In this document: positions 1 through 64,000 of the stretch, in pieces | Numbering within the stretch: position 1 is the stretch's first letter | Layout of the letters: every line of letters starts with the position of its first letter | Origin: a virus | Taxonomy: Duplodnaviria > Caudoviricetes | Length of the DNA stretch: 64,000 nucleotides | Virus record (IMG/VR): IMGVR_UViG_3300028887_000075 | Location: 1-64,000 of that record | Strand: one strand, 5' to 3' | Made by a program: the position numbers and the translations under genes | Notes under the pieces: generated by a model | The model's input: the letters and a program-made list of their open reading frames with translations, nothing else | What the model was told of the DNA's origin: nothing | The model's database searches: none

Positions 1-387
1 GTTCGACCAGTGGCTCTTCATGTTCAGTACGCCGCTGGTCTTGTCGTAGCACATGGAGAGCCACTGGTCGAACAGGGTCTTCCTGAAGTTGTCCTTGCTG
101 TCGTAGAACGGTTTCTGCCTCTTCAGGTTGTACTTGTCGGCATACGAGTTCTGGTCCATGACCATCAGCGCCTGGTCCACATAAGGGCCGTAGAAGCCGA
201 CATGGTACTTGTTGACCACGTGGCCGCGGGCCATCGAGTAGAATTTCGGCATGTAGTAGTCGAGAAGTCCGACGTGCCCGGTACCCTGGGCCGCCTGGTA
301 GTCACGGCCCATCATGTCCTGGGACGTGGCGCCGGTACGCCAGTCGGCCTCATCCTGAATTACACCCTTTACGCTATTGGTGGCCAT
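1..387 (-). CDS. Partial CDS running off the window start; probable tail/baseplate protein
   Basis: Manual translation MATNSVKGVIQDEADWRTG... is open to position 1; starts 10 nt after the stop of the gp3-like gene; function inferred from context only. Confidence 0.6.
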   Translation of the reverse strand, partial: MATNSVKGVIQDEADWRTGATSQDMMGRDYQAAQGTGHVGLLDYYMPKFYSMARGHVVNKYHVGFYGPYVDQALMVMDQNSYADKYNLKRQKPFYDSKDNFRKTLFDQWLSMCYDKTSGVLNMKSHWSN

Positions 388-396
388 CTACTCGCC

Positions 397-1089
397 TCAC
401 TTGTCGTACGCGTTGGAACTGGTGCTTACGCATATGGCGCTCATCAGGCTGTTCGGGTCAGGTAGCCGGATAATCTCCTTGAGCTCGTATAGCACAGTCA
501 TGTTGAAGGGAACCGGGTCGACTGAACCTGGATTAGGCTGCAGGTCAGACAGTGCGGTTATGCGGCAGCGCTTGAACCGGACAATCATCCTCTCCTGTGA
601 GTTGTCGTCGGCACAGTGGATGTCGATGTACGGGATAAAGGTCAGCCTGTTCCTGTACCTGTGGTCTATTCCGTATATCCTGTGGTTCGGGTTCATTATG
701 GGATAGGCGTCGGTAAGGCCGCTCATCACGGTTTCCATGTACCTGTGCAGCCCCCACCAGTTTTCGTAACCCTGGTCGGCGAGCATCGTTATGGTAAGCG
801 GGTCGTCGTACTGGTTGTCTTCCTGGGTGGGTATCCTGGTACGGAACTTGTAGTGATATTCCTGTTCGAAGCTTTCCTTGAGCCCGTTGCAGATGTAGTT
901 CTTGATGAGCGCGTTAACCATCTCGGGAACCGGAGCCGTATGCGGTATTGGCGTATCGGTCGCGTCATGCGCCTCGTCGTGCCACGACACCGGGATAGGA
1001 CCGATTGTACAGCGCCAGAAGCCCTGATGCACTGGCGTCGGGGCGTGACGCATTATACGCACGGTTTCTCTTTCCGGGGCCAGTGCCAT
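397..1089 (-). CDS. T4 gp3-like tail tube terminator/completion protein
   Basis: YDDPLTITMLADQGYENWWGLHRYM and C-terminal VRFKRCRITALSDLQ...FNMTVLY resemble the T4 gp3/tail-tube fold family. Confidence 0.55.
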   Translation of the reverse strand: MALAPERETVRIMRHAPTPVHQGFWRCTIGPIPVSWHDEAHDATDTPIPHTAPVPEMVNALIKNYICNGLKESFEQEYHYKFRTRIPTQEDNQYDDPLTITMLADQGYENWWGLHRYMETVMSGLTDAYPIMNPNHRIYGIDHRYRNRLTFIPYIDIHCADDNSQERMIVRFKRCRITALSDLQPNPGSVDPVPFNMTVLYELKEIIRLPDPNSLMSAICVSTSSNAYDK

Positions 1090-1092
1090 CGG

Positions 1093-2025
1093 TTATCCCT
1101 TGATAGCGGTCGGGACCTTCTGCTTGCCCATGGCGGACTTCGGCTCGACGATACCGGTATGGTCGCCCTTGCCCGGCTTCGCAGCCTCGGACTTGATGAC
1201 GACGTTGTTCGGCGTAGCCTGGAGTTTCGTATCATAGGACTTGGCAATGACGGTCTTGGCTTCGCCAACCTCGTTCACCACAGTCTTGCCCTTGATGATT
1301 TCATCAGGAACCTTCTGCTTGCCCATGGCGGATTTCGGCTCGACGATGCCGGTATGGTCGCCCTTGCCCGGCTTTGCAGCCTCGGACGTCACCACGACAT
1401 TGTTCGGGGAGGCCTTTAGGGTCTCGTCGAAGGACTTGACTACCGTAGTAGCACCGCTCACGTCGGAGACTTCCGGCTTTTCCTTGATGATGTCGGTCGG
1501 GACCTTCTGCTTGCCCATGGCGGACTTCGGCTCGACGATGCCGGTATGGTCGCCCTTGCCCGGCTTCTGGGCCTTGGAGACCTCGACGAACTTGGCAACG
1601 CCGAGTTCCTCGACCGTGGTGTTGACCTTGCCCTCGATGGACTTCTCGGTAACCTTCTTCAGTGCCTTGAGTGAACTGGTGAGCTTCTCCGGCTTCGGCT
1701 GCTTGTCGAGCGTGTCGATGACGACGCTTCCGAAAGCGTCAATACCGGTAACCGGCTTGGCGGCCTTCTTTTCCTTGGCCTTCTCGGCCTTGAGGAAGTC
1801 CTCCCACACCTTGTCGATGCGGACCTCGCCCGGGTTGAAGTCGACCTTGTCCTTGACCACGCCGGTCTTGTCACCGAGCTTGACCGCAGCGGACTGCGGA
1901 CCCTTCGGCGTCCAGAACGGGAAGAAGGTCTCCTGGTCGATGTCGTTGCTGTTCTTCTTCGAGGATTCGAGCATAGCCTGGCCAAGGAGCTCGGATTCCG
2001 TCGGCAAATCGTACATATCAATCAT
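1093..2025 (-). CDS. Lys-rich repeat-containing putative virion protein (start reassigned to 2025)
   Basis: TATAAACT motif at 2057-2064 upstream; three KPGKGDHTGIVEPKSAMGKQKVP repeats; longer ORF overlaps the divergent gene. Confidence 0.7.
   Translation of the reverse strand: MIDMYDLPTESELLGQAMLESSKKNSNDIDQETFFPFWTPKGPQSAAVKLGDKTGVVKDKVDFNPGEVRIDKVWEDFLKAEKAKEKKAAKPVTGIDAFGSVVIDTLDKQPKPEKLTSSLKALKKVTEKSIEGKVNTTVEELGVAKFVEVSKAQKPGKGDHTGIVEPKSAMGKQKVPTDIIKEKPEVSDVSGATTVVKSFDETLKASPNNVVVTSEAAKPGKGDHTGIVEPKSAMGKQKVPDEIIKGKTVVNEVGEAKTVIAKSYDTKLQATPNNVVIKSEAAKPGKGDHTGIVEPKSAMGKQKVPTAIKG
1115..1566. repeat. Three ~65-bp intragenic direct repeats (1115-1179, 1310-1374, 1502-1566)
   Basis: ACCTTCTGCTTGCCCATGGCGGAYTTCGGCTCGACGATRCCGGTATGGTCGCCCTTGCCCGGCTT, spaced 195 and 192 nt (in frame). 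Confidence 0.9.
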
Positions 2026-2056
2026 GTTTGGTACCTGTAGATTGAAATTCTCTGGT

Positions 2057-2093
2057 AGTTTATATGCCCTCGACCCTATTCCCGGTATAAACT
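2057..2093. promoter_or_regulatory. Divergent pair of TATAAACT (putative late/phage-sigma) promoters
   Basis: AGTTTATA at 2057-2064 (minus) and TATAAACT at 2086-2093, 7 nt before ATG 2101. Confidence 0.7.
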
Positions 2094-2100
2094 CTATGGC

Positions 2101-3207
2101 ATGAAGGCCAGGAAGATTGCAGGAATCCGTCTCATCAACTACATCAACGACGGAATTACGTGGAAGTCCCACAAGGACGTTATACTTGACTTCTGGATTA
2201 TGAAGAAGTGCCACGAGTACGGATACACCCCGTACCAGTTCCGCAACATGTTCCATGTCGTCCAGCTCCCTACCGAGGCACAGCAGAAGTACGAGCAGTG
2301 GTTCAACTCCTACGACTTCCAGAACGAGACCGACAAGGACTGGCTCGAGTTCGTAAACGGTACGCTCAACCTGTTCTACCATACTGACAACCCGAAGCAG
2401 GAGGACGACGATTGCTGGTATCTCGACATGATGCAGTCCGAGGTTGAAGCCCGCAAGATTGTTAGCGAGCAGGTGTATCACGGAGAACCAAACCTAGATG
2501 CATTCTGGAAGATTTCTACACAGTCAAAGTCCGAGGAAGTCGGTGGTCGCCGTAACGGATATATCTACGTGTCCAAGCTCGGTGAGGTGAAGCCCAAGGA
2601 TACCGAGGGATACTACTGGGGCGTCGCCTTCCAGTGTCCCGAGACGGTAAGCCTCGGATTCAATGACAACGGTGTCAACCGCCGCAAGTGCATCGCGTGG
2701 GCGGCTAACGCCGAGCACATGACCCTCGTGCAGATTGGGGCGGACGGGAGGTTCCGGATTGTCCCGGTGTTCGTCGAGGGCAAGGCGTGGAAGGCCGACC
2801 GGTGGATACCGGAAGGCCAGGTTTCGCAGGCTCCCATGTCCTCCCAGGCGCTGCTCAAGTACATCACCGAGAAATTCCCGTCGCTCTACGGAGTATGGGA
2901 TACAATCGACGAGAAGGTAAAGCACGTCCGCGAGCAGTCCACCGCAAGGCTTACCGCGTTGAACACGATGAACGACGAAGAGGTCAAGGTCGGACGGGTA
3001 ATCGGCGACCTGGACAAGTTCGTCCGCGAGGGTAACGTATCCGACGAGCGCCGGGAATATAACAAGGAAGTCCGGAAGGCAGTCATGAAGAAGCTGCGCA
3101 TCCGCGAGAAGGAGGCCCGGAAGGTCGCGAGCGACATCGCCAAGGCCGAACGTCGGAAGGACAAGCGCAGCAGGTCGAAAATAAACCCGACTATCACACC
3201 TAATTAG
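2101..3207 (+). CDS. Hypothetical protein with basic coiled C-terminus
   Basis: 368-aa ORF with genome-typical codon usage and an upstream promoter motif. Confidence 0.75.
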   Translation: MKARKIAGIRLINYINDGITWKSHKDVILDFWIMKKCHEYGYTPYQFRNMFHVVQLPTEAQQKYEQWFNSYDFQNETDKDWLEFVNGTLNLFYHTDNPKQEDDDCWYLDMMQSEVEARKIVSEQVYHGEPNLDAFWKISTQSKSEEVGGRRNGYIYVSKLGEVKPKDTEGYYWGVAFQCPETVSLGFNDNGVNRRKCIAWAANAEHMTLVQIGADGRFRIVPVFVEGKAWKADRWIPEGQVSQAPMSSQALLKYITEKFPSLYGVWDTIDEKVKHVREQSTARLTALNTMNDEEVKVGRVIGDLDKFVREGNVSDERREYNKEVRKAVMKKLRIREKEARKVASDIAKAERRKDKRSRSKINPTITPN

Positions 3208-3216
3208 AGTATACCG

Positions 3217-4641
3217 ATGTCAGAGTTTGTAGACTACATAATGAACGAATTGCATAGTGGATATTCTCTGAAGAATGCCTTGGTTGAATCCTATGTCGCT
3301 TTGTTCGAGGACGTCGCCTCGACCGCCGCCCATAAGACCAAGAGGGTCATCCGGGAGCTGTTTCCTCAACTTTCCGAGAAGTGGGACTCCGTTGCAGTAG
3401 ACGATACCGGCCGACCTATCCTGACGATGACTGGGAAGAAGCAATCGTATATCGAATATTTCGAGAGGAACATCCGAAATAACTTCTTCCATGACGGCGA
3501 GAACCAGAAGTTCGAGCCCGGAGTGGCGAGAATCGCCTACGGCGAGCTGAACATGGAGAACCGGGGGGAGGATTCGAGGAAGCTTTCATCCCTGAAGAAA
3601 ATTGTAATGTTGATTTCGGACGGCCATGCGGAGGAATACGATTCCGACCTGAACGGGCTTTCCTATTCCGACCTGGAGGCCAGGTTCGGAACGGTCGTCC
3701 AGAAGGCCGATGACGAGCTCAAGAACGAATTGACTTCTACCAAATACAAGTCCAGCGACTATGTCATCGAACCGATACCCGATTTCAAGACGGCGAAGAA
3801 GTTCAGCAAGTATACCAATCCTGACTCCCGGTGGTGCATCACGCACATGAAAAACATGTGGGATAGCTACACTTCGGACGGTCTTAACAAGGTCTACTTC
3901 GCGTACAAGCCCAACTTCAAGGAAGTTAGTCGGATAACGGGGAAGAATGCCCCGCTCGACGAATACGGGCTTTCCCTGATTTCCATCATTGTCGACCCGT
4001 GGGAGAATCTCCGCGCAGTCACTACCAGGTGGAACCATGACAACGGCGGCTCGGACCAGGCGATGGACGCGCGTCAATTATCGAAACTGCTCGGCGGCAA
4101 CGTGTTCGGGCTCTGTCCGCCTCCTCCGAAACCGGAACAGCATATCGACCGGGTGGACGAGGATTCCGTACGAATCGGCGACCAGATTTGGATGTGCCAC
4201 AACCTCCAGATGCCCGCCAACCCGGAACACGGCATCTATGTTGTCGACGGGGAGACATACTTCACCTGGGAAGCTGCAATGCGGGTATCTAAGAAATACG
4301 GGAATGGCTGGAGACTCCCTGCCAAGGAGGACTGGAAAAAACTATCCGACTTCTGCGGTGGGGCATCCAAGGCCGGTTCTCACCTGAAGTCTACTTCCGG
4401 CTGGAACGGGGAGAACGGGTTCGACACCTATGGGTTCGCCGGGAAGCCTGCCGGGTTCTACTCTCCCGATGGCTCCAGGGTGTACCGCGTAGGCTACGGC
4501 GGTTACTTCTGGTCATCTGCGCCGGAAGGTGCTTCGGGCGCATACGGCTGTAACCTCGGCGGCAGCGGCAGCTACTTCCACGACTACTACTATGATAGGT
4601 ACGTCGGGTTGTCCGTTCGGTTGCTCAAGGATTCCGCTTAA
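3217..4641 (+). CDS. ALFE-leader family protein: conserved core plus C-terminal FISUMP (Fib_succ_major-like) domain; possible DGR target
   Basis: Core FEPGVARIAY/DEYGLS/RWNH shared with 26589 and 29361; C-terminal IGDQIWMCHNL...GWRLP...YFWSS...SVRLLKD. Confidence 0.8.
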   Translation: MSEFVDYIMNELHSGYSLKNALVESYVALFEDVASTAAHKTKRVIRELFPQLSEKWDSVAVDDTGRPILTMTGKKQSYIEYFERNIRNNFFHDGENQKFEPGVARIAYGELNMENRGEDSRKLSSLKKIVMLISDGHAEEYDSDLNGLSYSDLEARFGTVVQKADDELKNELTSTKYKSSDYVIEPIPDFKTAKKFSKYTNPDSRWCITHMKNMWDSYTSDGLNKVYFAYKPNFKEVSRITGKNAPLDEYGLSLISIIVDPWENLRAVTTRWNHDNGGSDQAMDARQLSKLLGGNVFGLCPPPPKPEQHIDRVDEDSVRIGDQIWMCHNLQMPANPEHGIYVVDGETYFTWEAAMRVSKKYGNGWRLPAKEDWKKLSDFCGGASKAGSHLKSTSGWNGENGFDTYGFAGKPAGFYSPDGSRVYRVGYGGYFWSSAPEGASGAYGCNLGGSGSYFHDYYYDRYVGLSVRLLKDSA

Positions 4642-4699
4642 CCGGGTTCCGATGCGCCCGCGGCAGGCGTAGCCCCGCGGTGGAAGGAACCCGTAATTT

Positions 4700-4730
4700 A
4701 AAGCCCGCCATATGGCGGGCTTCTTTGTTT
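4700..4730. terminator. Bidirectional intrinsic terminator
   Basis: AAGCCCGCCA-TA-TGGCGGGCTT followed by CTTTGTTT, between convergent genes. Confidence 0.8.
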
Positions 4731-5286
4731 AAAGTTCGTGGTCGAGGTCCTCCCCGGTATCTCCCGGTTCCTCCCCGCCTTCTCCTTCGCCGCCTTCGTC
4801 GAACTCGTCGTCGAGTCCGTCGAGGCCGAGGTCCTCGCTGCTCCCGGAGTCTTCCCCGAACAGGTCGTCGCCTTCCCCGCCATCTTCGGCGAACAGGTCG
4901 TCGTCGGCGAACAGGTCGTTGCCGAAGTCCTCGTCCGGGTCACTCCCGAAGCCGAGGTCGTCCTCGGTAGGCGCCAGGGAGTCACCGGGGATTGCCGTTC
5001 CGAAGTCCGACAGGTTTCCCTGGTCGATTCCGGTGTCGATTGCCTTGTCGAGCGCATCTTCCGGGTTCACGTTCTTCCCGTCGTCGTATCCGGCTCCGGC
5101 TGCGAGGTCGAACACGCCGTCTCCTTCGGTCTCCATCGGGTTCGTCCCGACCTTCTCCCGGAGGTTGTCGAGGGCCGCGGCGGTGCCGACACCCTCGAAA
5201 ATCTTGTGGTACAGGGATTCCACCCGCTTCCTGAGGAGGGGGTCGTACTCGGTGAGTTCCTTGGTGAATCTGAGAAGGGCGTTCAT
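4729..5286 (-). CDS. Highly acidic protein with YHKIFEG leader motif; putative head-internal/scaffold-like protein
   Basis: D/E/G-rich C-terminus; GATAAACT motif upstream at 5310-5317. Confidence 0.7.
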   Translation of the reverse strand: MNALLRFTKELTEYDPLLRKRVESLYHKIFEGVGTAAALDNLREKVGTNPMETEGDGVFDLAAGAGYDDGKNVNPEDALDKAIDTGIDQGNLSDFGTAIPGDSLAPTEDDLGFGSDPDEDFGNDLFADDDLFAEDGGEGDDLFGEDSGSSEDLGLDGLDDEFDEGGEGEGGEEPGDTGEDLDHEL

Positions 5287-5309
5287 AATTTTTCCTCTTT
5301 CCATTGCGC

Positions 5310-5334
5310 AGTTTATCGTCTTTTGCTATATTTG
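5310..5334. promoter_or_regulatory. Back-to-back promoters: GATAAACT (minus) and TTGCTATATTTG (plus)
   Basis: AGTTTATCGTCTTTTGCTATATTTG; near-identical copy at 46332-46357. Confidence 0.7.
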
Positions 5335-5367
5335 GAGGCAACTGCTAACTAAAACGGAGAATTTCTT

Positions 5368-5949
5368 ATGAAATCAAAGGACGGAGCACTCAAGCTCGAC
5401 TTCATGGGCGGCCTCACCAAGTTCGTTACCAAGAACAGCGAGGTCCGCAAGTTCCAGGTCAAGACGTTCGGCAACGGTAACGACAGCGAGATTACCGGCA
5501 TTTCCAAGGCGTTCGGCAAGTGGGCGGACCGCGGTAACGTGCCCGAGCTGGCCAACTTCGACGAGAAGGTTCCCAGCGCGATGGTTCCCTGGAAGATTAC
5601 AATCCCGATGGGCGACTTCGGCATCTATGTGGACATGGACTTCGGTCACGACATCTACGGCGACGAGAAGGGCTTCTGCCTGAAGGCCATGCTTACCGAG
5701 GTAGTGTTCTCCGTGAAGAAGGGCGAACGCGAGGCTGTGTTCACATTCCTGAAGAACGGCGACGAGAGCGACGACGCGTTCTGCCGCGAGTTCCTCAACG
5801 CCAAGGAGGAGAACGAGAAGGGCAAGATGGTTCCGAAGCCGTTCCAGATTATCCTTGAGGAATGCGAGTCCTTCGTCATCGGCAACGAACCGGTCGAGGA
5901 AGAAGAAACCGAGGATGGCGACCCCGAACCGGTGGTCTACGAAGGATAA
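5368..5949 (+). CDS. Hypothetical protein
   Basis: 193-aa ORF, GGAG SD, typical codon usage. Confidence 0.75.
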   Translation: MKSKDGALKLDFMGGLTKFVTKNSEVRKFQVKTFGNGNDSEITGISKAFGKWADRGNVPELANFDEKVPSAMVPWKITIPMGDFGIYVDMDFGHDIYGDEKGFCLKAMLTEVVFSVKKGEREAVFTFLKNGDESDDAFCREFLNAKEENEKGKMVPKPFQIILEECESFVIGNEPVEEEETEDGDPEPVVYEG

Positions 5950-5958
5950 GGGGGGAAC

Positions 5959-6534
5959 ATGAAGATACTGAAGGCAACCAAGAAGCCCGTCACTATCGAA
6001 TGTATACAGTTCGACGGAAGGAACATCTCCGAAATCGAGAAGTTCGTAGGGAAGGAACTCAAGTTCAACGTGTTCTCGGATTCGGCATACGAGGCAGGCG
6101 TCGCGCCTCCACTGTTCACTGTCGAAATCGAGACCCTGGAAGGCAACCATACGGCTCTCCCAAACGACTACATCATCAAGGGTGTCAAGGGAGAGTTCTA
6201 TCCGTGCAAGCCTGACATCTTCCTGCGAACCTACAATATCGAGGATGACGGCAAGACCAAACTGTTCAATTTCGGTAGGGCGCTCGAGCTCCTCAAGGAA
6301 GGCAAGAAGGTATGCCGACTTGGATGGAACGGCAAGGGCATGTTCATCGTGCTGCAGCCGGGTTCCACGGTGAAAGGCAACCTGATGCGCAACGCGCCTG
6401 CCAAGGAATTCTACGGCGACGACGACGTATCCATTCGGGCGCACATCGACATGAAGGCTGCCGACAACTCATATACGGTCGGATGGACGGCCAGCCAGGT
6501 CGACATGCTTGCTGAAGACTGGATGGAATGCTAG
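5959..6534 (+). CDS. Two-domain protein: conserved phage domain (KKPV...GEFYPCKPDIF) fused to a DUF2829/Tad2-like domain
   Basis: C-half FNFGRALELLKEGKKVCRLGWNGKGMFI...GWTASQVDMLAEDW matches the DUF2829 pattern. Confidence 0.7.
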   Translation: MKILKATKKPVTIECIQFDGRNISEIEKFVGKELKFNVFSDSAYEAGVAPPLFTVEIETLEGNHTALPNDYIIKGVKGEFYPCKPDIFLRTYNIEDDGKTKLFNFGRALELLKEGKKVCRLGWNGKGMFIVLQPGSTVKGNLMRNAPAKEFYGDDDVSIRAHIDMKAADNSYTVGWTASQVDMLAEDWMEC

Positions 6535-6537
6535 TTC

Positions 6538-6870
6538 CTAGATAAAGCGCCTGGTGACAGGATTAGTGCAAAGGACGGCGACGGAGAGATGCTTCGTCGT
6601 CTTCTTTCTTATACGGACACGCTTCTTGCGTACCGGTGCCTGCACGGTAGGTGCCGGTGCCTTCGCCGGGGCTTCTGGTGCCTTTACCGGGGGCTGCACC
6701 GGGACCGCTACAGGTTCCTGCACTGGTGCTGCCGGTGGTTCCGGGATTGTTTCCGGTTCCTGCACTGGGGTCAACTCGGGGGTTTCCTCGGCTGCTTCCG
6801 GGAGGTCCCTGGGTTCTTCCGGGAGGATATTTTCCTGGTCATCTAAAATTTTCTTGCTTTTGCGAGCCAT
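6538..6870 (-). CDS. Pro/Glu-rich low-complexity hypothetical protein
   Basis: Start MARKSKK 8 nt downstream of TATAAACT (6879-6886, minus). Confidence 0.6.
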   Translation of the reverse strand: MARKSKKILDDQENILPEEPRDLPEAAEETPELTPVQEPETIPEPPAAPVQEPVAVPVQPPVKAPEAPAKAPAPTVQAPVRKKRVRIRKKTTKHLSVAVLCTNPVTRRFI

Positions 6871-6927
6871 ATAACCGGAGTTTATATTAGTTTCATTCCC
6901 AAAGAGAAAAACTCCAAGGAGATAACA

Positions 6928-7566
6928 ATGGTACAAGCAATAGCAATCTCAATCGTGGTAATCGGCATCGCCATCTACCTCGCGCTGTTCTTCCGCGGCA
7001 GGAAGGCCGGCAGCGAGATTATTGACGAGCTGGAAGCCCAGGCCGACGAACCGGAAACCGCCAAGGGTGAACAGGAAACACCGTTCAGCTCGGTCGAGAC
7101 GAGCAGCACCGGCACCGACGCCGCACTCGCCCACGACAGTTCCTCCGTAACCAAGAACATCACGTTCGAGGACACAATCAAGGGTGAGAAGGTCGTGGTC
7201 GAGGTTCCGTCGAAGGATGCCCGCAAGCGCCGCGTGGCCAAGAAGGTGACACCGGCCATCAAGAAGGCTCCCAAGAAGAAGCCGGTGACTACCGGTGACC
7301 TCGTGAAGGCACTCGAGGAAAAAATCGAGAAGCGCACCGCGCTCCTCAAGGACCTCAAGCTGAATACCGAGACCGACGCCACGCTCAAGCGCTACAACAA
7401 GATGCTCGTCGCCCTCAAGGCGAAGAAGACATTGCCGAAGAAGGTCGAGACCAAGAAGGTCCCGGTCGTCAAGGTGCGCGTGGTCGAAGAGGAAGTCAAG
7501 CCGGCGAAGAAGGCAAAGAAGCCCGCCAAGAAGACGACCAAGAAGACTAAGAAGTCGGCGAAATAA
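6928..7566 (+). CDS. Membrane-anchored protein with histone H1-like Lys-rich tail
   Basis: N-terminal hydrophobic helix; C-terminus KPAKKAKKPAKKTTKKTKKSAK; AAGGAG SD. Confidence 0.75.
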   Translation: MVQAIAISIVVIGIAIYLALFFRGRKAGSEIIDELEAQADEPETAKGEQETPFSSVETSSTGTDAALAHDSSSVTKNITFEDTIKGEKVVVEVPSKDARKRRVAKKVTPAIKKAPKKKPVTTGDLVKALEEKIEKRTALLKDLKLNTETDATLKRYNKMLVALKAKKTLPKKVETKKVPVVKVRVVEEEVKPAKKAKKPAKKTTKKTKKSAK

Positions 7567-7585
7567 CCTGCTTCAATGCCGACAA

Positions 7586-7616
7586 GAAGGGCCGGGGAAG
7601 TTCCCCGGCCTTTTCC
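7586..7616. terminator. Bidirectional terminator
   Basis: GGCCGGGGAA-G-TTCCCCGGCC followed by TTTT, between convergent genes. Confidence 0.75.
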
Positions 7617-7835
7617 TTATTTATATCGGTAGACTATTCTTCCCCGCCCTAGGTCATATGGACACAGTTCCACCTGTACCCTGTCATCGGGGTTCACCTT
7701 GATAGTATGCTTGGTCATCTTGCCGGAAGGTCTCACGAGCGCCTCGCACCCGTTGTCCAGTTCCACCAGGAAGAACCCGGAACCCCTGGCCTCCCTGACG
7801 GTGGCGTCGAGATATATGCCCTCTTCCTTAGCCAT
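7617..7835 (-). CDS. infA: Translation initiation factor IF-1
   Basis: 72 aa; MAKEEGI...FLVELDNG...SGKM...DRVQVELCPYDLGRGRIVYRYK. Confidence 0.92.
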   Translation of the reverse strand: MAKEEGIYLDATVREARGSGFFLVELDNGCEALVRPSGKMTKHTIKVNPDDRVQVELCPYDLGRGRIVYRYK

Positions 7836-8145
7836 CCGCCATCCCCAGCTTCTTCCTTAGATGGGACTCCACGAACACGTACTCCCGGTCGATGGCCGTC
7901 ACCTTCCCGTCCCTCTCGGAGAAAATGAGAACGCCGTCCCTGTTGCGGTAGACATCGCAGTCCTTCCTGCTCTTGGAACAGATTATGGTGATTACGAAGT
8001 CGGAATAGGTGTATCCCGGACCCCTCATGCCAATCAGCTCGACCGTCCCGGAGGTCCTGCACAGCTTCTTCAGGGCCTTCTCCACGCAGTAGCGGAAGTT
8101 CTCCTGGTCGATATTTAGAAGCATTTCTGGACTGGTATCTTGCAT
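7828..8145 (-). CDS. Hypothetical protein upstream of infA
   Basis: Start 8 nt after TATAAACT (8154-8161, minus); stop overlaps the infA start. Confidence 0.6.
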   Translation of the reverse strand: MQDTSPEMLLNIDQENFRYCVEKALKKLCRTSGTVELIGMRGPGYTYSDFVITIICSKSRKDCDVYRNRDGVLIFSERDGKVTAIDREYVFVESHLRKKLGMADG

Positions 8146-8173
8146 AAAAACAAAGTTTATATACTTTTTACAT

Positions 8174-8211
8174 GATAAACTGTTGACAAGTTGTGAATAT
8201 TGTGTTATTTT
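8174..8211 (+). promoter_or_regulatory. Tandem promoters for the sigma gene: GATAAACT and a sigma70-type TTGACA-17nt-TATTTT
   Basis: TTGACA 8183-8188; TG-n-TATTTT with hexamer at 8206-8211; GATAAACT 8174-8181. Confidence 0.6.
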
Positions 8212-8242
8212 TATGTCAACTAACCAGGGAACAAGCGCCGCT

Positions 8243-9061
8243 ATGGCTAAGGCTGCTGTAATGGACGAGGAAATCGACCAGCTGATGCGGGAGACCTCGG
8301 AATACAAGATTATAGGGAAGGAGGCCGAGACAGCCTGCTTCAAGATTTACCACGGGGACTACTCCAGGGAAATCCGGGAGGGGGCCAAGCTCAAGGTCAT
8401 CCAGTCCAACCTCCGCATGGCGCTGAAGCTCGCCATGGACTACCACAGGATGACGGGCATGCCGGTCTCCGATTTCTACACGGACGGCAAGCTGGGCCTG
8501 CTCGACGCCTTCTACCGATACGACTGGCAGACGGGGGTCAAGTTCGCATCGTATGCAATCTGGTACATGCGCACCCGCATGTCCAGCACTGTCAACGAGC
8601 ATGACCTCATTAGGGTTCCGGTACGCCTCAGGAAGAAGGTCCTCAAGGCCATCAAGGAAGGTAGGCCGACCGAGTGGATTCGCTACGGGCAGGAGGCCGA
8701 GTCAGCAATCATGCATACCTTCTCGATGGATACCCCGGTGGAATCCTGTGACGACATGGACGGCGACATCACGGTCGGGGACACCATTCCCGATGCAGCC
8801 ACCGAGACCACCCCTGTAGACCATGCGCACGAGGCCGAGCTGGTCCGGCAACAGCTGGACAACGAGCTGAAGACCCGGTTGACACCGGAGGAGAGTGCAC
8901 TCATCAGACACCTGTACGGTCTGGGAGGAGAAGAATATAGTTTGGATGATGTAGCGGCCGAGACAGGCTCGAGCAAGGACTGGGCGAGGAGGGTGAAGAC
9001 CCGCGCACTGGAAAAGCTCCGCGACGGCACCAGGCTCAACCGCTTGAGAACCGAGGTCTAG
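8243..9061 (+). CDS. RNA polymerase sigma70-family factor (regions 2-4); start may be 8213
   Basis: QSNLRMALKLA, GKLGLLDAFYRYDWQTGVKFASYAIWY, LIRVPV, and C-terminal HTH YSLDDVA...RALEKLR. Confidence 0.88.
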   Translation: MAKAAVMDEEIDQLMRETSEYKIIGKEAETACFKIYHGDYSREIREGAKLKVIQSNLRMALKLAMDYHRMTGMPVSDFYTDGKLGLLDAFYRYDWQTGVKFASYAIWYMRTRMSSTVNEHDLIRVPVRLRKKVLKAIKEGRPTEWIRYGQEAESAIMHTFSMDTPVESCDDMDGDITVGDTIPDAATETTPVDHAHEAELVRQQLDNELKTRLTPEESALIRHLYGLGGEEYSLDDVAAETGSSKDWARRVKTRALEKLRDGTRLNRLRTEV

Positions 9062-9064
9062 AAT

Positions 9065-9985
9065 GTGGGTATACTCAGCAGAATCAAGAAGTTCGTCACC
9101 GGCGAGTCCCAGGAAGACGAGTGGGAACTAGAAGGGGACAAGGAGACAGACGAAATGCCATACTACAACGACTACGACGAGGCGCCTACCGTAATCTACA
9201 GCGACTCACCCCAGATGCCCCAGGAAATCAAGGGCGGCGGGAACCCGGACCGCCTCAACAACGCCACCATGAGGGAAGTGGCCCGCATCAACGCACAGAA
9301 CCCGATTCCCGGACAGGTGGTCTCCCCGCAGCAGCGCCGCATGAACCGGCAGCCTGCCGGTGCACCCCGGAGGTTCGCGGGAGCTCCCCGGCAGAGACAA
9401 CAGCAGCAGTTCGCCCAGCAGCAGCTCGCCCAGCAGCAACAGCAGCAGTGGCAGCAGCAGGAATGGGAACGCCAGCAGTGGGAGCAGCAACAGCAGGAGC
9501 AGGACCAGCAGATGCAGCAGCAGGCCTTCTACCAGCAGCAGCAGGCATACTACCAGCAGGCACCGCAGGTCGAGACCAAGAACAAGGACATAGAGCGTGC
9601 ACCAGCACAGTTCGGCGAGCCGTACTACGAGATGATTGTGGCCAACGGGAAGTACCACTTCTACGTGGACCTCCCGGGCGTGAAGCCGAGCGACATCGCA
9701 GTGTCCTACGTGAACATGAACCTGGTGATTACCGGGAAGCGCCAGCTGCACTCCAACCAGATGGCACCCAAGGTCAAGGGCAAGGGGAACAAGGGCAAGA
9801 AGCCGGATTTCGCTGCGCAGGTCACCATTCCCCCGTTTGCCGAGAACTTCAACTACAGCTTCTACTTCCCCAGGGTCGTAGACCAGAACTCCTTCAAGAG
9901 CTCACTGGCAGACGGCGTGCTCCACATCGAGATGGACATCCTGGGTGAATCCGGACCCGGAGGGGTTCAGATTTCGATAGGCTAA
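9065..9985 (+). CDS. Small heat shock protein (Hsp20/alpha-crystallin) with long Gln-rich N-terminal region
   Basis: FYVDLPGVKPSDIAVSY..NLVITGKR and SSLADGVLHIEM; poly-Q tract ~9400-9560. Confidence 0.8.
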   Translation: MGILSRIKKFVTGESQEDEWELEGDKETDEMPYYNDYDEAPTVIYSDSPQMPQEIKGGGNPDRLNNATMREVARINAQNPIPGQVVSPQQRRMNRQPAGAPRRFAGAPRQRQQQQFAQQQLAQQQQQQWQQQEWERQQWEQQQQEQDQQMQQQAFYQQQQAYYQQAPQVETKNKDIERAPAQFGEPYYEMIVANGKYHFYVDLPGVKPSDIAVSYVNMNLVITGKRQLHSNQMAPKVKGKGNKGKKPDFAAQVTIPPFAENFNYSFYFPRVVDQNSFKSSLADGVLHIEMDILGESGPGGVQISIG

Positions 9986-10004
9986 ATTTTGGATGTGGAT
10001 ACAA

Positions 10005-10034
10005 GGAAGGACCGGGAGAAATCCCGGTCCTTTC
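10005..10034. terminator. Bidirectional terminator
   Basis: AAGGACCGGGA-GAAA-TCCCGGTCCTTT. Confidence 0.8.
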
Positions 10035-10037
10035 TGA

Positions 10038-10403
10038 TTATTTTCGCTTTCCGCAGTTGCAGCCCTTTCGGACTGTCTGGTAGCCCTTCCGGACCACTCC
10101 GCTGACTTTATAGATTGCCTTCAGTCCCGTAGTCCCCACCTTTCCCGGCAACGACACGCCCGCCCTCCTCAGTTTCTCTGGCAAAAGGAAGTTCAGGTCC
10201 TTCACCTCGGGGAAATCGATTACCAGCCGGTCGATTGCCCGGATGCCGCTGTAGGTCTGCCCGTCCGCACCGACGTACTTCACGTCGGATGCATCCGGGG
10301 AGCCCGGGGTGTACTTCATGCGCTCGCCCAGGCGCTTCTCGAGGAAGCGCTTGTAGTTGGTGCACAGTGGGCACGAGGCGTCGTATATCAGCTCCGGAAC
10401 CAT
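10038..10403 (-). CDS. DCC1-like (DUF393) thiol-disulfide oxidoreductase
   Basis: N-terminal LIYDASCPLC (DxxCxxC) motif. Confidence 0.7.
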   Translation of the reverse strand: MVPELIYDASCPLCTNYKRFLEKRLGERMKYTPGSPDASDVKYVGADGQTYSGIRAIDRLVIDFPEVKDLNFLLPEKLRRAGVSLPGKVGTTGLKAIYKVSGVVRKGYQTVRKGCNCGKRK

Positions 10404-10404
10404 C

Positions 10405-11493
10405 CTAGCTCCTGCAGACGTATCCGCCCTTCATCGACTGGGTCGTCACTTCGCCACTGGGAAGGACGTAGGTAGTTTTCGGGGAGACTTCGGTATAACT
10501 GAATTCCTTGTCGTCACCTCCCGCAGCCTTCTTGTAGCAGCCGAGGATGTTGTCGAGGGCGTCGCCGATGTCGTCCATAGTCTGTTCCCGTGCGAAGTTC
10601 TGTGCGAGCTCCATCGGACCTGGGTCGACGGTCCGGCCGTCAAATCCCCTGGCGTCCAGGTCTCGGTCGTTGAACTTGGCAATCTTGTCGGCCTGGTCCA
10701 AAGACGCGCTGTCCACCTTGGTAAGTTCGTCCTGGTCGAAGAAGAACTCCGGCCATACGCCGTCCTGGGACACAGCGTGGTCGCACTTGCAGTCGGTCGG
10801 CTTCGCGGTCCTAATCATGGCACCGTCGTTGTCCTTCACCACGAAGAGCATCGGGATGCCGGATGCGGACACGACGTCACCGAGTTTGAACGGGTTGTTA
10901 CAGAGACCCGAGTTGCATTCGCAGAGGTACTTCCGGGAGAATTCCCGGCCCATGCCGCGTTCCACCGATTCGCCGAACGGGCTGAAACCGCCCTTGATAC
11001 CGCGCTTGAGACTCTTTCCCAGGCTGTTCATGCAGTCTGTCTGGGGCTCTGCACCGTTGGGACTGTTCTCGTCCCCAAGCATCTGCTCGATGCCTGTCTT
11101 GAGTTGCTCGGTGGCCTTGGAAACGTCATCGGCCACCTCGGCGCCCTGCTTGGCTTCCTCGGCCAGCTGGGCTGCACCGTCGTCCGGCTGCACCGTGGGG
11201 GCGTCCTCCTCGAACAGGGGACCGTTCTCGATAGCCTTGCCGTGGTCGTCTGTGAAAGTGGCATTGCCGGAACTCCCGTATGCCTTCCCGTCCTTCGGCT
11301 GCTGGGGCACGTCGGCCACCTCCTCCGGGGGAACCTGGGTCTTCAGGGTCTTGTACTTCCCGCTGTAGTCGTTGTCCTCGTAGGTACGCACCGTGGCAGG
11401 CACGTCCTCCTCCTCGGGAGTCGATTCGACATTGGAGGACGTCGCCTCCACCATCTTCGTAAGCTTGAGCAGCTGTTCCAGTTCGTCAAACAT
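10405..11493 (-). CDS. Acidic hypothetical (putative virion) protein
   Basis: Start MFDELEQ downstream of TATAAACT at 11525-11532; follows the terminase. Confidence 0.7.
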   Translation of the reverse strand: MFDELEQLLKLTKMVEATSSNVESTPEEEDVPATVRTYEDNDYSGKYKTLKTQVPPEEVADVPQQPKDGKAYGSSGNATFTDDHGKAIENGPLFEEDAPTVQPDDGAAQLAEEAKQGAEVADDVSKATEQLKTGIEQMLGDENSPNGAEPQTDCMNSLGKSLKRGIKGGFSPFGESVERGMGREFSRKYLCECNSGLCNNPFKLGDVVSASGIPMLFVVKDNDGAMIRTAKPTDCKCDHAVSQDGVWPEFFFDQDELTKVDSASLDQADKIAKFNDRDLDARGFDGRTVDPGPMELAQNFAREQTMDDIGDALDNILGCYKKAAGGDDKEFSYTEVSPKTTYVLPSGEVTTQSMKGGYVCRS

Positions 11494-11539
11494 CTCGGTG
11501 ACCGTTCGTGAATTGCTATTCCAGAGTTTATATTTAGGG

Positions 11540-13201
11540 CTATGCCCCGACAAGTTCCTTGGGAAGCTCCGGGAGCTTCCCGGTGGCCAGCGCGGACATT
11601 GCCCGCTGCTCCTTCAGGGCTACCGGGTCCGCCGCGGTGATTATCGCAGCCTTCATGTCCTCCCTCATCTCCGACCCGGCAAAGGTAATCTCCAGAGCGT
11701 CGAAGAACTTCAGGTCCTCGTGCTTGCCCGGGAACCAGTTGCTCTCCATGAAGTACACGCACCAGTACAGGGAGGTGACGTGGTCGTCGTGGTTGCCACC
11801 GGAAGCTCCCCAGGTGAACTGGTTCAGCTTCGTGAAGGACATCAGCTCGTTGATGGTCTTCTCGTCCTTCAGCTGCAGGTATCCCCTCTGGACATACAGC
11901 TTCAGGAGCATCACCGCCGTGGTCTTGATGGGGTTCGTCGAGTAGATGCCGCGGAAGTACTGGTCGTAGTTCACCAGGTTGTCATACCCGAGCTTCTCGA
12001 ACATAGTCTTGTGGGCAGTCATGCCCGAACCGCCGTTGAACTCGATTGTCAGCGGGGGGTTGCCGTACATCTTCAGGATGGAGGCCGCCATCGAGCAGAA
12101 GTCCTCCACGGTGACAGTGTTCGATGACAGCACCAGCACCTGCTCGGCGCGTATCGAGGTCTTCGCCAGCAGTATCTGGAGGACGTGGTAGTCCTGGCGC
12201 ATGCCGAAGCCGGTATCCAGTGCAGCCACGTAGGTCCAGTCGTTCTTCTCCATTATCTGGGGATTGATGGGCTGCGCGAATACCCTCAGGGAATAGTCCT
12301 TGGGGACCCCCGGGATGTTGAACGGCTTGGATGGCTTCAGAATCTGCAGGGTCTTGTAGTCGATGAGCGTCGTGGCTGAACCGATGAACTCGCATAGGTA
12401 TTCCTGGCGGAACCTCTGCTCGCCGATACGGGCCTCCTCGTCGATGCCCCACTGGGCCTCGCGGCCGGGAACCTCGTTCCAGAGCACGGTAGACCGGACG
12501 TATTTCGATTGGAGTTCATGCGGGGTTGCTGTCTCCTCGTCGACTCCGTCCTCCCACATGTTGTAGAAATGGTTTAGGCCGGCGGGAGTGGACGTGATGA
12601 TAATTCTTGTTGTCTTACCGGATGAAATGGTAGGCATCACGGATGCCATGAACTCGTCGGCCATACCGGGACGAAGGAAGGCGAACTCATCCAAGTACAA
12701 CAGGTTAGGACTGAATCCCCTTATACCATCAGGGCTGGACGCTGCCACCATTATGCGGCAACCGTTGGAGAATTGTATACTCATCTTGTTCCACAGTTTT
12801 ACTCCCGGTTGCAGCCAGAATGGCAGCGCGACATACGACTCGCGCAATAACTGGAGCTGTTCCTTGGCCAGCATCAGCTTGTTTGCCAGCATCGCTACCA
12901 GTTTGTCCTGGTGGAACATCGCGTACCACAGTATGAAGGCCCTAACGACGGTTGACTTTCCCACCTGCCGGGACCAACGGTTGATATTGAAGCGGTACTT
13001 CAGGAACCTCATGATGGCTTTATCCTGGAAAGGATACGTCTTCATGAGCTGCATTCCGTTGTCCTTCGTGTTGATATACACGTAGTGCCGGATGAAGTAG
13101 ATGGGGTCCTTGGCGCACTTCTTAATCTCCTGTATCTGCCAGGGTTTCAGCGCGACTTTCTCGTTGGCATCCCTAAGGTTATGTATACCGTTGAAAGGCA
13201 T
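11540..13201 (-). CDS. terL: Terminase large subunit, T4 gp17-like
   Basis: Walker A SRQVGKST, Walker B LYLDEFAF, STPAGLNHFY, RFRQEYLCEF, nuclease ALDTGFG and HDDHV. Confidence 0.93.
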   Translation of the reverse strand: MPFNGIHNLRDANEKVALKPWQIQEIKKCAKDPIYFIRHYVYINTKDNGMQLMKTYPFQDKAIMRFLKYRFNINRWSRQVGKSTVVRAFILWYAMFHQDKLVAMLANKLMLAKEQLQLLRESYVALPFWLQPGVKLWNKMSIQFSNGCRIMVAASSPDGIRGFSPNLLYLDEFAFLRPGMADEFMASVMPTISSGKTTRIIITSTPAGLNHFYNMWEDGVDEETATPHELQSKYVRSTVLWNEVPGREAQWGIDEEARIGEQRFRQEYLCEFIGSATTLIDYKTLQILKPSKPFNIPGVPKDYSLRVFAQPINPQIMEKNDWTYVAALDTGFGMRQDYHVLQILLAKTSIRAEQVLVLSSNTVTVEDFCSMAASILKMYGNPPLTIEFNGGSGMTAHKTMFEKLGYDNLVNYDQYFRGIYSTNPIKTTAVMLLKLYVQRGYLQLKDEKTINELMSFTKLNQFTWGASGGNHDDHVTSLYWCVYFMESNWFPGKHEDLKFFDALEITFAGSEMREDMKAAIITAADPVALKEQRAMSALATGKLPELPKELVGA

Positions 13202-13283
13202 CTAAGAAAAATGCTCCTTGGACCAAAAAAGAACCAGTTCACCATTGAAACCAGTCCCAAACATTAGTAGTTTATATACTGTA

Positions 13284-14333
13284 ATGAAAAGTCTTATAAT
13301 CACCGCATTTTCTGAGTCCGGCAACCCCATGATGGACCGGTTCCGCCACCGGAACCTGCAGGAGTGCATCTCCCGGTGCCACCAGGTTTTCCTCTCGTCC
13401 GACCACTGTGTCGCGGTGCAGGGTGCGAGCCCGTGGCTCGACTCCATTGAATTCAATGGAATACGCGTAAACCTGGAATCTCCCGGTAGCTTCCGGAAGC
13501 CCCTGCTGCTCAACGCGGCGGTACGGGAGAACCCGGGATACGACATGTACATGATGGTGGACGCCGACGTGTATCTCACGGAGCCACTGGTAAACTACGC
13601 GGTGGCCAACTGCGCTCCCGGTAGGCTCGTGTATCCCTACGGGGACACGGTATACATGGACGAGACCGACACCCGTTCCCTGTGCTCAACCGGCAAGCTG
13701 CTGCCCGGCGAGAAGGACCACGGCGTGACAATCCGCCGCCAGACGGGGCTGTGCATGGCGTTTACCGGGAGCGACTTCGAGGCGGTCGCCGGGTTTGACG
13801 AGGCGTTTTCCGGGTGGGGAGCCGAGGATGACGCGTTCATGTTCAAGTTCCGCCGCAAGGGATTCGAGGTCCTGAGAAATCCCGACAGGGCTGCCGTGGC
13901 GTATCATATGTTCCACCCGGTGGTGAGCACGCCGATGTACATAGCCGGCGACGAGTACAGGCACAACAGGGTATGCTGCGCGTGCATGCGCAGGATGAGC
14001 GACGAGGACTTCGCCGACTATCTTGCGGGAAATGTAGATATGGACTCCCTTGTCGCAAAATATAAGGCGATGGGGCGGCTGGAGGTCGAACTGAACTGGC
14101 GCTGCTGTCCAGAATGTACCCTGAACATAGACACCACGATATACGACATCGACCGTACCGGAGAGATGACCATGAGGAAGGTGCTAGACGCGGTACTTTC
14201 CGAGGATGGACCCGAGGGGATACTGGAATTTGCGGAGAATGTGCTCTACAGGATACCCGGACTGCCCGCGGAGATGAAGAAGGACATAGATTCATACTGC
14301 GATGACGCCAGGACTTCTCTTCATAAAGGATAG
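13284..14333 (+). CDS. Glycosyltransferase (GT-A; GT2/GT7-C-like)
   Basis: DAD motif (MVDADV) and GFDEAFSGWGAEDD. Confidence 0.8.
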   Translation: MKSLIITAFSESGNPMMDRFRHRNLQECISRCHQVFLSSDHCVAVQGASPWLDSIEFNGIRVNLESPGSFRKPLLLNAAVRENPGYDMYMMVDADVYLTEPLVNYAVANCAPGRLVYPYGDTVYMDETDTRSLCSTGKLLPGEKDHGVTIRRQTGLCMAFTGSDFEAVAGFDEAFSGWGAEDDAFMFKFRRKGFEVLRNPDRAAVAYHMFHPVVSTPMYIAGDEYRHNRVCCACMRRMSDEDFADYLAGNVDMDSLVAKYKAMGRLEVELNWRCCPECTLNIDTTIYDIDRTGEMTMRKVLDAVLSEDGPEGILEFAENVLYRIPGLPAEMKKDIDSYCDDARTSLHKG

Positions 14334-14973
14334 GGTGCGCCCCGAGTGGGACTCCAAGCAGGACATGCTGTCGATGGGAATCGCCGGCTACCTGTACGGG
14401 GAGTACTATTCGGAAGGCGCTGACGGCAGGCTCGTGGTGCAGTGCGCCGACGGGGTCGCCAAGGGTGTGCCCAACAGGCCGGCAATGTTCGCCGTAATCC
14501 ACGACGACCGGGAATATGCCGTTACCGCGTTCAGGAAGATAAGGCTGGGGGTGGACTTCCCGAGCTATCCTCTTCGTGAAAGGGACCTCGTGAGGAGGGA
14601 ACCTACCGGTGAGTTCGACGTGGTCATCGGCGGCAACTGTGACGAATGGGGCGATACGCTGAAGAATGCCGGGATTGACGGTAAGCGGGTCGCCGTCGCG
14701 GTTCCTTCATACAGGAACGCGACGAGGATTATCGAGGAGATAGGGAACCGTTGCGATGCGGTGAGGATTACGGGGGCTGACCTCCCGGTGACTGCCGCGC
14801 TGTACTCGGTCTGCCCGACGGTAATCCACCTGGGACACTGCCGGAAGGGATACCTGCACAGCATGGCGATGTATCACGCGGGGGTTCCCGGGAGGACCCT
14901 GGTGGAACGAGAGGCCACCGGGGGGTTCCCGGTAGGAAAAATGGAAGACTTTAAAATTTTTTTCATGAAATAG
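14302..14973 (+). CDS. Hypothetical protein overlapping the glycosyltransferase stop
   Basis: 223-aa ORF overlapping the upstream gene. Confidence 0.6.
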   Translation: MTPGLLFIKDRVRPEWDSKQDMLSMGIAGYLYGEYYSEGADGRLVVQCADGVAKGVPNRPAMFAVIHDDREYAVTAFRKIRLGVDFPSYPLRERDLVRREPTGEFDVVIGGNCDEWGDTLKNAGIDGKRVAVAVPSYRNATRIIEEIGNRCDAVRITGADLPVTAALYSVCPTVIHLGHCRKGYLHSMAMYHAGVPGRTLVEREATGGFPVGKMEDFKIFFMK

Positions 14974-14983
14974 GAGAGGGATT

Positions 14984-15211
14984 ATGAGGTGTTTGCTATA
15001 TTTGTGTGAGAATGTTGCCGACAGGTATGTCGTGCACTTCAAGATTGTAAGGCTGCTGAAGATACTGATGTTCACCGTGTTCGCGATAAACGCCGGGCGC
15101 ATAGCGTACCGGACGTGGAAATACGGGGGGTCCAAGGAGGTCCATACGGACAAGTGGGCCGGCTCCGGGGATGACGATATCGGCGGTGTCAAGATTGTAG
15201 GCGTGGAATAG
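14984..15211 (+). CDS. Small hypothetical protein (start uncertain, probably downstream of the promoter at 14993)
   Basis: TTGCTATATTTG at 14993-15004; fills the gap before the AAA gene. Confidence 0.4.
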   Translation: MRCLLYLCENVADRYVVHFKIVRLLKILMFTVFAINAGRIAYRTWKYGGSKEVHTDKWAGSGDDDIGGVKIVGVE

Positions 15212-15221
15212 GTTTGTTGCT

Positions 15222-16868
15222 ATGGCTGCTAAGGACGGGACGAAGGCCCTCGAGGACCTTCTGGTTAAGATTGAGATAGACAGCGACGACTGGGTGAAGA
15301 AGAGCGCCCGGGAGAAGCTGAAGATGCTGGTTGCGGAAGTCCGGATGAACTCCGAGAAGCTCGTGGGGGTGGCGGAGGACCTGGTTACGTCAATAGCCTC
15401 GATAGTGAGGGCGAATACCAGCAACCCCGCGGTCGACGCTTACCTGGGACTGCTGGAGACCGGCTTCGGGCTGATTAAGGCGAACACCGTGATGAACAAC
15501 GTGTTCGTATCTGCGAAGCATGAGGTGCACAACCAGTATGACGGGCTGGCAAAGTTCATGCGCATCGGCAGGGGAATCGACATGGTGGGCGACTCGATGG
15601 AGTCCACCTGCAGCATCTGCAAGGCGTTCATCTCCCTGACGCCGAAGGAACAGGCCAAGTACGGACTCCGTTTCCGCAAGGTGAGCGAGGAGGTGCCCGA
15701 GGACGACGACAAGAACGCTCCCCTCGTCACCATGATTGACACCGACTACACCTACAAGGGCGACACCTTCCGTATAGGCTTCGAGGTCAGCTACTACGAG
15801 CCCAAGAGGAAGGGCGACCGGCTCGGCGACGAGAGCAGCTACGCGTTCATCAACTTCGCCACCCCGATAGACCAGTTTGGCTTCGACGCGATGGAGTCCG
15901 TGCCCGCCATGATTTACGGGTGCTACATCGACCGGGTGGACATCAAGAAGAACATCATCAAGATTAAGAACGGGATACTCTATGTAGAACCCCGGGTGAA
16001 CATCGACTTCGACGTGAAGAACTTCGACCTGTACGACGATGACGGCAGGGTAATCAGGACGATGGAGACAGAGTCCGCCCTGATAAGGCGTATCCTGAAT
16101 GCCGGAGGCAGGCGTGGGTACATCGTGCAGGGCGACCAGGGCACCGGGAAGACCATCTCGGTCAACAAGATGCTAATGGGTTTCACCGACGTGCCTGTAT
16201 TCTGGATTTCCCCCGACTCGATTTCGAAGGCCGCCGGGATGGACAACGTGTTCCGTGTCCTCAACATGTTCCCGGGCAGCTTCTTCGTGTTCGACGACTT
16301 CGACGGGAACAACTTCTCGACCAAGAACGCTCTTACCGGCGCCTTCATCGACTACATCGACGAGACCAACTCCCCGCAGTACAGGGGAATCACGATACTC
16401 ATAATCAACGAGCCCCAGAAGCTCCACAGCACCATCAAGCTCCGCCCGGGCAGGATTGACGACATCATCTACGTCAGGAACCCGGGAGACGTTGCGCAGG
16501 TATGCGACGTCGTGGAGCAGACGTTCAGGCACCTGGGCCACGAGAAGCCCGACTGGGTCACCCCGGAGAACCCCGAGTTCGCCTCCGCGTGCGAGCCGGT
16601 ATTCGGCGCACACCTCACCCACGCATACATCGCCGGTGTCGTCACCGACATGGTCAAGTACTGCCCGGAGGACATTTCCGTCGGCAAGTTCCGGGAGCTC
16701 GTCTCCAGGAGGATTACGACCATAAAGTACGCCCGCATGGTGGCGATGGACGACGGCCACATCGTTGACGGAGGACCCCCGAAGGAGATTGTCCCGGAGG
16801 CAATAAACTCCGAATCCGACGACGAGGACATGGACGACATCTTCGATGACGGCGACCTTCCGATGTAA
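15222..16868 (+). CDS. AAA+ ATPase
   Basis: Walker A GDQGTGKT, Walker B FVFDDFD, arginine finger LRPGRIDD. Confidence 0.8.
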   Translation: MAAKDGTKALEDLLVKIEIDSDDWVKKSAREKLKMLVAEVRMNSEKLVGVAEDLVTSIASIVRANTSNPAVDAYLGLLETGFGLIKANTVMNNVFVSAKHEVHNQYDGLAKFMRIGRGIDMVGDSMESTCSICKAFISLTPKEQAKYGLRFRKVSEEVPEDDDKNAPLVTMIDTDYTYKGDTFRIGFEVSYYEPKRKGDRLGDESSYAFINFATPIDQFGFDAMESVPAMIYGCYIDRVDIKKNIIKIKNGILYVEPRVNIDFDVKNFDLYDDDGRVIRTMETESALIRRILNAGGRRGYIVQGDQGTGKTISVNKMLMGFTDVPVFWISPDSISKAAGMDNVFRVLNMFPGSFFVFDDFDGNNFSTKNALTGAFIDYIDETNSPQYRGITILIINEPQKLHSTIKLRPGRIDDIIYVRNPGDVAQVCDVVEQTFRHLGHEKPDWVTPENPEFASACEPVFGAHLTHAYIAGVVTDMVKYCPEDISVGKFRELVSRRITTIKYARMVAMDDGHIVDGGPPKEIVPEAINSESDDEDMDDIFDDGDLPM

Positions 16869-16900
16869 GAAAAAAATAACATCGCGTGGAACACCCATGA

Positions 16901-16948
16901 AATCTAGATGTTGTGGATTTTTGCCCGTTTGAGCACTAGATATTGTGG
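16901..16948 (+). promoter_or_regulatory. Tandem NrdR boxes upstream of nrdD
   Basis: AATCTAGATGTTGTGG (16901-16916) and GCACTAGATATTGTGG (16933-16948), 32 bp apart, resembling the consensus acaCwAtATaTwGtgt. Confidence 0.7.
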
Positions 16949-17023
16949 ATTTACGGCTTGTTTCCCGCCGGGAAATCCTATAAACAGAAACCGCTTTGGA
17001 AACAGAAAAGAGGAATTTGAAGT

Positions 17024-18712
17024 ATGCTGCTGCACGTTACCAAGAGAGACAAGAGACGCAGAAAGTTCGACCCCAAGCACATCTACGACGCCATAACGGC
17101 CGCATTCAAGGACAGCAAGGAGAAGTATACCGAGGAGGAACTCGACTCCCTAGTGAGCACCGTGATTGACACCGTATCCGCAAACGGCGCCAAGTCGGTA
17201 AATGTGGAAAAGATACAGGATACCATCGAGCGTACTCTGATGACATCAGGGTTCCTGGACACTGCTAAGGCGTTCATCACCTACCGTGCAGAGCGTACCC
17301 GTATCAGGGACCTGGACAACGACCTGAACCGCAGGGTAAGAGAAATCATCGATGCCAACCTGAAAACCAGTTCACTTCTCCGCGACAACGGCAATGTCAA
17401 TGGTGCACTGGTGGCATCGTCCATGGCGAAGGCCGGCGGCGAGACGATGAAGATGTATAACCTGCTGGGTAAGATAAAGCCGGAAATTGCCAGGGCACAC
17501 AAGAACGGCGATATCCATATTCATGACCTGGACTACTACTCTCTGACCATCAACTGCTTCTTTATCCCGCTGGCAGTACAGCTGGCTGAAGGGTTCGATA
17601 CCGGAAACGGCTGGGTGCGCCCGGCAAATTCCATAGAGACTGCATGCGCAATCGGAGCAATTTCCCTTCAGACCTCACAGAATGCCTTCTTTGGTGGGCA
17701 GGCGTTTGCCAACTTTGACTTTGACCTTGCCCCTTATGTGAACCGTAGTTTCCAGAAAAACCTGAAGCGTATGCTCAGGAACGCCATTGTGACCGCAGAG
17801 GCCATGGGTACTGGAAATCCGGCAGACCTCGAGGCACTCCGGAAAATTCGTGCAAAGTATGACCTTCGTATTATCAAGGATGTTTCCACGAAGGACCTGA
17901 AAGAATTCATCGTAGCCTACAAGGGTGAACTGGACGACTACGAATGTGGCCGAGAAGTACTCCCGGAGCTGCCCTACGATGAATTCGACCGTACCTACGT
18001 GATTGACCTGGGTGATGGCACCAAGTGGACCATGCCGGCATCCATGGTCGATGAAGCCGACATGCAGACCGTGAGAAACACGTTCCAGGGACTCGAGTCG
18101 TTCGTCCACAACGTGAATAGCCTTTTCTCCCGCTCCGGTAACCAGCTCCCGTTCAGTTCCGTGAACTTTGGCCTCGATACGTCAAAGAGTGGCCGTCTCG
18201 TGTCATTTGCGCTATTGCATGCGACCGAGGTGGGCATCGGGAACGGAGCCACTGCAATATTCCCTATTTCCATCTGTAAGGAAATGGCTGGCTATACCAT
18301 CAACCCGGAAGACCCCAACTATGATATCTGGGAAAAGTCGTGCGAGGTTCTGGCTGAACGCTTCTATCCGAACTTCGTAAACGTCGATGCCCCCTATAAC
18401 AAGGTATACGTGAAGTACGACGAGATGGAAACCGAGTTCAACCGGGAGAACCTGGTAGACAACCGGGGCCAGCGGCTGTACCGTGTTGCTCCCGGGAGGT
18501 TCTGGGAGTTCGTATCGGAGAAGGACGGTGTAGCCAAGCTGCGCAAGCTCCGTCCGGAAACCACTATATCCACGATGGGTTGTGCAAGGGGTGACTCTAG
18601 GATTACTGTCAAGATTGATGGTGTGGTTTACCGTAATATCACGATGGAAGCCGCGTTTGACTTGATAAAAGAGCTACGTACACAGAAAGACGCATCTGAA
18701 GAGGAGGTTTAA
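17024..18712 (+). CDS. nrdD: Anaerobic ribonucleoside-triphosphate reductase, N-terminal part plus 43-aa intein N-fragment
   Basis: ATP cone (VTKRD...FDPKHI), GDIHIHDLD, SRSGNQLPFSSVNFG; STMG followed by intein start CARGDSRI. Confidence 0.9.
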   Translation: MLLHVTKRDKRRRKFDPKHIYDAITAAFKDSKEKYTEEELDSLVSTVIDTVSANGAKSVNVEKIQDTIERTLMTSGFLDTAKAFITYRAERTRIRDLDNDLNRRVREIIDANLKTSSLLRDNGNVNGALVASSMAKAGGETMKMYNLLGKIKPEIARAHKNGDIHIHDLDYYSLTINCFFIPLAVQLAEGFDTGNGWVRPANSIETACAIGAISLQTSQNAFFGGQAFANFDFDLAPYVNRSFQKNLKRMLRNAIVTAEAMGTGNPADLEALRKIRAKYDLRIIKDVSTKDLKEFIVAYKGELDDYECGREVLPELPYDEFDRTYVIDLGDGTKWTMPASMVDEADMQTVRNTFQGLESFVHNVNSLFSRSGNQLPFSSVNFGLDTSKSGRLVSFALLHATEVGIGNGATAIFPISICKEMAGYTINPEDPNYDIWEKSCEVLAERFYPNFVNVDAPYNKVYVKYDEMETEFNRENLVDNRGQRLYRVAPGRFWEFVSEKDGVAKLRKLRPETTISTMGCARGDSRITVKIDGVVYRNITMEAAFDLIKELRTQKDASEEEV

Positions 18713-19555
18713 TTTATGATTGGTGTTTACAAGATTCTTCATATTCCAACTGGCAAGTACTACATTGGTTCTAGTTCCAACATTAGTCGACGTATGGCCG
18801 AACATCGGTATAAGTTGAGTCATAATGGAAAGTTTGATTGTGGCTGGATTGTTACTGATACTGATATTGCCAACTATGAGTTTTCTGTAGAATGCGAATG
18901 TACACTAGATGAACTCCATTACAGGGAAACTGAGTTAATCAAGAGCGCTGACCCGGTGCTGTGCGTGAATATCAAGGCTGATGACCAGAAGACCAACCGT
19001 ACGCCGAACCATATGTGTGGCAAGCACTGGTATAACAATGGAACTGAATGCATGTGTTTCTACGAAGGTTCAGAACCTGAAGGCTGGGTGCGTGGTAGGA
19101 TTACTGGTATTGCCGGGTTTGACTTGAACGACCATCGTAATAATGTCAACGGCACGCCGGCTCACGAGAAACATTTGGATAAGTTACATGGTGGCGTGTC
19201 TGAATATATTGAGACCGACGATATGGATATTCAAATATTGAGCAATAACGAGTTTGTTCCTATGCTTGGTATTTTGCGGAATAGTGCCGGCGCATCAAAT
19301 CCATTGTGCGAAGTTCGATATAGGTATAAGGGTAAGGTAACTCGTGTACTTAATGTGACGACAGACCATCCTTTAGTAACTAAGCGTGGCCGTGTGAAGG
19401 TAGAAGACCTTCAAGTGGGTGATTTACTTATTGATAGTGTTGATGGTGATGAATATCCGGTAACAGAGATTGAACCAATTAGCCATCGGTCGCCTACATA
19501 TGATGTGGAGACTGACAATGACGTGTTTGATTTGGATGGTATACTCTCGCATAAC
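18581..19555 (+). mobile_element. Split intein with GIY-YIG homing endonuclease at the NrdD catalytic Cys
   Basis: Cys1 at 18581; TAA 18710-18712; GVY..YYIG; block B TTDHP; block F/G TYDVETDNDVFDLDGILSHN|C; more AT-rich than flanks. Confidence 0.85.
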
Positions 19556-20554
19556 TGCCGGACCCGGAGCATAGGCAATGTAAACGGCGAATCTGTGACT
19601 ACCGGCAAGGGTAATCTATGGTTCACTACCATCAACTTGCCCGCTATTGCGGTTCGCGCCACCAAGACAGCCAACCCAATTGAGTCATTCTGGAAGGAAT
19701 TGGACGAGAAGATGGCGATGTGCCGCGAATGCATGGAGGAAAGGTACAAGACTATCAAGAACCGTACCTATGCGAACCTATATTTCCCGATGAAGAACGG
19801 TCTGTACATGGGGTCGGACAAGAACGCCCCGGTGACTACCACGATTGAGAAGGCAATCAAGAACGGGTCTAACGCAATCGGCTATATCGGCATATATGAA
19901 GTCTGCCTTACGTTGCTTGGCAAGGTATTCGGCGTAGACGAGGAGGCGACCAAGTTCGGGTACGAGATTGTCAAGCATATCCGCGAGTACACTGATGCCG
20001 TCCAGAAGGAAACCCACATGAACTGGACAACGTTCGCTACACCGGCAGAGAACGTATGCGGCCGGTTTGCCCAGATTGATGCCAAACGGTTTGGCTCGGA
20101 TGATAAGCTGAATGTACCGGGAGACCAGATTTGGGGCAAGGGATACTACACCAACTCGCACATGATGCCTTTCGATGTCAAGACTACGCTTGCACATAAG
20201 CTGGAAGTAGAGGCACCATTCCATGAACTGACGAATGGTGGCCACATATTCTACTACAAGATTGATGGCGACCCGTCCAAGAACGTGGATGCCGTCAAGG
20301 CGGCAGTCAGGGCTATGTACGATGCCGGTATCGGCTACGGAACAATCACGTTCTCGCAGGATACCTGCAGGGAATGCGGATACCGTGGTATAATTGACAA
20401 TGAATGTCCTCACTGCCATTGCAAGGACAATGGGGAAAACGTGCTCCGTATCCGGAGAATCACTGGATATTTGGTGGGACGTTCTTCGCAGTCAATCGAG
20501 GAGTCCTGGGGTGACGGAAAGCTGGCCGAGCTCAAACATAGGGTGAACATCTAA
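18716..20554 (+). CDS. nrdD: GIY-YIG endonuclease / intein C-fragment / NrdD C-terminal part fusion
   Basis: GAGGAGG SD 8 nt before ATG; SHN|CRTR junction; GNLWFTTINLP, ATPAENVCGRF, CxxC-CxxC, glycyl radical motif RRITGYL. Confidence 0.9.
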   Translation: MIGVYKILHIPTGKYYIGSSSNISRRMAEHRYKLSHNGKFDCGWIVTDTDIANYEFSVECECTLDELHYRETELIKSADPVLCVNIKADDQKTNRTPNHMCGKHWYNNGTECMCFYEGSEPEGWVRGRITGIAGFDLNDHRNNVNGTPAHEKHLDKLHGGVSEYIETDDMDIQILSNNEFVPMLGILRNSAGASNPLCEVRYRYKGKVTRVLNVTTDHPLVTKRGRVKVEDLQVGDLLIDSVDGDEYPVTEIEPISHRSPTYDVETDNDVFDLDGILSHNCRTRSIGNVNGESVTTGKGNLWFTTINLPAIAVRATKTANPIESFWKELDEKMAMCRECMEERYKTIKNRTYANLYFPMKNGLYMGSDKNAPVTTTIEKAIKNGSNAIGYIGIYEVCLTLLGKVFGVDEEATKFGYEIVKHIREYTDAVQKETHMNWTTFATPAENVCGRFAQIDAKRFGSDDKLNVPGDQIWGKGYYTNSHMMPFDVKTTLAHKLEVEAPFHELTNGGHIFYYKIDGDPSKNVDAVKAAVRAMYDAGIGYGTITFSQDTCRECGYRGIIDNECPHCHCKDNGENVLRIRRITGYLVGRSSQSIEESWGDGKLAELKHRVNI

Positions 20555-20558
20555 TTAC

Positions 20559-20581
20559 AAGGGCGGTAATCCCGCCCTTTC
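20559..20581 (+). terminator. Hairpin/weak terminator between nrdD and nrdG
   Basis: AAGGGCGG-TAATC-CCGCCCTTT. Confidence 0.5.
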
Positions 20582-20586
20582 TTATT

Positions 20587-21096
20587 ATGAACTATTCGAA
20601 CATTGAAATGAATTCTACTGTTGATGGGCCGGGTATACGGGTATCCCTCTTCGTTTCCGGTTGCCGCAACCACTGTCCCGGTTGCTTCAACGAGGCCACC
20701 TGGGATTTCAACTACGGCAAGCCGTTCACTGCGATAGAGGCGAACGAGATTATCGAGGGATGCCGGCCGGACTACATTGACGGCTGCACCATACTTGGGG
20801 GTGAACCCCTGGAGCCAGAGAACCAGGAGGCTCTCCTCCCGTTCCTCCGCCGGTTCAAGCAGGTACATCCCGGTAAAACCCTGTGGATGTTCACGGGTTA
20901 TATCTTGGACCGAGACTTGCTCCCGGGGCAAAGAAAGAATGTCCCGGGGGTCACCCGGGACATTCTCGGTCTCCTCGATGTACTTGTCGACGGCCCCTTC
21001 ATCCTTGCCGAGCGCGACCTCACGTTGAAGTTCCGGGGCAGCAGGAACCAGCGCATCCTCCGTAAGGAGGACATCGCTAGGCTTGCCGAATCATAG
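20587..21096 (+). CDS. nrdG: Anaerobic RNR activating enzyme (radical SAM)
   Basis: DGPGIRVSLFVSGCRNHCPGCFN, LGGEPL, DVLVDGPF, FRGSRNQR. Confidence 0.95.
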   Translation: MNYSNIEMNSTVDGPGIRVSLFVSGCRNHCPGCFNEATWDFNYGKPFTAIEANEIIEGCRPDYIDGCTILGGEPLEPENQEALLPFLRRFKQVHPGKTLWMFTGYILDRDLLPGQRKNVPGVTRDILGLLDVLVDGPFILAERDLTLKFRGSRNQRILRKEDIARLAES

Positions 21097-21697
21097 CCAC
21101 CAGTCTCTCCGCGTTGTCCACGGATATCGCTCCACCGGTGACGAAGGAGTCGTTCGGGCGTCCCTTCTTGTGGGACACGCGGATGACCGCCTTGAACATG
21201 CCCAGTTCGGACATGGTGATGGCCACGGAGGTCATCTTTCCCCTGAATGTGAACCCTATCGGGCTGGTACCGTCGCATGTGTAGCCGTCGGCCACGAGCC
21301 GGTCGGTGATTAGCTTCCTGAAGGCCTCCTTCTCGGAGTTGGCCTTGGAGCGTGCCACCTTGACGCTCGCGTAGAGTCCCTGGATGATTTCCGCCAGTGA
21401 CTCCGCGGTGATGTCCTTGCACCTTCTGGTTAATGCCACGGTGCCGTCGTCGAGCACGAGCGTAATCTTCACCGAGAAGTGCTCCCGGGAGTTCCTGCGT
21501 GACACCTCGTAGTGGCAGAAGTTCTTGAGTCCTTCTTCCGTGTAGTCCACCCGGAAGCTCCTGGGGGATACCCTTGTTACCTTCCCGGTAGGGATGACGA
21601 GGCAGTCGACGGCCTCGTCGGTGAACTTGACTGCGTCCGTCATCAAGTGGTTTCCGGGCGCGTAGGTGTGGTAGTTATCTGCGTATTGCGTGCTCAT
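21077..21697 (-). CDS. Hypothetical protein
   Basis: 206-aa ORF overlapping the upstream gene. Confidence 0.65.
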   Translation of the reverse strand: MSTQYADNYHTYAPGNHLMTDAVKFTDEAVDCLVIPTGKVTRVSPRSFRVDYTEEGLKNFCHYEVSRRNSREHFSVKITLVLDDGTVALTRRCKDITAESLAEIIQGLYASVKVARSKANSEKEAFRKLITDRLVADGYTCDGTSPIGFTFRGKMTSVAITMSELGMFKAVIRVSHKKGRPNDSFVTGGAISVDNAERLVAMIRQA

Positions 21698-22247
21698 AGT
21701 TCTGCACCATTTCCTTGTTGGTGAGTTCGCCGAGCATGTGGAACAGCTCGGTCTTCAGTTTTTCGGCCATTTCTTCCTTGCCGGGGGCGGCGAGGTTGCC
21801 CAGCTTCTCGATGCGGGCCGTTATGTCCGGGAAGCGCCTAGGAATCAACTGCAGCGAGTTGAGCAGGAGCTTGAACTCGCGCTCGAAGGCCAGCAGCAGG
21901 TCGTCCTTGCTGCGGAATGTCACCCGGTGGAACCCGAGCGTGTTCATGTCGAAGCCGACGGCGTCTACGTCGTAGAACTGCGGGTTGTCCTTCTTCACCG
22001 TCCAGGTGAAGCTGACCTTGCCCATGGCCTCTCCGGAGGAGAACTCCCCGTGTGCCATCCAGTGTTCGACGCCGGCAATGTCGCGGTCCATGAACTTGTT
22101 GTCGATGGTGACCGAGGTCTCGCATTGAGTGACCATGGCGAGCACGCTCACGATGTCCTGCCGGACGTCGGCCACTATGTCCACGTCGACCATGCCGACC
22201 TTCCCGGTGGCGAAGTCGAACCTTTCTTCTCTGACTGGATATTTCAT
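21675..22247 (-). CDS. Hypothetical protein (start MKYPVREE)
   Basis: AAGGA SD; typical codon usage. Confidence 0.65.
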   Translation of the reverse strand: MKYPVREERFDFATGKVGMVDVDIVADVRQDIVSVLAMVTQCETSVTIDNKFMDRDIAGVEHWMAHGEFSSGEAMGKVSFTWTVKKDNPQFYDVDAVGFDMNTLGFHRVTFRSKDDLLLAFEREFKLLLNSLQLIPRRFPDITARIEKLGNLAAPGKEEMAEKLKTELFHMLGELTNKEMVQNYEHAIRR

Positions 22248-22381
22248 GATGGAAAATCCTTGCTTTCTATAAGAAATTAATATATTGTTGGAAAAAGTGC
22301 ACGAGAAATGGCATAGTTTCCTGTATGAAACCGGGATATTCCGGGAGGAAAGATTAACCATGTTGCCGGAGACTTTGGGTA

Positions 22382-22942
22382 ATGCGGTCAAGGGAAGAGA
22401 TTAACAGGTTTGTTAGGACGGGAATCCCGTCCGGGATGGATATGGTGGACAGGGCTATCGCCTTCGCCGAGTTCGCGCACGACGGGCAGAGGGACAAGGG
22501 CGGTAGGAAGTATACGGACCACGTGTTCGCGGTGGGGCGGGAGACGGCGAAGCGGTACGAGGACGACAATTTGACCGCTGCAGCATATTTGCACGACGTG
22601 GTAGAGGACGGGGGATTCACGATTTCTGATTTGATGGCATGGTTCCCGCCGGTAGTATGGAAGGTGGTCGAGATTCTTACCAGGAAGAAGTCCGAGGACA
22701 GGTCGGTATACATCGCTAGGATTGCCGAGAACCTGCTCGCGGCCAAGGTGAAACTGGTCGACCTGGACAACAACATGGACATGTCCAGGCTGGGGAATCC
22801 GAAGCAGTCGGACTACGACAGGCAGGACAGGTACGCCATGGAGCGAACTGTGATTCTCGATGCGGTTATAGACATGGAGAGGCACATGACCGATTCCGAG
22901 ATGGAGTCGAACAATTACGCCTCGCTGGTGATGGGAGTATAG
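22382..22942 (+). CDS. HD-domain protein of the RelA/SpoT hydrolase (small alarmone hydrolase/Mesh1-like) type
   Basis: AHDGQRDKGG.KY.DHV, AAYLHDVVED, VKLVDLDNN. Confidence 0.8.
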   Translation: MRSREEINRFVRTGIPSGMDMVDRAIAFAEFAHDGQRDKGGRKYTDHVFAVGRETAKRYEDDNLTAAAYLHDVVEDGGFTISDLMAWFPPVVWKVVEILTRKKSEDRSVYIARIAENLLAAKVKLVDLDNNMDMSRLGNPKQSDYDRQDRYAMERTVILDAVIDMERHMTDSEMESNNYASLVMGV

Positions 22943-22943
22943 G

Positions 22944-23291
22944 ATGGCGAGCACTACTTTGGTGACCGAGGACAAGGTTGAGGACGAATTCCCGTCCGCT
23001 GTAGATACATGCATGCGCATACAGGCCGAACGCAGGGAGTCCGGGAGGAAGTTCCGAGCCGAGCACCCGGAGCTTACCGGCAGAATCCGGGAGGCAATAA
23101 TGAATAGCCACCGGGGTAGACAGGTGTTCTTCCCGAACCGGGACCACTCGATTAATCCGAGGGATGTCCGGGAGGTACTGGCGGGACTTGGCTACATCGT
23201 GCAGGAGACCGCGCCCATGGCGGTCAACGTGAACGGGCCGTTCTATATCTACTGGCATGACATGGACAAGAAGGACCCCCTTCTGGAATAG
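22944..23291 (+). CDS. Hypothetical protein
   Basis: Starts 1 nt after the HD gene stop. Confidence 0.6.
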   Translation: MASTTLVTEDKVEDEFPSAVDTCMRIQAERRESGRKFRAEHPELTGRIREAIMNSHRGRQVFFPNRDHSINPRDVREVLAGLGYIVQETAPMAVNVNGPFYIYWHDMDKKDPLLE

Positions 23292-23292
23292 G

Positions 23293-23323
23293 AAAAGGCC
23301 GCCGATTGGCGGCCCTTCTTTTT
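23293..23323. terminator. Bidirectional terminator
   Basis: AAAAGGCCGCC-GATT-GGCGGCCCTTCTTTT. Confidence 0.75.
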
Positions 23324-23336
23324 GGCATGCAGGAAG

Positions 23337-24737
23337 CTATTCATCGCGCTCGGCAATCATCCGGTCGTGGTCCCTTTCCAATTCGGCGCTATTGTTGAGG
23401 AAGCTCCTCTTGAGGAACCCGGCGACCTTCCCGATTGCTCCCGGTACCTTCTTGGCTGCATCGACGACCGTACCGCCGGCGGCAAGGGCCAGGTCGGTGG
23501 CGTCATGCGCGCCCTTGTGTATAGTCGCCTTCCAGTCGACGTCCTCGTCCTGTCCACCGCATCCGCAGCGTTCGGCATCCACCGGGCACCTCCCGGAGCT
23601 GGCCTTGGCCTGTGCCTTTGCCTGCTTCTTGACGGCATCCTGGGTGGCGGACTTGGCCTTGCCTTCCTTCCCGGAGGCGGCCGCGGTCTTCACCGGGGTG
23701 TCACCCTTGGCGGACTTGTCGAGAATCTGGTACTGCGCGGGGACGTTGCCGTCGGCCTGCATCTTCTTGAGCTGTTCCGGGGTGACCTGGTAGGTGGTGC
23801 CCTCGTCGAAGGTGACCTTGGAGTAGTCGGAGACCACCGGCACCTCGGAGGAGGCGCCGCCTTCCCTGGCCGGGATGCTGGTCTTTCCGACCTGCTTTCC
23901 GGTCTTGGCCTGCTTCACTTGCTTGGCTCCGTCCCCGGAGGACTTCGCCACGGGGCCACCGAAGTTGTCCCTGGTATGTACCATCTCCCGGGAATCCTGG
24001 GAGAGGCTGCGGTTGTTGGTGATAATCTTGGAAGTTCCCCGGTGGGTGCTGTACGGGGCGGATTCGGCGGTGGCTGCATGGGACGCCATGGGGGCGGCGG
24101 CCAGTGCGCCGGCCAGGGCGAGTTCCTTCCAGCCCTCGGTAAGCGCCGGGGTTTCCTTGGTGTAGAACACGGCCTCTGTAGCGGGCGCTTCCTTCTTTCC
24201 TGACAGCCTGTCGTGGATGTCGTGGGCGATGCGGAAGACGAGCTTCTTCATGTCGGCCTTGGGGAGCGGGGCGTAGTTCTTGTTGCGCATGTATGACTTG
24301 ATTCCGATTGCGATGATGGGGAGCATGTCCCTGACCTCGCACTTGCCTCCCGGGAACTTCTCGAGTACGGCCTTTGCGGTACGGTCGTAGATGTTGTCAT
24401 CGCCCTGGGTGATTTCCTGGTAGAGGGTGGCGGGGTTGATTGCCCCCGGTTTCTCCTCGGCGTTAACCTGGTCGGCTTCAGGTTCGAGCGTTTCGTCTCC
24501 GGTAATGTCGGCGAGGTCGGAATCGAGGTCGAGGTCGATGTCCGCGTCCGTGGATTCGGCGGGTTCTTCCGCGGTTTCTTCCGTGGGGGCATCCTGGGAG
24601 TCACCGGACGGTTCCCCTTCCGGTTCCATCTCGGCGAGGTCGTCGGATTCACCGGGGTCCTTGTCTTCTTCTCCTTCAAGGAGGAAGAGGTCCTTGAGGC
24701 GTTCGCATTCTTCCATGAATTCCATATAGTGGTGCAT
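23337..24737 (-). CDS. Acidic/low-complexity putative virion protein with internal hydrophobic segment
   Basis: GATAAACT at 24767-24774; LFLLEG leader; internal LTEGWKELALAGALAAAPMASHAA. Confidence 0.7.
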   Translation of the reverse strand: MHHYMEFMEECERLKDLFLLEGEEDKDPGESDDLAEMEPEGEPSGDSQDAPTEETAEEPAESTDADIDLDLDSDLADITGDETLEPEADQVNAEEKPGAINPATLYQEITQGDDNIYDRTAKAVLEKFPGGKCEVRDMLPIIAIGIKSYMRNKNYAPLPKADMKKLVFRIAHDIHDRLSGKKEAPATEAVFYTKETPALTEGWKELALAGALAAAPMASHAATAESAPYSTHRGTSKIITNNRSLSQDSREMVHTRDNFGGPVAKSSGDGAKQVKQAKTGKQVGKTSIPAREGGASSEVPVVSDYSKVTFDEGTTYQVTPEQLKKMQADGNVPAQYQILDKSAKGDTPVKTAAASGKEGKAKSATQDAVKKQAKAQAKASSGRCPVDAERCGCGGQDEDVDWKATIHKGAHDATDLALAAGGTVVDAAKKVPGAIGKVAGFLKRSFLNNSAELERDHDRMIAERDE

Positions 24738-24837
24738 AAATCGGCCATCCGCGGAAATTTTCCTATAGTTTATCTTTCGCCCGTACGTTTTTTGCTATAT
24801 TTGGGTAGTCGAAACGAAAAATAACACAGGAAACAAG

Positions 24838-26499
24838 ATGGCTGAACAGAGCAACTTCCTTGACATTCTAAGGGCCCTCGGGGAGCAGATACCCCGTTTC
24901 TCTACCGATTTCATCACCCCGGACGGCATAGACTGGGGAAAACTGAAGAAGACAATCCGCTGCGCGTCGTTCAAGAGCATCATGCCGGCGTGCACCCTGG
25001 GGACCGACCTGGCCATGAAGCTCCTGGAGAACTCCAGGAACCGCCAGCTGAAGGAATTTGTGGGCTTTGCGAGAAACAGCATCGCGCTGTACTCAATCCT
25101 CGACAACATCTACGCTAACGTGCAGCCGTCCAACTCGATGGAGAACAGGGCGGAAATCGTGTTCTGGAAGGAAATCGCGTCTAAGTTCAACGTGGAAATC
25201 CCCATCTGCGACAAGTACTCCGGCGCATGTGCCGGCCCCATCCCCATCGGGGATATCCTGATGTACCTGACCTACCGCATGAAGCTGAAGACAACATATG
25301 CATTCAGCGTGGACGACAAGCACTTCGACTTCACCATCGAGGGTGCCGAAGGCAACCCGCCGACCATCAACTCGACCGGCAACATCATCATTACTAGTCC
25401 GCTGTGTGTGCTGATTCGCTGCCGTCAGCTCCGTTCCCCGGGTGGGGAGGTGATGGTGGAGACGCTCTATGTCCTCAAGATGGAGAAGTTCACCATGGAT
25501 GCCGCGGTCAAGGAAGGCGGCATGGCCGCGCTGACTACTCCTGACGGTGACGGAGCGAAGTTCGTCGGCAGCCAGATTCTCTCCGAGCATGCAGCGTTCG
25601 TGACCGAGCACCCGACGCAGGCCAACGAGCAGTGCGTCCAGTCGTGTCTCGCCTACATCTACCGCGAGCTCGACCCGCAGAAGTACCACTACCATGTGGA
25701 TTCCTCCCGTATCTACGTTCGCCCGAACGAGAAGCTCGCCGACGCCGAGCTCTGGGTCCCGTCCGAGAAGATGAAGCAGATTTCCGAATGGTGCAGGAAC
25801 GCCGCCAACATCAAGCAGTCCGTGTCCTATGCCCTAGTCGGTCCTCTGGGAACCGGAAAGACCAGTACCTGCCAGCACATCATGGAGGACCTCACGAAGC
25901 AGGGCTACATGATTATCACCTGCAAGCTCGACGACCGTTCGCTAGATACGACCTTGGAAAGAATCATCTTCTGCACCAACATGTCCGAAAAGTCGGTAAT
26001 CCTCCTGGACGAGCTCGACTCCCTCAACATCAAGCAGAAGACCAGCGAGACCGCGGCAATCATCGAGTTCTTCGCCAAGCTGAAGGCCTCCAAGTACCTC
26101 AGCATCGTCATGTCGACAATCAACGACCCAGAGGCGGTCCACGAGTCCGTCATGGAACGTGATGGCCGCATTGACGAGGTCATCGAGGTCGGATTCCCGT
26201 CCGAGGACATGATGATGCAGCTCTTCAAGAGCTACGCCGACAAGGCCAACTACAACATCCCGGAGGATGTCATGACGGCCACCGTGAAGAAGCTTACCGA
26301 GATGGAGGTGTCGGCCGCCGGCGTCGCCAACATCGTGAACCAGATTTTCATCAAGAACGGAGCCAAGGACTCCTACACCCAGGAGGACATGGACCTCGTG
26401 CTGGCAAGCGTCAAGGTAAGCCGCGAAGCTTCCCGCAAGACCTACTACCGCAGGAAGAAGCCAGCCGATGGTAGTGGTGCCGTGCTGAGCCAGGGATAA
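24838..26499 (+). CDS. AAA+ ATPase
   Basis: GPLGTGKT, ILLDELD, RDGRIDE; TTGCTATATTTG at 24792-24803. Confidence 0.8.
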   Translation: MAEQSNFLDILRALGEQIPRFSTDFITPDGIDWGKLKKTIRCASFKSIMPACTLGTDLAMKLLENSRNRQLKEFVGFARNSIALYSILDNIYANVQPSNSMENRAEIVFWKEIASKFNVEIPICDKYSGACAGPIPIGDILMYLTYRMKLKTTYAFSVDDKHFDFTIEGAEGNPPTINSTGNIIITSPLCVLIRCRQLRSPGGEVMVETLYVLKMEKFTMDAAVKEGGMAALTTPDGDGAKFVGSQILSEHAAFVTEHPTQANEQCVQSCLAYIYRELDPQKYHYHVDSSRIYVRPNEKLADAELWVPSEKMKQISEWCRNAANIKQSVSYALVGPLGTGKTSTCQHIMEDLTKQGYMIITCKLDDRSLDTTLERIIFCTNMSEKSVILLDELDSLNIKQKTSETAAIIEFFAKLKASKYLSIVMSTINDPEAVHESVMERDGRIDEVIEVGFPSEDMMMQLFKSYADKANYNIPEDVMTATVKKLTEMEVSAAGVANIVNQIFIKNGAKDSYTQEDMDLVLASVKVSREASRKTYYRRKKPADGSGAVLSQG

Positions 26500-26530
26500 C
26501 TTATACAGCCACGAGCTGTAGTTCCATAGG

Positions 26531-26560
26531 GGCTACCGGGATATCCCGGTAGCCTCTTTT
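26531..26560 (+). terminator. Intrinsic terminator
   Basis: GGCTACCGGGA-TA-TCCCGGTAGCC followed by TCTTTT. Confidence 0.8.
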
Positions 26561-26588
26561 GGTTCGGAAAAATGATAAACTGCGGAAT

Positions 26589-29360
26589 ATGAATCGCTTC
26601 CGTAACTATCTCAGCAGAATCGAGGACAGGCCGCTTGCAGAGGCGGTCGGCCGCATGTACCATGCGCTGTTCGAAGGTCTTACTCCGCAACAGAAGACAC
26701 GCAGGACCATAAGGGCAATATTGAATCCTCCCCCGTCCGGATGGGATTCTCCTGCGGTACGTACCGACGGCTCCGAGTTCGTATCGGAACACGGTACCAC
26801 ACTTACCTGGGACCAGGTGCTGGAGACGTACCTGCGCGGGCTTGTCTTCCGGGACAAGGCGATTTCTCCCAAGTTCGAACCGGGAGTTGCACGTATTGCA
26901 TACGGGGAGCTCGGGGTGTGGCCTGAGGACATCGAGGACTTCCGCACGGAAAAGCCTGAAAGCAAGCCGCTCGGGCAGTTCAGGTCTATACTGCACATGC
27001 TGAGCGGGGACGCACATGTCAACGAGTACGACTTCGACCTGAACGGCCTCAAGTATGCGGAACTGGTTGACCGTTTCGGCAAGTCCAGTTCGGAGGCCGA
27101 TGCCGACGATACCGAGGACACCGGGGTACTCAACTATAAAATCGTACACATCCCGGACTTCGAGACGGCACAGGAATACGCCAAGTATACCAACAGGTGG
27201 TGCGTATGCCATTACCGGAACTACTTCAACAGGTACACAGCCCGTGGAAAGAACACGTTCTACATGCTGTTCGCTCCCGGGTTCGAGGACATGGAGGACG
27301 TGCACGGAGAGAACTATCCGAAGGACGAGTACGGGCTGTCGGTGATAGGCCCGATGATTGCCCCGGACGGAAGCGTGGAGTACTGCTGTGTCCGCCGGAA
27401 CCACGAGGGCGGCATGGGAGACCATGCACTTACCGAGAAGGAACTGTCCAGGCTGCTGGGGCGTCCGGTACGCAAGGTTCTCCCGCATATCGAGAACGAA
27501 TCAGCAATGAGCATAACCGCCAGGGTGAAGGCCCAGATGGCCAAGGGAATGAAGCCGGAGGAGATATACGGCTCGGTCGACGGGAGGCCCTGGGAGAATG
27601 CTACGATTTACCGGCAGAAGGACGGGACCAAGGTCCTGGTTGACAACAGCACTATGCTGCCGCTGGTCGACTACGAGCTGGATTCCTGGGGAAGCCTGGA
27701 CGATAGGGCTATATATGCCGACGTGGCTGTCGGGACGACCGAGTATGACGACGACATGTTCGTAACCTTCCTAATCCGGAAGGACGGTAGCGTGTTCGCC
27801 ATCGGGGCTTCCGACATAGAAGCGAGGGATGAATACGACCCGCTGTATTACGACGTGGTATCCAACATTTCATCGTCCGGCATAGCCGGCCTATACCACG
27901 TGCGTCTTGACAACGGATACAGTTGCGACCAGACACTGGTGTACTTGCCGGAAACTGGTGGACCGTTCGGAGTAACTGACATTCACGAGGAGATTACCGT
28001 CTATGCCGAAGACGGGCTTGTCGTATGCGACCCGGAAAGCGACACCTTGTCCAGTGGGGAAGGCGACCTGGAGATATTCCGAGTCTATCCTGATGGTACA
28101 CGGAAGGAACTGCTCGGTAACAATACGCTGGGGTCGGCGCCTATCCACGTGTTTGTCTGCGATGAGGGAATGCCCGACGGCAAGGTAAACGTACTATACG
28201 ATGATAGCGACGGCGAGCTGATAATTATTCATGATGGCGAGGAAAAGGGAACCGGCATATATGCGTACGACTTCGACTACATCGACAACCGCGTGTATCC
28301 CGGTGTCATATGGGTCGAGAAGGAGGACGAGCCCGGCTACTGCGTATATTCACTGAAGGACATGAAGCTACTTGCCGACAATCTCCCGGGTAAACCAGAC
28401 GACAGCGGTATATTCGAGGATGCCGACGGGCTGAAGAACATTGTTACCGGCCATGGAGTCCTGCTGGAACACCCGGCTTTAGCCATAGAGGTAACCGGGA
28501 GCTTCCGTACTCCAATCAGACTTGCTCTCCGGCACAAGGACGATAGGGGGCGATGGCACAGTTCCTACTTCATCGATGCGACTATGCCGGACGGCGAGCA
28601 TTTCGTCGACATGGATACCGGGAAGGAACTGTATGACAGGGCCATACCGAATGAAGCATACCCGTACACGGAGACCCTGTACGTCGGCCCCGTCGCCGAG
28701 GGAGACAAGACCAGGAGGGCCATGTTCACGCTCGATGGTAGACAGACTTCATGCTCGTTCGACAAGCTGGACATGATAAGCGAGATAATTAAGCGATGCG
28801 ACAAACAAGGCAAGGCGACCGGGTACAACCTGGTTAATCCTGATACCGGGAAGGAGCTGTTCCCTGATTGGCTGGCGTCTCGCCCGGAATTCCTATCGGG
28901 GTCGATGGTAAAGGACGGCATCGACCGTGGCCTGCTACGCTGCACCCGTGAGGACGGCAAGAAGACGATAGTCATGATGCTTACACCGGTGGAAGTCAAT
29001 AAGGACAATGGTACTGAAAAGATAGGCAACAGCCGGTTCGAGATGACCGACCTCGGGTGGCACGACCACTTCGAACAGGTACCCGGCTGCCCGTTCGTCC
29101 TGCTGATACATGACTCGTCTACCGGGAAGATGCCCGTGGAGTCGAAGAAGTACCTCACTGTGGCATACGACTTGCGCACCGGGAAGCATACCGGGAGATA
29201 TCCTGGCCCAAGACTGATAGCGACATTCCGGGCGCTATGCAAGGAGTACGGTGCCGACCTGGACAACCGGGGCATAGCGAGTACGCTCTCCGTATGCCCG
29301 GAATGGACCGAATGGATTGACGCACACATAAATACTGCTGAAAAGTGGAGGGAAGACTAG
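26589..29360 (+). CDS. ALFE-leader family protein with large acidic beta-rich C-terminal region
   Basis: YHALFEG; conserved core; ATG 7 nt after GATAAACT (26574-26581). Confidence 0.8.
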   Translation: MNRFRNYLSRIEDRPLAEAVGRMYHALFEGLTPQQKTRRTIRAILNPPPSGWDSPAVRTDGSEFVSEHGTTLTWDQVLETYLRGLVFRDKAISPKFEPGVARIAYGELGVWPEDIEDFRTEKPESKPLGQFRSILHMLSGDAHVNEYDFDLNGLKYAELVDRFGKSSSEADADDTEDTGVLNYKIVHIPDFETAQEYAKYTNRWCVCHYRNYFNRYTARGKNTFYMLFAPGFEDMEDVHGENYPKDEYGLSVIGPMIAPDGSVEYCCVRRNHEGGMGDHALTEKELSRLLGRPVRKVLPHIENESAMSITARVKAQMAKGMKPEEIYGSVDGRPWENATIYRQKDGTKVLVDNSTMLPLVDYELDSWGSLDDRAIYADVAVGTTEYDDDMFVTFLIRKDGSVFAIGASDIEARDEYDPLYYDVVSNISSSGIAGLYHVRLDNGYSCDQTLVYLPETGGPFGVTDIHEEITVYAEDGLVVCDPESDTLSSGEGDLEIFRVYPDGTRKELLGNNTLGSAPIHVFVCDEGMPDGKVNVLYDDSDGELIIIHDGEEKGTGIYAYDFDYIDNRVYPGVIWVEKEDEPGYCVYSLKDMKLLADNLPGKPDDSGIFEDADGLKNIVTGHGVLLEHPALAIEVTGSFRTPIRLALRHKDDRGRWHSSYFIDATMPDGEHFVDMDTGKELYDRAIPNEAYPYTETLYVGPVAEGDKTRRAMFTLDGRQTSCSFDKLDMISEIIKRCDKQGKATGYNLVNPDTGKELFPDWLASRPEFLSGSMVKDGIDRGLLRCTREDGKKTIVMMLTPVEVNKDNGTEKIGNSRFEMTDLGWHDHFEQVPGCPFVLLIHDSSTGKMPVESKKYLTVAYDLRTGKHTGRYPGPRLIATFRALCKEYGADLDNRGIASTLSVCPEWTEWIDAHINTAEKWRED

Positions 29361-31796
29361 ATGGACAGCTTTTCTCGATACCTGATGGAAAACGTAACCA
29401 ACGCGTTCGTGCGCAGGTCGGCAAACAGGGCGTTCAATGCCCTGTTCGAGGGGCTTACCCCTTCTCAGAAAACCCGCCGGGCAATCCGCGGTATGCTCCC
29501 GGAGCCTCCGGGAGGCTGGGACGCACCCGCCATGGATGCCGACGGGAACCAGCGGTTCACTGCCGAGAACGGAAGGCCGATGACCTATGCCGAGGCGCTC
29601 GAGTACCATGTCCGCAATACGTTCTTCCATGACGGCGGAAGGTCCAATCCCCGGTTCGAACCGGGCGTGGCCCGCATAGCCTACAAGGAGCTCGGCCTGT
29701 GGCCGGAAGGGCTGGAGGACTGGGCGAAAGGCCAGAGGCCAGCCTCGACGGACACCGCGTCGGTCGGCAGGTTCGCCCGTATCCTGCGCGAAATCAGCGC
29801 GTCGCATTCCGACGACTACGACTCCGACCTCAACGGAATGTGGTGGATGGAGATATATGCGCAGTTCGCCCACGGGAGCACCGGGGAGAAGTACGTCAAC
29901 GAGGACGCGGACGGCACAGGGAGCAAGTACAAAATAGTATGGATTAGGAACTACGAGGATGCACGGGAGTACGGCAAGTACACGGAAGGTACCCAGAGGT
30001 GGTGCCTCACGGAATACCGCCGCTACTGGAACCACTATACCAAGGGGAACACTGTGAAGATGTACTTCCTTGTATCCCCCGACGTAGATAAGGTGGAACC
30101 GGTTCCCGGCCCGAACGCCCCTCTGGATGAATACGGGCTTTCGTTGATTGGGGTCGGTATAGCGCCTGACGGCACCCTGGACAACTGCTGTACCAGGTGG
30201 AACCACATGCACGGCGGGTCCGACATGGCAATGGACGAGGAACAGCTGTGCAAGCTTCTGAACGTCAGGGAACTGTCCGACGTATGCCCGCCGTTCACCG
30301 ACGAAGACCGGGCAGAAACGGAAGCAAAGTTCGACCAGCTCGTAGAGATGGCACGGACGGGGAACGCGCCGCACGGCCGCAAGGTCGAACTGGTACATTC
30401 GTTCGGGGATGTCCGCGTGTATGACATACCCCTTGGTGCAGGGGAACATTACAAGATTGTCCTGAAGTCCGACGGTACCCCGGTAATCAAGTACCCGATT
30501 TGGGACGAGAAGGTGCACGGGGATTACTCGATGGTTGCCTTCTACGACCCGTACTTCGGCGATAACGGGAGCGTGTTCGATGGCGAGCCGGAAAGCGGCA
30601 GCAGGGTGATAGTGCGGTATGACGGCGCAGCATACACTTCGCCCGACGACGATGAAGACATAGAGTATGAGGACGTGCTATACGGGACGGAACGCAGGAA
30701 AGGCCGGGAAGGAATCAACTACGGCCGCGCATACCTGGTCAGTGAGACATACGGCGACACATTCATGTTCGACGTCGCCAAGATGGACTGGACCGGGGAG
30801 GAAGTCAGGGTGGACGACGTGTCCGGAAACCTGTTCCTGTTGAACGGAGGTACCCTGTGCGTGATGACCCCGGACGGCTACAAGGAGCTGACCGACGACG
30901 TATATGACGACGCCGAGGACTTCTTCTACGGCAGCGGGTTTGCAGGATGCTGTAAATACAATGGCAATCTTGAACGCTCGTATGTACTGTATGACGACAT
31001 CACCGGGGAACTTCTGTCGGAGCGGCTCGACATACAGAACTCAAGCATCATAATGGGCAAGCTCGCATTGCAGCTGGAATACAGTGACGGAACCATGGAG
31101 CTGCTGGGAGTCGACGGAAAGCCGCTTATCGGAAAGGGAGACATGGCCGACGACCGGCCAAAGATATACGACCTGCGTGGCGAAACGGTGAAGTCATTCT
31201 TCGGGGCACTGTCCAAGGAAGGCGAGCTTGTCACCGCCGACTGGGGCACCGACGATGACGGCATCGCCAAGGTCAACTCACTGGTAAAGCTGAAGCTTCC
31301 CGTCATGGATATCCCGGAAGGTGCCGTGGTGCGCCCCGTGATTGCGGGTAACGGCGGCATAGGCGCACTGGTCCGCAACGGGAGGAAGTCCCGGGCAAGG
31401 TACATTTCCCCCGACGGCAGGGAATACCTGGGACCGTACGACGACTGGGACACCGAACTGACCGACCGCGCCGCCCTGATACTTGAACGGGACAACGGTC
31501 CCGAGAGCGTACTGTATGGCGACCGGCTCGTCCCGGTGAACATCCTTGACCCGACCACGGGCATCCCGGTGTTCCCCCCGGAGTTCGAGCGGAAGATGTC
31601 CGGCAGCCTACGGGAGATACTGTGGGTCAAGTCCGCTAGGAAGCTATACATGGAGTTTGCCGGAAAGGACCGGGAGCGCAGGGCGTTCTCCATGGAGCTC
31701 GGCGGGGAAATGAAGGAAATCAATCCGGAACAGGTTGACTACATGGTGAACAACCGGATGTACGACCACATACGTATGAACCCGAAATTCAGGTGA
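29361..31796 (+). CDS. ALFE-leader family protein, tandem paralog with divergent C-terminal region
   Basis: FNALFEG; RFEPGVARIAY, PLDEYGLSLI, TRWNHMHGGSD. Confidence 0.8.
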   Translation: MDSFSRYLMENVTNAFVRRSANRAFNALFEGLTPSQKTRRAIRGMLPEPPGGWDAPAMDADGNQRFTAENGRPMTYAEALEYHVRNTFFHDGGRSNPRFEPGVARIAYKELGLWPEGLEDWAKGQRPASTDTASVGRFARILREISASHSDDYDSDLNGMWWMEIYAQFAHGSTGEKYVNEDADGTGSKYKIVWIRNYEDAREYGKYTEGTQRWCLTEYRRYWNHYTKGNTVKMYFLVSPDVDKVEPVPGPNAPLDEYGLSLIGVGIAPDGTLDNCCTRWNHMHGGSDMAMDEEQLCKLLNVRELSDVCPPFTDEDRAETEAKFDQLVEMARTGNAPHGRKVELVHSFGDVRVYDIPLGAGEHYKIVLKSDGTPVIKYPIWDEKVHGDYSMVAFYDPYFGDNGSVFDGEPESGSRVIVRYDGAAYTSPDDDEDIEYEDVLYGTERRKGREGINYGRAYLVSETYGDTFMFDVAKMDWTGEEVRVDDVSGNLFLLNGGTLCVMTPDGYKELTDDVYDDAEDFFYGSGFAGCCKYNGNLERSYVLYDDITGELLSERLDIQNSSIIMGKLALQLEYSDGTMELLGVDGKPLIGKGDMADDRPKIYDLRGETVKSFFGALSKEGELVTADWGTDDDGIAKVNSLVKLKLPVMDIPEGAVVRPVIAGNGGIGALVRNGRKSRARYISPDGREYLGPYDDWDTELTDRAALILERDNGPESVLYGDRLVPVNILDPTTGIPVFPPEFERKMSGSLREILWVKSARKLYMEFAGKDRERRAFSMELGGEMKEINPEQVDYMVNNRMYDHIRMNPKFR

Positions 31797-31806
31797 GGAT
31801 ACCGAT

Positions 31807-32157
31807 ATGGCTAGAAAGAACGGAATGTACGGCCCCCCGGGCCACCCCGGATGCTCCTGCGGAATGCCGCCGGTGCCTCCGCCGATGCACCATCTTCCCC
31901 CGATGCCGCCGCTGAGGGGACCGGTAAAGATTGTGGAGAGCCGGGAGACGCCCGACGGTAAGTTCGACATGGTAAGGTTCCAGAATGGCATGCCCGGCAT
32001 GATTCCGCATGGATACGTCTTTGACGGCTACGGTTTCAAGGGGAACGGTCCCCGCGTAATGGACACGCACGACATCCGGGGCGACATCTCCAACTCCGAG
32101 GGAATGGACGTGCCGAACATCTGGTTCAACAACTCAGACTGCGGCCAGAATTTCTGA
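31807..32157 (+). CDS. Small Pro-rich hypothetical protein
   Basis: GAGGA SD; similar in composition to the Pro/Cys-rich genes at 41-42.5 kb. Confidence 0.6.
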   Translation: MARKNGMYGPPGHPGCSCGMPPVPPPMHHLPPMPPLRGPVKIVESRETPDGKFDMVRFQNGMPGMIPHGYVFDGYGFKGNGPRVMDTHDIRGDISNSEGMDVPNIWFNNSDCGQNF

Positions 32158-32188
32158 TATTTGCTATATTTGGTACCGAGGTACATCT

Positions 32189-33106
32189 ATGCAATTATTG
32201 TATGTCAGAGACCCGGAACAGATTGTCGGATATTCCGATACGGTATGGGACATTTGCCAGCGGGCGTATCGTCCTATAGGGGGGTTTAAAAGCCTTTCCC
32301 GTAAGGAAGATATCGGAAAACGGGTCCAACTACTGAAACTTGTGCATACCGCAGATGCCGATGGCAATCCGGTGATAGGTGCCTGCGCCTTGTACCTGGA
32401 CACCAATGAAGGATTCAAGGGAATCGGTTATGCCGGAAACAAGGGAATAACATCTGACTACAAGGAATGTCTCGAACTAATCATACAGGATGATATTGCC
32501 GAGTTCACAGGCTGGTACTGGGTAGAAGCAAGCGGCGCAGTAGACAGTTATTTCATGAAGAATCACGGAATACTGATTCCGAACATATATGTATCTAGAT
32601 TGCTGCACAGGGAAATGAGCCAGGAGGATTTATTGCCCGATGGCTTCTGGTATAAAGTCAGGCTAGGATTGTCTGACCCTGAAGTATATACAAAACGGTT
32701 GTACGGTTTCCCGAACAAGGAAGCATATGACAGTATTATCTCCACATATTCTACACTGGATAACTTCACCAAGCTGACACAGGATGTTCTCCAAGGTAAA
32801 ATCAAGGCAAGTGACCTACCTAAGTTGGAAAGTGAAGAACCGGTTCCGGTAGATAAGCTGAAAGGTGCATTGTGGTACATATTCAACCTGGATGAATGCT
32901 GTGTTGCCAATGACTTGTACGAGGTTCCGCCTCTTTGGATTGCTCTTCTCAAGGAGTCGATGGACTTACTGTACAAGTACCATGATAGATACCACAGTAC
33001 ATCAATTAATAACATGATGCGAATCGGAGAAGACCTCACTAAACGGCTTACACCGCTAGCGTTCCACCCATTCGAGACGCATCCGGTTCCTCATATCGAC
33101 TTATAG
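32189..33106 (+). CDS. Hypothetical protein (AT-richer than neighbours)
   Basis: 305-aa ORF; TTGCTATATTTG at 32161-32172; hairpin at 33111-33137 downstream. Confidence 0.7.
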   Translation: MQLLYVRDPEQIVGYSDTVWDICQRAYRPIGGFKSLSRKEDIGKRVQLLKLVHTADADGNPVIGACALYLDTNEGFKGIGYAGNKGITSDYKECLELIIQDDIAEFTGWYWVEASGAVDSYFMKNHGILIPNIYVSRLLHREMSQEDLLPDGFWYKVRLGLSDPEVYTKRLYGFPNKEAYDSIISTYSTLDNFTKLTQDVLQGKIKASDLPKLESEEPVPVDKLKGALWYIFNLDECCVANDLYEVPPLWIALLKESMDLLYKYHDRYHSTSINNMMRIGEDLTKRLTPLAFHPFETHPVPHIDL

Positions 33107-33152
33107 AAAACCGGGGCAGCCAACCTGGCCGCCCCGGGAGAATCCTGCGCTT

Positions 33153-33563
33153 TTAATTGCCTTTAAATATCTTCCCGAACTGCGAGATGAAGTCGGCGGC
33201 GTTGGCCGCGTCAAGCTCGGGATACATGCTTTCGTTCACTTCAGGGGCAGGTCCTGAATACTCCTTCTTGAATTCCCCGTACGGGTCGCCGTCGATGTCG
33301 TACCCGTTCTCTCCCAGTCCATCCAGGAACAGAGTCTGGACATACCTGTCGAGTTCCGGGTCGTCCTCCACCGGTGGCGGCGCGTAGTACTTCGATGTGT
33401 TGAATCGGCTCATGCGGTCGAGCACGTCGTTGTGCCCGTAGACCGGGTTGTCCATCGCCATGCGGTTGAACCGGTCGATTGCGGACTCGGCCGGGAGGTC
33501 GTCAGTCCACCCGCGCCCGTCGACCATGACGAGACCGCCGATTTCGCCTACATCATCAGCCAT
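33153..33563 (-). CDS. Acidic hypothetical protein
   Basis: Start MADDVGE overlaps the upstream stop; GAGG SD. Confidence 0.6.
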   Translation of the reverse strand: MADDVGEIGGLVMVDGRGWTDDLPAESAIDRFNRMAMDNPVYGHNDVLDRMSRFNTSKYYAPPPVEDDPELDRYVQTLFLDGLGENGYDIDGDPYGEFKKEYSGPAPEVNESMYPELDAANAADFISQFGKIFKGN

Positions 33564-34221
33564 TGTCCACCTCTGCGTCCACGCGGACGAGCCTGCGGCG
33601 GCCGCTCGGGTCGCGTACGGTAAGCCTCGTCTGGAGGTCCGGTCCCACGTCGGCGACGAACTGCCCGTTCTCGCCAACCTCGTTCTGGATTTCCTCCATC
33701 GTGCGCCTAATCATGTACATCAGTTGCTCCCGGTTGCCAATCTGTACTAGCCCGTTGGCCGACTGGAAGGTGCCGTCGCCGTTGTCGGTGACATTGTTGA
33801 GAATCTGGGGCACGATGGAGCGTACGTTCTCGTTGACACCCATGTCGTCCATGATTCTTGTCATGCCCTGCTCGGTCTCGATGTCGGGAGCAGCAGCGTC
33901 TGCCTGGGGGATTTCCTGGGGCTCGTTCACGGGTGCCCCGTCGGGGAGCAGCCGGTTGGCACCGGGATACTGCACGTCCACCGGCTGTAGCCCCGGGAGG
34001 GCCCTGCGACCGGCGCGTGCCCTGCGTTCCTCGCCAATCATGCCGAGCAGCGTGTGCATCGCGCCCAGCATCTCCTGTTCAGCAGGGCGTTCTCCCTGCT
34101 GGCACCGGGAGATTACGTTGAAGACACCGGCGAGCGGGTTGTCGTTCCTTCCGTTGCCGCCGTATACGTCCTGCCGCCTGGTAATGTTGTTTCCTGGCAT
34201 CGTCGCCCCGTACTTATTCAC
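33556..34221 (-). CDS. Hypothetical protein
   Basis: GTG start 6 nt after CATAAACT (34228-34235, minus). Confidence 0.65.
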   Translation of the reverse strand: MNKYGATMPGNNITRRQDVYGGNGRNDNPLAGVFNVISRCQQGERPAEQEMLGAMHTLLGMIGEERRARAGRRALPGLQPVDVQYPGANRLLPDGAPVNEPQEIPQADAAAPDIETEQGMTRIMDDMGVNENVRSIVPQILNNVTDNGDGTFQSANGLVQIGNREQLMYMIRRTMEEIQNEVGENGQFVADVGPDLQTRLTVRDPSGRRRLVRVDAEVDNG

Positions 34222-34285
34222 TCCGGTAGTTTATGGGTGTTTGTTGGAAGCCACCGGGATAAACTGTCATATGTCGGGTAATTAG

Positions 34286-34708
34286 ATGGCGAAAAAACAG
34301 GTAGTCAGGACTCTCTACGGCAGGAAGATTGCCGCCAGCGTGGCCAGCGAGGACACCAGAGGGCGCGACATAGCGTCCAGTATCGACCGTATTCCCGGAA
34401 AATATATTTCGGGCGCCACTGTCGACGGGGACCACCTCGTTCTTACCGAGGTCGACCAGTCCGGGAAGAATCCGACAACGAGTACCGTGGAGTTCACCGG
34501 TGGTGGAAACGTGAGGGCCGACTGGGCGGAAGACGACCCGGCAGCCGAATCATTTGTCCTCAACAAGCCGGACATCATAATTCCCCTCGCTAGCCCGGCT
34601 GCACAGGGAGGCTACGCCGCACCGCGCAACCTAGTCGTGGTGGACACGATGCCTGCATCGGCAGACATCGACCCGTATACCGTGTACCTTGTGAGGGAAT
34701 CTACCTGA
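34286..34708 (+). CDS. Tail fibre-associated protein
   Basis: ADWAEDDPAAESFVLNKP and VVVDTMPASADIDPYTVYLV motifs typical of phage fibre proteins; GATAAACT at 34258. Confidence 0.55.
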   Translation: MAKKQVVRTLYGRKIAASVASEDTRGRDIASSIDRIPGKYISGATVDGDHLVLTEVDQSGKNPTTSTVEFTGGGNVRADWAEDDPAAESFVLNKPDIIIPLASPAAQGGYAAPRNLVVVDTMPASADIDPYTVYLVREST

Positions 34709-35901
34709 TGGCGGCAAGTATCGGTTCAGCCGGGATACGCGAGATTCGGTACGGCAATGCCCGTATAGCTAAGGTATACTACGGCAATGTCCTGATATAC
34801 GACCGTCCGTATATCAAGCTGAAGTTCTACTTCGACCGCACCAACATCAACCCGAGGGCGAAACTGGGAACCCGAGCCAAGAAATGCGGTGCGGAATGGC
34901 TGTCCTCATCCGACCCGCACATATGGTATGTCATAACTCCGCTGTATACGCAGGGCGCAGGAACGCACGACCAGCTGGTTGGCATAGGCAAGCTGTTCTG
35001 CGGCGACTCCAGTGACAACGGGCTCCTGCTGGCCTCCCAGCTCGGTACGTGCCAGGTAATGGAAATAACCGGAGACTATGACAGAATCCAGACCATCGAC
35101 CGTGTGTTCCAGAGGTGTACTTCCATCACTAGTGTAAGCACCAGCGGATTCTATTCAAAGTTCTCAGACAGTACAGCACTATTAAATGTCAATAGTGTAT
35201 GTTGCGAATGCACCGGTATAGCCGACGGCTCTTCCCTGGCCGGATATAACATACTCAGCCAGGTTGCTACGGTCAATACGCATGCCGCCACGTTCTCTCA
35301 GGCGGACACCCCGACCAACCTTGTCCAGATTCCTACCTCGTGGGGCGGAACACTCGCGCCTCCGGCCACTCTGCTGAGCTGTACAAAGGCCAATGCCGCC
35401 GGGTGGAATGTCAACACTGCGGACCCGGACTGCCCGGACTTCTCTACTGTATCTGCGCTGGAAGTATTTACCACCTCGAGCATATCGGCATATGCCGGGG
35501 TGAACATGAGGAAGAGCAACATATGGAACCGGGCGCATGGTCTGGCCGTATCTTCGGCCACATACTACTATCCGGCGTTCTTCCAGGGAACTGGTACCTG
35601 GCCTACCAGCGCTACACATACATATACCCCGACCTGGATATTCTGTCCTCCCGGTTACAACGGGATGCTGCCGGCAGGTACTGATACCGGCGACATGCCG
35701 GGAACATTGGACCACGAGCTGTACGGCACGTTCGGGTGCATATATGGAACCTACGATACTGCCAAGCCGGTATATTTCGGTTTCCTTGTCCTGAACGACC
35801 TGTCCGACCTTACCGGATTCAACCCGGCGACGAAGAAGTTCGGAATACACTCGAACACCAATTTCAAGGACATGGCAATCAACTGGTATCTGCCGGACTA
35901 G
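34708..35901 (+). CDS. Putative receptor-binding/fibre-associated protein
   Basis: Short N-terminal IREIRYGNARIAKVYYGNVLIY segment; T/S/G-rich body; coupled to the previous gene. Confidence 0.55.
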   Translation: MAASIGSAGIREIRYGNARIAKVYYGNVLIYDRPYIKLKFYFDRTNINPRAKLGTRAKKCGAEWLSSSDPHIWYVITPLYTQGAGTHDQLVGIGKLFCGDSSDNGLLLASQLGTCQVMEITGDYDRIQTIDRVFQRCTSITSVSTSGFYSKFSDSTALLNVNSVCCECTGIADGSSLAGYNILSQVATVNTHAATFSQADTPTNLVQIPTSWGGTLAPPATLLSCTKANAAGWNVNTADPDCPDFSTVSALEVFTTSSISAYAGVNMRKSNIWNRAHGLAVSSATYYYPAFFQGTGTWPTSATHTYTPTWIFCPPGYNGMLPAGTDTGDMPGTLDHELYGTFGCIYGTYDTAKPVYFGFLVLNDLSDLTGFNPATKKFGIHSNTNFKDMAINWYLPD

Positions 35902-35942
35902 ACGACGGTCCACATTCCGGCATTTTTTGCTATATTTCCGGT

Positions 35943-36131
35943 ATGAGAAGAGTATACTGCATATTTACCGAGAACTGCTCCCGGAGAAGGGAGCTGGCAA
36001 CGGGCCGTGTCTACGCCGACCTGTCTACCGCTATCGCCGACCTGAAGAAACTGGTGGCCACCGGGAGGTACCCGGAGGCCGGAATCAGTCCCGTGGAAGT
36101 AGCCGGCGATGAACGGAATGATAGGTGTTGA
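35943..36131 (+). CDS. Small hypothetical protein, probably leaderless
   Basis: ATG 6 nt after TGCTATATT. Confidence 0.45.
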   Translation: MRRVYCIFTENCSRRRELATGRVYADLSTAIADLKKLVATGRYPEAGISPVEVAGDERNDRC

Positions 36132-36251
36132 AACCACCATAGCCAGCAACTTGAATCGTTGTGCATCGCGTCATGAATTTGGCGCGGGGTTCGTGCGCCT
36201 TGCGGCGCTCCGGTCCCGTTCGCTCTAGGCCCAGAAGGGCCTAGGCTCACA

Positions 36252-36968
36252 TTAGGAATCCTTGACGAGCCGAACCGAGAAACCGGCGTTCTTGTAGTCC
36301 GTATCCTGGTACATCGTAGCACCCGTATCAAAGTTTCGGCGATAGGCACGACTACCACTCTCTGTAATAGTCCAAAAGTAAGCGTAAGAACCAACATTGA
36401 TGAAACTACCATAGTAGAGACCTGCGGGAAGAACTCCGAAACCGTAATCGTCAGTACCTCCCCAAGACGTAGCCCAACTGACATTTGCGGCCTTGAGTTT
36501 AGTTCCTGCCGTAGATGTCCCGCCGACTGCGTTGGCAAGTGCCGTCCACTCATCATTTGTCGGAACGTGCCAACCCGGACAGAGCGTAGCCCTGTTGTCA
36601 TTCAGAAACTTTACGGCGTACCAGTTGTACAGCAACCCGCATTTTCTAATGCCATCAATGCCATAGGTTGCTTCGTCATTATTGTAATACCAAGCGTTAG
36701 GAGTAGATGGTGTACCGCTACCACCGATATTGCAACCGCTGAACTTGTAGTCAAGATTTTCGGCAAGCCATTCAACTCCACCGATATTGACAGTCCTATA
36801 CGTCCTTCCGACAACAGACCCGCCGCCACCACCACTAATACTAGCAATAAGGTCGGGACAATCATCCAACGCACTCCCGGCAGGCACGTCAACGCCCTTG
36901 TCGCTTATTGCTTGCAATATATCGGACTTCACGCCCTGCAATCTTGTAATTTCGCTTGCAATGCTCAT
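36252..36968 (-). CDS. FISUMP (Fib_succ_major-like) domain protein; possible DGR target
   Basis: WLAENLDY, GLLYNWYA, CPGWHVPT, YFWT, GFSVRLVKDS; two hairpins after the stop. Confidence 0.82.
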   Translation of the reverse strand: MSIASEITRLQGVKSDILQAISDKGVDVPAGSALDDCPDLIASISGGGGGSVVGRTYRTVNIGGVEWLAENLDYKFSGCNIGGSGTPSTPNAWYYNNDEATYGIDGIRKCGLLYNWYAVKFLNDNRATLCPGWHVPTNDEWTALANAVGGTSTAGTKLKAANVSWATSWGGTDDYGFGVLPAGLYYGSFINVGSYAYFWTITESGSRAYRRNFDTGATMYQDTDYKNAGFSVRLVKDS

Positions 36969-36977
36969 AGTTCCTCC

Positions 36978-37451
36978 TTACAGTGCAGCCAGCAGCGATT
37001 CCACGTTGCCGATTTCGTCTTCCACGCTCTTCTGTGTCCAGTGTGCCGCCGTCCAGTCCTCGGATGTGGAGATATCCGTGTTGGCCACGTAACGTAAACC
37101 TCCGTACATACAGGCAGTCCCTGTTGCGACCGGGAATGTCAGGTCGGCATAGTCAGGTGCTAATGCTGTAGCAAATGAAGCATCTGAACCGAGCACAATT
37201 CCTTGTTGATTATCTTGAACGAACTTTAATGGGCTATCAGAATCTACACCGATAGGCACTCCGTTAAGCCCTACGTTCACTGTTGTCTGGTCCTGAGATA
37301 CTTCGGATGTAAAGTAATCATCGTCAAATTGTAGATTCTTCGCCTCGTCTATTGCTTGACGAGCCTCTGTGTCCACCGGAACTAACAAATAGACATTTCC
37401 ATCTTTGTCAGTTACCCTAAATTTTTTCATATTTCCATTTGTAGTTGACAT
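36978..37451 (-). CDS. Fibre-associated hypothetical protein
   Basis: C-terminal YGGLRYVANTDI...WTAAHW resembles small carbohydrate-binding-like modules; within the fibre operon. Confidence 0.55.
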   Translation of the reverse strand: MSTTNGNMKKFRVTDKDGNVYLLVPVDTEARQAIDEAKNLQFDDDYFTSEVSQDQTTVNVGLNGVPIGVDSDSPLKFVQDNQQGIVLGSDASFATALAPDYADLTFPVATGTACMYGGLRYVANTDISTSEDWTAAHWTQKSVEDEIGNVESLLAAL

Positions 37452-37465
37452 ATAAATATAACCTC

Positions 37466-38197
37466 TTACTTATAATATTTATTAGTAGGAATTGTAAATG
37501 ATTGAAGGTTATTAGAAAAATCACCGTTACGAATTGATAAAAATTCCACATTAAACGTTGAAAAATAGCTAGCACTTTTAATATAAATCGACCCATTATA
37601 TATAATAGTTCCTAATTTAACTTTACATTGTAAAACACCATCTGCAAATCCATAAGCATACAGTTCATTTACATCAATTACTATCGCACAATGAACTTTA
37701 TTAGTATACCGGGTATTTGTTTTTATGTATATATTACTTGAATCTTGACCAAATACATAAGCATTATTGTATAAAGTATACCCTAGTCTATTATTACCGT
37801 AAATGCAAAACCTGGCACATTTATCGTTAGAATCATAGTCAAAAGCAGATATTCCTAAATCAACGTGTTGCCACCCACCGTAAATTCCAACCTGCATTTG
37901 TGAATACATTGTTTCTAATGTAATATAATCCATCTGCTCATAAGATATAGTCCCTGCACTATACGGATTATTTAATATACTAGAATCATCAACTCTTATA
38001 GCCTTACTTCCTGTAAACGCATAAGAATCTACAAGACTAACACACTTTACTTGGCCTGATAAATTAGGCCCTACTTTACTCTTAATGAGAAGTCCATCAG
38101 TACTAAGATTATCACAATTATTTAAAAACAAAAAGTCGGAACCCCACTTGCACAGGTAACTGCTTCCGCCAATTTTCACTTTCAATAAATCGCTCAT
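37466..38197 (-). CDS. Putative lectin/LamG-like beta-sandwich protein (AT-rich)
   Basis: KVHCAIVID...GFADGVLQ...LSIRNG pattern. Confidence 0.5.
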   Translation of the reverse strand: MSDLLKVKIGGSSYLCKWGSDFLFLNNCDNLSTDGLLIKSKVGPNLSGQVKCVSLVDSYAFTGSKAIRVDDSSILNNPYSAGTISYEQMDYITLETMYSQMQVGIYGGWQHVDLGISAFDYDSNDKCARFCIYGNNRLGYTLYNNAYVFGQDSSNIYIKTNTRYTNKVHCAIVIDVNELYAYGFADGVLQCKVKLGTIIYNGSIYIKSASYFSTFNVEFLSIRNGDFSNNLQSFTIPTNKYYK

Positions 38198-38211
38198 ATC
38201 GTTACCTGCCT

Positions 38212-38850
38212 TTATTCTAAGGACTTTACGAGACGGATGTACGTACAATCTGTTTTAGCATAATATGATTCGGAATTCATACTGCTAGGCCCAAATACTA
38301 ATCTATAATAGTAGTTCGTTCCAACCTTAGGTGTCATCTCAGCAAAACCAGCAAAGGTTCCAAATGAATCAAAAACATTATTGTAATGATTCCCACTAGG
38401 TATCACACAGAATCCATAATCATCAGTTCCATTCCATCCAGATGGCCAATTCGATGTTATTGAATTATCCAATGCCTTTAGTTTAGAAGCAAGCCCTTCG
38501 GTTATCGTTATCAAGATTTCATACTCATCCTTCGTAGGCACATGCCATCCGTCTGGTAGTAACGTTAACTTGTTATCCTCTAGGTACTTTGCAGCATACC
38601 AGTTATATAGCAAACCGCATTTATACGTCCCATCAATTCCGTAGTCAGTCTCATTATTGTTATAGTACCAAGCTGCTGGAGTAGTCGGAGGACCCCATTG
38701 CCCGAGGGGAATCTGACTGCCATTTACATCAAACTTGTAGTCCAGATTCTCAGCCATCCACAACTGATTACCTATTTTTACAGCCGGGTACCTGCGTCCA
38801 CCTATCTTTATAGAATATCTCTTTTCAAATTTTAATAATGAGCCAGACAT
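38212..38850 (-). CDS. FISUMP domain protein
   Basis: KIGNQLWMAENLDY, CGLLYNWYAA, PDGWHVPT, IRLVK. Confidence 0.82.
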   Translation of the reverse strand: MSGSLLKFEKRYSIKIGGRRYPAVKIGNQLWMAENLDYKFDVNGSQIPLGQWGPPTTPAAWYYNNNETDYGIDGTYKCGLLYNWYAAKYLEDNKLTLLPDGWHVPTKDEYEILITITEGLASKLKALDNSITSNWPSGWNGTDDYGFCVIPSGNHYNNVFDSFGTFAGFAEMTPKVGTNYYYRLVFGPSSMNSESYYAKTDCTYIRLVKSLE

Positions 38851-38868
38851 AAATCAATATCCTGTACT

Positions 38869-39489
38869 TTAAATATATTTGCACAAACGTAAAGAACACC
38901 CCGGTTTTCCATTATTCGGGGCGTTGTTGTAGGCACTTGAACTTGTTATAACTAGTTGCGTATCTGGTGTCTCATACATCCAAAATCTACATTGTGAACC
39001 CACATTGTAAAAATTGCCGTCATCGCCACGGAATCCAGCAGGGACGGCATTAAATAGCAATTGGTTTGTACCATTCCAACCGCTTATATCTTCTTTCTTC
39101 CATTTGTTCGGGTTGCTATAAAGGCCATTATCATACAATGTTCTTAAATTGTTCCAAATACTAGCGTAAGTTGCTACAGTCCATCCATCACTTAATTCAT
39201 TATTGATTATTGGAATTGCAAATTTATTATAAAGTAATCCGTATTTTTTTCCATTCCATCCAAACTCACTTTCATTGTTATTTGGATACCATGCCGCAGG
39301 AGTTGTCGGAACACCAGCAACACCAATATATACACCACTAGGAGCAAAATCAAGATTTAGAGTTGTAAATAAAATACCTCCGTATTGATTATAAGGATAC
39401 TTTTTACCGCCTACATCAACTGCTCCTAATGCTTTTTCATAATCAATTTGTTTAACAATAGTTCCATACTGAGAATATAATACAGACAT
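38869..39489 (-). CDS. Divergent FISUMP domain protein
   Basis: YGLLYN, FNAVPAGFR, RFW, SLRLCK. Confidence 0.72.
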   Translation of the reverse strand: MSVLYSQYGTIVKQIDYEKALGAVDVGGKKYPYNQYGGILFTTLNLDFAPSGVYIGVAGVPTTPAAWYPNNNESEFGWNGKKYGLLYNKFAIPIINNELSDGWTVATYASIWNNLRTLYDNGLYSNPNKWKKEDISGWNGTNQLLFNAVPAGFRGDDGNFYNVGSQCRFWMYETPDTQLVITSSSAYNNAPNNGKPGCSLRLCKYI

Positions 39490-41054
39490 TAGTTACCTCC
39501 ATTGTTCACTTGAGGACTAAAATCAAGATGCAATTCTTCATTCACGGAATCATAACTTACAGTAACTGAACTAACATCGCCCCAAGTGCCGTCGCCTCGT
39601 AAGGCCTTGCTGGAATCTCCCGGTGTAGCAGCAGGTACCAACCCGGCCGTTGACCCGGCAAATACGGGAGCCTTGGTCGTTAGGTCATTGTAGCTCCCGG
39701 TTGTAGCCACGGTTGCCAGGGTAGCAAGCTTCTCCACCATCGAGTCGGTCATCAGGCCACCCGTGTAGGTCGGCTCGGAAGGAACCGGGGTGTCCTTTAC
39801 GAGACGTATGGACATACCGTATGCATCTGAGTCGTAATCTTCGTCTATGCCGGTTCGGTCATCGAGATAGTAGTAGTAACTGTTCTTTACACCATTGATA
39901 GTGCCATAAGATGTGGATGTCCAGAAGTATGCGTAACTATCTCGTCCAGTAAATTCCTTATAGTTACTGGTATATACCGCGGCATAACCAGACGGAAGCG
40001 CCTTAAATTCATATGTGTCGTCTCCGTTCCAACCGGAAGGCCAGTTGCTGGTAACGGACTTGTTCTTGGCTTTTATGCTCGTGCCTGCGTTACCGGTAAT
40101 CGACTTACGTAACGCCGCCCATTCTTCCCTGCTGGGAACGTGCCAACCGGGACATATGGTAGCCCTGTTGTCATTTATGTATTGCGCAGCCTTCCAGTTA
40201 TACAGTAGGCCACACTTGTAAGTTCCGTCTATACCGTAATCTGCCTCGTCGTTGTCATAGTACTGCGCGCGCGGAAGCGAGTAGTCGGAAGTTAGGTTCA
40301 GGTAGAGACCCTGCCACTTGTAGTCGAGGTTCTCCGCCAGCCATTCCTTGCCGTCTGGCATTGTGACCGTCTTGTACGTATGGCTACCTATGGTGACCTC
40401 GTGTACTGGGATATCTACTTCGGCATACGGGATGGTAACGGTCTTGTTGACCGGGACAAGTTCGTCCTCCCCGGCATTGACATGCTCGATAACATTGACT
40501 TGCGCACCCGAAGCTATATTGTCAAGCTTCGACTTGTCGCTCCCGGACATCGCCCCGTTCACCCCGGAAGCTGCCAGGGGAATCGTCACGGTGGTCCCGG
40601 ACTTCAGGTTCTCGCCTGAGCCTATCCTTACGGACTGCACGGCGGAATCGGCGGCGGCTCCCTGCGAGGAGGATGCGTAGTCCGAGTGCTTGTGACCCGA
40701 GTCGGTAAGGTTCCCGTTGCTGTCAAGACCGGCGAAGTTGCCGGACGTAGCCCCCGATACCTTCTCGGCATATCCGCTAAGGTCGAGCGAGGTGTCCCCT
40801 ATACATTCCCACTCGCCTTCCTCGCCCTCGGGTTCTGACCAAATCCATTCCTTGTATATGTCGGAACCGGTCGTGCCCGAAACGGCGACCAGGTAGATTA
40901 TGTTGGTCTTCGGGCTGTCTACGTCCGGATGGTTGTCGGCCCCGGCCGGGTCAGCCGTCTGGAAAGACTGGAACTTCCCTATTTCAACCTTCAGGCGGCG
41001 GAAAAGTTCCTTGGCGCCCTCCTTACCTACGAATACCTTCTGTTCAGACATCAT
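39489..41054 (-). CDS. Tail fibre protein with an internal FISUMP domain
   Basis: Fibre motifs (GAMSGSDKSKLDNI, ATVATTGSYNDL, ALRGDGTW) flanking WLAENLDY...SIRLVKD. Confidence 0.78.
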   Translation of the reverse strand: MMSEQKVFVGKEGAKELFRRLKVEIGKFQSFQTADPAGADNHPDVDSPKTNIIYLVAVSGTTGSDIYKEWIWSEPEGEEGEWECIGDTSLDLSGYAEKVSGATSGNFAGLDSNGNLTDSGHKHSDYASSSQGAAADSAVQSVRIGSGENLKSGTTVTIPLAASGVNGAMSGSDKSKLDNIASGAQVNVIEHVNAGEDELVPVNKTVTIPYAEVDIPVHEVTIGSHTYKTVTMPDGKEWLAENLDYKWQGLYLNLTSDYSLPRAQYYDNDEADYGIDGTYKCGLLYNWKAAQYINDNRATICPGWHVPSREEWAALRKSITGNAGTSIKAKNKSVTSNWPSGWNGDDTYEFKALPSGYAAVYTSNYKEFTGRDSYAYFWTSTSYGTINGVKNSYYYYLDDRTGIDEDYDSDAYGMSIRLVKDTPVPSEPTYTGGLMTDSMVEKLATLATVATTGSYNDLTTKAPVFAGSTAGLVPAATPGDSSKALRGDGTWGDVSSVTVSYDSVNEELHLDFSPQVNNGGN

Positions 41055-41719
41055 TCAACCTCGTCTAGCCATGCGTCCATCTCGAGCGCGGTGCATTCCC
41101 TTGCCGCGTCTACTTCTCCCCAGGTGCCGTCTCCCTTGAGGAATTTGTCCTGGTCACCTGCCGATGGTGCTGGTACAGCACCGGGCTTCCCGTCCTTGTT
41201 CGCGGTAGCCCCGGTGAAGTCGTACACGCCGAGCGGGCTGCCCGGGCGGCCGTCTCCATAGAGGACGTCAACGGATTCCTCGTCTATCACAACGGGGAAC
41301 TGGACAGCGCTTACCGTGTAGTTGGAACCCTCGTCGGTAACTTCCTTGCTGACCTTGACGTGGTCTCCCGGAAGCACCTCGGTCTTGTCCGCGTCGGTCG
41401 ACACGGTGTACTTCCACACGAGGTCGTCCTTCTCGACCTCCAGCTCGATGTTCCTCCCGGCGACGAGCTCGACATCGGGCGGGTTCCTGTAAATCCTGGG
41501 AGGGCACGTGCCTTCCGGTTCCGGCTCCGGGTCTGGCGCCGGGCCCGGCGGGCAGCATCCGGGACCTGCCGGTACCCACGGGCCCATACCGCGGTGCATC
41601 GGGGCGCCCCCGTACATCATGTAGTCGAACTGGTCGGGGTAGGTCCTCGACGGGATGTACTCGCTCGGCCCCTTCTGCGGGGGAGGCGGTGGAGTCTGGC
41701 AGTTGCACGGCTTTTTCAT
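41051..41719 (-). CDS. Pro/Cys-rich fibre-associated protein
   Basis: ATG 7 nt after GATAAACT (41727-41734); C-terminal GAVPAPSAGDQDKFLKGDGTWG fibre motif. Confidence 0.7.
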   Translation of the reverse strand: MKKPCNCQTPPPPPQKGPSEYIPSRTYPDQFDYMMYGGAPMHRGMGPWVPAGPGCCPPGPAPDPEPEPEGTCPPRIYRNPPDVELVAGRNIELEVEKDDLVWKYTVSTDADKTEVLPGDHVKVSKEVTDEGSNYTVSAVQFPVVIDEESVDVLYGDGRPGSPLGVYDFTGATANKDGKPGAVPAPSAGDQDKFLKGDGTWGEVDAARECTALEMDAWLDEVE

Positions 41720-41732
41720 AACCGTGAGTTTA

Positions 41733-42491
41733 TCATTCTTCTTCCGGGAGCGGCTCGCCGAGGCTGAACTTGACGCCAGGTTCTCCCTGGTCGTCGAACA
41801 CTTCGTCGACACTGAGCATGTTGGCCTTTATGCGGCGGATTTCGTCGAGTTCCTTGGCCATGTTCTTCTCGAGCTCGTCGAGCCTGCGGAGGTCCGCTTC
41901 CGGAGTATGCGATGAGACGACGTAGGTCTTGTCGCCGGTGCCCGGTTCGACAATCTCCTGCACGTCCGTGTTGTCGCCGGAGACGACGGAGACGTCCCTC
42001 TTGGCGAGCCAGTAAATCTTCGGGTGCGGCGCCTGGACGTTGGAGTCGTAGTCCACCGGGTCGATGTAGGGGTTCGGCTTCTCGACGAGCGGCTGTACGC
42101 ATACCGGGGTTCCCGTTCCCGTGACCGAGGTGACCGCGTGCGGTTCCGGCTTCGGCGGCTTGGGCGGTACGGGTACCGGACAGCAGCACTGGGGCTTGGG
42201 CGCGGGGACTACCGGGAGGACCACGGTTCTTCCGGCGGCCGGGTTCACGATGGGCTTGGTATCCTTGCCCCCGTGCATTCCGCAGGGGATGGGGGCGTGG
42301 TCAAGTGCCGGTACGCAGGGGGGAGCCGGTCTCGGGCCGGGCATCGGTCCGGGGTGCGGTCCCGGGCAGCACTTGGGTGGAGGGGGCTGAATGGGTATGA
42401 AGTAGGGATGGCAGACCGACATCCAGTGGTTCTGCGGCACTATCGCGTTCCGGTATTCCGGTACAACCTTGTCGAACGGGGTGCGCGGCAT
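41733..42491 (-). CDS. Pro/Cys-rich protein
   Basis: PPPKCCPGPHPGP, QCCCPVPVPP; C-terminal coiled segment. Confidence 0.65.
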   Translation of the reverse strand: MPRTPFDKVVPEYRNAIVPQNHWMSVCHPYFIPIQPPPPKCCPGPHPGPMPGPRPAPPCVPALDHAPIPCGMHGGKDTKPIVNPAAGRTVVLPVVPAPKPQCCCPVPVPPKPPKPEPHAVTSVTGTGTPVCVQPLVEKPNPYIDPVDYDSNVQAPHPKIYWLAKRDVSVVSGDNTDVQEIVEPGTGDKTYVVSSHTPEADLRRLDELEKNMAKELDEIRRIKANMLSVDEVFDDQGEPGVKFSLGEPLPEEE

Positions 42492-42494
42492 GGG

Positions 42495-42905
42495 CTACCT
42501 CTTCGCTGCGCGTTTCCTCGGGGGCTTCCCCGGAAGCTTGCGGACCCTCTCGTCGAGTTCCGCAACGTAATGGTTTCCGCCTAAAGCAGTGTAGACCTCG
42601 AACATCGAAATCCAGTTCTTGAGGTCGTACTCTCCGATGTATCCCTGGGAGGCCACCTTGTTGTACAGCTCGGTGAGGTCGTTCCTTAGGGTGGCGATGT
42701 TCGCATCCTTCATGAGGGCCTGCTCGGCGCGTTCCTCGTCGAACCGGACGCTGAGGTCCTTCAGGTCGCTCCCGAACTCCTTGACTGCAACGAGAAGTTT
42801 CCTTATCGGCCTGATGATGCCGGCGACTACCGAGACGGCTCCGGTCAGGGCGACCAGGAAGGATGAGAAGAGCTGAATGTGCGAGGTAAATTCCGAGAGG
42901 TCCAT
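42495..42905 (-). CDS. Phage membrane protein (holin-like/lysis-module family)
   Basis: One N-terminal TM helix, coiled segment and YTALGGNH motif; GATAAACT at 42934-42941. Confidence 0.55.
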   Translation of the reverse strand: MDLSEFTSHIQLFSSFLVALTGAVSVVAGIIRPIRKLLVAVKEFGSDLKDLSVRFDEERAEQALMKDANIATLRNDLTELYNKVASQGYIGEYDLKNWISMFEVYTALGGNHYVAELDERVRKLPGKPPRKRAAKR

Positions 42906-42965
42906 CGTTCTAGTATCCGTTATCCTGCACCTTAGTTTATCGGGTAAGGATATCCGGTAAATTGC

Positions 42966-43940
42966 TTAGAGGGCCTTTCGCCACTCGTCGGCGAACCTGG
43001 CGTTCTCCTCGTCGTAGTTGCCCTGGTCATCCTGGTCATCCTCGGAGAAGTCATAGCCTTCACGGTCGGGGGACCAGCCGGGGAAGTGCGACCTGCGGAG
43101 GTACTCGCGGTCGTCGTCCTCCCGGGACAGCCGGGCGGCCTCCGCGGGCCTCTCGTAGCGCAGGATGATGTCCTTGATGAGGCGGTGGCGGACGATGTCC
43201 TCCACGCCGAGCTCTACGAAGCCGATGCGCTTTACTCCGTCGAGCAGCCTCATGGCGTGCGTGAAGCCGGACTCGGTCCTCGCCGGGAGGTCGCACTGCT
43301 CGCTGTCGCCGCAGATGACCATCTTGGAGTTCCTGCCGAGGCGGGTGAGCATCGTCTTCATCTGCGAAATCGTAGTGTTCTGGAACTCGTCGCAGACGAT
43401 GAAGGAGTTCGCCAGGGTGGAGCCGCGGATGTATGCGAGCGGGCACACCTGCACCAGGTCGTAGAAGGACTTGCGTTCCCTTGCGTCCTCCTCCTTCTTC
43501 TCGGCGCGGAGCCTCTTCTTCTCCTTGGCGGAGAGGAGCTGTGGCATCTGCTCCGGTTCGGACAGCTTCTCGTCGCGCCCGCCCTTGATGAGGGATATGG
43601 CGTCATACAGGGGCTGCATGTAGGGTGCCACCTTCTCGTCCATTGTCCCCGGGAGGAAACCGAGTTCCTCGCCGGAAGTGACTACCGGGCGTGTCAGTAC
43701 GAGGCGCTCGAAGTTTCCTGCGTCTATCCCGGCTATCCCCACCCATGTCGCCACGGCGGTCTTCCCGGTGCCTGAAGGTCCGTTCACGAAGATGATGTCG
43801 TTGGAGTTGATTGCGTCCACGAGGTCCTGCTGTCCCTGCGTGCGCGCGTATATCGGCTTGCCCTTCCGGGTCCTGATGATTTCCGAGCCGCGGAATCCGT
43901 TCTCCAGCTCGTCGGCCTTTGCCTGCTGTGCCATGCGCAA
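42966..43940 (-). CDS. phoH: PhoH family ATPase
   Basis: GPSGTGKT, LGFLPG, PLAYIRGSTL, DEFQN, LTRLG, GDSEQCD, IVRH. Confidence 0.93.
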   Translation of the reverse strand: MRMAQQAKADELENGFRGSEIIRTRKGKPIYARTQGQQDLVDAINSNDIIFVNGPSGTGKTAVATWVGIAGIDAGNFERLVLTRPVVTSGEELGFLPGTMDEKVAPYMQPLYDAISLIKGGRDEKLSEPEQMPQLLSAKEKKRLRAEKKEEDARERKSFYDLVQVCPLAYIRGSTLANSFIVCDEFQNTTISQMKTMLTRLGRNSKMVICGDSEQCDLPARTESGFTHAMRLLDGVKRIGFVELGVEDIVRHRLIKDIILRYERPAEAARLSREDDDREYLRRSHFPGWSPDREGYDFSEDDQDDQGNYDEENARFADEWRKAL

Positions 43941-44075
43941 TGTCCTTTGTTGGAATTGTTTCCTGGTCTGTCTCTACCGAGTTTAGCATTTTTCTGGCGA
44001 TATTGGGGCATAGGGCATCATTCCATGTTGGAATAGTGCACAAAAATCCGAAGCCAGCTCCGATAAACTACCGGC

Positions 44076-44744
44076 ATGCAAGACCTAGAATCACTCACAG
44101 AACTGGCCGCCTGTCTTGGCCGCGGATATGCCGCCTTGGTGGAGGCAGAAGACAAGGTCCCTCCCGGTAACACCCCGGAGCAGTCCGGCGGCAAGACCGA
44201 CGAAGGCCCCGAGGACGTAATGAAGGCGGTCGCCGGTATAGCCGGCGCGGTGCTTTCCCCGAGGATTACCGAGACACTCCAGAACGGCGGGAAGCCGTCG
44301 TGGAAGGATATCCTGGGCGACGCGGCCGAGCTCGGCATCTCGTTCATCCCGGGAGTCGGCGGGGTAGCCAAGCTGGGAAGGCTGCTGAAGGCCTCCCGGG
44401 TAGGCATCAAGGGCGCCCAGCTTGCCAACAAGGTGTCCAAGTCCAAGGCCGGGCTGAAGGCGGCCAAGGTCGCCTCGGCTGCGAAGAAGCACCTCTCCCC
44501 CGAGCAGCAGAAGGCCGCGATGGACTTCATGGAGAAGCTCCGTGCGGGCGCCGTCAAGAAGGTCGAGAAGGAACTCAGGATGGACCTGGAGACTACCGGG
44601 GACAGCAAGAACTACAGGGAACGGCTGCAGGCCCAGGTGCCGAAGATGAAGGAAACCGCCGCCAACTACGCCAGGAAGGTCGCCGAGAAGGTGAACTCTG
44701 CCATCGGCGGCCAGGAAGGTGACACAGCTCCGGTTCCCGCATAG
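44076..44744 (+). CDS. Putative virion protein with YAALVEA leader and IPGVGG segment
   Basis: ATG 6 nt after GATAAACT (44062-44069). Confidence 0.65.
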   Translation: MQDLESLTELAACLGRGYAALVEAEDKVPPGNTPEQSGGKTDEGPEDVMKAVAGIAGAVLSPRITETLQNGGKPSWKDILGDAAELGISFIPGVGGVAKLGRLLKASRVGIKGAQLANKVSKSKAGLKAAKVASAAKKHLSPEQQKAAMDFMEKLRAGAVKKVEKELRMDLETTGDSKNYRERLQAQVPKMKETAANYARKVAEKVNSAIGGQEGDTAPVPA

Positions 44745-44807
44745 GGAATACTCCAAGTTGGAATATGAAATTGTCCCGAATTCGAAATGTTTTCGGGATA
44801 TTTTAAT

Positions 44808-44849
44808 ATACTAACAGGATATCAACAGGTTATTCACAAGTTTTCAACA
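44808..44849 (+). repeat. Four phased 9-mers (11-bp period) resembling DnaA boxes
   Basis: ATACTAACA, ATATCAACA, TTATTCACA, TTTTCAACA. Confidence 0.5.
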
Positions 44850-44881
44850 CGGTTGTTCATCGGCCACTACCATAAATCTTA

Positions 44882-45463
44882 ATGCAGATGGACGACAGTG
44901 TCGATGACATAGAGGAAGAGTCTGAACTCGCCGGGGGTGGTAGCGCCGAGCGAATCATCCGCATTACCGGGGAAATCTCTGAGGAAACTGCAGAGAAGTT
45001 TACCCTTAATCTACACAGAGTGGCGGAGACCCCCGGCGAGATTCATGTCGTCATCGCGTCCGACGGAGGGGACATCGAGTACGGTCTCCGCATAATCGAC
45101 GCCCTGAACATAGCCAAGGCCAAGTCCTGCGTAATCCATACTACCGTGGCCGGAAAGGCATATTCGATGGGTGCGTTCATCGCCCTTGTCGGCGACCGGC
45201 GCACAATCTACCCCCATGCGAGGCTCATGTTCCATTCCGGGAGATACGAGGCCATGGCCGAGGGGGAGGAGATGACCGTCCAGGTCCTCCAGTCAATGGT
45301 GAACGAGATGTCGATGTTCAACAATACCTTCCGGAAACTCCTGGCCGGCGTCGGCCTGTCCAGCGAGATGATTGAGAAGATAATGACGACCGACGTGTAC
45401 ATGAACGCCGAGGAAGCGATTTCCCTCGGCGTGATGCATTCCATAGAGACCGAGATTATCTAG
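44882..45463 (+). CDS. clpP: ClpP-like protease subunit
   Basis: IASDGGD, GKAYSMGAFI (catalytic Ser), ARLMFH, DVYMNAEEAISLG. Confidence 0.82.
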   Translation: MQMDDSVDDIEEESELAGGGSAERIIRITGEISEETAEKFTLNLHRVAETPGEIHVVIASDGGDIEYGLRIIDALNIAKAKSCVIHTTVAGKAYSMGAFIALVGDRRTIYPHARLMFHSGRYEAMAEGEEMTVQVLQSMVNEMSMFNNTFRKLLAGVGLSSEMIEKIMTTDVYMNAEEAISLGVMHSIETEII

Positions 45464-46311
45464 TCCTCGGAACTTCCCGATTGGTAGGCCTTCATGATTT
45501 CCGCGGCCATGCTGGGTGACGGCATGGCCCTTTCCGGCTTCTTCCCGTATTCGTCCGCGTCCGCCCGGGAGGCCCTGGCGAACAGCATGTGGTTCTCGGT
45601 GAGGAACTTCTGCCAGGGATAGACCCCGTGCTTCCTGATGAAGTTCTCGATGCCGGCCATGGCGTTCCTGAAAGTGGCGAGGTTGTCCTCCATTCCCTCC
45701 ATGAGCGGGACATCGAACGATTCGCACTCGCTCTCGTAGAAGTCGTGCATGACTGCTTCCAGGAGCTCCTCCCGGACATCCCCGGCGAACCTCCCGATGC
45801 ATTCCCCGAATGCGAACCGGCGGGATTCCTCGGCGATTGCCGGGTTCTTCCTGATTGAGTCAATCTGGCGGCCTATGCGGATGGCCTCCTTGAAGGAGTT
45901 GCCGAATACAATCCTGTTGTATTCCTGGCGGCCATAGGTGGCGACGAAGTACTTGACGACCTCGCAGTTCTGGAGGAACCGGTTGTAGTCCCTGTCCCAG
46001 CAGTCCGGCTCGAACTTGACCGCACGGTAGATTGCCACGTAGTCCGGGTTGGCCTTCTTCTCGGGGACAACCTGGGGCTGCGGCTGCGTCATCGCGTCGG
46101 CCACCTTCCCGGCGACCTCCCCGACCTTGCTGCGTACCTTCCCGGCTACATCCCCGGCAATCTTCTTGCCTTTTTCGAGGAGTTCCTTCCTGCGGTCGAG
46201 GATTCCCTCGTTGATGACATAGGACTTGAGGACGGCCTCGAGGAACGCGTGGTCCTCCGGATTGTCCCTCTTCAGTACGCTCTCGATGAAAATCTGTTGC
46301 CTGAGGTTCAT
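45460..46311 (-). CDS. Putative virion protein with YVINEG leader
   Basis: GATAAACT at 46332-46339; several [LI]xE sites. Confidence 0.7.
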   Translation of the reverse strand: MNLRQQIFIESVLKRDNPEDHAFLEAVLKSYVINEGILDRRKELLEKGKKIAGDVAGKVRSKVGEVAGKVADAMTQPQPQVVPEKKANPDYVAIYRAVKFEPDCWDRDYNRFLQNCEVVKYFVATYGRQEYNRIVFGNSFKEAIRIGRQIDSIRKNPAIAEESRRFAFGECIGRFAGDVREELLEAVMHDFYESECESFDVPLMEGMEDNLATFRNAMAGIENFIRKHGVYPWQKFLTENHMLFARASRADADEYGKKPERAMPSPSMAAEIMKAYQSGSSED

Positions 46312-46377
46312 TTTTGCTTCTCCGAATTGGAAGTTTATCGTCTTTTTGCTATATTTGGCAATAAAAAGAGGTTCAAT

Positions 46378-46638
46378 ATGAAGTATGTCGCGCATTTCTT
46401 CTTCGACGGTGACGGAATAGGAGTTGAGTTCCCGGACGTTCCCGGTGCCTACACGTGCGCCGACTCTATCGAGGATGCACCGAGGGCTGCCCGGGAGGCG
46501 CTGAACGGAGTACTGAAGACCATGCTGGACAGGGGCGAGAAGCTCCCGGAGGCGAAGACGAAGGCCGACTGGAGGGACTGCATGCATGCGATAGAGGTTG
46601 ACGAGGACATCGCGAGGGTGGTAGAAGATGGAAGATAG
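46378..46638 (+). CDS. HicB-like antitoxin (orphan)
   Basis: GVEFPDVPGAYTCADSIEDA...AREAL; no adjacent HicA. Confidence 0.75.
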   Translation: MKYVAHFFFDGDGIGVEFPDVPGAYTCADSIEDAPRAAREALNGVLKTMLDRGEKLPEAKTKADWRDCMHAIEVDEDIARVVEDGR

Positions 46639-47488
46639 TGAAAAGTTGCATGGAATCAGGTTGGCAATGAACTATGTCGCCCTTGAGCGTGAGAGCCGCA
46701 TGGAAAAGGACAGGCACACGTTCGACTTCAGCCTGTGCTATGACCCGGATGAACTCGGCAAGTACGGGATAATGGTGATAAACGACGCCCTTGGTAACAC
46801 CTCGTTCGAGCTGCACAACGGGGTCTGCCTGGGATACCTGCTGGACATGGTGGGTGAGCCGTTCAAGTTCGCCGTCCATTTCGGCGTTGAAACGCATCCG
46901 TCCTTTGTGGGACCGGATGCGGCGTTCGGGTTCCGCATGGTCCGGCCCGTGTTCAAGACCGGGAGAAAGTTCTGGTCAAGGGATGAATCCGGTAGGGCGG
47001 TTAAGGTCAAGGAACCACAGCTGAACTGGTACCAGCCGACCATGGGTGCGTTGAATTTCCATGCGGAACTGCTCCGCAGGCTGCTTTTCGCCAAGGCGGA
47101 GTATTTCCGTAGGCTCCCGGAGATGGAGAAGAAGTTCGCGATGATGCAGAAGGTGCGCCGCAGGTCCATGGGCGACCGTGAGTGCATAGAGGGGCTGAAG
47201 CCGGTAGACTACATGGGGAAGGACGGATATACTCTGTCCAGCCTGTATGTTAGGCTGCTGAACGGGCACGAATACATCATGAAACTCCTTCACAAGGAGC
47301 TTGGTGACGATTATTGCCAGTGTACCTGGATTATGTATGACCTGAAGAAGAACGAGCAGGTGGGTGGTCTTCCGCCGAACCTGTACCTGGTACAGGGCGA
47401 CACCGCATCCGGCGAAATGAAGGTACTCATGTGCCTCCCGGGGCTTCGCGTGGACAGGCTGAAGGAAATAGTAGGAAAACTGAAATGA
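46628..47488 (+). CDS. Hypothetical protein
   Basis: 286-aa ORF overlapping both neighbours. Confidence 0.7.
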   Translation: MEDSEKLHGIRLAMNYVALERESRMEKDRHTFDFSLCYDPDELGKYGIMVINDALGNTSFELHNGVCLGYLLDMVGEPFKFAVHFGVETHPSFVGPDAAFGFRMVRPVFKTGRKFWSRDESGRAVKVKEPQLNWYQPTMGALNFHAELLRRLLFAKAEYFRRLPEMEKKFAMMQKVRRRSMGDRECIEGLKPVDYMGKDGYTLSSLYVRLLNGHEYIMKLLHKELGDDYCQCTWIMYDLKKNEQVGGLPPNLYLVQGDTASGEMKVLMCLPGLRVDRLKEIVGKLK

Positions 47489-48087
47489 GAACTTTTTACG
47501 AACTGCCACAACATACCGTAGATACAATGACGTATGCTGGGATAGGAAACCGGGATATAGAATATGTCACCGAACCTGTGTCAGGACAGCCAGTATGCAC
47601 AGTAATGACCTGGATTGCTGGCGAATTGGAAAGACTTGGATACATACTCAACAGCGGTGGTGCCAAGGGCGCGGATTTTGCTTTCGAAGCCGGGGTAAAA
47701 AATGCTGCACACAAGAGGATATTTCGCGCATCCGATGCTACGGACGAGACCCGTGCAATTGCGCAGGAACTGCACCCAGCAAGAAGCAGGCTGTCCGGAT
47801 ATGCGCTCGACCTGTTTGCACGAAATACCTACCAGGTATTCGGCAGGAACTTAGACACGGTGGTCGACTTTGTTCTATGCTATACGCGGGATGGATGCGA
47901 GAGTCATGAGACAAGGTCCAGGGATACCGGAGGAACCGGGCAAGCCATAGAGATGGCTACCAGGAAAGGTTCAGCAGTGTTCAATATGAAAAATCCGGAC
48001 TGGCTGTACCGATTAAACCGTTACCTGCAGAACACCGGGAAAATTCATGCCGGTGCCACCCTGGTCATACCGGGAGGCCGCCAATGA
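47485..48087 (+). CDS. SLOG/DprA(Smf)-like nucleotide-binding protein
   Basis: YAGIGNR, LNSGGAKGADFAFEAG, ARN, GGTGQAI. Confidence 0.72.
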   Translation: MRTFYELPQHTVDTMTYAGIGNRDIEYVTEPVSGQPVCTVMTWIAGELERLGYILNSGGAKGADFAFEAGVKNAAHKRIFRASDATDETRAIAQELHPARSRLSGYALDLFARNTYQVFGRNLDTVVDFVLCYTRDGCESHETRSRDTGGTGQAIEMATRKGSAVFNMKNPDWLYRLNRYLQNTGKIHAGATLVIPGGRQ

Positions 48088-49472
48088 AACTGTTGACCAA
48101 GGACCAGCTTACAGACGACCAGAAGGAAGCGCTGGAATACATCAAGGACTTCATCAAGGGACCCAACCGGGAGATGGTGCTGAGAGGTGCCGCCGGTACC
48201 GGAAAGACCGCCCTGGTCAACGTCCTATTGGCGGAACTCGACAAGCAGAAGTTCTTCGAGTACGTCTGCACGGCCACCACCAACAAGGCCGTGGAAGTAA
48301 TCGCGAGGAACACCGGGAGGGAGTACGACCGGACAATCTATTCCCTCGAAGGGCTTACCGTGAAGGATGACGACGACCGCGGTCCGAGACTGGTCAGGGA
48401 ACCGGGTTCCAAGTCCAGGCTCAAGGAGTACGACCTTGTCATAGTCGACGAGGCTTCCATGGTTCCCCTCCAGCTGATACAGGAAATCGAGCAGGACCTG
48501 ATGGAACACAGCAGGGTCAAGGTGCTCTACATCGGGGACCCCTGCCAGTTGCCCCCGGTGTCTGACGCTCAGGAAGGGTATACCGAGTCGGCCGTGTTCA
48601 GGCTTCCCCTGTGGTACGAGCTCACCAAGGTCATGCGTACCGCCCTCGACAACCCTATCCTCAAGATGGTCACACAGATGCGTTCCGACCTAACCTGCGA
48701 GGGGGACAACTTCGAGCACAAGACGGAGACCCTCGAGGACGGTTCCGGGGTGTTCTTCTACGAGAACCGCGACGAGTTCATGGACAAGATGTACGAATAC
48801 TTTACCCGTCCGGAATACCAGGCGGACAGCGACTACGCCATAGCGGTAGCCTGGAGGAACGTGTCCGTCGATGCCATCAATGCGAAAGTAAGGCAGAAGA
48901 TTTACCCGGAAGAGACCAAGGAGTATACCGATGGCGAGGAGGTCAGGGTCACCAAGGCCTTCCGCCGGCCAGTCCCCGGGAAGAAGGACGTGTTCTATCC
49001 TGTGTATTCAATGGAGGAACGCCTGAGAATCATGGATGTAACCGAGTCCGACGACCCGAAGTACGGCCTTCCCTGCTGGAAGGTGACCGTATGCAACTAC
49101 CGGGCGCTCGCCAAGAACCGTACCACTACGGTGGCATTTATCCTGAAGAAGGAAGCTGTGGTTCAGTATGACATGCTCTGCACCCAGGTCGCCCAGGAAA
49201 GCAAGGCCAGGGCGGTCATGCCGGCCCACAACGGAATGGGGCACATGTATACCAAGAAGGAGGCGTGGGCCCCGTACAACGACCTCCGCCGATTCTACCT
49301 GTGGGTGGACTACATCTACGCCCTTACGACCCACAAGGCCCAGGGCAGCACCGTGGAGAACGTGTTCGTCGTCGAGAGGGACATGGACAAGAACCCCATC
49401 ACCCTGGAGAGGAACGAGCTGAAGTACACGGCGTTCACCAGGGCCTCCCGGGAGCTCCACGTGCTCGTCTAG
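48084..49472 (+). CDS. SF1B DNA helicase (T4 Dda/RecD-like)
   Basis: GAAGTGKT, ATTNKA, IVDEASM, GDPCQLPPV, YALTTHKAQGST, YTAFTRA. Confidence 0.9.
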   Translation: MKLLTKDQLTDDQKEALEYIKDFIKGPNREMVLRGAAGTGKTALVNVLLAELDKQKFFEYVCTATTNKAVEVIARNTGREYDRTIYSLEGLTVKDDDDRGPRLVREPGSKSRLKEYDLVIVDEASMVPLQLIQEIEQDLMEHSRVKVLYIGDPCQLPPVSDAQEGYTESAVFRLPLWYELTKVMRTALDNPILKMVTQMRSDLTCEGDNFEHKTETLEDGSGVFFYENRDEFMDKMYEYFTRPEYQADSDYAIAVAWRNVSVDAINAKVRQKIYPEETKEYTDGEEVRVTKAFRRPVPGKKDVFYPVYSMEERLRIMDVTESDDPKYGLPCWKVTVCNYRALAKNRTTTVAFILKKEAVVQYDMLCTQVAQESKARAVMPAHNGMGHMYTKKEAWAPYNDLRRFYLWVDYIYALTTHKAQGSTVENVFVVERDMDKNPITLERNELKYTAFTRASRELHVLV

Positions 49473-49503
49473 GATTTTTGCTATATTTGGGACCGAGGTT
49501 ACG

Positions 49504-49749
49504 ATGATTAAACATGAAAAACTGAACGGCGTCGCCGACGTGGACAAGTTCATGAACAAGTCCGGATTAAAGCTCCCGCAGGTACAAATTGTATATGCGG
49601 TGCAGAAGTTCGGCGGAAACTACTTCGTGTTCTATGACACAGATGACGTGAAGGTGACCGAGGAGAAACCGGTGGAACCTACCAAGAGGAAGCCGAAGGA
49701 ACCACAGGCGAGCGAACTGTTGCTCACCGATGTAACAGGGAAAAACTAG
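49504..49749 (+). CDS. Small hypothetical protein
   Basis: TTGCTATATTTG at 49478-49489 and GAGG SD. Confidence 0.6.
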   Translation: MIKHEKLNGVADVDKFMNKSGLKLPQVQIVYAVQKFGGNYFVFYDTDDVKVTEEKPVEPTKRKPKEPQASELLLTDVTGKN

Positions 49750-49757
49750 GAGATATT

Positions 49758-51065
49758 ATGTACGGAAAATCCTTAGCACACATAGAGAAAATCAAGTCCG
49801 TCCACCCCATCGAGGGTGCCGACAACATCGAGCGCGTTACCGTTCTCGACTGGAACCTTGTTGCCAAGAAGGGCGAGTTCCAGCCGGGAGACCTGGCACT
49901 CTACGTGGAAATCGGGTCAATCCTCCCGGACGGGCTGGAAGATGCCGACCGTATCCGTGTCAAAGAGCTCGAGAAGATTATCTCCGAGTGGAAGAAGCAC
50001 GAGAAACTTCTGGAGAAGGACGAAGAAAGATGTGTTGAGCCACGTACGGCCCCGGACCTCCCGGTAACAAGGGAGGCTGCCGAGAAGGAAATGGCCGAAA
50101 TCCAGCAGAAGTCCAAGTACCCCTATTTCGAGTTCCTCCGCCCGAAGAAGTTCCGCATCAAGACGATGAACCTCACCAAGTTCGACGTCATCTCCCAGGG
50201 CATCCTGTTCCGTCTCGACGTTGTCGGCATAGACCCTTCCGAGGCGAAAATCGGTGCGGACTTTACCGAGCGCTTCGGAATTACCGAGGAAATCGAGGAT
50301 GCCGAGGAGGCCGGCCTTACCGCCAAGCCTCTCTGGGGTCCGTTCAAGTGGTTCGACAAGAAGCTGATGCGATACAGGTGGTACCGCGACTGGAAGAAGG
50401 CACGTGCCGAGAAGGCCGAGTGGTTCAACTGGTTCCCCGCCAAGTCCGACGAGGAGAACGCCCAGAAGATTTACTCCGGTCTGTACGAGCAGTACGGCGA
50501 CAGGCGCTGGGTGGCCACCGAGAAGCTCGAGGGCCAGTCAATCGCGATTTGCTCCCGGGAAGTGAAGGGGCTGTTCGGGAAGAAAAAGAAGATTTACGTC
50601 GCCTCCCGCACCAGGAACCTCCCGTGGAAGGGATGCTCCACCATGAAGTTCTGGCAAACCGTCAAGAAGCTCGGCCTCGACGAGAAAATCAAGTCTATAC
50701 CGGGAGAATGGTTCTGCCGCGGCGAGCATGTCGGTGAGGGAATCCAGAAGAACATCTACGGGCTCCACGGGAACCTCATCAGGTTCTACGACATCATCCC
50801 GTTCGACAAGGAGAAGGGCAAGTTCTGCGGGAAGTTGGCATACGAGGATACGGTCAGGTTCTGCGAGAAGTACGACCTCCCGTACGTCCCGGTGATTGAC
50901 GACGACTTCCGCCTGCCGGCCGACGTGCAGGACATGCTGAAGATTTCCATCGGGACCACCGTGTTCGGGAACAACCCCAAGCACGAGCGCGAAGGACTTG
51001 TGCTCCGCCTGTACGACAACTACGACGTTTCGTTCAAGGCGAAGTCACCGACCTACAAACTATAG
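49758..51065 (+). CDS. RNA ligase (DRB0094/Rnl5-like)
   Basis: N-terminal HPIEGADNIE...GDLALYVEIGSILP; TEKLEG, GEHVGEGIQKN, REGLV, FKAKS. Confidence 0.85.
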   Translation: MYGKSLAHIEKIKSVHPIEGADNIERVTVLDWNLVAKKGEFQPGDLALYVEIGSILPDGLEDADRIRVKELEKIISEWKKHEKLLEKDEERCVEPRTAPDLPVTREAAEKEMAEIQQKSKYPYFEFLRPKKFRIKTMNLTKFDVISQGILFRLDVVGIDPSEAKIGADFTERFGITEEIEDAEEAGLTAKPLWGPFKWFDKKLMRYRWYRDWKKARAEKAEWFNWFPAKSDEENAQKIYSGLYEQYGDRRWVATEKLEGQSIAICSREVKGLFGKKKKIYVASRTRNLPWKGCSTMKFWQTVKKLGLDEKIKSIPGEWFCRGEHVGEGIQKNIYGLHGNLIRFYDIIPFDKEKGKFCGKLAYEDTVRFCEKYDLPYVPVIDDDFRLPADVQDMLKISIGTTVFGNNPKHEREGLVLRLYDNYDVSFKAKSPTYKL

Positions 51066-51066
51066 G

Positions 51067-51591
51067 ATGGACAGGATGTCACTGAATCTCAATGAAATGG
51101 GTGGGGCTGCGTTCGATGTAATGCATTACCTGGTCAAATGGACTCATGATTTCATCCGGCTATGGTGTCTCTCCCGGTATCGCAGCAAATACGGTGACCC
51201 GGACGGACTCTTACCGTATAACCGGTTCGGGTGGATATGCCTGGCTAACGACATGGTTAATTTCTCGGGTGTAACGCTGGGAATATGCCGGATAAAGCGG
51301 GAATTCCTGGACGATTATTGGAAGTCTGGTACCCGGGAGATACCGGGAGAGGACTATGACTCCAGTCCGGAGAAGGTCATATCGGTAATATATTCCAGGT
51401 TTGCTGACGAGGGCATTACCGACCAGGACCAGATTATCGATATTGCTAAGGAATTCAGTTCCAACGTTGACGAACTAATCAGGATAGTATCATCCGGCTC
51501 TCCCGAAGAAGTTGTCGCACATGCCGATAAATGGCTTGCTGTTACCGGTGAAGCTCCCGTGCGTACCCGGAGGAACCGGCGTAGACAGTAG
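51067..51591 (+). CDS. Hypothetical protein
   Basis: Follows the ligase stop; AT-richer. Confidence 0.55.
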   Translation: MDRMSLNLNEMGGAAFDVMHYLVKWTHDFIRLWCLSRYRSKYGDPDGLLPYNRFGWICLANDMVNFSGVTLGICRIKREFLDDYWKSGTREIPGEDYDSSPEKVISVIYSRFADEGITDQDQIIDIAKEFSSNVDELIRIVSSGSPEEVVAHADKWLAVTGEAPVRTRRNRRRQ

Positions 51592-51600
51592 AACTTTAAC

Positions 51601-51673
51601 GCGGGAGTAGTTCAGTAGGTAGAACGCGACCTTCCCAAGGTCGAAGTCGAGGGTTCGAGACCCTTTTCCCGCT
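51601..51673 (+). tRNA. tRNA-Gly (anticodon CCC), CCA not encoded
   Basis: Acceptor GCGGGAG/TTCCCGC; D arm GTTC..GAAC; anticodon arm CGACC-TTCCCAA-GGTCG; T loop TTCGAGA. Confidence 0.93.
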
Positions 51674-51699
51674 CTAAACTCTAAACTCTAAACCCTAAA
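51672..51699 (+). repeat. (CTCTAAA)x3 + CCCTAAA tandem repeat in the tRNA trailer
   Basis: Read directly from the sequence. Confidence 0.85.
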
Positions 51700-51713
51700 G
51701 AAAAGGAAACCAT

Positions 51714-52145
51714 ATGTCAGAGAAAATTACCGTGCAGTACCTGGACGACACTGTCAAGCGTCTCAGCATCAACGACAAGGGAGACTGGATTGACCTCTAT
51801 GCGGCGGAGACGGTCGAGATGAAGCAGGGCGAACACAAGCTCATCCACCTGGGAGTAGCCATGAAGCTCCCGGAAGGCTACGAGGCGCACCTCGTTCCCC
51901 GCTCGTCCACCTACAAGAAGTGGGGCATCATCCAGGCCAACCATGTTGGCATCATCGACAACTCCTACTCCGGGCCGAACGACTGGTGGATGCTCTCGGC
52001 AATCGCCATGCGCGACACCCGTATCGAGAAGGGCGACAAGATTTGCCAGTTCCGCATTATCCAGCGCCAGCCCGAGATAGAGCTGGCCGAAGGGAAGATG
52101 GAAGGTGCCGACCGGGGAGGCTTCGGGAGCACCGGCACTAAGTAG
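51714..52145 (+). CDS. dut: Trimeric dUTPase
   Basis: [31 protein letters not shown]. Confidence 0.93.
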
Positions 52146-52219
52146 CCATCACCGGCTACTTTTTTGCTATATTTGAGGCACAAGAAACTTACAAACATCA
52201 ACCGACAAGGAATCAACAA

Positions 52220-53038
52220 ATGGCCATTAAGGTTCATACCAAGACAATCTCCCCGGCTATGGCTAAGTCCATGCTGGAAACTTCCTACTCCCTCGGCGTC
52301 ACCAACCGCAAGGTGAGCAATCGTCATGTCGACATCTATGCGGAGGAAATGCGTTCCGGCCGTTGGAAACTCAACGGTGTCGCCATCAAGCTCGACTCCC
52401 AGGGCGGCATCCTCGACGGTCAGCATCGCCTCCTCGCCTGCGTCCAGTCCGGCGTCCCCTTCCAGACCATCGTGATGAACGGGGTAGACCGTGACACGTT
52501 CGACACGCTTGACTGCGGACGTGTCCGAACCACGGCACAGGTTCTCCAGATGGCGAACATCAAGTACAACTCGCTCATCGCCAGCATCATCCGCGGAGTG
52601 GCCGAAATCCGCACCGTCGGAAACATGTCCTACAAGGAGAAACCCATTTCCAACACGGCCTCCCTGGAGGAATACAACAAGCATTCCGCCGCATACGACA
52701 TGGCTGCTGCAATCGGTGCCACGGCCGTTGCCGGTACCAAGGCGATGACCGCCAAGATGTGCGGAGCAATCTACTACCACCTCACCCAGGACCTCAAGCA
52801 GTCCAAGGAAGAGGTCGAGAAGTTCATCCGCGAGATTACCTCTTTCGACAGCAGCAAGAATCCTATTGTCGACAAGCTCCGCAAGTGGAACCTTGCCAAC
52901 CGTGGAATGAAGGTGTCCGACCGTAACCGTCTCGGATATACCATCCTCACCTGGAACGCCATGGTGAACAAGGCAAGGACCGCCCCCAAGTTCTGTGAGG
53001 CGAGCCTCAAGGATTTCCCTGAGTTTGCGGTCAAGTAA
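52220..53038 (+). CDS. Protein with ParB/Srx-like N-terminal domain (DGQHRL)
   Basis: NRKVS...YAEEMRSGRW..ILDGQHRLLA; promoter at 52164-52175. Confidence 0.6.
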   Translation: MAIKVHTKTISPAMAKSMLETSYSLGVTNRKVSNRHVDIYAEEMRSGRWKLNGVAIKLDSQGGILDGQHRLLACVQSGVPFQTIVMNGVDRDTFDTLDCGRVRTTAQVLQMANIKYNSLIASIIRGVAEIRTVGNMSYKEKPISNTASLEEYNKHSAAYDMAAAIGATAVAGTKAMTAKMCGAIYYHLTQDLKQSKEEVEKFIREITSFDSSKNPIVDKLRKWNLANRGMKVSDRNRLGYTILTWNAMVNKARTAPKFCEASLKDFPEFAVK

Positions 53039-53047
53039 AGGAGAAAG

Positions 53048-53737
53048 ATGCGTAACAATTTCTTCATCAAGTCCCCCGTAGTCGAGCTCCTCGACGAAAA
53101 TCGCAAGTCCCTCGGCACGATGCCGTCGGGAAAGGCCAAGGACTTGGCCAATGCGAAGGACATCATGCTCGTCCTCGTCGACGGGCGTGCCAACCCTCCT
53201 GTATACGCTCTGGGTAATGGACCCGAGGACGAAATCATCACGGAGACCGTCCGTCTCCTGGATTCCGACCGCGAGTTCATCGGCATCGTGAGCGCAGCCG
53301 AGGCCAGGAAGATGGCCACGGAGCGCGAGGAGGACATCATCGTCCTCAATGTCAAGGCCGACCCGAACGTCTGCATGCTCGGCGACCGCAAGAAGTACGA
53401 GTACGACAGGAAGAAGGCTGCGAAGGAGAACGACAAGAAGCAGCGTCTGGCCGCGAAGGCCAACGAGCTTAAGGAGCTGAAGCTCCCGGCAGACACGTCG
53501 GACTCCTCAAAGGGTGACCGGATGAGGCTCTTCGAGAGGGCGAAGGAATTCTCCGCCGAGGGACACCCGGTCAAGCTGACCGTGCGCTTCCGCGGCAGGC
53601 AGATGTCCCACGCCAACGACGTCATGGACCGTCTATACGACGAGGCCGTGGCGACTCTCGAGGGGATAACGGTTTCGAGGCCGGTAGCCGCCGGCAACTT
53701 CTTCTCTATGATGTGCCAGCCGGCAAAGAAGAAGTAG
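53048..53737 (+). CDS. infC: Translation initiation factor IF-3 homolog with duplicated N-terminal domain
   Basis: Two IF3-N-like units, basic linker KKYEYDRKKAAKE, C-domain VKLTVRFRGRQ. Confidence 0.8.
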   Translation: MRNNFFIKSPVVELLDENRKSLGTMPSGKAKDLANAKDIMLVLVDGRANPPVYALGNGPEDEIITETVRLLDSDREFIGIVSAAEARKMATEREEDIIVLNVKADPNVCMLGDRKKYEYDRKKAAKENDKKQRLAAKANELKELKLPADTSDSSKGDRMRLFERAKEFSAEGHPVKLTVRFRGRQMSHANDVMDRLYDEAVATLEGITVSRPVAAGNFFSMMCQPAKKK

Positions 53738-53760
53738 CTCGCAAGAGTCCCCAATCCTAA

Positions 53761-53797
53761 GGGCGACCCGGGAAACTCCCGGGCGCTTTTTTATTTT
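53761..53797 (+). terminator. Intrinsic terminator
   Basis: CCCGGGA-AAC-TCCCGGG stem followed by a T tract. Confidence 0.75.
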
Positions 53798-53838
53798 GTG
53801 TAAAAATATTTTTTTCTTATTTTTGTGTTGATTTACTG

Positions 53839-53867
53839 TTGACAAGCTGAAAATAGTTTTTTAATAT
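53839..53867 (+). promoter_or_regulatory. sigma70-type promoter TTGACA-17nt-TAATAT
   Basis: ACTGTTGACAAG is identical to the -35 context upstream of the sigma gene. Confidence 0.6.
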
Positions 53868-53924
53868 ATAGTTTGTAACGTGGGCAACGTGATGCCCATC
53901 AACATACAACGGAAAACACGGAAA

Positions 53925-55259
53925 ATGAGCAAGAAAGATACCGCAGAGTCCAAGAAGATACTCAAGCTTCTCGGAAAACCGACAACGACAACTCGCATCA
54001 CCAAGAACAACAACCCGGCCATCCAGAAGCTGATACACTACTTCGAGGGCGACCTGCAGCAGGTCTACCGCTGGTTCGGCACGCTAGTGACTCTCGGCTG
54101 GTTTGAGGGCGACTACATGGAGTTCCTCAAGAGCGTCAAGAAGAACAAGCAGAAACTCGAGAACCCTGACGGCTCAATCGAATACCCGATGGGAGGAGAA
54201 TGCTCCGAGGTGGTATCCCAGGCGGCTGCCGCGCTCGACGAGGGAATGCTCGTCACGATGCGTAGGGAACTGAACACCGCCAGGACCCAGCTTAAGAACA
54301 TGCAGGCCGCCGACTACGAGAAGCGCCGTCTCATCGAGTCCCTCCGGGAGGAACTGGATGCCGCTAGGCCGGACAAGTTCACGGTAAATGTTCAGAAGGC
54401 GAAGCCGCGCATCAAGGGGAACTACTACAACATCCTTCCGATTTCCGATGTGCATTACGGGGAAACCGTGAAGCCGCAGGACGTGAACGGCCTCAACGAG
54501 TACAACTTCAAGATTTCAAAGCAGCGCCATATCGAGCTGTTCCGCCAGAACCACGAGTTCGCCCAGGCGTTCGGATGCGAGGAGCTTGACATATTCATGC
54601 TGGGTGACATCTTCTCCGGCAACATCCACGACGAGCTCCGGGAGAACAACGAGGCTCCCATTACCAAGTGCATCGTGGACTACTACAAGTTCATTACCGG
54701 GCTCATCGACGCCTACAAGGGCTTCTACAAGACGGTCCGCATCCACTGCGTGGTCGGAAACCATGCCCGTACCACCCAGAAGTACCAGTTCAAGAACAAG
54801 GGTGTCGAGAACTACGAGTATATCCTCTATGCCTTCATCGAGGACAAGTACAATTCCACTAGCGACAACGTGACCGTCAGCCTCGGCGAGTCCACAATCC
54901 TCTTCGCCACCGTCGGCGAGCAGGTCTGGAAGCTCGAGCACGGCGACCGCTACAAGGGAGGCTCCGCCTTCGTGTCCCCGCTGTCCACCACCGTCCGCGA
55001 CAACTTCAAGGACCAGGGCATGTTCGAGACGACCGGTCAGCGCTTCGATGCAGTCATGATGGGTCACTGGCATATTGGTGGCGAATGGTACCTCCCGGGT
55101 ACTACCACGCCCGTCTACATGAACCCCAGCCTCATCGGCCCGGGCGAGTTCGCGGTACACAACTGTCACAGCGCATTCCCGGCCTCCTGCTACTCCTTCA
55201 TTACCGACGGTCACGAGGTCGTCGACAAGAGGCTCATCAACCTGGCCAAGGTGAGATGA
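53925..55259 (+). CDS. Calcineurin-like metallophosphoesterase with N-terminal coiled region
   Basis: ISDVHYG, LGD, GNH, EHGD, GHWH. Confidence 0.8.
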   Translation: MSKKDTAESKKILKLLGKPTTTTRITKNNNPAIQKLIHYFEGDLQQVYRWFGTLVTLGWFEGDYMEFLKSVKKNKQKLENPDGSIEYPMGGECSEVVSQAAAALDEGMLVTMRRELNTARTQLKNMQAADYEKRRLIESLREELDAARPDKFTVNVQKAKPRIKGNYYNILPISDVHYGETVKPQDVNGLNEYNFKISKQRHIELFRQNHEFAQAFGCEELDIFMLGDIFSGNIHDELRENNEAPITKCIVDYYKFITGLIDAYKGFYKTVRIHCVVGNHARTTQKYQFKNKGVENYEYILYAFIEDKYNSTSDNVTVSLGESTILFATVGEQVWKLEHGDRYKGGSAFVSPLSTTVRDNFKDQGMFETTGQRFDAVMMGHWHIGGEWYLPGTTTPVYMNPSLIGPGEFAVHNCHSAFPASCYSFITDGHEVVDKRLINLAKVR

Positions 55260-56026
55260 TTGTAATTTCAGAGAATTCCGTTGTGTTCGCCGAAGTGGAA
55301 CGCATGCTTCATGCGCTCCACGACGGCGATTCCGCTTTTGACGACAAGGTCGTCGTCCTCGGATACAACGTGGTCAAGTACCTCCCGCAGGCGCTCAGGA
55401 GAAAGTACCCTGGCAAGAAGATAGTGGTCTACCAGCTCGAGCAGCTGTTCCCCGGCTCCAAGTGGGCCAACCAGCACGCAGAGAAGTGGCTCCGCAACGT
55501 GGACGAGGTCTGGGAGTACGACCTGTCCAACATGGACTACCTGAACCGCACTGGGTTCAAGAACATAGTATACCGCCCGATGACCTACTGCGAGGCCCTC
55601 CGGGACATCCCGGAAGCTCCCAAGGACATCGACATACTCTTCTACGGCTATCCCACGCCAAGGAGACTGGAAGTACTGGGGAGCCTGATGGAGCATACCT
55701 GGACGAGGTACTCGCTCGTGTGGGCTACCGGGGTGACCGGGGAGAAGCTGCGCAACCTTGTTTCCCGCTCGAAGGTGATACTGAACGTCCATGCCTTCAG
55801 GGAGAACTGCCGGCAGGAACAGGTGAGGATGTTCTATCCTGTCATAAACGGCGCCTGCGTGGTTTCGGAGAAGTCCCCGCACAACGAGTTCGGAAAGTCG
55901 ATAGTCGTGTGCGACACGGGCAAGATTGCCGCCACCGTAGCCCATGTGCTCAACAGGGGGCTCTGGGAGGAAGTCGGGAAGAACGCCCCGGAAGTCTACC
56001 GGAAGCACTGCGAGGAGAGGAAATGA
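55256..56026 (+). CDS. Glycosyltransferase-like protein (GT-B/CgeB-like)
   Basis: DIDILFYG...RR, RSKVILNVH, R...VVSE. Confidence 0.65.
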   Translation: MIVISENSVVFAEVERMLHALHDGDSAFDDKVVVLGYNVVKYLPQALRRKYPGKKIVVYQLEQLFPGSKWANQHAEKWLRNVDEVWEYDLSNMDYLNRTGFKNIVYRPMTYCEALRDIPEAPKDIDILFYGYPTPRRLEVLGSLMEHTWTRYSLVWATGVTGEKLRNLVSRSKVILNVHAFRENCRQEQVRMFYPVINGACVVSEKSPHNEFGKSIVVCDTGKIAATVAHVLNRGLWEEVGKNAPEVYRKHCEERK

Positions 56027-56892
56027 GGACAGCTCTCGTAGTCCTGTGCAAGAACCAGCAGAAGTACGCCGGGCGGATAGCGTCCGGCATTCTGTCGCAG
56101 ACGGTGAAGCCGGATACCGTACTGGTAGTGGTGGACCGTCCCGCATACGGGGAATTTGAGGAAATCCGGGAAGCATATTCCTCCGTGGAAGGTTGCCGGT
56201 TCCTCGCCGTGGAAGGGATGCCGAGACCGCTCGGGAGGCCCCGGATGCTGCACGGCATACCCCCGTTCTGTGCCGGGTACTGCCGGGATTCCGCGCTGGA
56301 ATACCTTGACGGCCAGTACGACGTTGCTATATTTACGGACGGCGACTGCATCCCGCAGTCACAGCTGGTGGAGTCCCACCTTTCCGCCACGGTTCCCGGA
56401 TGCGTCACAGTCGGGAGACGGCTGGAGAAGATGTGGGACGGGCTCGACCAGAGGCAGGCCTACAGGGAAAGGCTCATAGACATATTCGGGGAGACTCCCC
56501 GGGACATAGACAACGAGGTATACGTGGCCGATTCCGGAGTGATGTGGACATGCAACGTGGGGTTCACCGCGGACGCCGTGGGTTCTCTCCGGGAGCTCAA
56601 CCGGAGGCTGTACGGCATTTCCTGCGTATTCCACCCGGACTTCTGCGGCAGGTGGGGAGGGGAGGACGGGTTCCTCGGGATGGAGTGCCTCTACGGGGGA
56701 ATCCCGATGCGCTCGTGCCCAGTAATGGAGCATGACGGGGTGGAGCATATGGAGCACCCGCGTCCGGACGGGTACTACGACCACGGGACGTTCCTGGAGT
56801 TCCTTGACTCAAAGCGGCGGGAACTGATGTGCCTGCTGGGAATGGCCGGGAAGTTCCGGCCGCTGCTAGACATGGTGGGGATACGGAAATGA
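56023..56892 (+). CDS. Glycosyltransferase family 2
   Basis: FTDGDCIP, WTCNVG, GRWGGEDG, H..H. Confidence 0.75.
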   Translation: MRTALVVLCKNQQKYAGRIASGILSQTVKPDTVLVVVDRPAYGEFEEIREAYSSVEGCRFLAVEGMPRPLGRPRMLHGIPPFCAGYCRDSALEYLDGQYDVAIFTDGDCIPQSQLVESHLSATVPGCVTVGRRLEKMWDGLDQRQAYRERLIDIFGETPRDIDNEVYVADSGVMWTCNVGFTADAVGSLRELNRRLYGISCVFHPDFCGRWGGEDGFLGMECLYGGIPMRSCPVMEHDGVEHMEHPRPDGYYDHGTFLEFLDSKRRELMCLLGMAGKFRPLLDMVGIRK

Positions 56893-57233
56893 GGGAAGCC
56901 CCGGACTTCATGAAGGGGCCGCGGAAGGCCCTGCTGGAATGGGTGGGCGAGGACGAGCGCGTCATGGCCCTCGTCCAGTACGCCGACAGCAACGGGGTGG
57001 AGCTCCGGTTCATCCCGGGGCGGACCGTGTGCTTCATCGACGTGATGGGTCCGGACGGCACCGCGATGGTGTTCGACGGAATACACAGCATGATGATAGA
57101 CCTGGTCAGCGACCGGGTGACCCTTTTCGGCTCAGAGGACATACGTAGTCAGTTCGACATAATCGACAAGGCGTACGCCTACAAGGGCGACTTGGCGCTG
57201 AAGGCAGAAATCCGCTCCCTGCTGACTCTGTAA
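56889..57233 (+). CDS. Hypothetical protein
   Basis: ATGA-coupled to the GT2 gene. Confidence 0.6.
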   Translation: MREAPDFMKGPRKALLEWVGEDERVMALVQYADSNGVELRFIPGRTVCFIDVMGPDGTAMVFDGIHSMMIDLVSDRVTLFGSEDIRSQFDIIDKAYAYKGDLALKAEIRSLLTL

Positions 57234-57254
57234 TTTTTTGCTATATTTGGTGGC

Positions 57255-57794
57255 ATGAAGAATGCCAAGAAGAAAAAGACCGCCAAGGCCGCTGAGCAGA
57301 ACCAGCAAAAGCTCAAGGTTGTCAAGAAAAGCGACAATCCACCGACATACCAATGGGTTCGCGACGAAGATTGCAAGCCTAAAAGCAATCTTACCATAGA
57401 AATGCCGGTTACTCGCCCGTCAATCCCCACGAGCTGGATTACCACCTCCCTGGACGACATCAAGCTGCCCCGCGACTGGGGCGACATCCCGGACTATGTT
57501 CTCCGGCAGTTCACCGATAGCGCTCCCGGTAGGTCCCTGGAAAGCGAGGTGGAGCTCGACCACGTGTTCAGGCTGACCTACACGACGAAATCCTACATTG
57601 CTACCGTCCAGGTCAACATCGGCGACTGGAAGGACGAGATGGGCGAATCCATTCGTGTCGAGTCGACCACCTGGAAGGAACAGGCAAAGTACAAGGTGCA
57701 CGGGTCCGCATCGGGAAACGACATAGCGAAGCATGTCAACCTGAAGATACTATACGACCGCATAATGGACGACCTGGAGAAGTTCGGGGGCTAA
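57255..57794 (+). CDS. Hypothetical protein, probably leaderless
   Basis: ATG 7 nt after TGCTATATT. Confidence 0.7.
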   Translation: MKNAKKKKTAKAAEQNQQKLKVVKKSDNPPTYQWVRDEDCKPKSNLTIEMPVTRPSIPTSWITTSLDDIKLPRDWGDIPDYVLRQFTDSAPGRSLESEVELDHVFRLTYTTKSYIATVQVNIGDWKDEMGESIRVESTTWKEQAKYKVHGSASGNDIAKHVNLKILYDRIMDDLEKFGG

Positions 57795-57795
57795 C

Positions 57796-58032
57796 ATGAG
57801 CAGACATACAGAAGTACAAGTAAATGACGTCTGCAGCTGCGACATATGTGGCCAGCCGATAAACGGTGATGGTGGCGGCATATCCGGGCTGCGGCAGTGT
57901 GTTCTCGTCGGTAACAGGACAGTGGACGTGACATACGACATAAAGGCATTCCTGTACGACAGTCAGTCTGCGCAGGACATATGCCCGAATTGCCGGGCAT
58001 CGATAATCAAGGCCATAGCGGAGAGGTACTGA
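57796..58032 (+). CDS. Small zinc-finger-like protein
   Basis: CDIC...CPNC. Confidence 0.6.
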   Translation: MSRHTEVQVNDVCSCDICGQPINGDGGGISGLRQCVLVGNRTVDVTYDIKAFLYDSQSAQDICPNCRASIIKAIAERY

Positions 58033-58033
58033 C

Positions 58034-59182
58034 TTGACCATAGAGGAACTTGAAAGGACCGGCTGGATTGAAATGGAAGCCATAGTGGGCAGCCAGTCGT
58101 TCGGGCTGGCTACCGAGAACTCCGACGTGGACACGCGCGGGGTCTTCGTGCTGCCCATTCGCGAGCGTATCGCCTACGGGGCGATAGACCAGGTGGCAGA
58201 CGAGAAGAACAACAGGGTGTTTTGGGAGATGGCGAAGTTCCTGAAGCTGCTAAGGGATGGCAACCCGTCCGCGCTTGAGTTCCTCAATTCCCCGGAAAAA
58301 TGCATACTGAAGGGAAAGGAAATGTTCGACCTTATCCCGAAGGACATCTGGGTCACCCCCAAGTGCCGCCAGTCCTTCCTGGAGTATGCCAGGAACCAGC
58401 TGTCCCGTGCATACGGGCTAAACAAGAAGATTTTCAACCCGCAGCCGACTGAACCTCCCAGGGTCCTCGACTACTGCTACGTGGTTACCCGGGAGAAGCC
58501 CCCGGTGGCCTTCCGGAAGTTCCTCGTGATGCAGCCGGAGAGGTTCATGCGTGAGCAGAAGTGGTACGCGCTCGCCAGCCTGGACCACATCACGGACGGC
58601 TACGGGCTGTACTGGCAGGACCCCATGTCCGGCTCCTCCGAGAAGGAGCACGAGTGGCGCTGGGCCTACGGCGTGGTGAGCGACGAGGCGAAGGCCAACG
58701 ACATCCAGCTCGCCCCGCACATCCCGCAGGGGCTGCTGCCGGTGGCCACCCTGTTCTTCAACAAGAACGCCTACTCGCACGACTGCGCGGAGCATACCAA
58801 GTACTGGCACTGGGTCAAGGAGCGTAACGAGTCCCGCTACGAGGAGACCCTGAAGCACGGCAAGGGATATGACGCCAAGAACACCATGCACTGCATCAGG
58901 CTGCTGATGACCGCGAAGGAACTGGCAGAGACCGGGAAGGTACGGGTCGACCGTAGCAATGACCGGGAGTTCCTATTGGGGATAAAGGCGGGCAAGTATT
59001 CCTACGAGGAGATGATGTCACTTTCCGACCGACTGGTGAAGGAGACCGGGGAGGCGTTCGAAAAAACCCGGTGGCTCCGGCCGGTAATGACCGACGGAGA
59101 GCTCAGCGAGCTGCTGTGCAGGATTCTGCGGACAATGGAACCGAAATACAACATGATTTTAACCCGGCATGAGGATTTATGA
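58034..59182 (+). CDS. Predicted nucleotidyltransferase (pol-beta superfamily, YcgL-like)
   Basis: GSQSFGLATENSDVDTRGV, GNPSALE, YDAKNTMHCIRLL. Confidence 0.8.
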   Translation: MTIEELERTGWIEMEAIVGSQSFGLATENSDVDTRGVFVLPIRERIAYGAIDQVADEKNNRVFWEMAKFLKLLRDGNPSALEFLNSPEKCILKGKEMFDLIPKDIWVTPKCRQSFLEYARNQLSRAYGLNKKIFNPQPTEPPRVLDYCYVVTREKPPVAFRKFLVMQPERFMREQKWYALASLDHITDGYGLYWQDPMSGSSEKEHEWRWAYGVVSDEAKANDIQLAPHIPQGLLPVATLFFNKNAYSHDCAEHTKYWHWVKERNESRYEETLKHGKGYDAKNTMHCIRLLMTAKELAETGKVRVDRSNDREFLLGIKAGKYSYEEMMSLSDRLVKETGEAFEKTRWLRPVMTDGELSELLCRILRTMEPKYNMILTRHEDL

Positions 59183-59580
59183 GTGGAAACCGAACAGCAG
59201 ATATAGGAAACCTTCTCAAGAACTACGGGCAGAAGCAGGTGCTGCTGGAACTTGAGTCCCTGGTCAACCAGTACAAGCGGCACGACTCACTGAAGCCCGG
59301 CATATATACATGCGGAGTAATCGCGGGAGTTACCGGGATATATTGCCCGGTGTCGTTCATACTGGAGGCCAGGATGTCCGTGGTCGCTATGCTCGGCATC
59401 ATGTGCATTGTTTCCCTGTGCATAATATTTGCACTCTGTGCCATTACGAATCGCAGACTGTCCAAGTCTACGATACAAACGAGAATCATAGCACTGGCAC
59501 AGAAGCTGGAGGACCCGACATTAAGAGAACTATATACTAATTTCGGAAAGTATCCCAATAGCTGTGTGAGCCTTCTATGA
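59179..59580 (+). CDS. Two-TM membrane protein
   Basis: Two hydrophobic segments; coupled to both neighbours. Confidence 0.6.
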   Translation: MSGNRTADIGNLLKNYGQKQVLLELESLVNQYKRHDSLKPGIYTCGVIAGVTGIYCPVSFILEARMSVVAMLGIMCIVSLCIIFALCAITNRRLSKSTIQTRIIALAQKLEDPTLRELYTNFGKYPNSCVSLL

Positions 59581-60263
59581 GCACTGAAAGAACATTCTTC
59601 GACATAGACCTCCCGGGCACTGCCCGGCTATTCTTCGTGTCCGACACGCACTTCGGCCACAGGCGCCTCGTCACGTCCTGCCCGACGCACTTCGAGAGGT
59701 GCCGCCGGTACGAGACAGTGGACGAGATGAATGCCGACATCATGGAGAAGTGGAACGCCCAGGTAGCCCCCGGTGACTACGTGGTGTTCCTCGGGGACTT
59801 CCTGTTCGGAAAGTGGGAAGAGGGGGAGATGGATGCGGCAGACCTGTGGAATAGGCTCAACGGAATCAAGTTCTTCGTACGCGGCAACCATGACCAGAGA
59901 ATCAAGGGAGAGATAATCGACATCAGGGACTATGCCATGTTCAGGTACCGTGGTCTTACCTACCTGTGCCAGCACTTTCCTTATGGAAACGGGCCGGACA
60001 GCGACATGTCCATACTGGGACACCTGAAGTCCACGTTGAGACCGGAGACTACCGTATTGGTGCACGGCCACACCCACTTCGAGGACAGGTACTCCCGGAC
60101 GCTCCGAAAGGACTTCTCGTTGCAGAACGACGTGTCCTGGGAGGCATGGTACGGGATGGCCCCGGCGGAGAAACTATATGCAGCCAACAGGACATACGTG
60201 GGCAAGTGCCTGGGGCACCCGGTGGTGGCCAACTTCTCAAAGGAGTGCTCAGATGAGCAGTAG
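59577..60263 (+). CDS. Calcineurin-like phosphoesterase
   Basis: SDTHFGH, LGD, GNHD, HFP, HGHTH. Confidence 0.85.
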   Translation: MSTERTFFDIDLPGTARLFFVSDTHFGHRRLVTSCPTHFERCRRYETVDEMNADIMEKWNAQVAPGDYVVFLGDFLFGKWEEGEMDAADLWNRLNGIKFFVRGNHDQRIKGEIIDIRDYAMFRYRGLTYLCQHFPYGNGPDSDMSILGHLKSTLRPETTVLVHGHTHFEDRYSRTLRKDFSLQNDVSWEAWYGMAPAEKLYAANRTYVGKCLGHPVVANFSKECSDEQ

Positions 60264-60483
60264 TGACAGATACGTGATAATGAATTCTGACGGCAAGTTC
60301 GCCGTAGAGTTCGGCGGAGGCCAGCAGGTACGCTTCGGGGACTTTCATCCCCCTATCACGACCTTGTACTATTCTGAACGCGAGGCGAGGAACACCATCG
60401 CAGAACTGCACAAGCGTGGGCATTTCCTCGACGACGGCCTCAAGGTGGCCAAGTTCGGAATCATCCCATTGGAGGACACATGA
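60253..60483 (+). CDS. Small hypothetical protein
   Basis: AGGAG SD before MSSSDRY. Confidence 0.55.
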   Translation: MSSSDRYVIMNSDGKFAVEFGGGQQVRFGDFHPPITTLYYSEREARNTIAELHKRGHFLDDGLKVAKFGIIPLEDT

Positions 60484-60574
60484 AAGGCGTATCACTGGTG
60501 CCAAACCCGGCATTCGACCGGGCATGGAAACGCTTCATGAAGAAGCAGCTCAAGGAAAGCAGAGGAAATAACAA

Positions 60575-60736
60575 ATGATGGAATGCGACATTTGCGGGGA
60601 ACCGCGCCCGTGCAAGATGTACAGGTGCACATTCGGGCAGTACACCGAGTTCATGTGCCTATGCGACGACTGTGTGAAGATACAGGAAAAGGAAGGACCC
60701 GTAGTGGAGGACAAGTCTTGCGAGCCTGGTGTCTGA
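60575..60736 (+). CDS. 53-aa Cys-rich (zinc ribbon-like) protein not in the ORF track
   Basis: MMECDICGEPRPC...CLCDDC; GAGGA SD. Confidence 0.5.
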   Translation: MMECDICGEPRPCKMYRCTFGQYTEFMCLCDDCVKIQEKEGPVVEDKSCEPGV

Positions 60737-61212
60737 GTAAGCGGGGATTTACCCTATATTGCCGCGGCAAGGGATGGCATCACGAGGAGAACCCCTCGGA
60801 GGCCGTCATCTCTATTTGCTGCAACCCGGACGTTGCCAACAAGGTGCTCCGCGACCCGGACCCGCACTGGTTCGCTTCCGGTCTGCCCAACGTGTGTAAC
60901 GTAGAGTTCGACGACATCACCGAGGACGAGTGTACCTACGTAGGAACCGAGCTGGACGGGTACGACACCGTGACCGCCTACGGCATTACCCCGGATACCG
61001 CCAAGCGCATCGTGAGGTTCGTCGAGGAGCACCGGGGGATGGACTTCGTGATACACTGCAGGGCCGGTAAGTCCAGGTCCCAGGCCGTACTCCGGTACAT
61101 AACCGAGTTCTATCCGGAATATACAGAGACGAACCCGGACAACCCGTGCGTCCATCCCAACATCCACACCTATCTCGGACTCAGGAATGCCCGGGAGGAA
61201 CTCGGGCTATGA
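60718..61212 (+). CDS. Tyrosine/dual-specificity protein phosphatase
   Basis: HCRAGKSRS (CX5R); TTG start after GGAGG. Confidence 0.78.
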   Translation: MRAWCLSKRGFTLYCRGKGWHHEENPSEAVISICCNPDVANKVLRDPDPHWFASGLPNVCNVEFDDITEDECTYVGTELDGYDTVTAYGITPDTAKRIVRFVEEHRGMDFVIHCRAGKSRSQAVLRYITEFYPEYTETNPDNPCVHPNIHTYLGLRNAREELGL

Positions 61213-61325
61213 GCTGCTGCAGTACGGTAATTGCGCTTATAATAGGCGCAATAATGGTTGCTGTGGCGATAGTGGCAGGTGCCATCGAGTTTGTACTTGG
61301 ATTGCTAATGGCAATCTTCGCGTGA
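61209..61325 (+). CDS. 38-aa hydrophobic membrane peptide not in the ORF track
   Basis: MSCCSTVIALIIGAIMVAVAIVAGAIEFVLGLLMAIFA; ATGA-coupled. Confidence 0.5.
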   Translation: MSCCSTVIALIIGAIMVAVAIVAGAIEFVLGLLMAIFA

Positions 61326-61391
61326 TTATTTTGGGTATGTCAACCCAAAGTGTTGCTATTGCATAATCAAAAAATAAATTGCTATATTTGC

Positions 61392-61467
61392 AATAGGCTA
61401 ACTCCCGTTCATTTCGTAGCGAAAAATGCCTGAGCAACAACTTGGGTGGACAAAGCCATTATTTTTT
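61392..61467 (+). ncRNA. Candidate small structured RNA 1
   Basis: Own TTGCTATATTTG promoter (61379-61390); irregular hairpin closed by GGCT/AGCC and followed by a T run. Confidence 0.35.
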
Positions 61468-61488
61468 GCTATATTTGGAGAAACAACT

Positions 61489-61605
61489 AGCAGGGGGACA
61501 TTTCGTTGTGCGTATGTCCTTAAATGAGGGTCCGACGGCGGGGTCGGCTGCTGGCAGACGTGCCAGATGAGCCGGATACCCAACGCCCATTAGAAAAACC
61601 CTGCT
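61489..61605 (+). ncRNA. Candidate multi-stem structured RNA / 5' leader
   Basis: Promoter at 61466-61477; AGCAGGG/CCCTGCT, GGACAT/ATGTCC, CTGGCA/TGCCAG, CCGAC/GTCGG. Confidence 0.5.
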
Positions 61606-61631
61606 TATTAACTTAAACAGGAGACCAAACA

Positions 61632-62033
61632 ATGGCCAAGCAGAAACTTCCCAATCTTCCCCAGCATGTCAAGGACACCGTAGTTCGCTACTTCAAGGAC
61701 GTAGCCAAGAAACTCCCGGTGTGCAAGACTATCCAGCCTCTCAAGGCGGAGGAATCCAACGGAATCACCGGATTTAGCCACTTCAATGCCGAGGTGACCG
61801 AGGAGAACGCCGAGCAGATGTGGTGCAGGGATACCGTCTGCATCGCGGACGTAATCTACTTCAAGGACGGAATGGCGCTTCTTTCCGTTACAGTATACCG
61901 TCGGCTTGCCGAGTGCAACGGCCAGTATTTCGGTTCCTCCACCGAGGAGTACCATGCTGATGGCAGCAACGTCGGCTGGCTCGAGTGCCTCGCCACCAAG
62001 GTCGAGAAGAAGGAACTCCCGCAGGATGGTTGA
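61632..62033 (+). CDS. Hypothetical protein
   Basis: AGGAG SD; 133 aa. Confidence 0.7.
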   Translation: MAKQKLPNLPQHVKDTVVRYFKDVAKKLPVCKTIQPLKAEESNGITGFSHFNAEVTEENAEQMWCRDTVCIADVIYFKDGMALLSVTVYRRLAECNGQYFGSSTEEYHADGSNVGWLECLATKVEKKELPQDG

Positions 62034-62727
62034 TAACTTCGACATCGTCCGTTCGCTGATGCATTTCGAACTGGACGGGGACATCTACTTCCTGGAGATT
62101 ATCCGCCGAGGCAAGGACTTCGGGGAAACCGGGGATCGGTTTGTCAGGGACTACCATATCCACTCGTTCGAACAGTTCGACAAGCTGAAGCCCGAAATCA
62201 TCTCCCAGTGCGAATCGAATGGCGCCCGGGCCTACATCAGGCTGAACCAGAGGAACATCGAGGACGCGAACATTCACGCCCAGATGGAGATGCTGAAGGA
62301 TCAGCTGACGAGGAACCAAACTATCCGCAAGATGCGCCGTACCGGGAACACGAACACCCTGTTGCACAAGAAGCTGAACAAGATGCGCTCGGCTACCAAG
62401 GTGTACGGCTCGGTTCTCGGGCAGTACAGCTCGGAGGGCAGGGCCACGACCAAGTGGATTATCGACATCGATGCCGACAGGATTGTTCCTGACATCCCGG
62501 AGTTCGCATCGTTGGGCGCAATCGCCGACACCTACTCGAAGTTCATCGAGTCCGAGTGCGACCCGAAGGGAGTGTTCAAGGAACTGGCCAGGATTCCTTC
62601 CAAGACCGGCCTGCACCTCGTTACCCGCCCGTTCAACGTGAAGCCATTCTCCGACAGGTTCGGCAAGGACAAGAACGGGGACGCATTCGTCAAGAGCGAC
62701 GGCATAACAAACCTCTATATCCCGTAG
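62026..62727 (+). CDS. Conserved phage protein, possibly AEP/prim-pol-like fold
   Basis: ARAYIRLN, KWIIDID, PSKTGLHLVTRPF. Confidence 0.5.
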   Translation: MVDNFDIVRSLMHFELDGDIYFLEIIRRGKDFGETGDRFVRDYHIHSFEQFDKLKPEIISQCESNGARAYIRLNQRNIEDANIHAQMEMLKDQLTRNQTIRKMRRTGNTNTLLHKKLNKMRSATKVYGSVLGQYSSEGRATTKWIIDIDADRIVPDIPEFASLGAIADTYSKFIESECDPKGVFKELARIPSKTGLHLVTRPFNVKPFSDRFGKDKNGDAFVKSDGITNLYIP

Positions 62728-62762
62728 TTGATATAGTTTCTCCGGTAGATACGGAGGTTATC

Positions 62763-63059
62763 ATGAAGTTCACACTTGACGGCGTATACTGCAGCCACCT
62801 TGTAATCATTGACGACGCCGAGCAAACTCCCGGTGCATCCCGGTCGATTACCCGGTTCCGTCAGGAATGCGTCGCACCCATCGAGACTGCGATGATTGAA
62901 CTGAAGCCGCCCGACAGGTTCACCGACCTCAGCGAGGTACATAGCCTGGTATCCGGAATTCTCGGACAGCACGGGTTCAAGGTCGACCGCGCGGCCTTCG
63001 AGACTGACCGCAACGACGGACTTGTCAAGGCCACCTTCGAAATCAGCAGCGAGGAATAG
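62763..63059 (+). CDS. Hypothetical protein
   Basis: GGAGG SD; TG-A-TATAGT upstream. Confidence 0.6.
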   Translation: MKFTLDGVYCSHLVIIDDAEQTPGASRSITRFRQECVAPIETAMIELKPPDRFTDLSEVHSLVSGILGQHGFKVDRAAFETDRNDGLVKATFEISSEE

Positions 63060-63061
63060 AT

Positions 63062-63388
63062 ATGCCTACATTGCAGGACTTGACCGCCGTAAACCAGGGC
63101 GAGATGGTCGAGAAGGCCGTCGAAGCCAAGCGCGAAGAACTCCAGAACATGTGTGTAAAGGCATGGATGGCTGCATCCGAGGAATACGCCAAGTGGGAAC
63201 CTAAGAATCTCGACAAAACCGTCCCTGAACGGCTCAACCACCTGCAGGAGAACCTCTGCAAGGAATACATGAAGGCCACCATTGATGCCTTCAATTCCGG
63301 CTTCATCACCGGTCTGAACACGGCCTTCGACATCGTCGAGGCCAAGGCCATGGAGCTAGGACAGATACCCAAGGAAGCCCTGAACTAG
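63062..63388 (+). CDS. Hypothetical protein
   Basis: 108-aa ORF, GAGGA SD. Confidence 0.65.
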   Translation: MPTLQDLTAVNQGEMVEKAVEAKREELQNMCVKAWMAASEEYAKWEPKNLDKTVPERLNHLQENLCKEYMKATIDAFNSGFITGLNTAFDIVEAKAMELGQIPKEALN

Positions 63389-63412
63389 CCATGCCGGTAT
63401 AAACTCCCGGTT

Positions 63413-64000
63413 ATGCAGATGATATTCAATGAACCCGGGCCGGTATTCGAGGCGGCAAACCTTGCGTTCAACGCCCTATTTGAAGGCGTAAACGTCGCAA
63501 ACGCGCTCAGCAAGGCCAGGCACGACCTAATCAACGACTACGAAGTCGCTCCCGAAAATGCAGCATACATAGTGAACCTGGTAAAGAATACCGTGTTCGA
63601 CCCGATGGCCGCTCCCGGCGCGAAGCCGGAATCCGACCCGACGGTAAAGAAGTATATCAGCCTGATGCCCATTATCGCACGGTACGTGGCCAAAGAAATC
63701 ATCGAGATGCATTTTGGCGAGATAAACGAGAATACCAGGCAGCGTACTGCCTATCTCGGAGAGGAAATCCGCAAATATCTGGAATCGACCCCAAATCCGA
63801 ACCTTGACGAGAGCAAGTTGTTTGAACTGGACAAGGCCGGTGCATATAACGTGACCAACACGGTACCCAAGGATATGGGCTATAAGGCGATTCCGGTCAA
63901 GTCATCCGCAGAACTTAACCGGAAGCTGGTCGAACTCGGGGCAGACGAGGTACCGTGGTGCATAAGGAAGGAGGACCCGTGGAGGTCGTATTCCAATGAC
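63413..64000 (+). CDS. Partial ALFE-leader family protein (runs off the window end)
   Basis: MQMIFNEPGPVFEAANLAFNALFEG...YKAIPV...PWCI...WRSY; ATG 7 nt after TATAAACT (63398-63405). Confidence 0.75.
   Translation, partial: MQMIFNEPGPVFEAANLAFNALFEGVNVANALSKARHDLINDYEVAPENAAYIVNLVKNTVFDPMAAPGAKPESDPTVKKYISLMPIIARYVAKEIIEMHFGEINENTRQRTAYLGEEIRKYLESTPNPNLDESKLFELDKAGAYNVTNTVPKDMGYKAIPVKSSAELNRKLVELGADEVPWCIRKEDPWRSYSND

What the first reader, a model, noticed from the sequence alone, without database searches (positions are those of the whole stretch)
3217..31796. Polymorphic protein family: conserved ~290-aa core joined to different C-terminal modules
Seen: genes 3217, 26589 and 29361 share a collinear core (FEPGVARIAY.EL; YD.DLNG; YT..WC; P.DEYGLS.I; R.NH..GG) ending at LCPP/VLPH/VCPP. 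They then switch to different C-termini: a FISUMP domain in 3217 and two divergent 500-600-aa acidic beta-rich regions. The partial gene at 63413 is a more distant member (ALFEG, Y..IPV..WCI..W.SY). All carry the ALFE leader; 26589 and 63413 directly follow the putative late promoter. Inference: a modular effector-like system in which a fixed core with an invariant WC and an NH motif (possibly catalytic) is paired with variable binding modules and possibly packaged in the virion. I do not recognise it as a described system.
Basis: partly seen in the sequence, partly recalled or inferred. Interest (0 to 1): 0.85.

Follow-up and report, generated by a model that had tools for sequence, protein, structure and literature searches.

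The report
Unnamed modular protein family of huge phages
Four genes in this fragment of a very large bacteriophage genome belong to a big, unnamed, almost virus-only protein family that joins a conserved enzyme-like front half to a binding-type back half. A short leader that looks cleavable suggests, without proving it, that the proteins are loaded into the phage head and delivered to the host with the DNA.

Summary
Genes 3217, 26589 and 29361 share a collinear N-terminal core of about 300 aa (38-45% identity, E 1e-59 to 1e-73). Gene 63413 (ends at 65095, outside the window) is a distant member that keeps only the leader and the WC...RxN(H) subdomain (hhalign 98%, E 3e-13).

The core has no Pfam, PHROG, NCBIfam, PADLOC or PDB match, and its confident AF2 model (pLDDT 92) has no clear solved fold. 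Yet it defines a large family: 1,089 50%-identity clusters. The family is absent from 50,697 GenBank phages, nearly absent from 185,579 bacterial and archaeal species genomes, and occurs at 1 to 19 copies in 340-470 kb phages.

The "different tails" claim is only partly right. The tails of 26589 and 29361 are distant homologues and fold as beta-propellers, the fold class I expect, but did not show, for the family's usual WG-repeat tail. Only 3217 carries a swapped module (FISUMP).

Every member keeps a leader ending in hydrophobic-x-Glu. Five complete family-bearing phages all encode a T4 gp21-type head protease and a gp23 capsid protein.

Best reading (about 0.4): protease-processed head cargo ejected into the host. 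This is not a polymorphic toxin system. Other windows of this scan had already noted the leader on this genome and similar tags on other DNA.

The parts
2087..2093 (+). ATAAACT heptamer 7 nt before the ATG of gene 2101, which heads the two-gene unit 2101-3207 / 3217-4641
   Evidence: The same heptamer lies 28 nt before the tail-sheath gene at contig 142592 (PHROG 23, 8.8e-28).
2101..3207 (+). Upstream gene of the 3217 unit (368 aa), no family match
   Evidence: no Pfam, PHROG or PADLOC hit. It ends 9 nt before 3217.
3217..4641 (+). Family member 1 (474 aa): leader to Glu31 (3217-3309), core residues 1-303 (3217-4125), FISUMP / C-type-lectin-like tail residues 318-471 (4168-4629)
   Evidence: Full-length orthologues with FISUMP tails exist in related phages.
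26529..26560 (+). GC-rich hairpin plus T-run after the AAA ATPase gene, separating it from the 26589 unit
   Evidence: Read directly from the upstream sequence printed.
26575..26581 (+). ATAAACT heptamer 7 nt before the ATG of 26589
26589..29360 (+). Family member 2 (923 aa): leader to Glu29 (26589-26675), core residues 1-300 (26589-27488), tail residues 306-923 (27504-29357) with predicted beta-propeller(s) at 24-556 and a helical end at 568-608 (tail numbering)
29361..31796 (+). Family member 3 (811 aa), its ATG abutting the TAG of member 2: leader to Glu30 (29361-29450), core residues 1-312 (29361-30296), tail residues 317-811 (30309-31793) distantly homologous to the tail of member 2
   Evidence: AF2 of residues 1-320: pLDDT 92.4, pTM 0.71.
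63399..63405 (+). ATAAACT heptamer 7 nt before the ATG of 63413
63413..64000 (+). Distant family member 4 (560 aa; continues to contig position 65095): leader to Glu24 (63413-63484); WC...RxN(H) subdomain at residues 156-272 (63878 onward, running past the window end)

Best explanation
These are late-expressed virion cargo proteins of a T4-like huge myovirus.

Each protein has three parts:
- An N-terminal leader of about 25-30 residues, an amphipathic helix ending in hydrophobic-x-Glu followed by a small residue (ALFE|G or ALFE|D).
- A conserved two-lobed core of about 270 aa. Its C-terminal alpha/beta lobe carries an invariant constellation: Y190, W214-C215 at a helix N-terminus, Y226, Y235, S261 and R279-x-N281(-H).
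- A binding-type tail, either a beta-propeller or a FISUMP lectin-like domain.

Proposed mechanism, all steps inferred:
1. The leader targets the protein to the scaffolding core of the prohead.
2. The gp21-family head protease removes the leader after the Glu.
3. The mature protein is ejected with the DNA.
4. The tail then holds a host target while the core acts on it, or on a small molecule, possibly through the invariant Cys.

Shown here:
- The paralogy and the domain limits.
- A confident model of the core with no clear match among solved structures.
- The near virus-only distribution.
- Invariance of the leader Glu.
- Co-occurrence with gp21- and gp23-type head genes.
- A shared upstream motif with the tail sheath gene.
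For: 1. The leader Glu is invariant in all 62 aligned full-length homologues. It is followed by S, N, D or G and lies 5-50 residues from the N-terminus in 45 of them.
2. Upstream of the Glu the leaders vary in length and sequence, but often repeat an I-T-E-x-Q or L-T-E-type motif. Multiple sites of this kind occur in known propeptides (SPN3US, PMC5694885).
3. Internal units of multi-copy polyproteins keep their own leader motif, as expected if it is a processing site.
4. All five complete family-bearing genomes (344-422 kb) encode Peptidase_S77 (T4 gp21) above the Pfam cut-off. The four tested for it also encode a gp23-type capsid protein. Those capsid proteins have h-h-x-E|[AS] at the position that, from my recollection of the T4 gp23 sequence, matches its maturation site.
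5. In this contig at least 12 otherwise unrelated proteins behind ATAAACT carry the same [GAS][YF]xxhhE[GSNAD] leader. One is a GNAT acetyltransferase with a ~45-aa extension. Solo GNATs among late phage genes have been proposed as capsid cargo (PMC5512222).
6. ATAAACT also precedes the tail sheath gene.
7. Relatives are fused to ART-PolyVal and NUDIX. ART-PolyVal is a hallmark domain of the injected polyvalent proteins; NUDIX is another enzyme domain.
8. Copy number varies from 1 to 19 per genome, like the head paralogue families of SPN3US and phiKZ (PMC5694885).
Against: - There are no virion proteomics for any member, and no cultured phage carries the family.
- The head protease and capsid genes are not on this 41%-complete contig.
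- h-x-E is a low-information motif, and the invariant Glu could instead be a structural or catalytic residue of the domain. In the model, residues 1-30 are two helices modelled at moderate confidence (pLDDT 75-87).
- The tails are acidic (pI 4.6), whereas, from memory, the T4 internal proteins are basic.
- The tail types (lectin-like, LRR, choline-binding, propeller) are more typical of surface binding than of intracellular action.
- A Cys-His mechanism is weakened because His282 is replaced by Arg or Thr in part of the 63413 subfamily.
Confidence: 0.4

Rival explanations
1. These are virion-surface adhesins or accessory receptor-binding proteins. The conserved core docks on the capsid, tail or baseplate, and the variable tail (beta-propeller, FISUMP lectin-like domain, LRR, choline-binding repeats) binds host envelope or environmental glycans.
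For: - The C-terminal module types are those of surface-binding proteins.
- FISUMP belongs to the DUF1566 / Fib_succ_major class of diversified surface proteins (PMC5758913).
- The same window holds four more FISUMP proteins at 36-41 kb.
- The upstream motif is the one before the tail sheath gene.
- Multi-copy expansions resemble phages with many receptor-binding proteins.
Against: - The core has an enzyme-like invariant polar and aromatic set rather than fibre or trimerisation features.
- Relatives are fused to intracellular enzymes, ART-PolyVal and NUDIX.
- Up to six cores are concatenated in one reading frame.
- A shared leader with an invariant Glu, also found on a GNAT enzyme, is not expected for fibres.
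Confidence: 0.22
2. These are non-packaged intracellular effectors, for example counter-defence proteins made during infection. The propeller, LRR or lectin tail recognises a host immune or metabolic protein, and the core modifies or sequesters it or a signalling nucleotide. The N-terminal motif is simply part of the fold.
For: - Gene 3217 lies 1.3 kb from a Tad2-like anti-Thoeris gene (PF11195, 2.9e-24).
- Relatives are fused to ART and NUDIX.
- There is a weak, non-significant but in-register resemblance to the PcfJ domain. In pCF10, PcfJ sits beside an AcrIIA9-family gene.
- An AAA ATPase is a conserved neighbour.
Against: - The same leader is shared with otherwise unrelated proteins, and the same heptamer lies upstream of the tail sheath gene.
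- Polyprotein units each keep the leader.
- There is no match to any PADLOC or anti-defence model.
Confidence: 0.2
3. This is a polymorphic toxin-like system: a fixed trafficking core with interchangeable toxic C-termini and cognate immunity genes. This is the strong form of the first reader's idea.
For: Only the general layout of a conserved N-terminus and varied C-termini.
Against: - The C-termini are binding folds, not toxins.
- The conserved, enzyme-like part is the N-terminal core.
- Each architecture is kept in orthologues.
- No small immunity-like gene follows; 29361 abuts 26589.
- Two of the tails are homologous.
Confidence: 0.03

Closest known systems
T4 internal proteins IPI/IPII/IPIII and Alt: head cargo bearing a capsid-targeting sequence and processed by gp21 (PMC3012670, PMC5694885)
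   Same: A short N-terminal leader ending in hydrophobic-x-Glu on otherwise diverse proteins. The carrier phages encode gp21- and gp23-type head genes. Some relatives carry an Alt-like ART domain. The proposed role is delivery with the DNA.
   Different: There is no sequence or fold similarity to IPs or Alt. The leaders are longer (about 25-45 aa against about 10). The proteins are far larger, acidic and multi-domain. Packaging and cleavage are untested.
Head paralogue families A (PF12699) and B of phiKZ-like giant phages such as SPN3US (PMC5694885)
   Same: Expanded, copy-number-variable paralogue families of giant-phage head or ejection proteins. Propeptides are cut by a gp21-like protease at x-E motifs, sometimes at several sites.
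   Different: There is no Pfam PF12699 hit. The phage lineage differs (T4-like gp23 heads, rumen or gut origin suggested only by the names of two MAG records). Here there is a fixed enzyme-like core plus a binding tail.
Polyvalent proteins of phages and conjugative elements (Iyer et al. 2017, PMC5512222)
   Same: Relatives are giant multi-unit polypeptides and include ART-PolyVal. Delivery with the DNA and processing into units are predicted.
   Different: The window's proteins are single-unit. I did not find this core named in the passages of that paper I searched or in Pfam's LPD models. Most partners are binding repeats rather than enzymes.
PcfJ domain (PF14284) of pCF10 and many Herelleviridae, Polaribacter and Bacteroides phages
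   Same: The same order of elements: strand, helix, [H/W]-C at a helix start, Y, G, hydrophobic strand. Foldseek against viral models lists many PcfJ-like proteins at weak E-values.
   Different: The Pfam model finds nothing in this contig or in five family-bearing genomes. The profile-profile score is not significant (2.5%, E 0.018). The function of PcfJ is unknown in any case.

Membership tests
T4-type capsid-targeted, gp21-processed head cargo | N-terminal leader ending in (L/I/F)-x-Glu followed by a small residue | tested here: met
   ALFE|G or ALFE|D at residues 26-31 of all four genes. The Glu is invariant in 62 of 62 homologues, with P1' = S, N, D or G.
T4-type capsid-targeted, gp21-processed head cargo | The phage encodes a gp21-family (Peptidase_S77) prohead protease | tested here: inconclusive
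   Not on this 41%-complete contig. Present above cut-off in all five complete family-bearing genomes tested.
T4-type capsid-targeted, gp21-processed head cargo | The protein is found in virions with the leader removed | not testable with these tools
   No cultured phage carries the family.
T4-type capsid-targeted, gp21-processed head cargo | Late expression together with structural genes | tested here: inconclusive
   ATAAACT lies 7 nt upstream of 26589, 63413 and 2101, and 28 nt upstream of the tail sheath gene. No transcript data.
phiKZ/SPN3US head paralogue family A | Match to Pfam PF12699 | tested here: not met
   No PF12699 hit for the four proteins at E<=0.1 or among 62 homologues at E<=0.001.
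PcfJ (PF14284) | Match to the Pfam model above the gathering score | tested here: not met
   No hit at E<=10 in the contig, at E<=1 in five huge-phage genomes, or in direct scans.
PcfJ (PF14284) | Remote homology by profile-profile or fold comparison | tested here: inconclusive
   hhalign A3 vs an 11-sequence PcfJ alignment: 2.5%, E 0.018, but aligned in register around the Cys. BFVD Foldseek lists PcfJ-like models at E 5e-3 to 0.2.
Polyvalent proteins (Iyer et al. 2017) | Several disparate effector domains in one large polypeptide | tested here: not met
   The window proteins have one core plus one binding tail. Only relatives are multi-unit or carry ART-PolyVal or NUDIX.
Polymorphic toxin systems | Variable C-terminal toxin domain with an adjacent immunity gene | tested here: not met
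   The tails are FISUMP or beta-propeller. No downstream small gene: 29361 abuts 26589.
WG_beta_rep (PF14903) tails | Pfam repeat match in the tail | tested here: inconclusive
   No hit for the window tails at E<=0.05 or with a crude home-made repeat profile. The fold is beta-propeller. PF14903 is the partner in 19 of 62 homologues and in most of the 120 closest relatives of P0073.
DGR target protein (FISUMP / CLec2 class) | A template repeat and a reverse transcriptase in the same element | tested here: inconclusive
   No template-like copy of 4301-4700 and no RVT_1 match in the 170.7 kb held, but the contig is only 41% complete.

The most novel reading that the evidence does not exclude
The core is a new enzyme fold. 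It would use an invariant Cys at a helix N-terminus together with Tyr, Ser, Arg and Asn residues. Huge T4-like phages would have multiplied it up to 19-fold, tagged it for head packaging, and fused it to propeller, LRR or lectin 'aiming' modules. That would make it a previously unrecognised class of injected, target-directed effectors, perhaps sharing ancestry with the equally uncharacterised PcfJ domain of plasmids and Herelleviridae.
Probability: 0.25. Interest if true: 0.8.

Novelty: new variant of a known kind. Interest (0 to 1): 0.62.

Why it matters
If the reading is right, huge phages of what appear to be gut and rumen communities carry a large arsenal of injected proteins, with many copies per genome. 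These proteins are built on one unknown catalytic or ligand-binding scaffold with interchangeable target-binding tails.

This would extend the T4 and phiKZ concept of head cargo to a family with over a thousand sequence clusters that no library I searched names. It would give a concrete handle (leader, invariant Cys, propeller tail) for testing what huge phages deliver at the moment of infection. It could also shed light on the widespread PcfJ domain.

Even if packaging is wrong, the family deserves a name and a model in the domain databases.

Tried and rejected
- **Family libraries:** Pfam, PHROGs, NCBIfam and PADLOC scans of the four proteins gave nothing for the core or the long tails.
- **Solved structures by sequence:** a PDB sequence-profile search with the 85-sequence alignment found no chain at E<=1.
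- **Papain-like or NlpC/P60 Cys-His idea:** suggested by Cys215 at a helix start, but no such chain appeared in either search, and the His is not invariant. Not adopted.
- **PcfJ link:** the Pfam model and hhalign were not significant. A search from pCF10 PcfJ returned only close Enterococcus relatives, so a phage PcfJ alignment was built instead.
- **GenBank phages:** tblastn with two core queries found no match.
- **GTDB species genomes:** only two MAG contigs matched.
- **DGR for the FISUMP tail:** no template repeat or reverse transcriptase on the contig.
- **WG repeats in the window tails:** a home-made repeat profile was not significant.
- **Head genes on this contig:** Peptidase_S77, Phage_capsid and Gp23 were not found. 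The contig is a fragment.
- **Literature:** searches for PcfJ and WG_beta_rep gave no functional information.
Full report
**1. What is in the sequence**

The window is the first 64 kb of a 170,734-bp IMG/VR virus record that CheckV rates 41% complete. ORFs 3217-4641 (474 aa), 26589-29360 (923 aa) and 29361-31796 (811 aa) share their first ~300 residues:
- 26589 vs 29361: 40% identity, E 8e-73.
- 3217 vs 29361: 38% identity, E 2e-59.

An HMM of the three cores, run against all 640 ORFs of the contig, finds only these three plus the gene at 63413 (E about 1e-4). That gene ends at 65095, outside the window (560 aa).

To test the fourth gene without circularity, I collected its own six homologues. 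I compared that alignment with the family alignment from which it had been removed. hhalign gives 98% probability, E 2.8e-13, for residues 156-272 against core residues 189-308. The fourth gene therefore shares the C-terminal alpha/beta lobe and the ALFEG leader, but not detectably the helical lobe.

**2. The core is a large, unnamed, almost virus-only family**

- None of Pfam, PHROGs, NCBIfam or PADLOC recognises the core.
- A profile search of 1.84 billion cluster representatives found 1,089 with E<=1e-3 and 361 with E<=1e-30.
- A second search from an AT-rich member found 1,467 90%-identity clusters in the 336-1070 aa range alone. Where a source gives a name at all, it is 'hypothetical protein'.
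- The most widely conserved unit is profile positions ~122-303. It occurs up to four times in proteins of 1,900-2,500 aa.
- tblastn against 50,697 GenBank phage records found nothing.
- A pattern scan of one genome for each of 185,579 prokaryotic species gave two hits, both MAG contigs: a rumen Prevotella bin and a gut Spirochaetia bin.
- IMG/VR gave 69 loci, many on contigs of 200-422 kb.
- In five complete or near-complete records (344-422 kb) the copy number is 1, 2, 6, 10 and 19. One 3,289-aa frame holds six copies.

**3. Structure of the core**

AF2 on residues 1-320 of the 29361 protein, with an 85-sequence alignment, gave mean pLDDT 92.4 and pTM 0.71. The model has two lobes:
- A helical lobe of about 170 residues. 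Residues 1-30 form two helices that end at the ALFE Glu.
- An alpha/beta lobe spanning residues 190-312.

Trp214-Cys215 sit at the N-terminus of a helix. Arg279-Trp-Asn281-His282 follow a beta hairpin.

Residues invariant across 85 sequences are Y190, W214, C215, Y226, Y235, S261, R279 and N281. H149, N158, D256, H282 and D288 are conserved in at least 90%. In the 63413 subfamily the His is replaced in two of seven sequences, so 'NH' is better written RxN(H).

Foldseek against predicted viral structures gave one strong uncharacterised hit (E 2.8e-6) and a tail of 'PcfJ-like' proteins at E 5e-3 to 0.2. I followed this lead:
- The Pfam PcfJ model hits neither this contig nor five family-bearing genomes.
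- hhalign against a PcfJ alignment built from pCF10 and ten phages is not significant (2.5%, E 0.018).
- That alignment does, however, place strand, helix, [H/W]-Cys, Tyr, Gly and a hydrophobic strand in register.

The link stays a lead.

**4. The tails**

Each paralogue has its own full-length orthologues in related phages, so the architectures are old and stable:
- FISUMP tails: P0015, P0041, P0027, P0031.
- Long tails of the 26589 type: eight proteins.
- Long tails of the 29361 type: P0008 and P0010.

The tails of 26589 and 29361 are themselves distant homologues (hhalign 91%, E 1e-6, 204 columns). This fits their head-to-tail position, TAG followed directly by ATG.

Across the family the commonest partner is the Pfam WG beta repeat: 19 of 62 homologues, and most of the 120 closest relatives of an AT-rich member. 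Rarer partners are BspA-type LRR, LRR_8, ART-PolyVal, NUDIX and choline-binding repeats. The window's long tails show WG-like short motifs, but no significant sequence match.

Within the window the picture is therefore two homologous propeller tails, one tail I could not classify (63413), and one real module swap (FISUMP; PF09603 3.6e-16, TIGR02145 1.2e-21).

**5. The leader and the head-cargo hypothesis**

- In an alignment of 62 full-length homologues the leader Glu is invariant, followed by S, N, D or G. In 45 of them it lies 5-50 residues from the start.
- AT-rich members read hydrophobic-hydrophobic-T/N-E then SQESKSI or NRESKNM. Many have an additional I-T-E-x-Q motif further upstream.
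- Internal units of polyproteins repeat the whole leader.
- All five complete genomes tested encode Peptidase_S77 (T4 gp21), with E 4e-29 to 6e-12. The four tested for it also encode a gp23-type capsid protein, with E about 1e-57 to 1e-65.
- The N-termini of those capsid proteins carry h-h-x-E|[AS] where, from my recollection of the T4 gp23 sequence, its maturation site falls. That positional equivalence was judged by eye, not by alignment.
- Giant phages such as SPN3US have copy-number-variable head paralogue families processed at x-E motifs, sometimes at several sites in one propeptide (PMC5694885).
- In this contig ATAAACT occurs 35 times, against roughly 11 expected from my own base-composition estimate. 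It lies 7 nt before the ATG of 26589, 63413 and 2101 (the gene heading the 3217 unit), and 28 nt before the tail sheath gene (PHROG 23, 8.8e-28).
- At least 12 ATAAACT-driven, otherwise unrelated proteins carry the same [GAS][YF]xxhhE[GSNAD] leader. One is a GNAT acetyltransferase with a ~45-residue extension (PF00583, 9e-10).

All of this is circumstantial. The protease and capsid genes are not on this fragment, no virion data exist, and the invariant Glu could belong to the fold.

**6. Rivals**

- **Surface-adhesin reading.** Favoured by the kinds of tail modules and by four more FISUMP genes at 36-41 kb.
- **Non-packaged effector or counter-defence reading.** Favoured by the nearby Tad2-like gene, by the ART and NUDIX fusions, and by the conserved AAA ATPase neighbour (62-64% identical in three relatives).
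- **Polymorphic-toxin reading.** Does not fit: the conserved part is the enzyme-like part, the tails are binding folds, and there are no immunity-like genes.

**7. Verdict**

It overstates the polymorphism and the role of the His.

The kind of thing, leader-tagged paralogous head cargo of giant phages, is known from T4 and phiKZ-like phages. This family, its core fold and its core-plus-binding-tail design appear to be undescribed. Other windows of this scan had already noted the leader on this genome, and analogous tags on other huge-phage DNA. I used those notes as leads only.

Noticed in passing
window 36011-41054 (- strand): A low-GC island (41-45% against ~57%) encodes four separate FISUMP (Fib_succ_major) proteins, Pfam E 2.5e-8 to 6e-28. 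They are 27-43% identical to the FISUMP tail of gene 3217. These are the only five FISUMP ORFs on the contig.
   Followed up: partly
window 5959-6534 (+): A 191-aa protein with a Tad2-like (Thoeris anti-defence 2) domain, PF11195 2.9e-24. Its N-terminal half matches PHROGs that include a nucleotide pyrophosphohydrolase.
   Followed up: no
window 24838-26499 (+): An AAA ATPase (PF00004, 2e-11; weak PADLOC IetA match, 5e-7) lies directly upstream of the 26589/29361 pair. It is kept within a few kb of their orthologues, at 62-64% identity, in three related IMG/VR contigs (L005-L007), although order and orientation vary.
   Followed up: partly
contig 132157-132753 (- strand; locus L110), outside the window: A GNAT acetyltransferase (PF00583, 9e-10) carries a ~45-residue N-terminal extension with the same G-Y-x-x-h-h-E-S leader. 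It sits 7 nt behind an ATAAACT.
   Followed up: partly
whole contig; e.g. window 5304(-), 44076(+), 46311(-); contig 83392(-), 94352(+), 127593(+), 137893(-): At least 12 ATAAACT-preceded genes of unrelated sequence share an N-terminal [GAS][YF]xxhhE[GSNAD] motif at about residues 20-45. TTGCTATATTT (37 copies) looks like the Bacteroidota -7 promoter type (TAnnTTTG, from memory), hinting at a Bacteroidota host.
   Followed up: partly
G003 (IMGVR_UViG_3300028888_000044), about 203.9-214.9 kb and 372.4-377.8 kb: Single open frames of 3,289 aa and 2,408 aa hold six and three copies of the core. I did not check whether these are true polyproteins or read-through of recoded stop codons.
   Followed up: no
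contig 142592-146347 and 133565-136498 (loci L087, L095): Tail sheath (PHROG 23, 8.8e-28; an unusually long 1,251 aa) and a family-B-type DNA polymerase (PHROG 262, 1.6e-140). The phage is therefore a myovirus, and its relatives carry T4-like gp21 and gp23 genes.
   Followed up: partly
L076 (pCF10, NC_006827) 15874-17984: The type PcfJ gene of pCF10 overlaps an AcrIIA9-family anti-CRISPR gene. This suggests that the uncharacterised PcfJ domain sits in an anti-defence context.
   Followed up: no

Follow-up and report, generated by a model that had tools for sequence, protein, structure and literature searches.

A probable atypically split intein with a GIY-YIG nuclease fused to its C-terminal fragment in the nrdD gene of a jumbo phage

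Analysis of the window, a 64,000-nucleotide stretch of a Caudoviricetes record (IMGVR_UViG_3300028887_000075), revealed an nrdD gene interrupted by what is in all likelihood a class-1 intein with a natural, atypical split, located at the MG/C site (the slash marks the insertion point), with a GIY-YIG homing nuclease fused to the C-terminal intein fragment (IntC). A low-GC insert of 975 bp splits this jumbo-phage gene exactly at the codon of the radical-initiator cysteine (STMG/CRTR); its GC content is about 0.37-0.45 compared with about 0.52 in the flanks. The two open reading frames and their parts are listed in Table 1. This layout is far beyond chance, since it recurs in independent, diverged sequences.

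Table 1. Positions of the features of the interrupted nrdD locus in the window.
Feature	Position	Strand	Content and basis
ORF1	17024-18712	+	562 aa; NrdD ...TISTMG, then 43 intein residues, then TAA
nrdD N-extein, ending ...STMG	17024-18580	+	519 aa; ATP-cone and first part of the barrel; Pfam
IntN	18581-18709	+	43 residues, Cys1 (18581) to Val43 (18709); translation and alignment
Shine-Dalgarno GAGGAGG for ORF2	18701-18707	+	within the IntN tail; 8 nt before ATG 18716
TAA splitting the intein	18710-18712	+	sequence; kept in L122
ORF2	18716-20554	+	612 aa; GIY-YIG, module, linker, IntC, then NrdD C-half
ATG of ORF2 and GIY-YIG catalytic domain	18716-19000	+	about aa 1-95; Pfam
Small beta-hairpin module, GKHWYNNG...PEGWVRGR	19019-19099	+	aa 102-128; invariant residues
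Flexible linker, nuclease to IntC	19100-19192	+	low pLDDT, poor conservation
IntC, ~120 HINT residues: block B TTDHP, block F TYDVETDNDVFDL, block G GILSHN	19193-19555	+	
nrdD C-extein	19556-20554	+	332 aa and stop; Cys+1 of CRTR (19556-19558), Zn ribbon, glycyl-radical motif RITGY
nrdG activase (radical-SAM), downstream	20587-21096	+	Pfam Fer4_12, 6.4e-45

The sequence and its translation agreed with the initial annotation on the position of the break, the 43 intein residues ahead of the TAA, the Shine-Dalgarno sequence 8 nt upstream of the second ORF, the order of parts in that ORF (GIY-YIG, TTDHP, SHN, Cys+1 of CRTR and the glycyl-radical half) and the frame shared by both ORFs (GTT TAA TTT ATG, the ATG lying 3 nt past the stop). 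The intein's last residues, SHN, end at residue 280 of ORF2. Pfam analysis of the N-extein identified the ATP-cone (1.7e-20) and NRDD (1.6e-65) profiles; the latter is covered at positions 2-252 in ORF1 and 259-560 in ORF2, and the host NrdD is therefore continuous across the insert. In the solved Prevotella copri NrdD (PcNrdD; PMC11226230), the first residue of the C-extein is matched by chain residue 420 of 8p23, equivalent to the radical-initiator cysteine, Cys416. This alignment supports the earlier view that the cysteine of CRTR is the catalytic one.

The Pfam HINT, intein and Intein_splicing models all scored below their cut-offs on this locus, and identification of the intein therefore rests on motifs, alignment and predicted fold. 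The class 1 nucleophiles are present (Cys1 at 18581 and Cys+1 at 19556). Among 21 aligned relatives the T, D, H and P of block B (TTDHP) and the S, H and N of block G (GILSHN) are invariant, and IntN aligns with the N-termini of the relatives' inteins. IntN holds Cys1, block A, a beta-hairpin, the first helix and an acidic tail overlapping the Shine-Dalgarno sequence; about 32 of its 43 residues are structured in the model. Block B lies in ORF2, and the break thus precedes it, which agrees with the atypical split first proposed. The AlphaFold2 model of the read-through sequence is a predicted HINT fold, with a mean pLDDT of 84, values of 96-97 in IntN and values below 50 at model residues 176-190, in the linker. 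Foldseek searches with this model gave inteins as the best matches (NrdJ-1, 9e-8; gp41-1, 1.6e-7; VidaL), and nearly all of the top 50 matches, from E 9e-8, were inteins or BIL domains. NrdJ-1 was also the best match of the intein among PDB sequences (E 0.045).

The two fragments are predicted to associate. Complex prediction for IntN with IntC gave a score of 0.85 compared with 0.02 for the best of three controls; between runs at least 79% of the contacts agree, and the partner pLDDT is at least 78. Among solved complexes 58 of 80 attain this mark, as do 2 of 110 mismatched pairs; these counts hold only roughly because our own alignments were used. Since split-intein complexes have already been solved, resemblance to them may lie behind the result. 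The predicted association is consistent with the proposed need for trans-splicing. Fractured ribonucleotide reductase genes that function without splicing are documented (cited in PMC2677866; PMC3045599), an example being nrdA of phage Aeh1, which is fractured but has no intein, and the present locus could likewise be a decayed split intein, with NrdD either inactive or held as a non-covalent complex of its halves. We consider such decay improbable, since all splicing residues (Cys1, T-x-x-H, His-Asn and Cys+1) are kept over 30-62% divergence, the nrdG activase is kept, and the break falls in the loop of the radical-initiator cysteine, far inside the barrel, where space for a further 43 and 280 residues would be difficult to find.

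Comparison of the locus with its relatives indicates, at the level of sequence, that the split is genuine and ancient. The initial annotation cautioned that read-through or a single-base error would give a contiguous intein. The TAA would then be an error of sequencing or assembly, or be read through, and the element would be a contiguous bifunctional GIY-YIG intein like those of relatives P0004-P0015, which occupy the same NrdD site; only TAA TTT separates the two in-frame ORFs. However, gene tables list the same pair of 562-aa and 612-aa genes, 3 nt apart, for seven contigs that carry the exact protein of the window and come from independent samples. The TAA-TTT-ATG junction, which the earlier reader had marked for checking in relatives, is unchanged in L122 at 81.6% DNA identity to the window. 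The spacer is 2 nt with a different frame in L004 and L005 (62% amino acid identity), and the ORFs overlap by 17 nt in L006 (47% identity), by 1 nt in L007 (30-35% identity, TGA read as W) and, as judged by its gene table, by 1 nt on the P0002 contig (55-57% identity). Because the relatives' ORFs are out of frame or overlapping, read-through cannot yield a contiguous intein there. All relatives with a readable upstream ORF (L004/L005, L006, L007 and L122) possess Cys1 and an IntN of 39-43 aa. A strong Shine-Dalgarno sequence and ATG are conserved directly past the stop, with a GGAGG-type motif at the equivalent position in L004, L006, L007 and L122; the neighbouring gene of the window also ends in TAA (16866-16868). 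Taken against these results, a contiguous intein hidden by error or read-through is very unlikely, and the description of the locus as a split intein, which the conserved split and the modelled HINT fold both favour, is retained. Because ORF1 and ORF2 are in frame, a minor read-through product may nevertheless be made in the window.

Analysis of expression signals revealed no terminator between the ORFs, and predicted promoters and terminators were no more frequent than in shuffled sequence. No RNA hairpin was found over the ribosome-binding site of ORF2 (z = +2.0), where attenuator hairpins have been described for fractured genes. A mobile group I intron is known in T4 nrdD (PMC1865063), and nrdD introns are common among gut jumbo phages (PMC12880540). 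Removal of the insert from the RNA, which would make it a GIY-YIG-encoding group I intron, is nevertheless hardly credible, since Rfam gave no match at the gathering threshold in the window and none at E<=1 in 18300-19800, and the insert forms a single open frame that runs on into both exteins, contains all intein blocks and has a HINT fold in the model.

The nuclease of this split intein is fused to the C-terminal fragment, as had been described for the window, and the fusion is conserved in relatives. Pfam identified GIY-YIG on ORF2 with 26.5 bits against a cut-off of 22.6, and the family profile matches the catalytic domain of I-TevI (1mk0) with E 2e-4. Y5, Y16, R26, H30, E71 and N85 are invariant in the nuclease family; the GIY and YIG tyrosines, arginine, histidine and glutamic acid align with I-TevI. 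The assignment to GIY-YIG thus stands; the single nuclease of ~160 aa first proposed is better divided into a catalytic domain of ~95 aa, a module of ~27 aa shared with homing nucleases and a linker that is poorly conserved among relatives. The hairpin module (invariant residues among split relatives G102, K103, W105, G109, P121, G123, G127 and R128) occurs repeated in free-standing nucleases, resembles phrog_10820 'HNH endonuclease' in the C-terminal portion of the latter and is absent from the contiguous relatives; it is probably DNA-binding. No second copy of the nuclease or other GIY-YIG gene was found in the 170-kb record of the phage, where the element occurs once, and a resident family of free-standing copies is therefore without support. 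For the same pairs, conservation is higher in the element (62/55/47%) than in the C-extein (53/39/35%); this and the dip in GC content are signs of mobility.

Equipped with a ribosome-binding site and start codon of its own but lacking a stop, the nuclease forms one chain with the large IntC and the C-terminal half of NrdD. We infer splicing itself, the activity of the nuclease and its target, and propose the following sequence. A single mRNA, with no terminator or intron between, would span both ORFs, and two chains would be translated from it: NrdD-N with the 43-aa IntN, and GIY-YIG-linker-IntC-NrdD-C. The hairpin and helix of IntN would dock onto IntC and complete the HINT fold. A thioester would form at Cys1, the N-extein would then pass to Cys+1, and Asn280 would cyclise. 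The products would be an 851-aa NrdD joined at STMG-CRTR and a non-covalent complex of IntN with nuclease-IntC. This complex could be the homing enzyme, cutting intein-less nrdD in co-infecting phages, and by such cutting the element would spread.

Comparison with known systems revealed resemblance to the phage 'fractured genes' of Dassa, London, Stoddard, Schueler-Furman and Pietrokovski (2009), in which a split intein is found with a free-standing GIY-YIG or Vsr-like gene between its halves (PMC2677866). As in those genes, a split intein interrupts a phage enzyme for DNA precursors, the GIY-YIG nuclease gene at the break provides both the stop for the upstream part and translation signals of its own, and all parts lie within one operon. 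[quoted passage not shown] GIY-YIG nucleases were at that time not known inside inteins (PMC2677866), and the gene-breaking model of 2009 predicted that by losing its flanks a free-standing nuclease gene could fuse into an intein.

The short IntN and the long IntC containing block B are shared with AceL-TerL (IntN of 25 aa), GOS-TerL (37 aa), VidaL (about 16 aa) and PolB16 OarG (15 aa) (PMC11766414, PMC10189870, PMC11923092), as is the origin from phage or metagenome; the use of Cys1 and Cys+1 is shared with AceL-TerL. The break follows the first hairpin and helix as in atypically split inteins, and judging from fragment lengths and the model it probably coincides structurally with the break of the TerL inteins. 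The present intein differs from these four in its host protein, in its IntN of 43 aa and in the lack of detectable sequence kinship; no TerL intein was found among its PDB sequence matches, and it appears to be of the same kind as the TerL inteins, not of the same family. It differs further in the 160-aa nuclease module at the N-terminus of IntC, and no nuclease-IntC fusion is described for the four in the literature searched.

PI-SceI is a contiguous bifunctional intein with LAGLIDADG between two HINT lobes. Like PI-SceI, the present element would combine splicing and homing in one selfish element, with the nuclease made stoichiometrically with the host protein. Unlike PI-SceI, it carries GIY-YIG instead of LAGLIDADG or HNH, the nuclease is inserted past the first helix whereas the canonical site is after block B, and the chain is broken ahead of the nuclease. 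Among solved structures the catalytic domain is most closely related to I-TevI of phage T4 (PDB 1mk0, 1ln0). That enzyme is encoded in an intron and possesses a long linker, a zinc finger and a helix-turn-helix, whereas in the present protein one short hairpin module is followed by the HINT domain, and the DNA-binding part is short by comparison.

The arrangement is unusual in being atypical, as first proposed, but it is less isolated than supposed, since its family includes contiguous and fully 'fractured' forms. Besides the split form, the family at the NrdD MG/C site holds mini-inteins, contiguous GIY-YIG inteins and inteins with a free-standing nuclease between the halves. No free-standing nuclease gene lies between the intein halves in the window; this classical form occurs at the same site in L119, L121 (phrog_3339 homing endonuclease) and L120. 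The LAGLIDADG members of the family, P0058 and P0064, use the canonical insertion site. In a rapidly built tree from the final 112 residues of the intein (two mis-trimmed LAGLIDADG rows were ignored) the split forms fall outside a clade of contiguous Ala1 inteins (99 SH-aLRT); its deeper branches are weak and its root is arbitrary, and the tree therefore gives no order of events. IMG/VR scans with IntC patterns identified about twenty contiguous inteins at NrdD MG/C, together with matches in other proteins, and no further split copies; scans with GIY-YIG motif patterns returned generic free-standing GIY-YIG genes only. The locus had no blastn match among 50,697 phage records, and no report of NrdD inteins or GIY-YIG inteins was found within the library searched.

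The sister forms at the same NrdD site place the locus at the half-fused stage between a fractured gene and a contiguous nuclease-bearing intein, and on this comparison it probably represents a half-fused intermediate, stably kept, in the gene-breaking model of 2009. A broader proposal, put forward tentatively, is that this one site may keep every stage in the conversion of a free-standing homing nuclease gene into an intein domain, four in number: mini-intein; split intein with free-standing nuclease; nuclease fused to IntC, as here; and contiguous GIY-YIG intein. The half-fused state would then be a selected and functional two-chain splicing-homing enzyme and GIY-YIG a third type of intein nuclease, whose non-canonical insertion would explain 'atypical' split sites.

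These results bear on how inteins gain nuclease domains and how split inteins arise. One of the flanks of the gene-breaking model is lost here and the other kept, in a state stable over deep divergence, and the relatives display stages before and after it. GIY-YIG nucleases can sit inside inteins, away from the canonical site. Natural atypically split inteins are few and serve as tools for protein labelling and semisynthesis; they are prized because the short piece can be synthesised. The locus adds to these an atypically split intein with Cys1 and Cys+1 whose host protein is new, and several diverged orthologues widen the choice. In annotation, such loci are easily mistaken for broken nrdD genes in large phages.

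Our analysis supports the interpretation, put forward in the initial annotation, that the interrupted nrdD holds a split intein with a homing nuclease fused to its C-fragment (IntC); the conserved split, the fold, the predicted association of the halves and the nuclease motifs all point this way, nuclease activity being predicted. Comparison of relatives further indicates that the locus is a conserved, half-fused evolutionary intermediate. Translation and Pfam searches found every item of the earlier sequence description in place. ORF1 ends in TISTMG, followed by 43 residues, the first of which is cysteine (together the intein N-fragment, IntN), and TAA. ORF2 starts 3 nt past this stop, with GAGGAGG 8 nt 5' of its ATG; its residue 280 is the asparagine of GILSHN and residue 281 the cysteine of CRTR. 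The source virus is probably a jumbo phage, since its IMG/VR record, whose opening 64 kb make up the window, runs to 170,734 bp and is only 41% complete by CheckV.

Features of the window and of contigs carrying related nrdD loci (L-numbers, contigs; P0002, a relative of the ORF2 protein; identities refer to amino acids)
Feature	Location	Coordinates	Strand	Description
ORF1	window	17024-18712	+	562 aa; ATP-cone and first 252 NRDD profile positions (Pfam)
ORF1 aa 465-519	window	18416-18580		~55 residues without NRDD-profile counterpart, between profile position 252 and splice site
Insert	window	18581-19555		975 bp; intein and nuclease
ORF2	window	18716-20554	+	612 aa; GIY-YIG domain and NRDD 259-560 including glycyl-radical region
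Hairpin module	window	19019-19099		ORF2 residues 102-128
nrdG	window	from 20587		downstream of ORF2
tRNA gene	window	51601-51673		Rfam tRNA, 62.9 bits
Split relatives	L004, L005			62% identity; TAA, 2-nt spacer, different frame
Split relative	P0002 contig			55-57% identity; 1-nt overlap (from gene table)
Split relative	L006 (107 kb)	266-5842		47% identity; 17-nt overlap of two ORFs
Split relative	L007	1250-5229		30-35% identity, TGA=W phage; 1-nt overlap, TAATG
Fractured gene	L119	1372-4395		NrdD-N+IntN, free-standing ~300-aa gene, IntC+NrdD-C
Fractured gene	L121	1282-5447		as L119
Double nuclease	L120	232-4815		Ser-first IntN, free-standing 359-aa GIY-YIG gene, shortened GIY-YIG remnant fused to IntC

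As TAA TTT ATG keeps one frame, the initial annotation had cautioned that read-through or a single-base error might give a contiguous intein. Independent contigs and relatives show the split to be genuine. Gene calling gave the identical 612-aa protein on seven contigs that stem from different samples and assemblers, and in each case the gene before it is 562 aa long and stops 3 nt ahead of the start. In a related phage (L122), whose nrdD DNA is 81.6% identical, the junction GAGGAGGTTTAATTTATG is unchanged though adjacent codons differ. Among remoter relatives the protein likewise starts MIG[IV]YKI, preceded by a gene whose end encodes a cysteine-first IntN of 39-42 residues; the two genes lie in different frames or overlap, so that read-through cannot produce a contiguous intein and the family is genuinely split. 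A GGAGG-type Shine-Dalgarno sequence lies within the IntN tail in all of these relatives, which accounts for the acidic tails (…EEEV, …MEDA, …MEAE). L007 translates correctly only with TGA=W, so the element is also present in a phage that is either recoded or infects a code-4 host. In L006 nrdD is spread over at least four genes, in order a 647-aa N-part, a 271-aa piece ending in IntN, an 884-aa GIY-YIG-IntC piece and a 50-aa NRDD tail gene; within the 884-aa piece lies another intein, this one contiguous, that matches HNH_3 and NUMOD3.

Pfam HINT and intein models gave only sub-threshold matches. ORF2 residues 1-280 had 324 relatives in an exhaustive HMMER search; in an alignment of 21 of these, the motifs T-D-H-P of block B, Y-D ... 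D-x-F of block F and S-H-N-C of block G plus the +1 residue are invariant. A model of the read-through product, with Q in place of TAA and the relatives' alignment as input, had a mean pLDDT of 84, reaching 96-97 across the first 30 residues (IntN), with low confidence in two linkers only. Inteins were the best PDB matches of this model in Foldseek (NrdJ-1, 9e-8; gp41-1, 1.6e-7; Aes123 PolB1, RecA, VidaL and others). Motifs and model thus agree in indicating that the insert is an intein. Searches with group I intron models gave nothing at the gathering threshold anywhere in the window, nor in 18300-19800 at E<=1. Complex prediction for IntN with 15 extein residues and IntC with 20, each given as an alignment, scored 0.85 versus 0.02 for the best of three controls. 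Solved complexes reached that mark in 58 of 80 cases and mismatched pairs in 2 of 110, counts that are rough because our own alignments were supplied; at least 79% of contacts were common to runs and partner pLDDT was at least 78. The two fragments should therefore associate, a pass denoting likeness to split-intein complexes in the PDB rather than proof for this copy.

The GIY-YIG domain scored over the Pfam cut-off, and the profile of the nuclease family (eleven members) matched the I-TevI catalytic domain (1mk0, E 2e-4), aligning the GIY and YIG tyrosines, Arg, His and Glu; Y5, Y16, R26, H30, E71 and N85 are invariant in the family. In the model the following residues (GKHWYNNG ... PEGWVRGR) fold into a beta-hairpin; they are invariant among split relatives and match an HNH-endonuclease PHROG in its C-terminal part. 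They are read as a probable DNA-binding module, which a disordered linker of ~30 residues joins to IntC. The pattern GK.W[YC].NG ... PEGW.RGR also occurs in up to eight tandem copies in free-standing GIY-YIG and HNH nucleases (P0016, P0017 and many HMMER relatives); no Pfam model covers it, and its appearance is that of a NUMOD-like DNA-binding repeat that has yet to be described.

The nuclease lies after the first HINT hairpin and helix and before the strand starting DIQILS, well upstream of block B. Canonical intein nucleases lie after block B, at the usual natural split site (PMC11923092). LAGLIDADG nucleases occupy that canonical place in two members of the same NrdD-site family (P0058 and P0064), which makes the place where GIY-YIG is inserted a second site, N-proximal, with the break in the chain at its upstream edge. 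Alignment of the C-extein with the solved Prevotella copri NrdD (8p23, E 2e-56) placed its first residue opposite chain residue 420. The chain is numbered four higher than the paper, in which the RITGY glycine of chain position 715 is Gly711. Residue 420 is therefore Cys416, which the authors name as the radical initiator, located where the loop that passes through the barrel has its tip (PMC11226230). The +1 nucleophile of the intein is thus the key catalytic cysteine of NrdD.

Dassa et al. 2009 (PMC2677866) described phage 'fractured genes' in which split-intein halves are separated by a free-standing GIY-YIG or Vsr-like nuclease gene, often overlapping the downstream intein part by 6-69 bp, with one exception having a different break point. 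In step IIIa of their proposal, a nuclease gene losing its flanks could end up in frame inside the intein. The window has lost the downstream flank but retains the upstream stop and start, and is this step half done; the half-fused state persists over at least 30-62% protein divergence. Signs of mobility are the GC dip of the insert (0.37-0.45 versus ~0.52 in adjoining nrdD) and an element identity higher than that of the essential C-extein in the same phage pairs (62, 55 and 47% versus 53, 39 and 35%). Known natural examples of atypically split inteins, whose IntN measures 15-37 aa, come from terL, a T4 Lh-like gene, uvsX and polB (PMC11766414, PMC10189870); the literature examined on such inteins describes none in NrdD and none with a fused nuclease, and a search by phrase in the paper library used found no NrdD or GIY-YIG inteins. 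A recent study of gut jumbo phages (PMC12880540) reports that nrdD is broken up in 95 of 104 genomes, the interruptions being introns, endonucleases and 'Intein_splicing' proteins, but this architecture was not dissected there. The locus is of value as an evolutionary intermediate and, splicing being predicted, as a possible new short-IntN ligation tool.

Other forms occur at the same NrdD site. Mini-inteins of ~165 residues lack a nuclease (for example P0012, starting with Cys, and P0025 and P0035, with Ala). Contiguous GIY-YIG inteins (P0004-P0015; IMG/VR loci L092, L094 and L096) carry a homologous domain at exactly the same position without the hairpin module, their first residue being mostly Ala, Ser in one and Cys in P0032. 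A quick tree built from the final 112 residues of the intein, with arbitrary root and weak deep branches, clustered the window with P0001 and P0002 (95 SH-aLRT); the contiguous Ala-first forms made up one clade (99 SH-aLRT), inside which mini-inteins are nested. Contiguous inteins here (P0004-P0014, P0025, P0035; L089-L094, L096) mostly start with Ala (MG|A[AVT]RGDE...), a few with Ser; these retain Cys+1, and their block F is still class-1-like, having Asp rather than Cys at the class-3 position. In class 2 inteins such as Mja KlbA the N-junction is attacked directly by the +1 Cys, a pattern that the Ala- and Ser-first forms resemble. Split forms with readable IntN start with Cys, except L120.

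Classical fractured genes with the same early break are found in L119 and L121. Their IntC has no nuclease, and the intervening gene matches phrog_3339 'homing endonuclease' with a weak PvuRts1I-like, not GIY-YIG, match; in L121 an additional GIY-YIG gene splits nrdD further downstream. In L120 the free-standing GIY-YIG protein has a Cys-rich repeated C-terminus and the fused remnant is probably inactive, as though an element already half-fused had been invaded by a second nuclease.

Two features of ORF1 lie outside the insert. The stretch at aa 465-519, which a stretch in L004 resembles, looks like a lineage-specific insertion directly before the radical-cysteine loop, and aa 122-464 span only 251 NRDD profile positions, leaving ~90 aa of extra sequence. 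The tRNA gene is the sole Rfam match at the gathering threshold in the 64-kb window.

Follow-up and report, generated by a model that had tools for sequence, protein, structure and literature searches.

A second, conserved N-domain in the IF-3 of a clade of huge phages that probably infect Fibrobacterota

Bacterial translation initiation factor IF-3 (infC; TIGR00168; PDB 5lmn chain X and 8jsg chain A) is built from three parts. The N-domain contains the motifs VRL and KKYEY; it is followed by a helical linker of basic character and by the C-domain, which contains RFRGR..H. Two alternative sites have been described for the N-domain (IF3N), one on the platform near uS11 and one at the tRNA elbow (PMC8266586). 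In E. coli IF-3, the residues that contact the elbow of the initiator tRNA are R25, Q33 and R66, and the role of the N-domain has been described as unclear (PMC9723500). IF-3 is autoregulated via near-cognate (weak) start codons in E. coli and Flavobacterium (PMC7797042).

Huge phages are already known to code for IF1 and IF3 (Al-Shayeb et al. 2020, PMC7162821; Iyer et al. 2021, PMC7824862). The IF-3 proteins of jumbo and huge phages (PHROG 9787), e.g. those of Serratia phage BF and Agrobacterium phage Atu_ph07, are often encoded beside other translation genes, have a single N-domain and comprise about 160-180 aa. Mitochondrial IF-3 carries lineage-specific additions in the form of short extensions, and mitochondria translate leaderless mRNAs (PMC6352543, PMC6321546). 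In leaderless genes of Actinobacteria, Deinococcus and others, a -10 element (TANNNT) is found ~6-8 nt before the start codon, leaving no room for a Shine-Dalgarno (SD) sequence (PMC3160421, PMC4633059).

The phage IF-3 reported here has the motifs and the linker of bacterial IF-3, to which it is 28-34% identical, with TM-scores of up to 0.78 (target-normalised). It differs in being phage-encoded and in having a second domain of the IF3N fold (N1) in front of the canonical one (N2). Its gene has no weak start codon but begins with ATG behind a strong SD, and the elbow contacts are changed at two of three positions in N2 and at all three in N1. It is virus-borne like the members of PHROG 9787, which have only one N-domain. 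The likeness to mitochondrial IF-3 is confined to the presence of lineage-specific additions: the mitochondrial ones do not form a second folded IF3N, and homology of the added parts is not claimed. Many gene starts of the phage resemble those of the leaderless genes of Actinobacteria and Deinococcus, but they follow two phage promoter classes (TAAACT, class A; TGcTATATT, class B). To our knowledge, phage-borne IF-3 and IF-1 as such are known from sequence alone. Phage IF-3 is already known; the conserved second copy of the N-domain is new.

Domain architecture, conservation and distribution of the phage IF-3

The analysed window consists of the first 64 kb (64,000 nt) of an IMG/VR virus record of 170,734 bp (G+C 54.7%; CheckV completeness 41%). 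The source is the rumen, the phage is very large, and the record is a piece of its huge genome. The IF-3 gene (53048-53737, plus strand) starts with ATG and codes for a protein of 229 aa, which was assigned by Pfam, TIGR00168, an AF2 model and Foldseek. With the infC equivalog model TIGR00168, the protein scores 108.8 bits (curated cut-off 60). Pfam detects IF3_N in two stretches of the whole protein, followed by IF3_C, so that the order is N1-N2-linker-C instead of the classic architecture with one N-domain, a linker and one C-domain. When the pieces are scanned apart, N1 (residues 6-53; 53063-53206, plus strand) scores 35.1 bits and the N2 piece (residues 63-128; domain at 53228-53431, plus strand) scores 51.7 bits, both above the cut-off of 26.9. 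A whole-genome Pfam scan recovered both places within one open frame. N1 covers profile positions 4-51 of 70 and lacks the start of the linker helix, while N2 covers positions 3-70 and continues into the Lys-rich linker helix (residues 114-138). The assignment of IF3_C (residues 140-225; 53465-53722, plus strand) is marginal, because its scores of 33.8 bits in the whole protein and 36.7 bits for the piece alone straddle the Pfam cut-off of 34.8; it is supported by Foldseek matches to 1tig, 6vrj and 2ife and by the conserved RFRGR..H motif. An alignment with IF-3 from E. coli and Thermus begins at phage residue 60, and VRL, KKYEY, the basic linker and RFRGR..H are retained.

The AF2 model, built from 58 sequences (pLDDT 82, pTM 0.43), predicts the same beta-beta-alpha-beta-beta fold for residues 11-55 and 67-112; residues 114-138 form a long helix, which leads to an alpha/beta C-domain. 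Because of the low pTM, the placement of N1 relative to the other domains is not fixed by the model. The top Foldseek matches obtained with it are IF-3 chains (E down to 4e-14). The first-pass annotation had described tandem N-domains ahead of the linker and C-domain and had proposed a search for two IF3_N domains by AlphaFold and Pfam; both methods return two such domains, followed by the Lys-rich linker and IF3_C.

The additional domain is conserved. On pairs with less than 85% overall identity, the mean pairwise identity is 67% for N1, 63% for N2 and 64% for the C-domain, but 44% for the variable tether of ~9-10 residues that joins N1 to N2 (longer in P0064, P0067 and P0068). The conservation of N1 thus equals that of N2 and C and exceeds that of the tether, which shows that N1 is under selection. 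Its identity is ~40% with the N-domains found in one-N IF-3s and 27% with the N2 of the same protein (BLASTP, E 2e-8), which argues that the duplication or capture behind it is old. The positions equivalent by alignment to R25, Q33 and R66 are E13, S21 and A54 in N1 and R69, F77 and M110 in N2, so that none of the three elbow-contact residues is kept in N1 and one is kept in N2. N1, although selected, is therefore unlikely to contact the tRNA elbow in the known manner. With one of three contacts left, the canonical role of N2 is uncertain as well. Overall, the two-N IF-3 is conserved and probably functional.

A word-indexed search returned 66 relatives of the phage IF-3, of which 62 have at least 220 aa and align across both N units, down to 43% identity. 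The largest contig with such a two-N relative measures 471,965 bp. When 1.84 billion cluster representatives were searched exhaustively, 3,603 IF-3 matches were obtained; among the best 150 of these, N1 and N2 are both present only in P0048, P0067, P0068 and the fragment P0072. On viral contigs, three of 23 IF-3 loci have the two-N form (L004, L005 and L006 only). It was not found among the 77 bacterial IF-3 loci recovered, all of which have the length of a one-N protein, and of 151 genomes sampled within a single phylum, 149 have exactly one IF3_N match. This agrees with the view, taken in the first-pass annotation, that cellular IF-3 has one N-domain. The PHROG 9787 profile matches the phage IF-3 with E 1.8e-27, its positions 7-163 of 168 falling on residues 60-222, so that N1 lies outside the profile. 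In named phages, the tblastn matches mostly start at residues 45-68 and none starts before residue 33, so that their IF-3s, too, correspond to N2 to C. The nearest protein-atlas clusters are mostly viral and represent one-N IF-3s of 163-178 aa. Full-text searches of the literature did not turn up any IF-3 for which two N-domains had been described.

Transcription units of IF-3 and IF-1 and the promoter-abutting gene starts

The IF-3 gene is the second gene of a two-gene unit that is driven by the class B promoter TTTTTTGCTATATTTG (52160-52175, plus strand; -10 element TATATT at 52168-52173) and has a leader of ~46 nt. The first gene (52220-53038, plus strand) codes for a 272-aa protein of PHROG 5931, a family of unknown function. 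The SD sequence AAGGAG (53038-53043, plus strand) is located 4 nt ahead of the IF-3 ATG, and the unit ends with a terminator-like hairpin and T-run (53767-53793, plus strand). Another terminator-like hairpin (52140-52161, plus strand) closes the preceding dUTPase unit, and its T-run enters the class B promoter. At this junction (52140-52175), the terminator T-run doubles as the T-tract ahead of the promoter, which may be the reason why class B promoters have a conserved T-tract. A tRNA-Gly gene (anticodon CCC; 51601-51674, plus strand) is found just upstream of the dUTPase gene. Downstream of the unit, a promoter of a third type, the canonical TTGACA-17-TAATAT (53839-53867, plus strand), which is unlike classes A and B, precedes an exonuclease gene.

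Further genes behind class B promoters code for an RNA ligase, an exonuclease and a clamp-loader-like ATPase. Because class B promoters also precede genes of nucleotide metabolism, IF-3 is probably made early; class A promoters are the putative "late" ones. Both are tentative assignments by gene content, and PHROG and Pfam attributed no function to the nine class A genes tested. In the probable host lineage (see below), the IF-3 gene is an open frame without an ATG at the expected N-terminus, which fits the weak-start autoregulation known elsewhere. Judged by its ATG and strong SD, the phage gene has escaped this type of control.

The infA gene (7617-7835, minus strand) is present at the position given in the first-pass annotation. 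It codes for a protein of 72 aa with a PF01176 score of 67.1 bits (cut-off 30.2), in agreement with the S1-like domain and the length of about 70 aa that characterize IF-1. Within a class A unit it comes second; its ATG lies in an 8-nt overlap with the end of the preceding ORF, and a hairpin follows. The first gene of the unit (7828-8160 including its promoter, minus strand) is a 105-aa ORF without a family match, with ATAAACT at 8160-8154, a spacer of 8 nt and an ATG at 8145. The divergently oriented gene at 8183-9061 (plus strand) codes for a sigma factor of the phage that contains Sigma70 regions 2 and 4 and is a candidate for the recognition of ATAAACT, the class A motif. IF-1 is encoded by this phage and by all three of its two-N relatives.

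Ten genes had been listed in the first-pass annotation as starting 6-8 nt after a -10-like hexamer. All ten sites could be verified, the hexamer being TAAACT or TATATT. Eight of them conform to [T/G/C]ATAAACT-N6-8-ATG/GTG (starts at 2101+, 6870-, 8145-, 26589+, 34221- with GTG, 41719-, 44076+ and 63413+) and two to TTTTTTGCTATATT-N6-7-ATG (35943+ and 57255+). The strand had not been given; by our count, it is the minus strand for five of these genes. On the plus strand, ATAAACT-N7-ATG opens a 368-aa ORF (2087-2103), with an in-frame stop upstream and no other start between, a 923-aa ORF (26575-26591) and a 560-aa ORF that extends beyond the window end (63399-63415), while ATAAACT-N6-ATG (44063-44078) opens a 222-aa ORF without an alternative upstream start. 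Minus-strand sites are ATAAACT-N8-ATG (6868-6885; 110-aa ORF), ATAAACT-N7-ATG (41717-41733; 222-aa ORF) and ATAAACT-N6-GTG (34219-34234; 221-aa ORF). The class B sites, both on the plus strand, are GCTATATT-N6-ATG (35929-35945; 62-aa ORF) and GCTATATT-N7-ATG (57240-57257; 179-aa ORF, again without an alternative upstream start). An additional site that was absent from the list is ATAAACT-N5-ATG at 5302-5316 (minus strand; 191-aa ORF), which is back to back with a class B promoter at 5325.

Such back-to-back pairs, in which a class A and a class B promoter point in opposite directions a few bases apart (AAATATAGCAAAA-N3-5-ATAAACT on one strand), occur in the window at 5302-5335, 24767-24802 and 46332-46356 and in the remainder of the record at 74801-74822 and 83399-83422. 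An IS605-type TnpB gene (OrfB_IS605 and Cas12f-like TNB; record positions 92977-94268, L003:178-1469) begins 7 nt after ATAAACT, which indicates that a mobile-element gene uses a phage promoter class.

Across the entire record, there are 35 copies of ATAAACT (permutation median 11) and 45 copies of CTATATTT (permutation median 3). Although ~89% of the record is coding, 29 of the 35 and 38 of the 45 copies, respectively, are intergenic. When all 4096 hexamers were scanned for occurrence 5-8 nt before the ATG of coding ORFs of at least 100 aa (mean 1.1 per hexamer), TAAACT (12 of 50 copies), CTATAT and TATATT were leading alongside SD hexamers. The distance from the motif to the next start is bimodal, being either 5-10 nt, or ~16-60 nt with an SD in between, and this is the behaviour of promoters. 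About 24-29 of ~186 genes have a promoter-abutting start, which is an ATG in 21 of 24 cases; at least 15 of them lack any possible upstream start, and almost none has an SD-led alternative nearby. SD-led genes, the IF-3 gene included, number ~126 (about two thirds), and SD cores are found ahead of 35% of first ATGs vs 8% of internal ATGs. The abutting starts are a real feature. Their geometry, with a -10 element 6-8 nt ahead of the start and no SD, is that of leaderless genes, and the corresponding mRNAs are probably leaderless.

Related phages and the probable host lineage

The records with a two-N IF-3 share the promoter motifs. In G156, G157 (355 kb, 93% complete) and G158, GCTATATTT is present in 21, 34 and 23 copies, respectively, vs 3-4 for controls. 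The IF-3 of G157 is 41% identical to that of this phage. G157 has 22 TATATT-N6-9-ATG starts, mostly with a spacer of 6-7 nt and many with a TGACA -35 box, and nine cases of ATAAACT-N5-8-start (eight ATG, one GTG). The abutting arrangement is kept in two of 12 genes that could be matched between this phage and G157. In two huge phages with a one-N IF-3 (G159 and G160; L132-L162), the class A and B motifs and IF-1 were not found, both records being incomplete. These phages have [CT]G[AT]TATATA-N6-8-ATG in front of long ORFs in 16-17 cases each, and promoter-abutting starts may be common among huge phages that code for IF-3. A motif-free TANNNT spacer index works on this phage, G157, G160 and the Fibrobacterota genome G165; it fails on G159, where the hexamer is TATATA.

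The best clue to the host is provided by the Fibrobacter succinogenes major paralogous domain (Fib_succ_major; TIGR02145/PF09603), which is found above the cut-off in four phage proteins and below it in a fifth. They are encoded at 36250-40400 (minus strand) and 4168-4632 (plus strand), with four of the five in a stretch of low G+C content at 36-40 kb (43% vs 55%), and they probably represent a module that serves receptor binding or is derived from the host. For the protein encoded at 36255-36968 (minus strand), a protein frame in G165 shows 62% identity (E 3e-64). Of the 51 Fibrobacterota genomes sampled, 33 contain matches to it, with as many as 51 in one genome, while in a sample of the phylum holding Ignavibacteria the best match had 43% identity (E 2e-26) and only one of 51 genomes was matched. 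Fibrobacterota use SD sequences, as does the phage; an SD share of 37% of genes has been reported for them (PMC10783764). The G+C content of G165 (53.5%) is near the phage value. Given the indirect evidence of the Fib_succ_major match, the use of SD sequences and the matching G+C content, the phage clade probably infects Fibrobacterota. Full-text searches found no description of Fibrobacter jumbo phages. A host search via the phage TnpB found no close relative in the bacterial genome collection.

Other assignments were considered. Bacteroidota have a sigma-A box TAnnTTTG at -12 to -5 (PMC9723704), which is matched by class B TATATTTG; the A of the ATG would then be +1. A Bacteroidia host was nevertheless rejected. 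The phage is SD-rich, while the Bacteroides phage crAss001 has an SD share of 9% (control 7-11%); there are TGACA -35 boxes in G157 and a TTGACA-17-TAATAT promoter in the window; and the Fib_succ_major protein is far nearer to Fibrobacterota. Jug phages (PMC12880540) have a G+C content of 27-30% vs 55% here and were set aside. Ribosomal protein S21 was not found in the record. A T9SS sorting domain gave no match in the record and no response in the T9SS control genomes either.

The probable host lineage itself shows abutting starts. On positions 1-400000 of contig 1 of G165 (L163-L182), TANNNT is found 6-7 nt before 30 first ATGs vs 11.2 expected (P ~2e-6), and the signature TANNNT/TATATT-N6-7-ATG is found for 44 of 416 genes vs 23.6 expected. 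The hexamers at the peak are often TATATT or TACATT, with TATATT among the top hexamers. By the same measure (TANNNT at spacer 5-8), 10.6% of the genes in G165 and 12.3% of those in the phage are affected. Numerous genes of the leaderless type are thereby suggested for Fibrobacterota themselves; no paper stating this was found. G165 and the genome G174 each code for one IF-3 with a single N-domain; that of G165 is 32% identical to the phage protein.

Possible roles of the additional N-domain

We consider it fairly probable that the protein is a working IF-3 paralogue, confined to one clade of huge phages (~350-470 kb) with Fibrobacterota as the likely hosts, and that it acts as follows. The parts that work on the 30S subunit would be retained, namely N2 with KKYEY, the Lys-rich linker and the C-domain with RFRGR. 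IF-3 from the early class B unit and IF-1 from the class A unit would hold and bias host 30S initiation during infection. N2 would handle the tRNA, while N1, since all three of its elbow-contact residues are lost, would probably sit at the other IF3N site, on the platform near uS11, or bind a new partner. One factor could thereby fill both sites between which the single IF3N normally moves. The abutting gene starts would copy the start style of the host lineage, for which a special factor is not needed. It is tempting to speculate further that both N-domains are bound at once, to the uS11 platform and to the tRNA elbow, and that the kinetic initiation checkpoint is rewired in favour of phage messages, possibly of those that begin with AUG at the 5' end; this stronger version we regard as unlikely.

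In the first-pass annotation, the two-N IF-3 and the phage IF-1 were taken to be tuned to permit or favour leaderless phage mRNAs, which a normal IF-3 would reject. In its favour are the ~24-29 abutting starts that leave no room for an SD, and also the altered surface of N1 with its lost tRNA-elbow contacts. The underlying antagonism stands for E. coli, where IF-3 can inhibit leaderless translation according to a statement in PMC8459731 that cites Tedin 1999. Mitochondrial IF-3, which acts on leaderless mRNAs, has extra terminal parts (PMC6352543, PMC11775629). In G157, the two-N IF-3 is co-inherited with IF-1 and with both promoter motifs and their abutting ATGs, but co-inheritance inside one clade amounts to a single evolutionary event, and the arrangement itself persists in just two of the 12 matched genes. 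Most phage genes, that for IF-3 among them, are SD-led. Abutting ATGs are also present in the one-N phages G159 and G160, and G165 has the signature at a similar share (10.6% vs 12.3%) despite its one-N IF-3. As the host lineage has like starts with a one-N IF-3, a role in favouring leaderless mRNAs is unnecessary as an explanation, and we hold it to be improbable.

An equally doubtful alternative is competition with the host, up to shut-off. The extra N-domain would cause tighter or altered binding to 30S subunits and put host mRNAs at a disadvantage, or it would allow the phage factor to escape from a control of, or an attack on, host IF-3. The start of the gene is in keeping with this, as IF-3 is encoded in a probable early unit with an ATG and a strong SD instead of the weak start codon used for autoregulation (PMC7797042). 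The exchange of IF-3 between species alters the stability of the 30S complex in Flavobacterium (PMC7797042), and at 32% identity to the host-lineage protein the phage IF-3 is not a recent copy. However, no feature was found that would separate phage from host mRNAs, SD-led and TATATT-abutting starts occurring in both, nor was there a sign of a host system aimed at IF-3. That N1 is merely a functionless leftover of a neutral or decaying duplication is very improbable. The domain does stop 19 positions short of the profile end and is devoid of the three residues for elbow contact, but it is conserved like N2 and C down to 43% identity, which the tether is not; it folds confidently in the AF2 model; and it is old, being closer to other IF-3 N-domains (~40%) than to its own N2 (27%).

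A working IF-3 paralogue with two N-domains, as we favour it, would be a natural probe for the two-site model of IF3N (PMC8266586), since one of its N-domains is devoid of the tRNA contacts. For a clade of rumen and gut phages of 350-470 kb, a probable host, Fibrobacterota, is now supplied. If both IF3N sites are indeed occupied by the one protein, it would be an initiation factor, universal among bacteria, that has been redesigned in the evolution of a virus, and it would be a natural tool to learn what the N-domain of IF-3 does.
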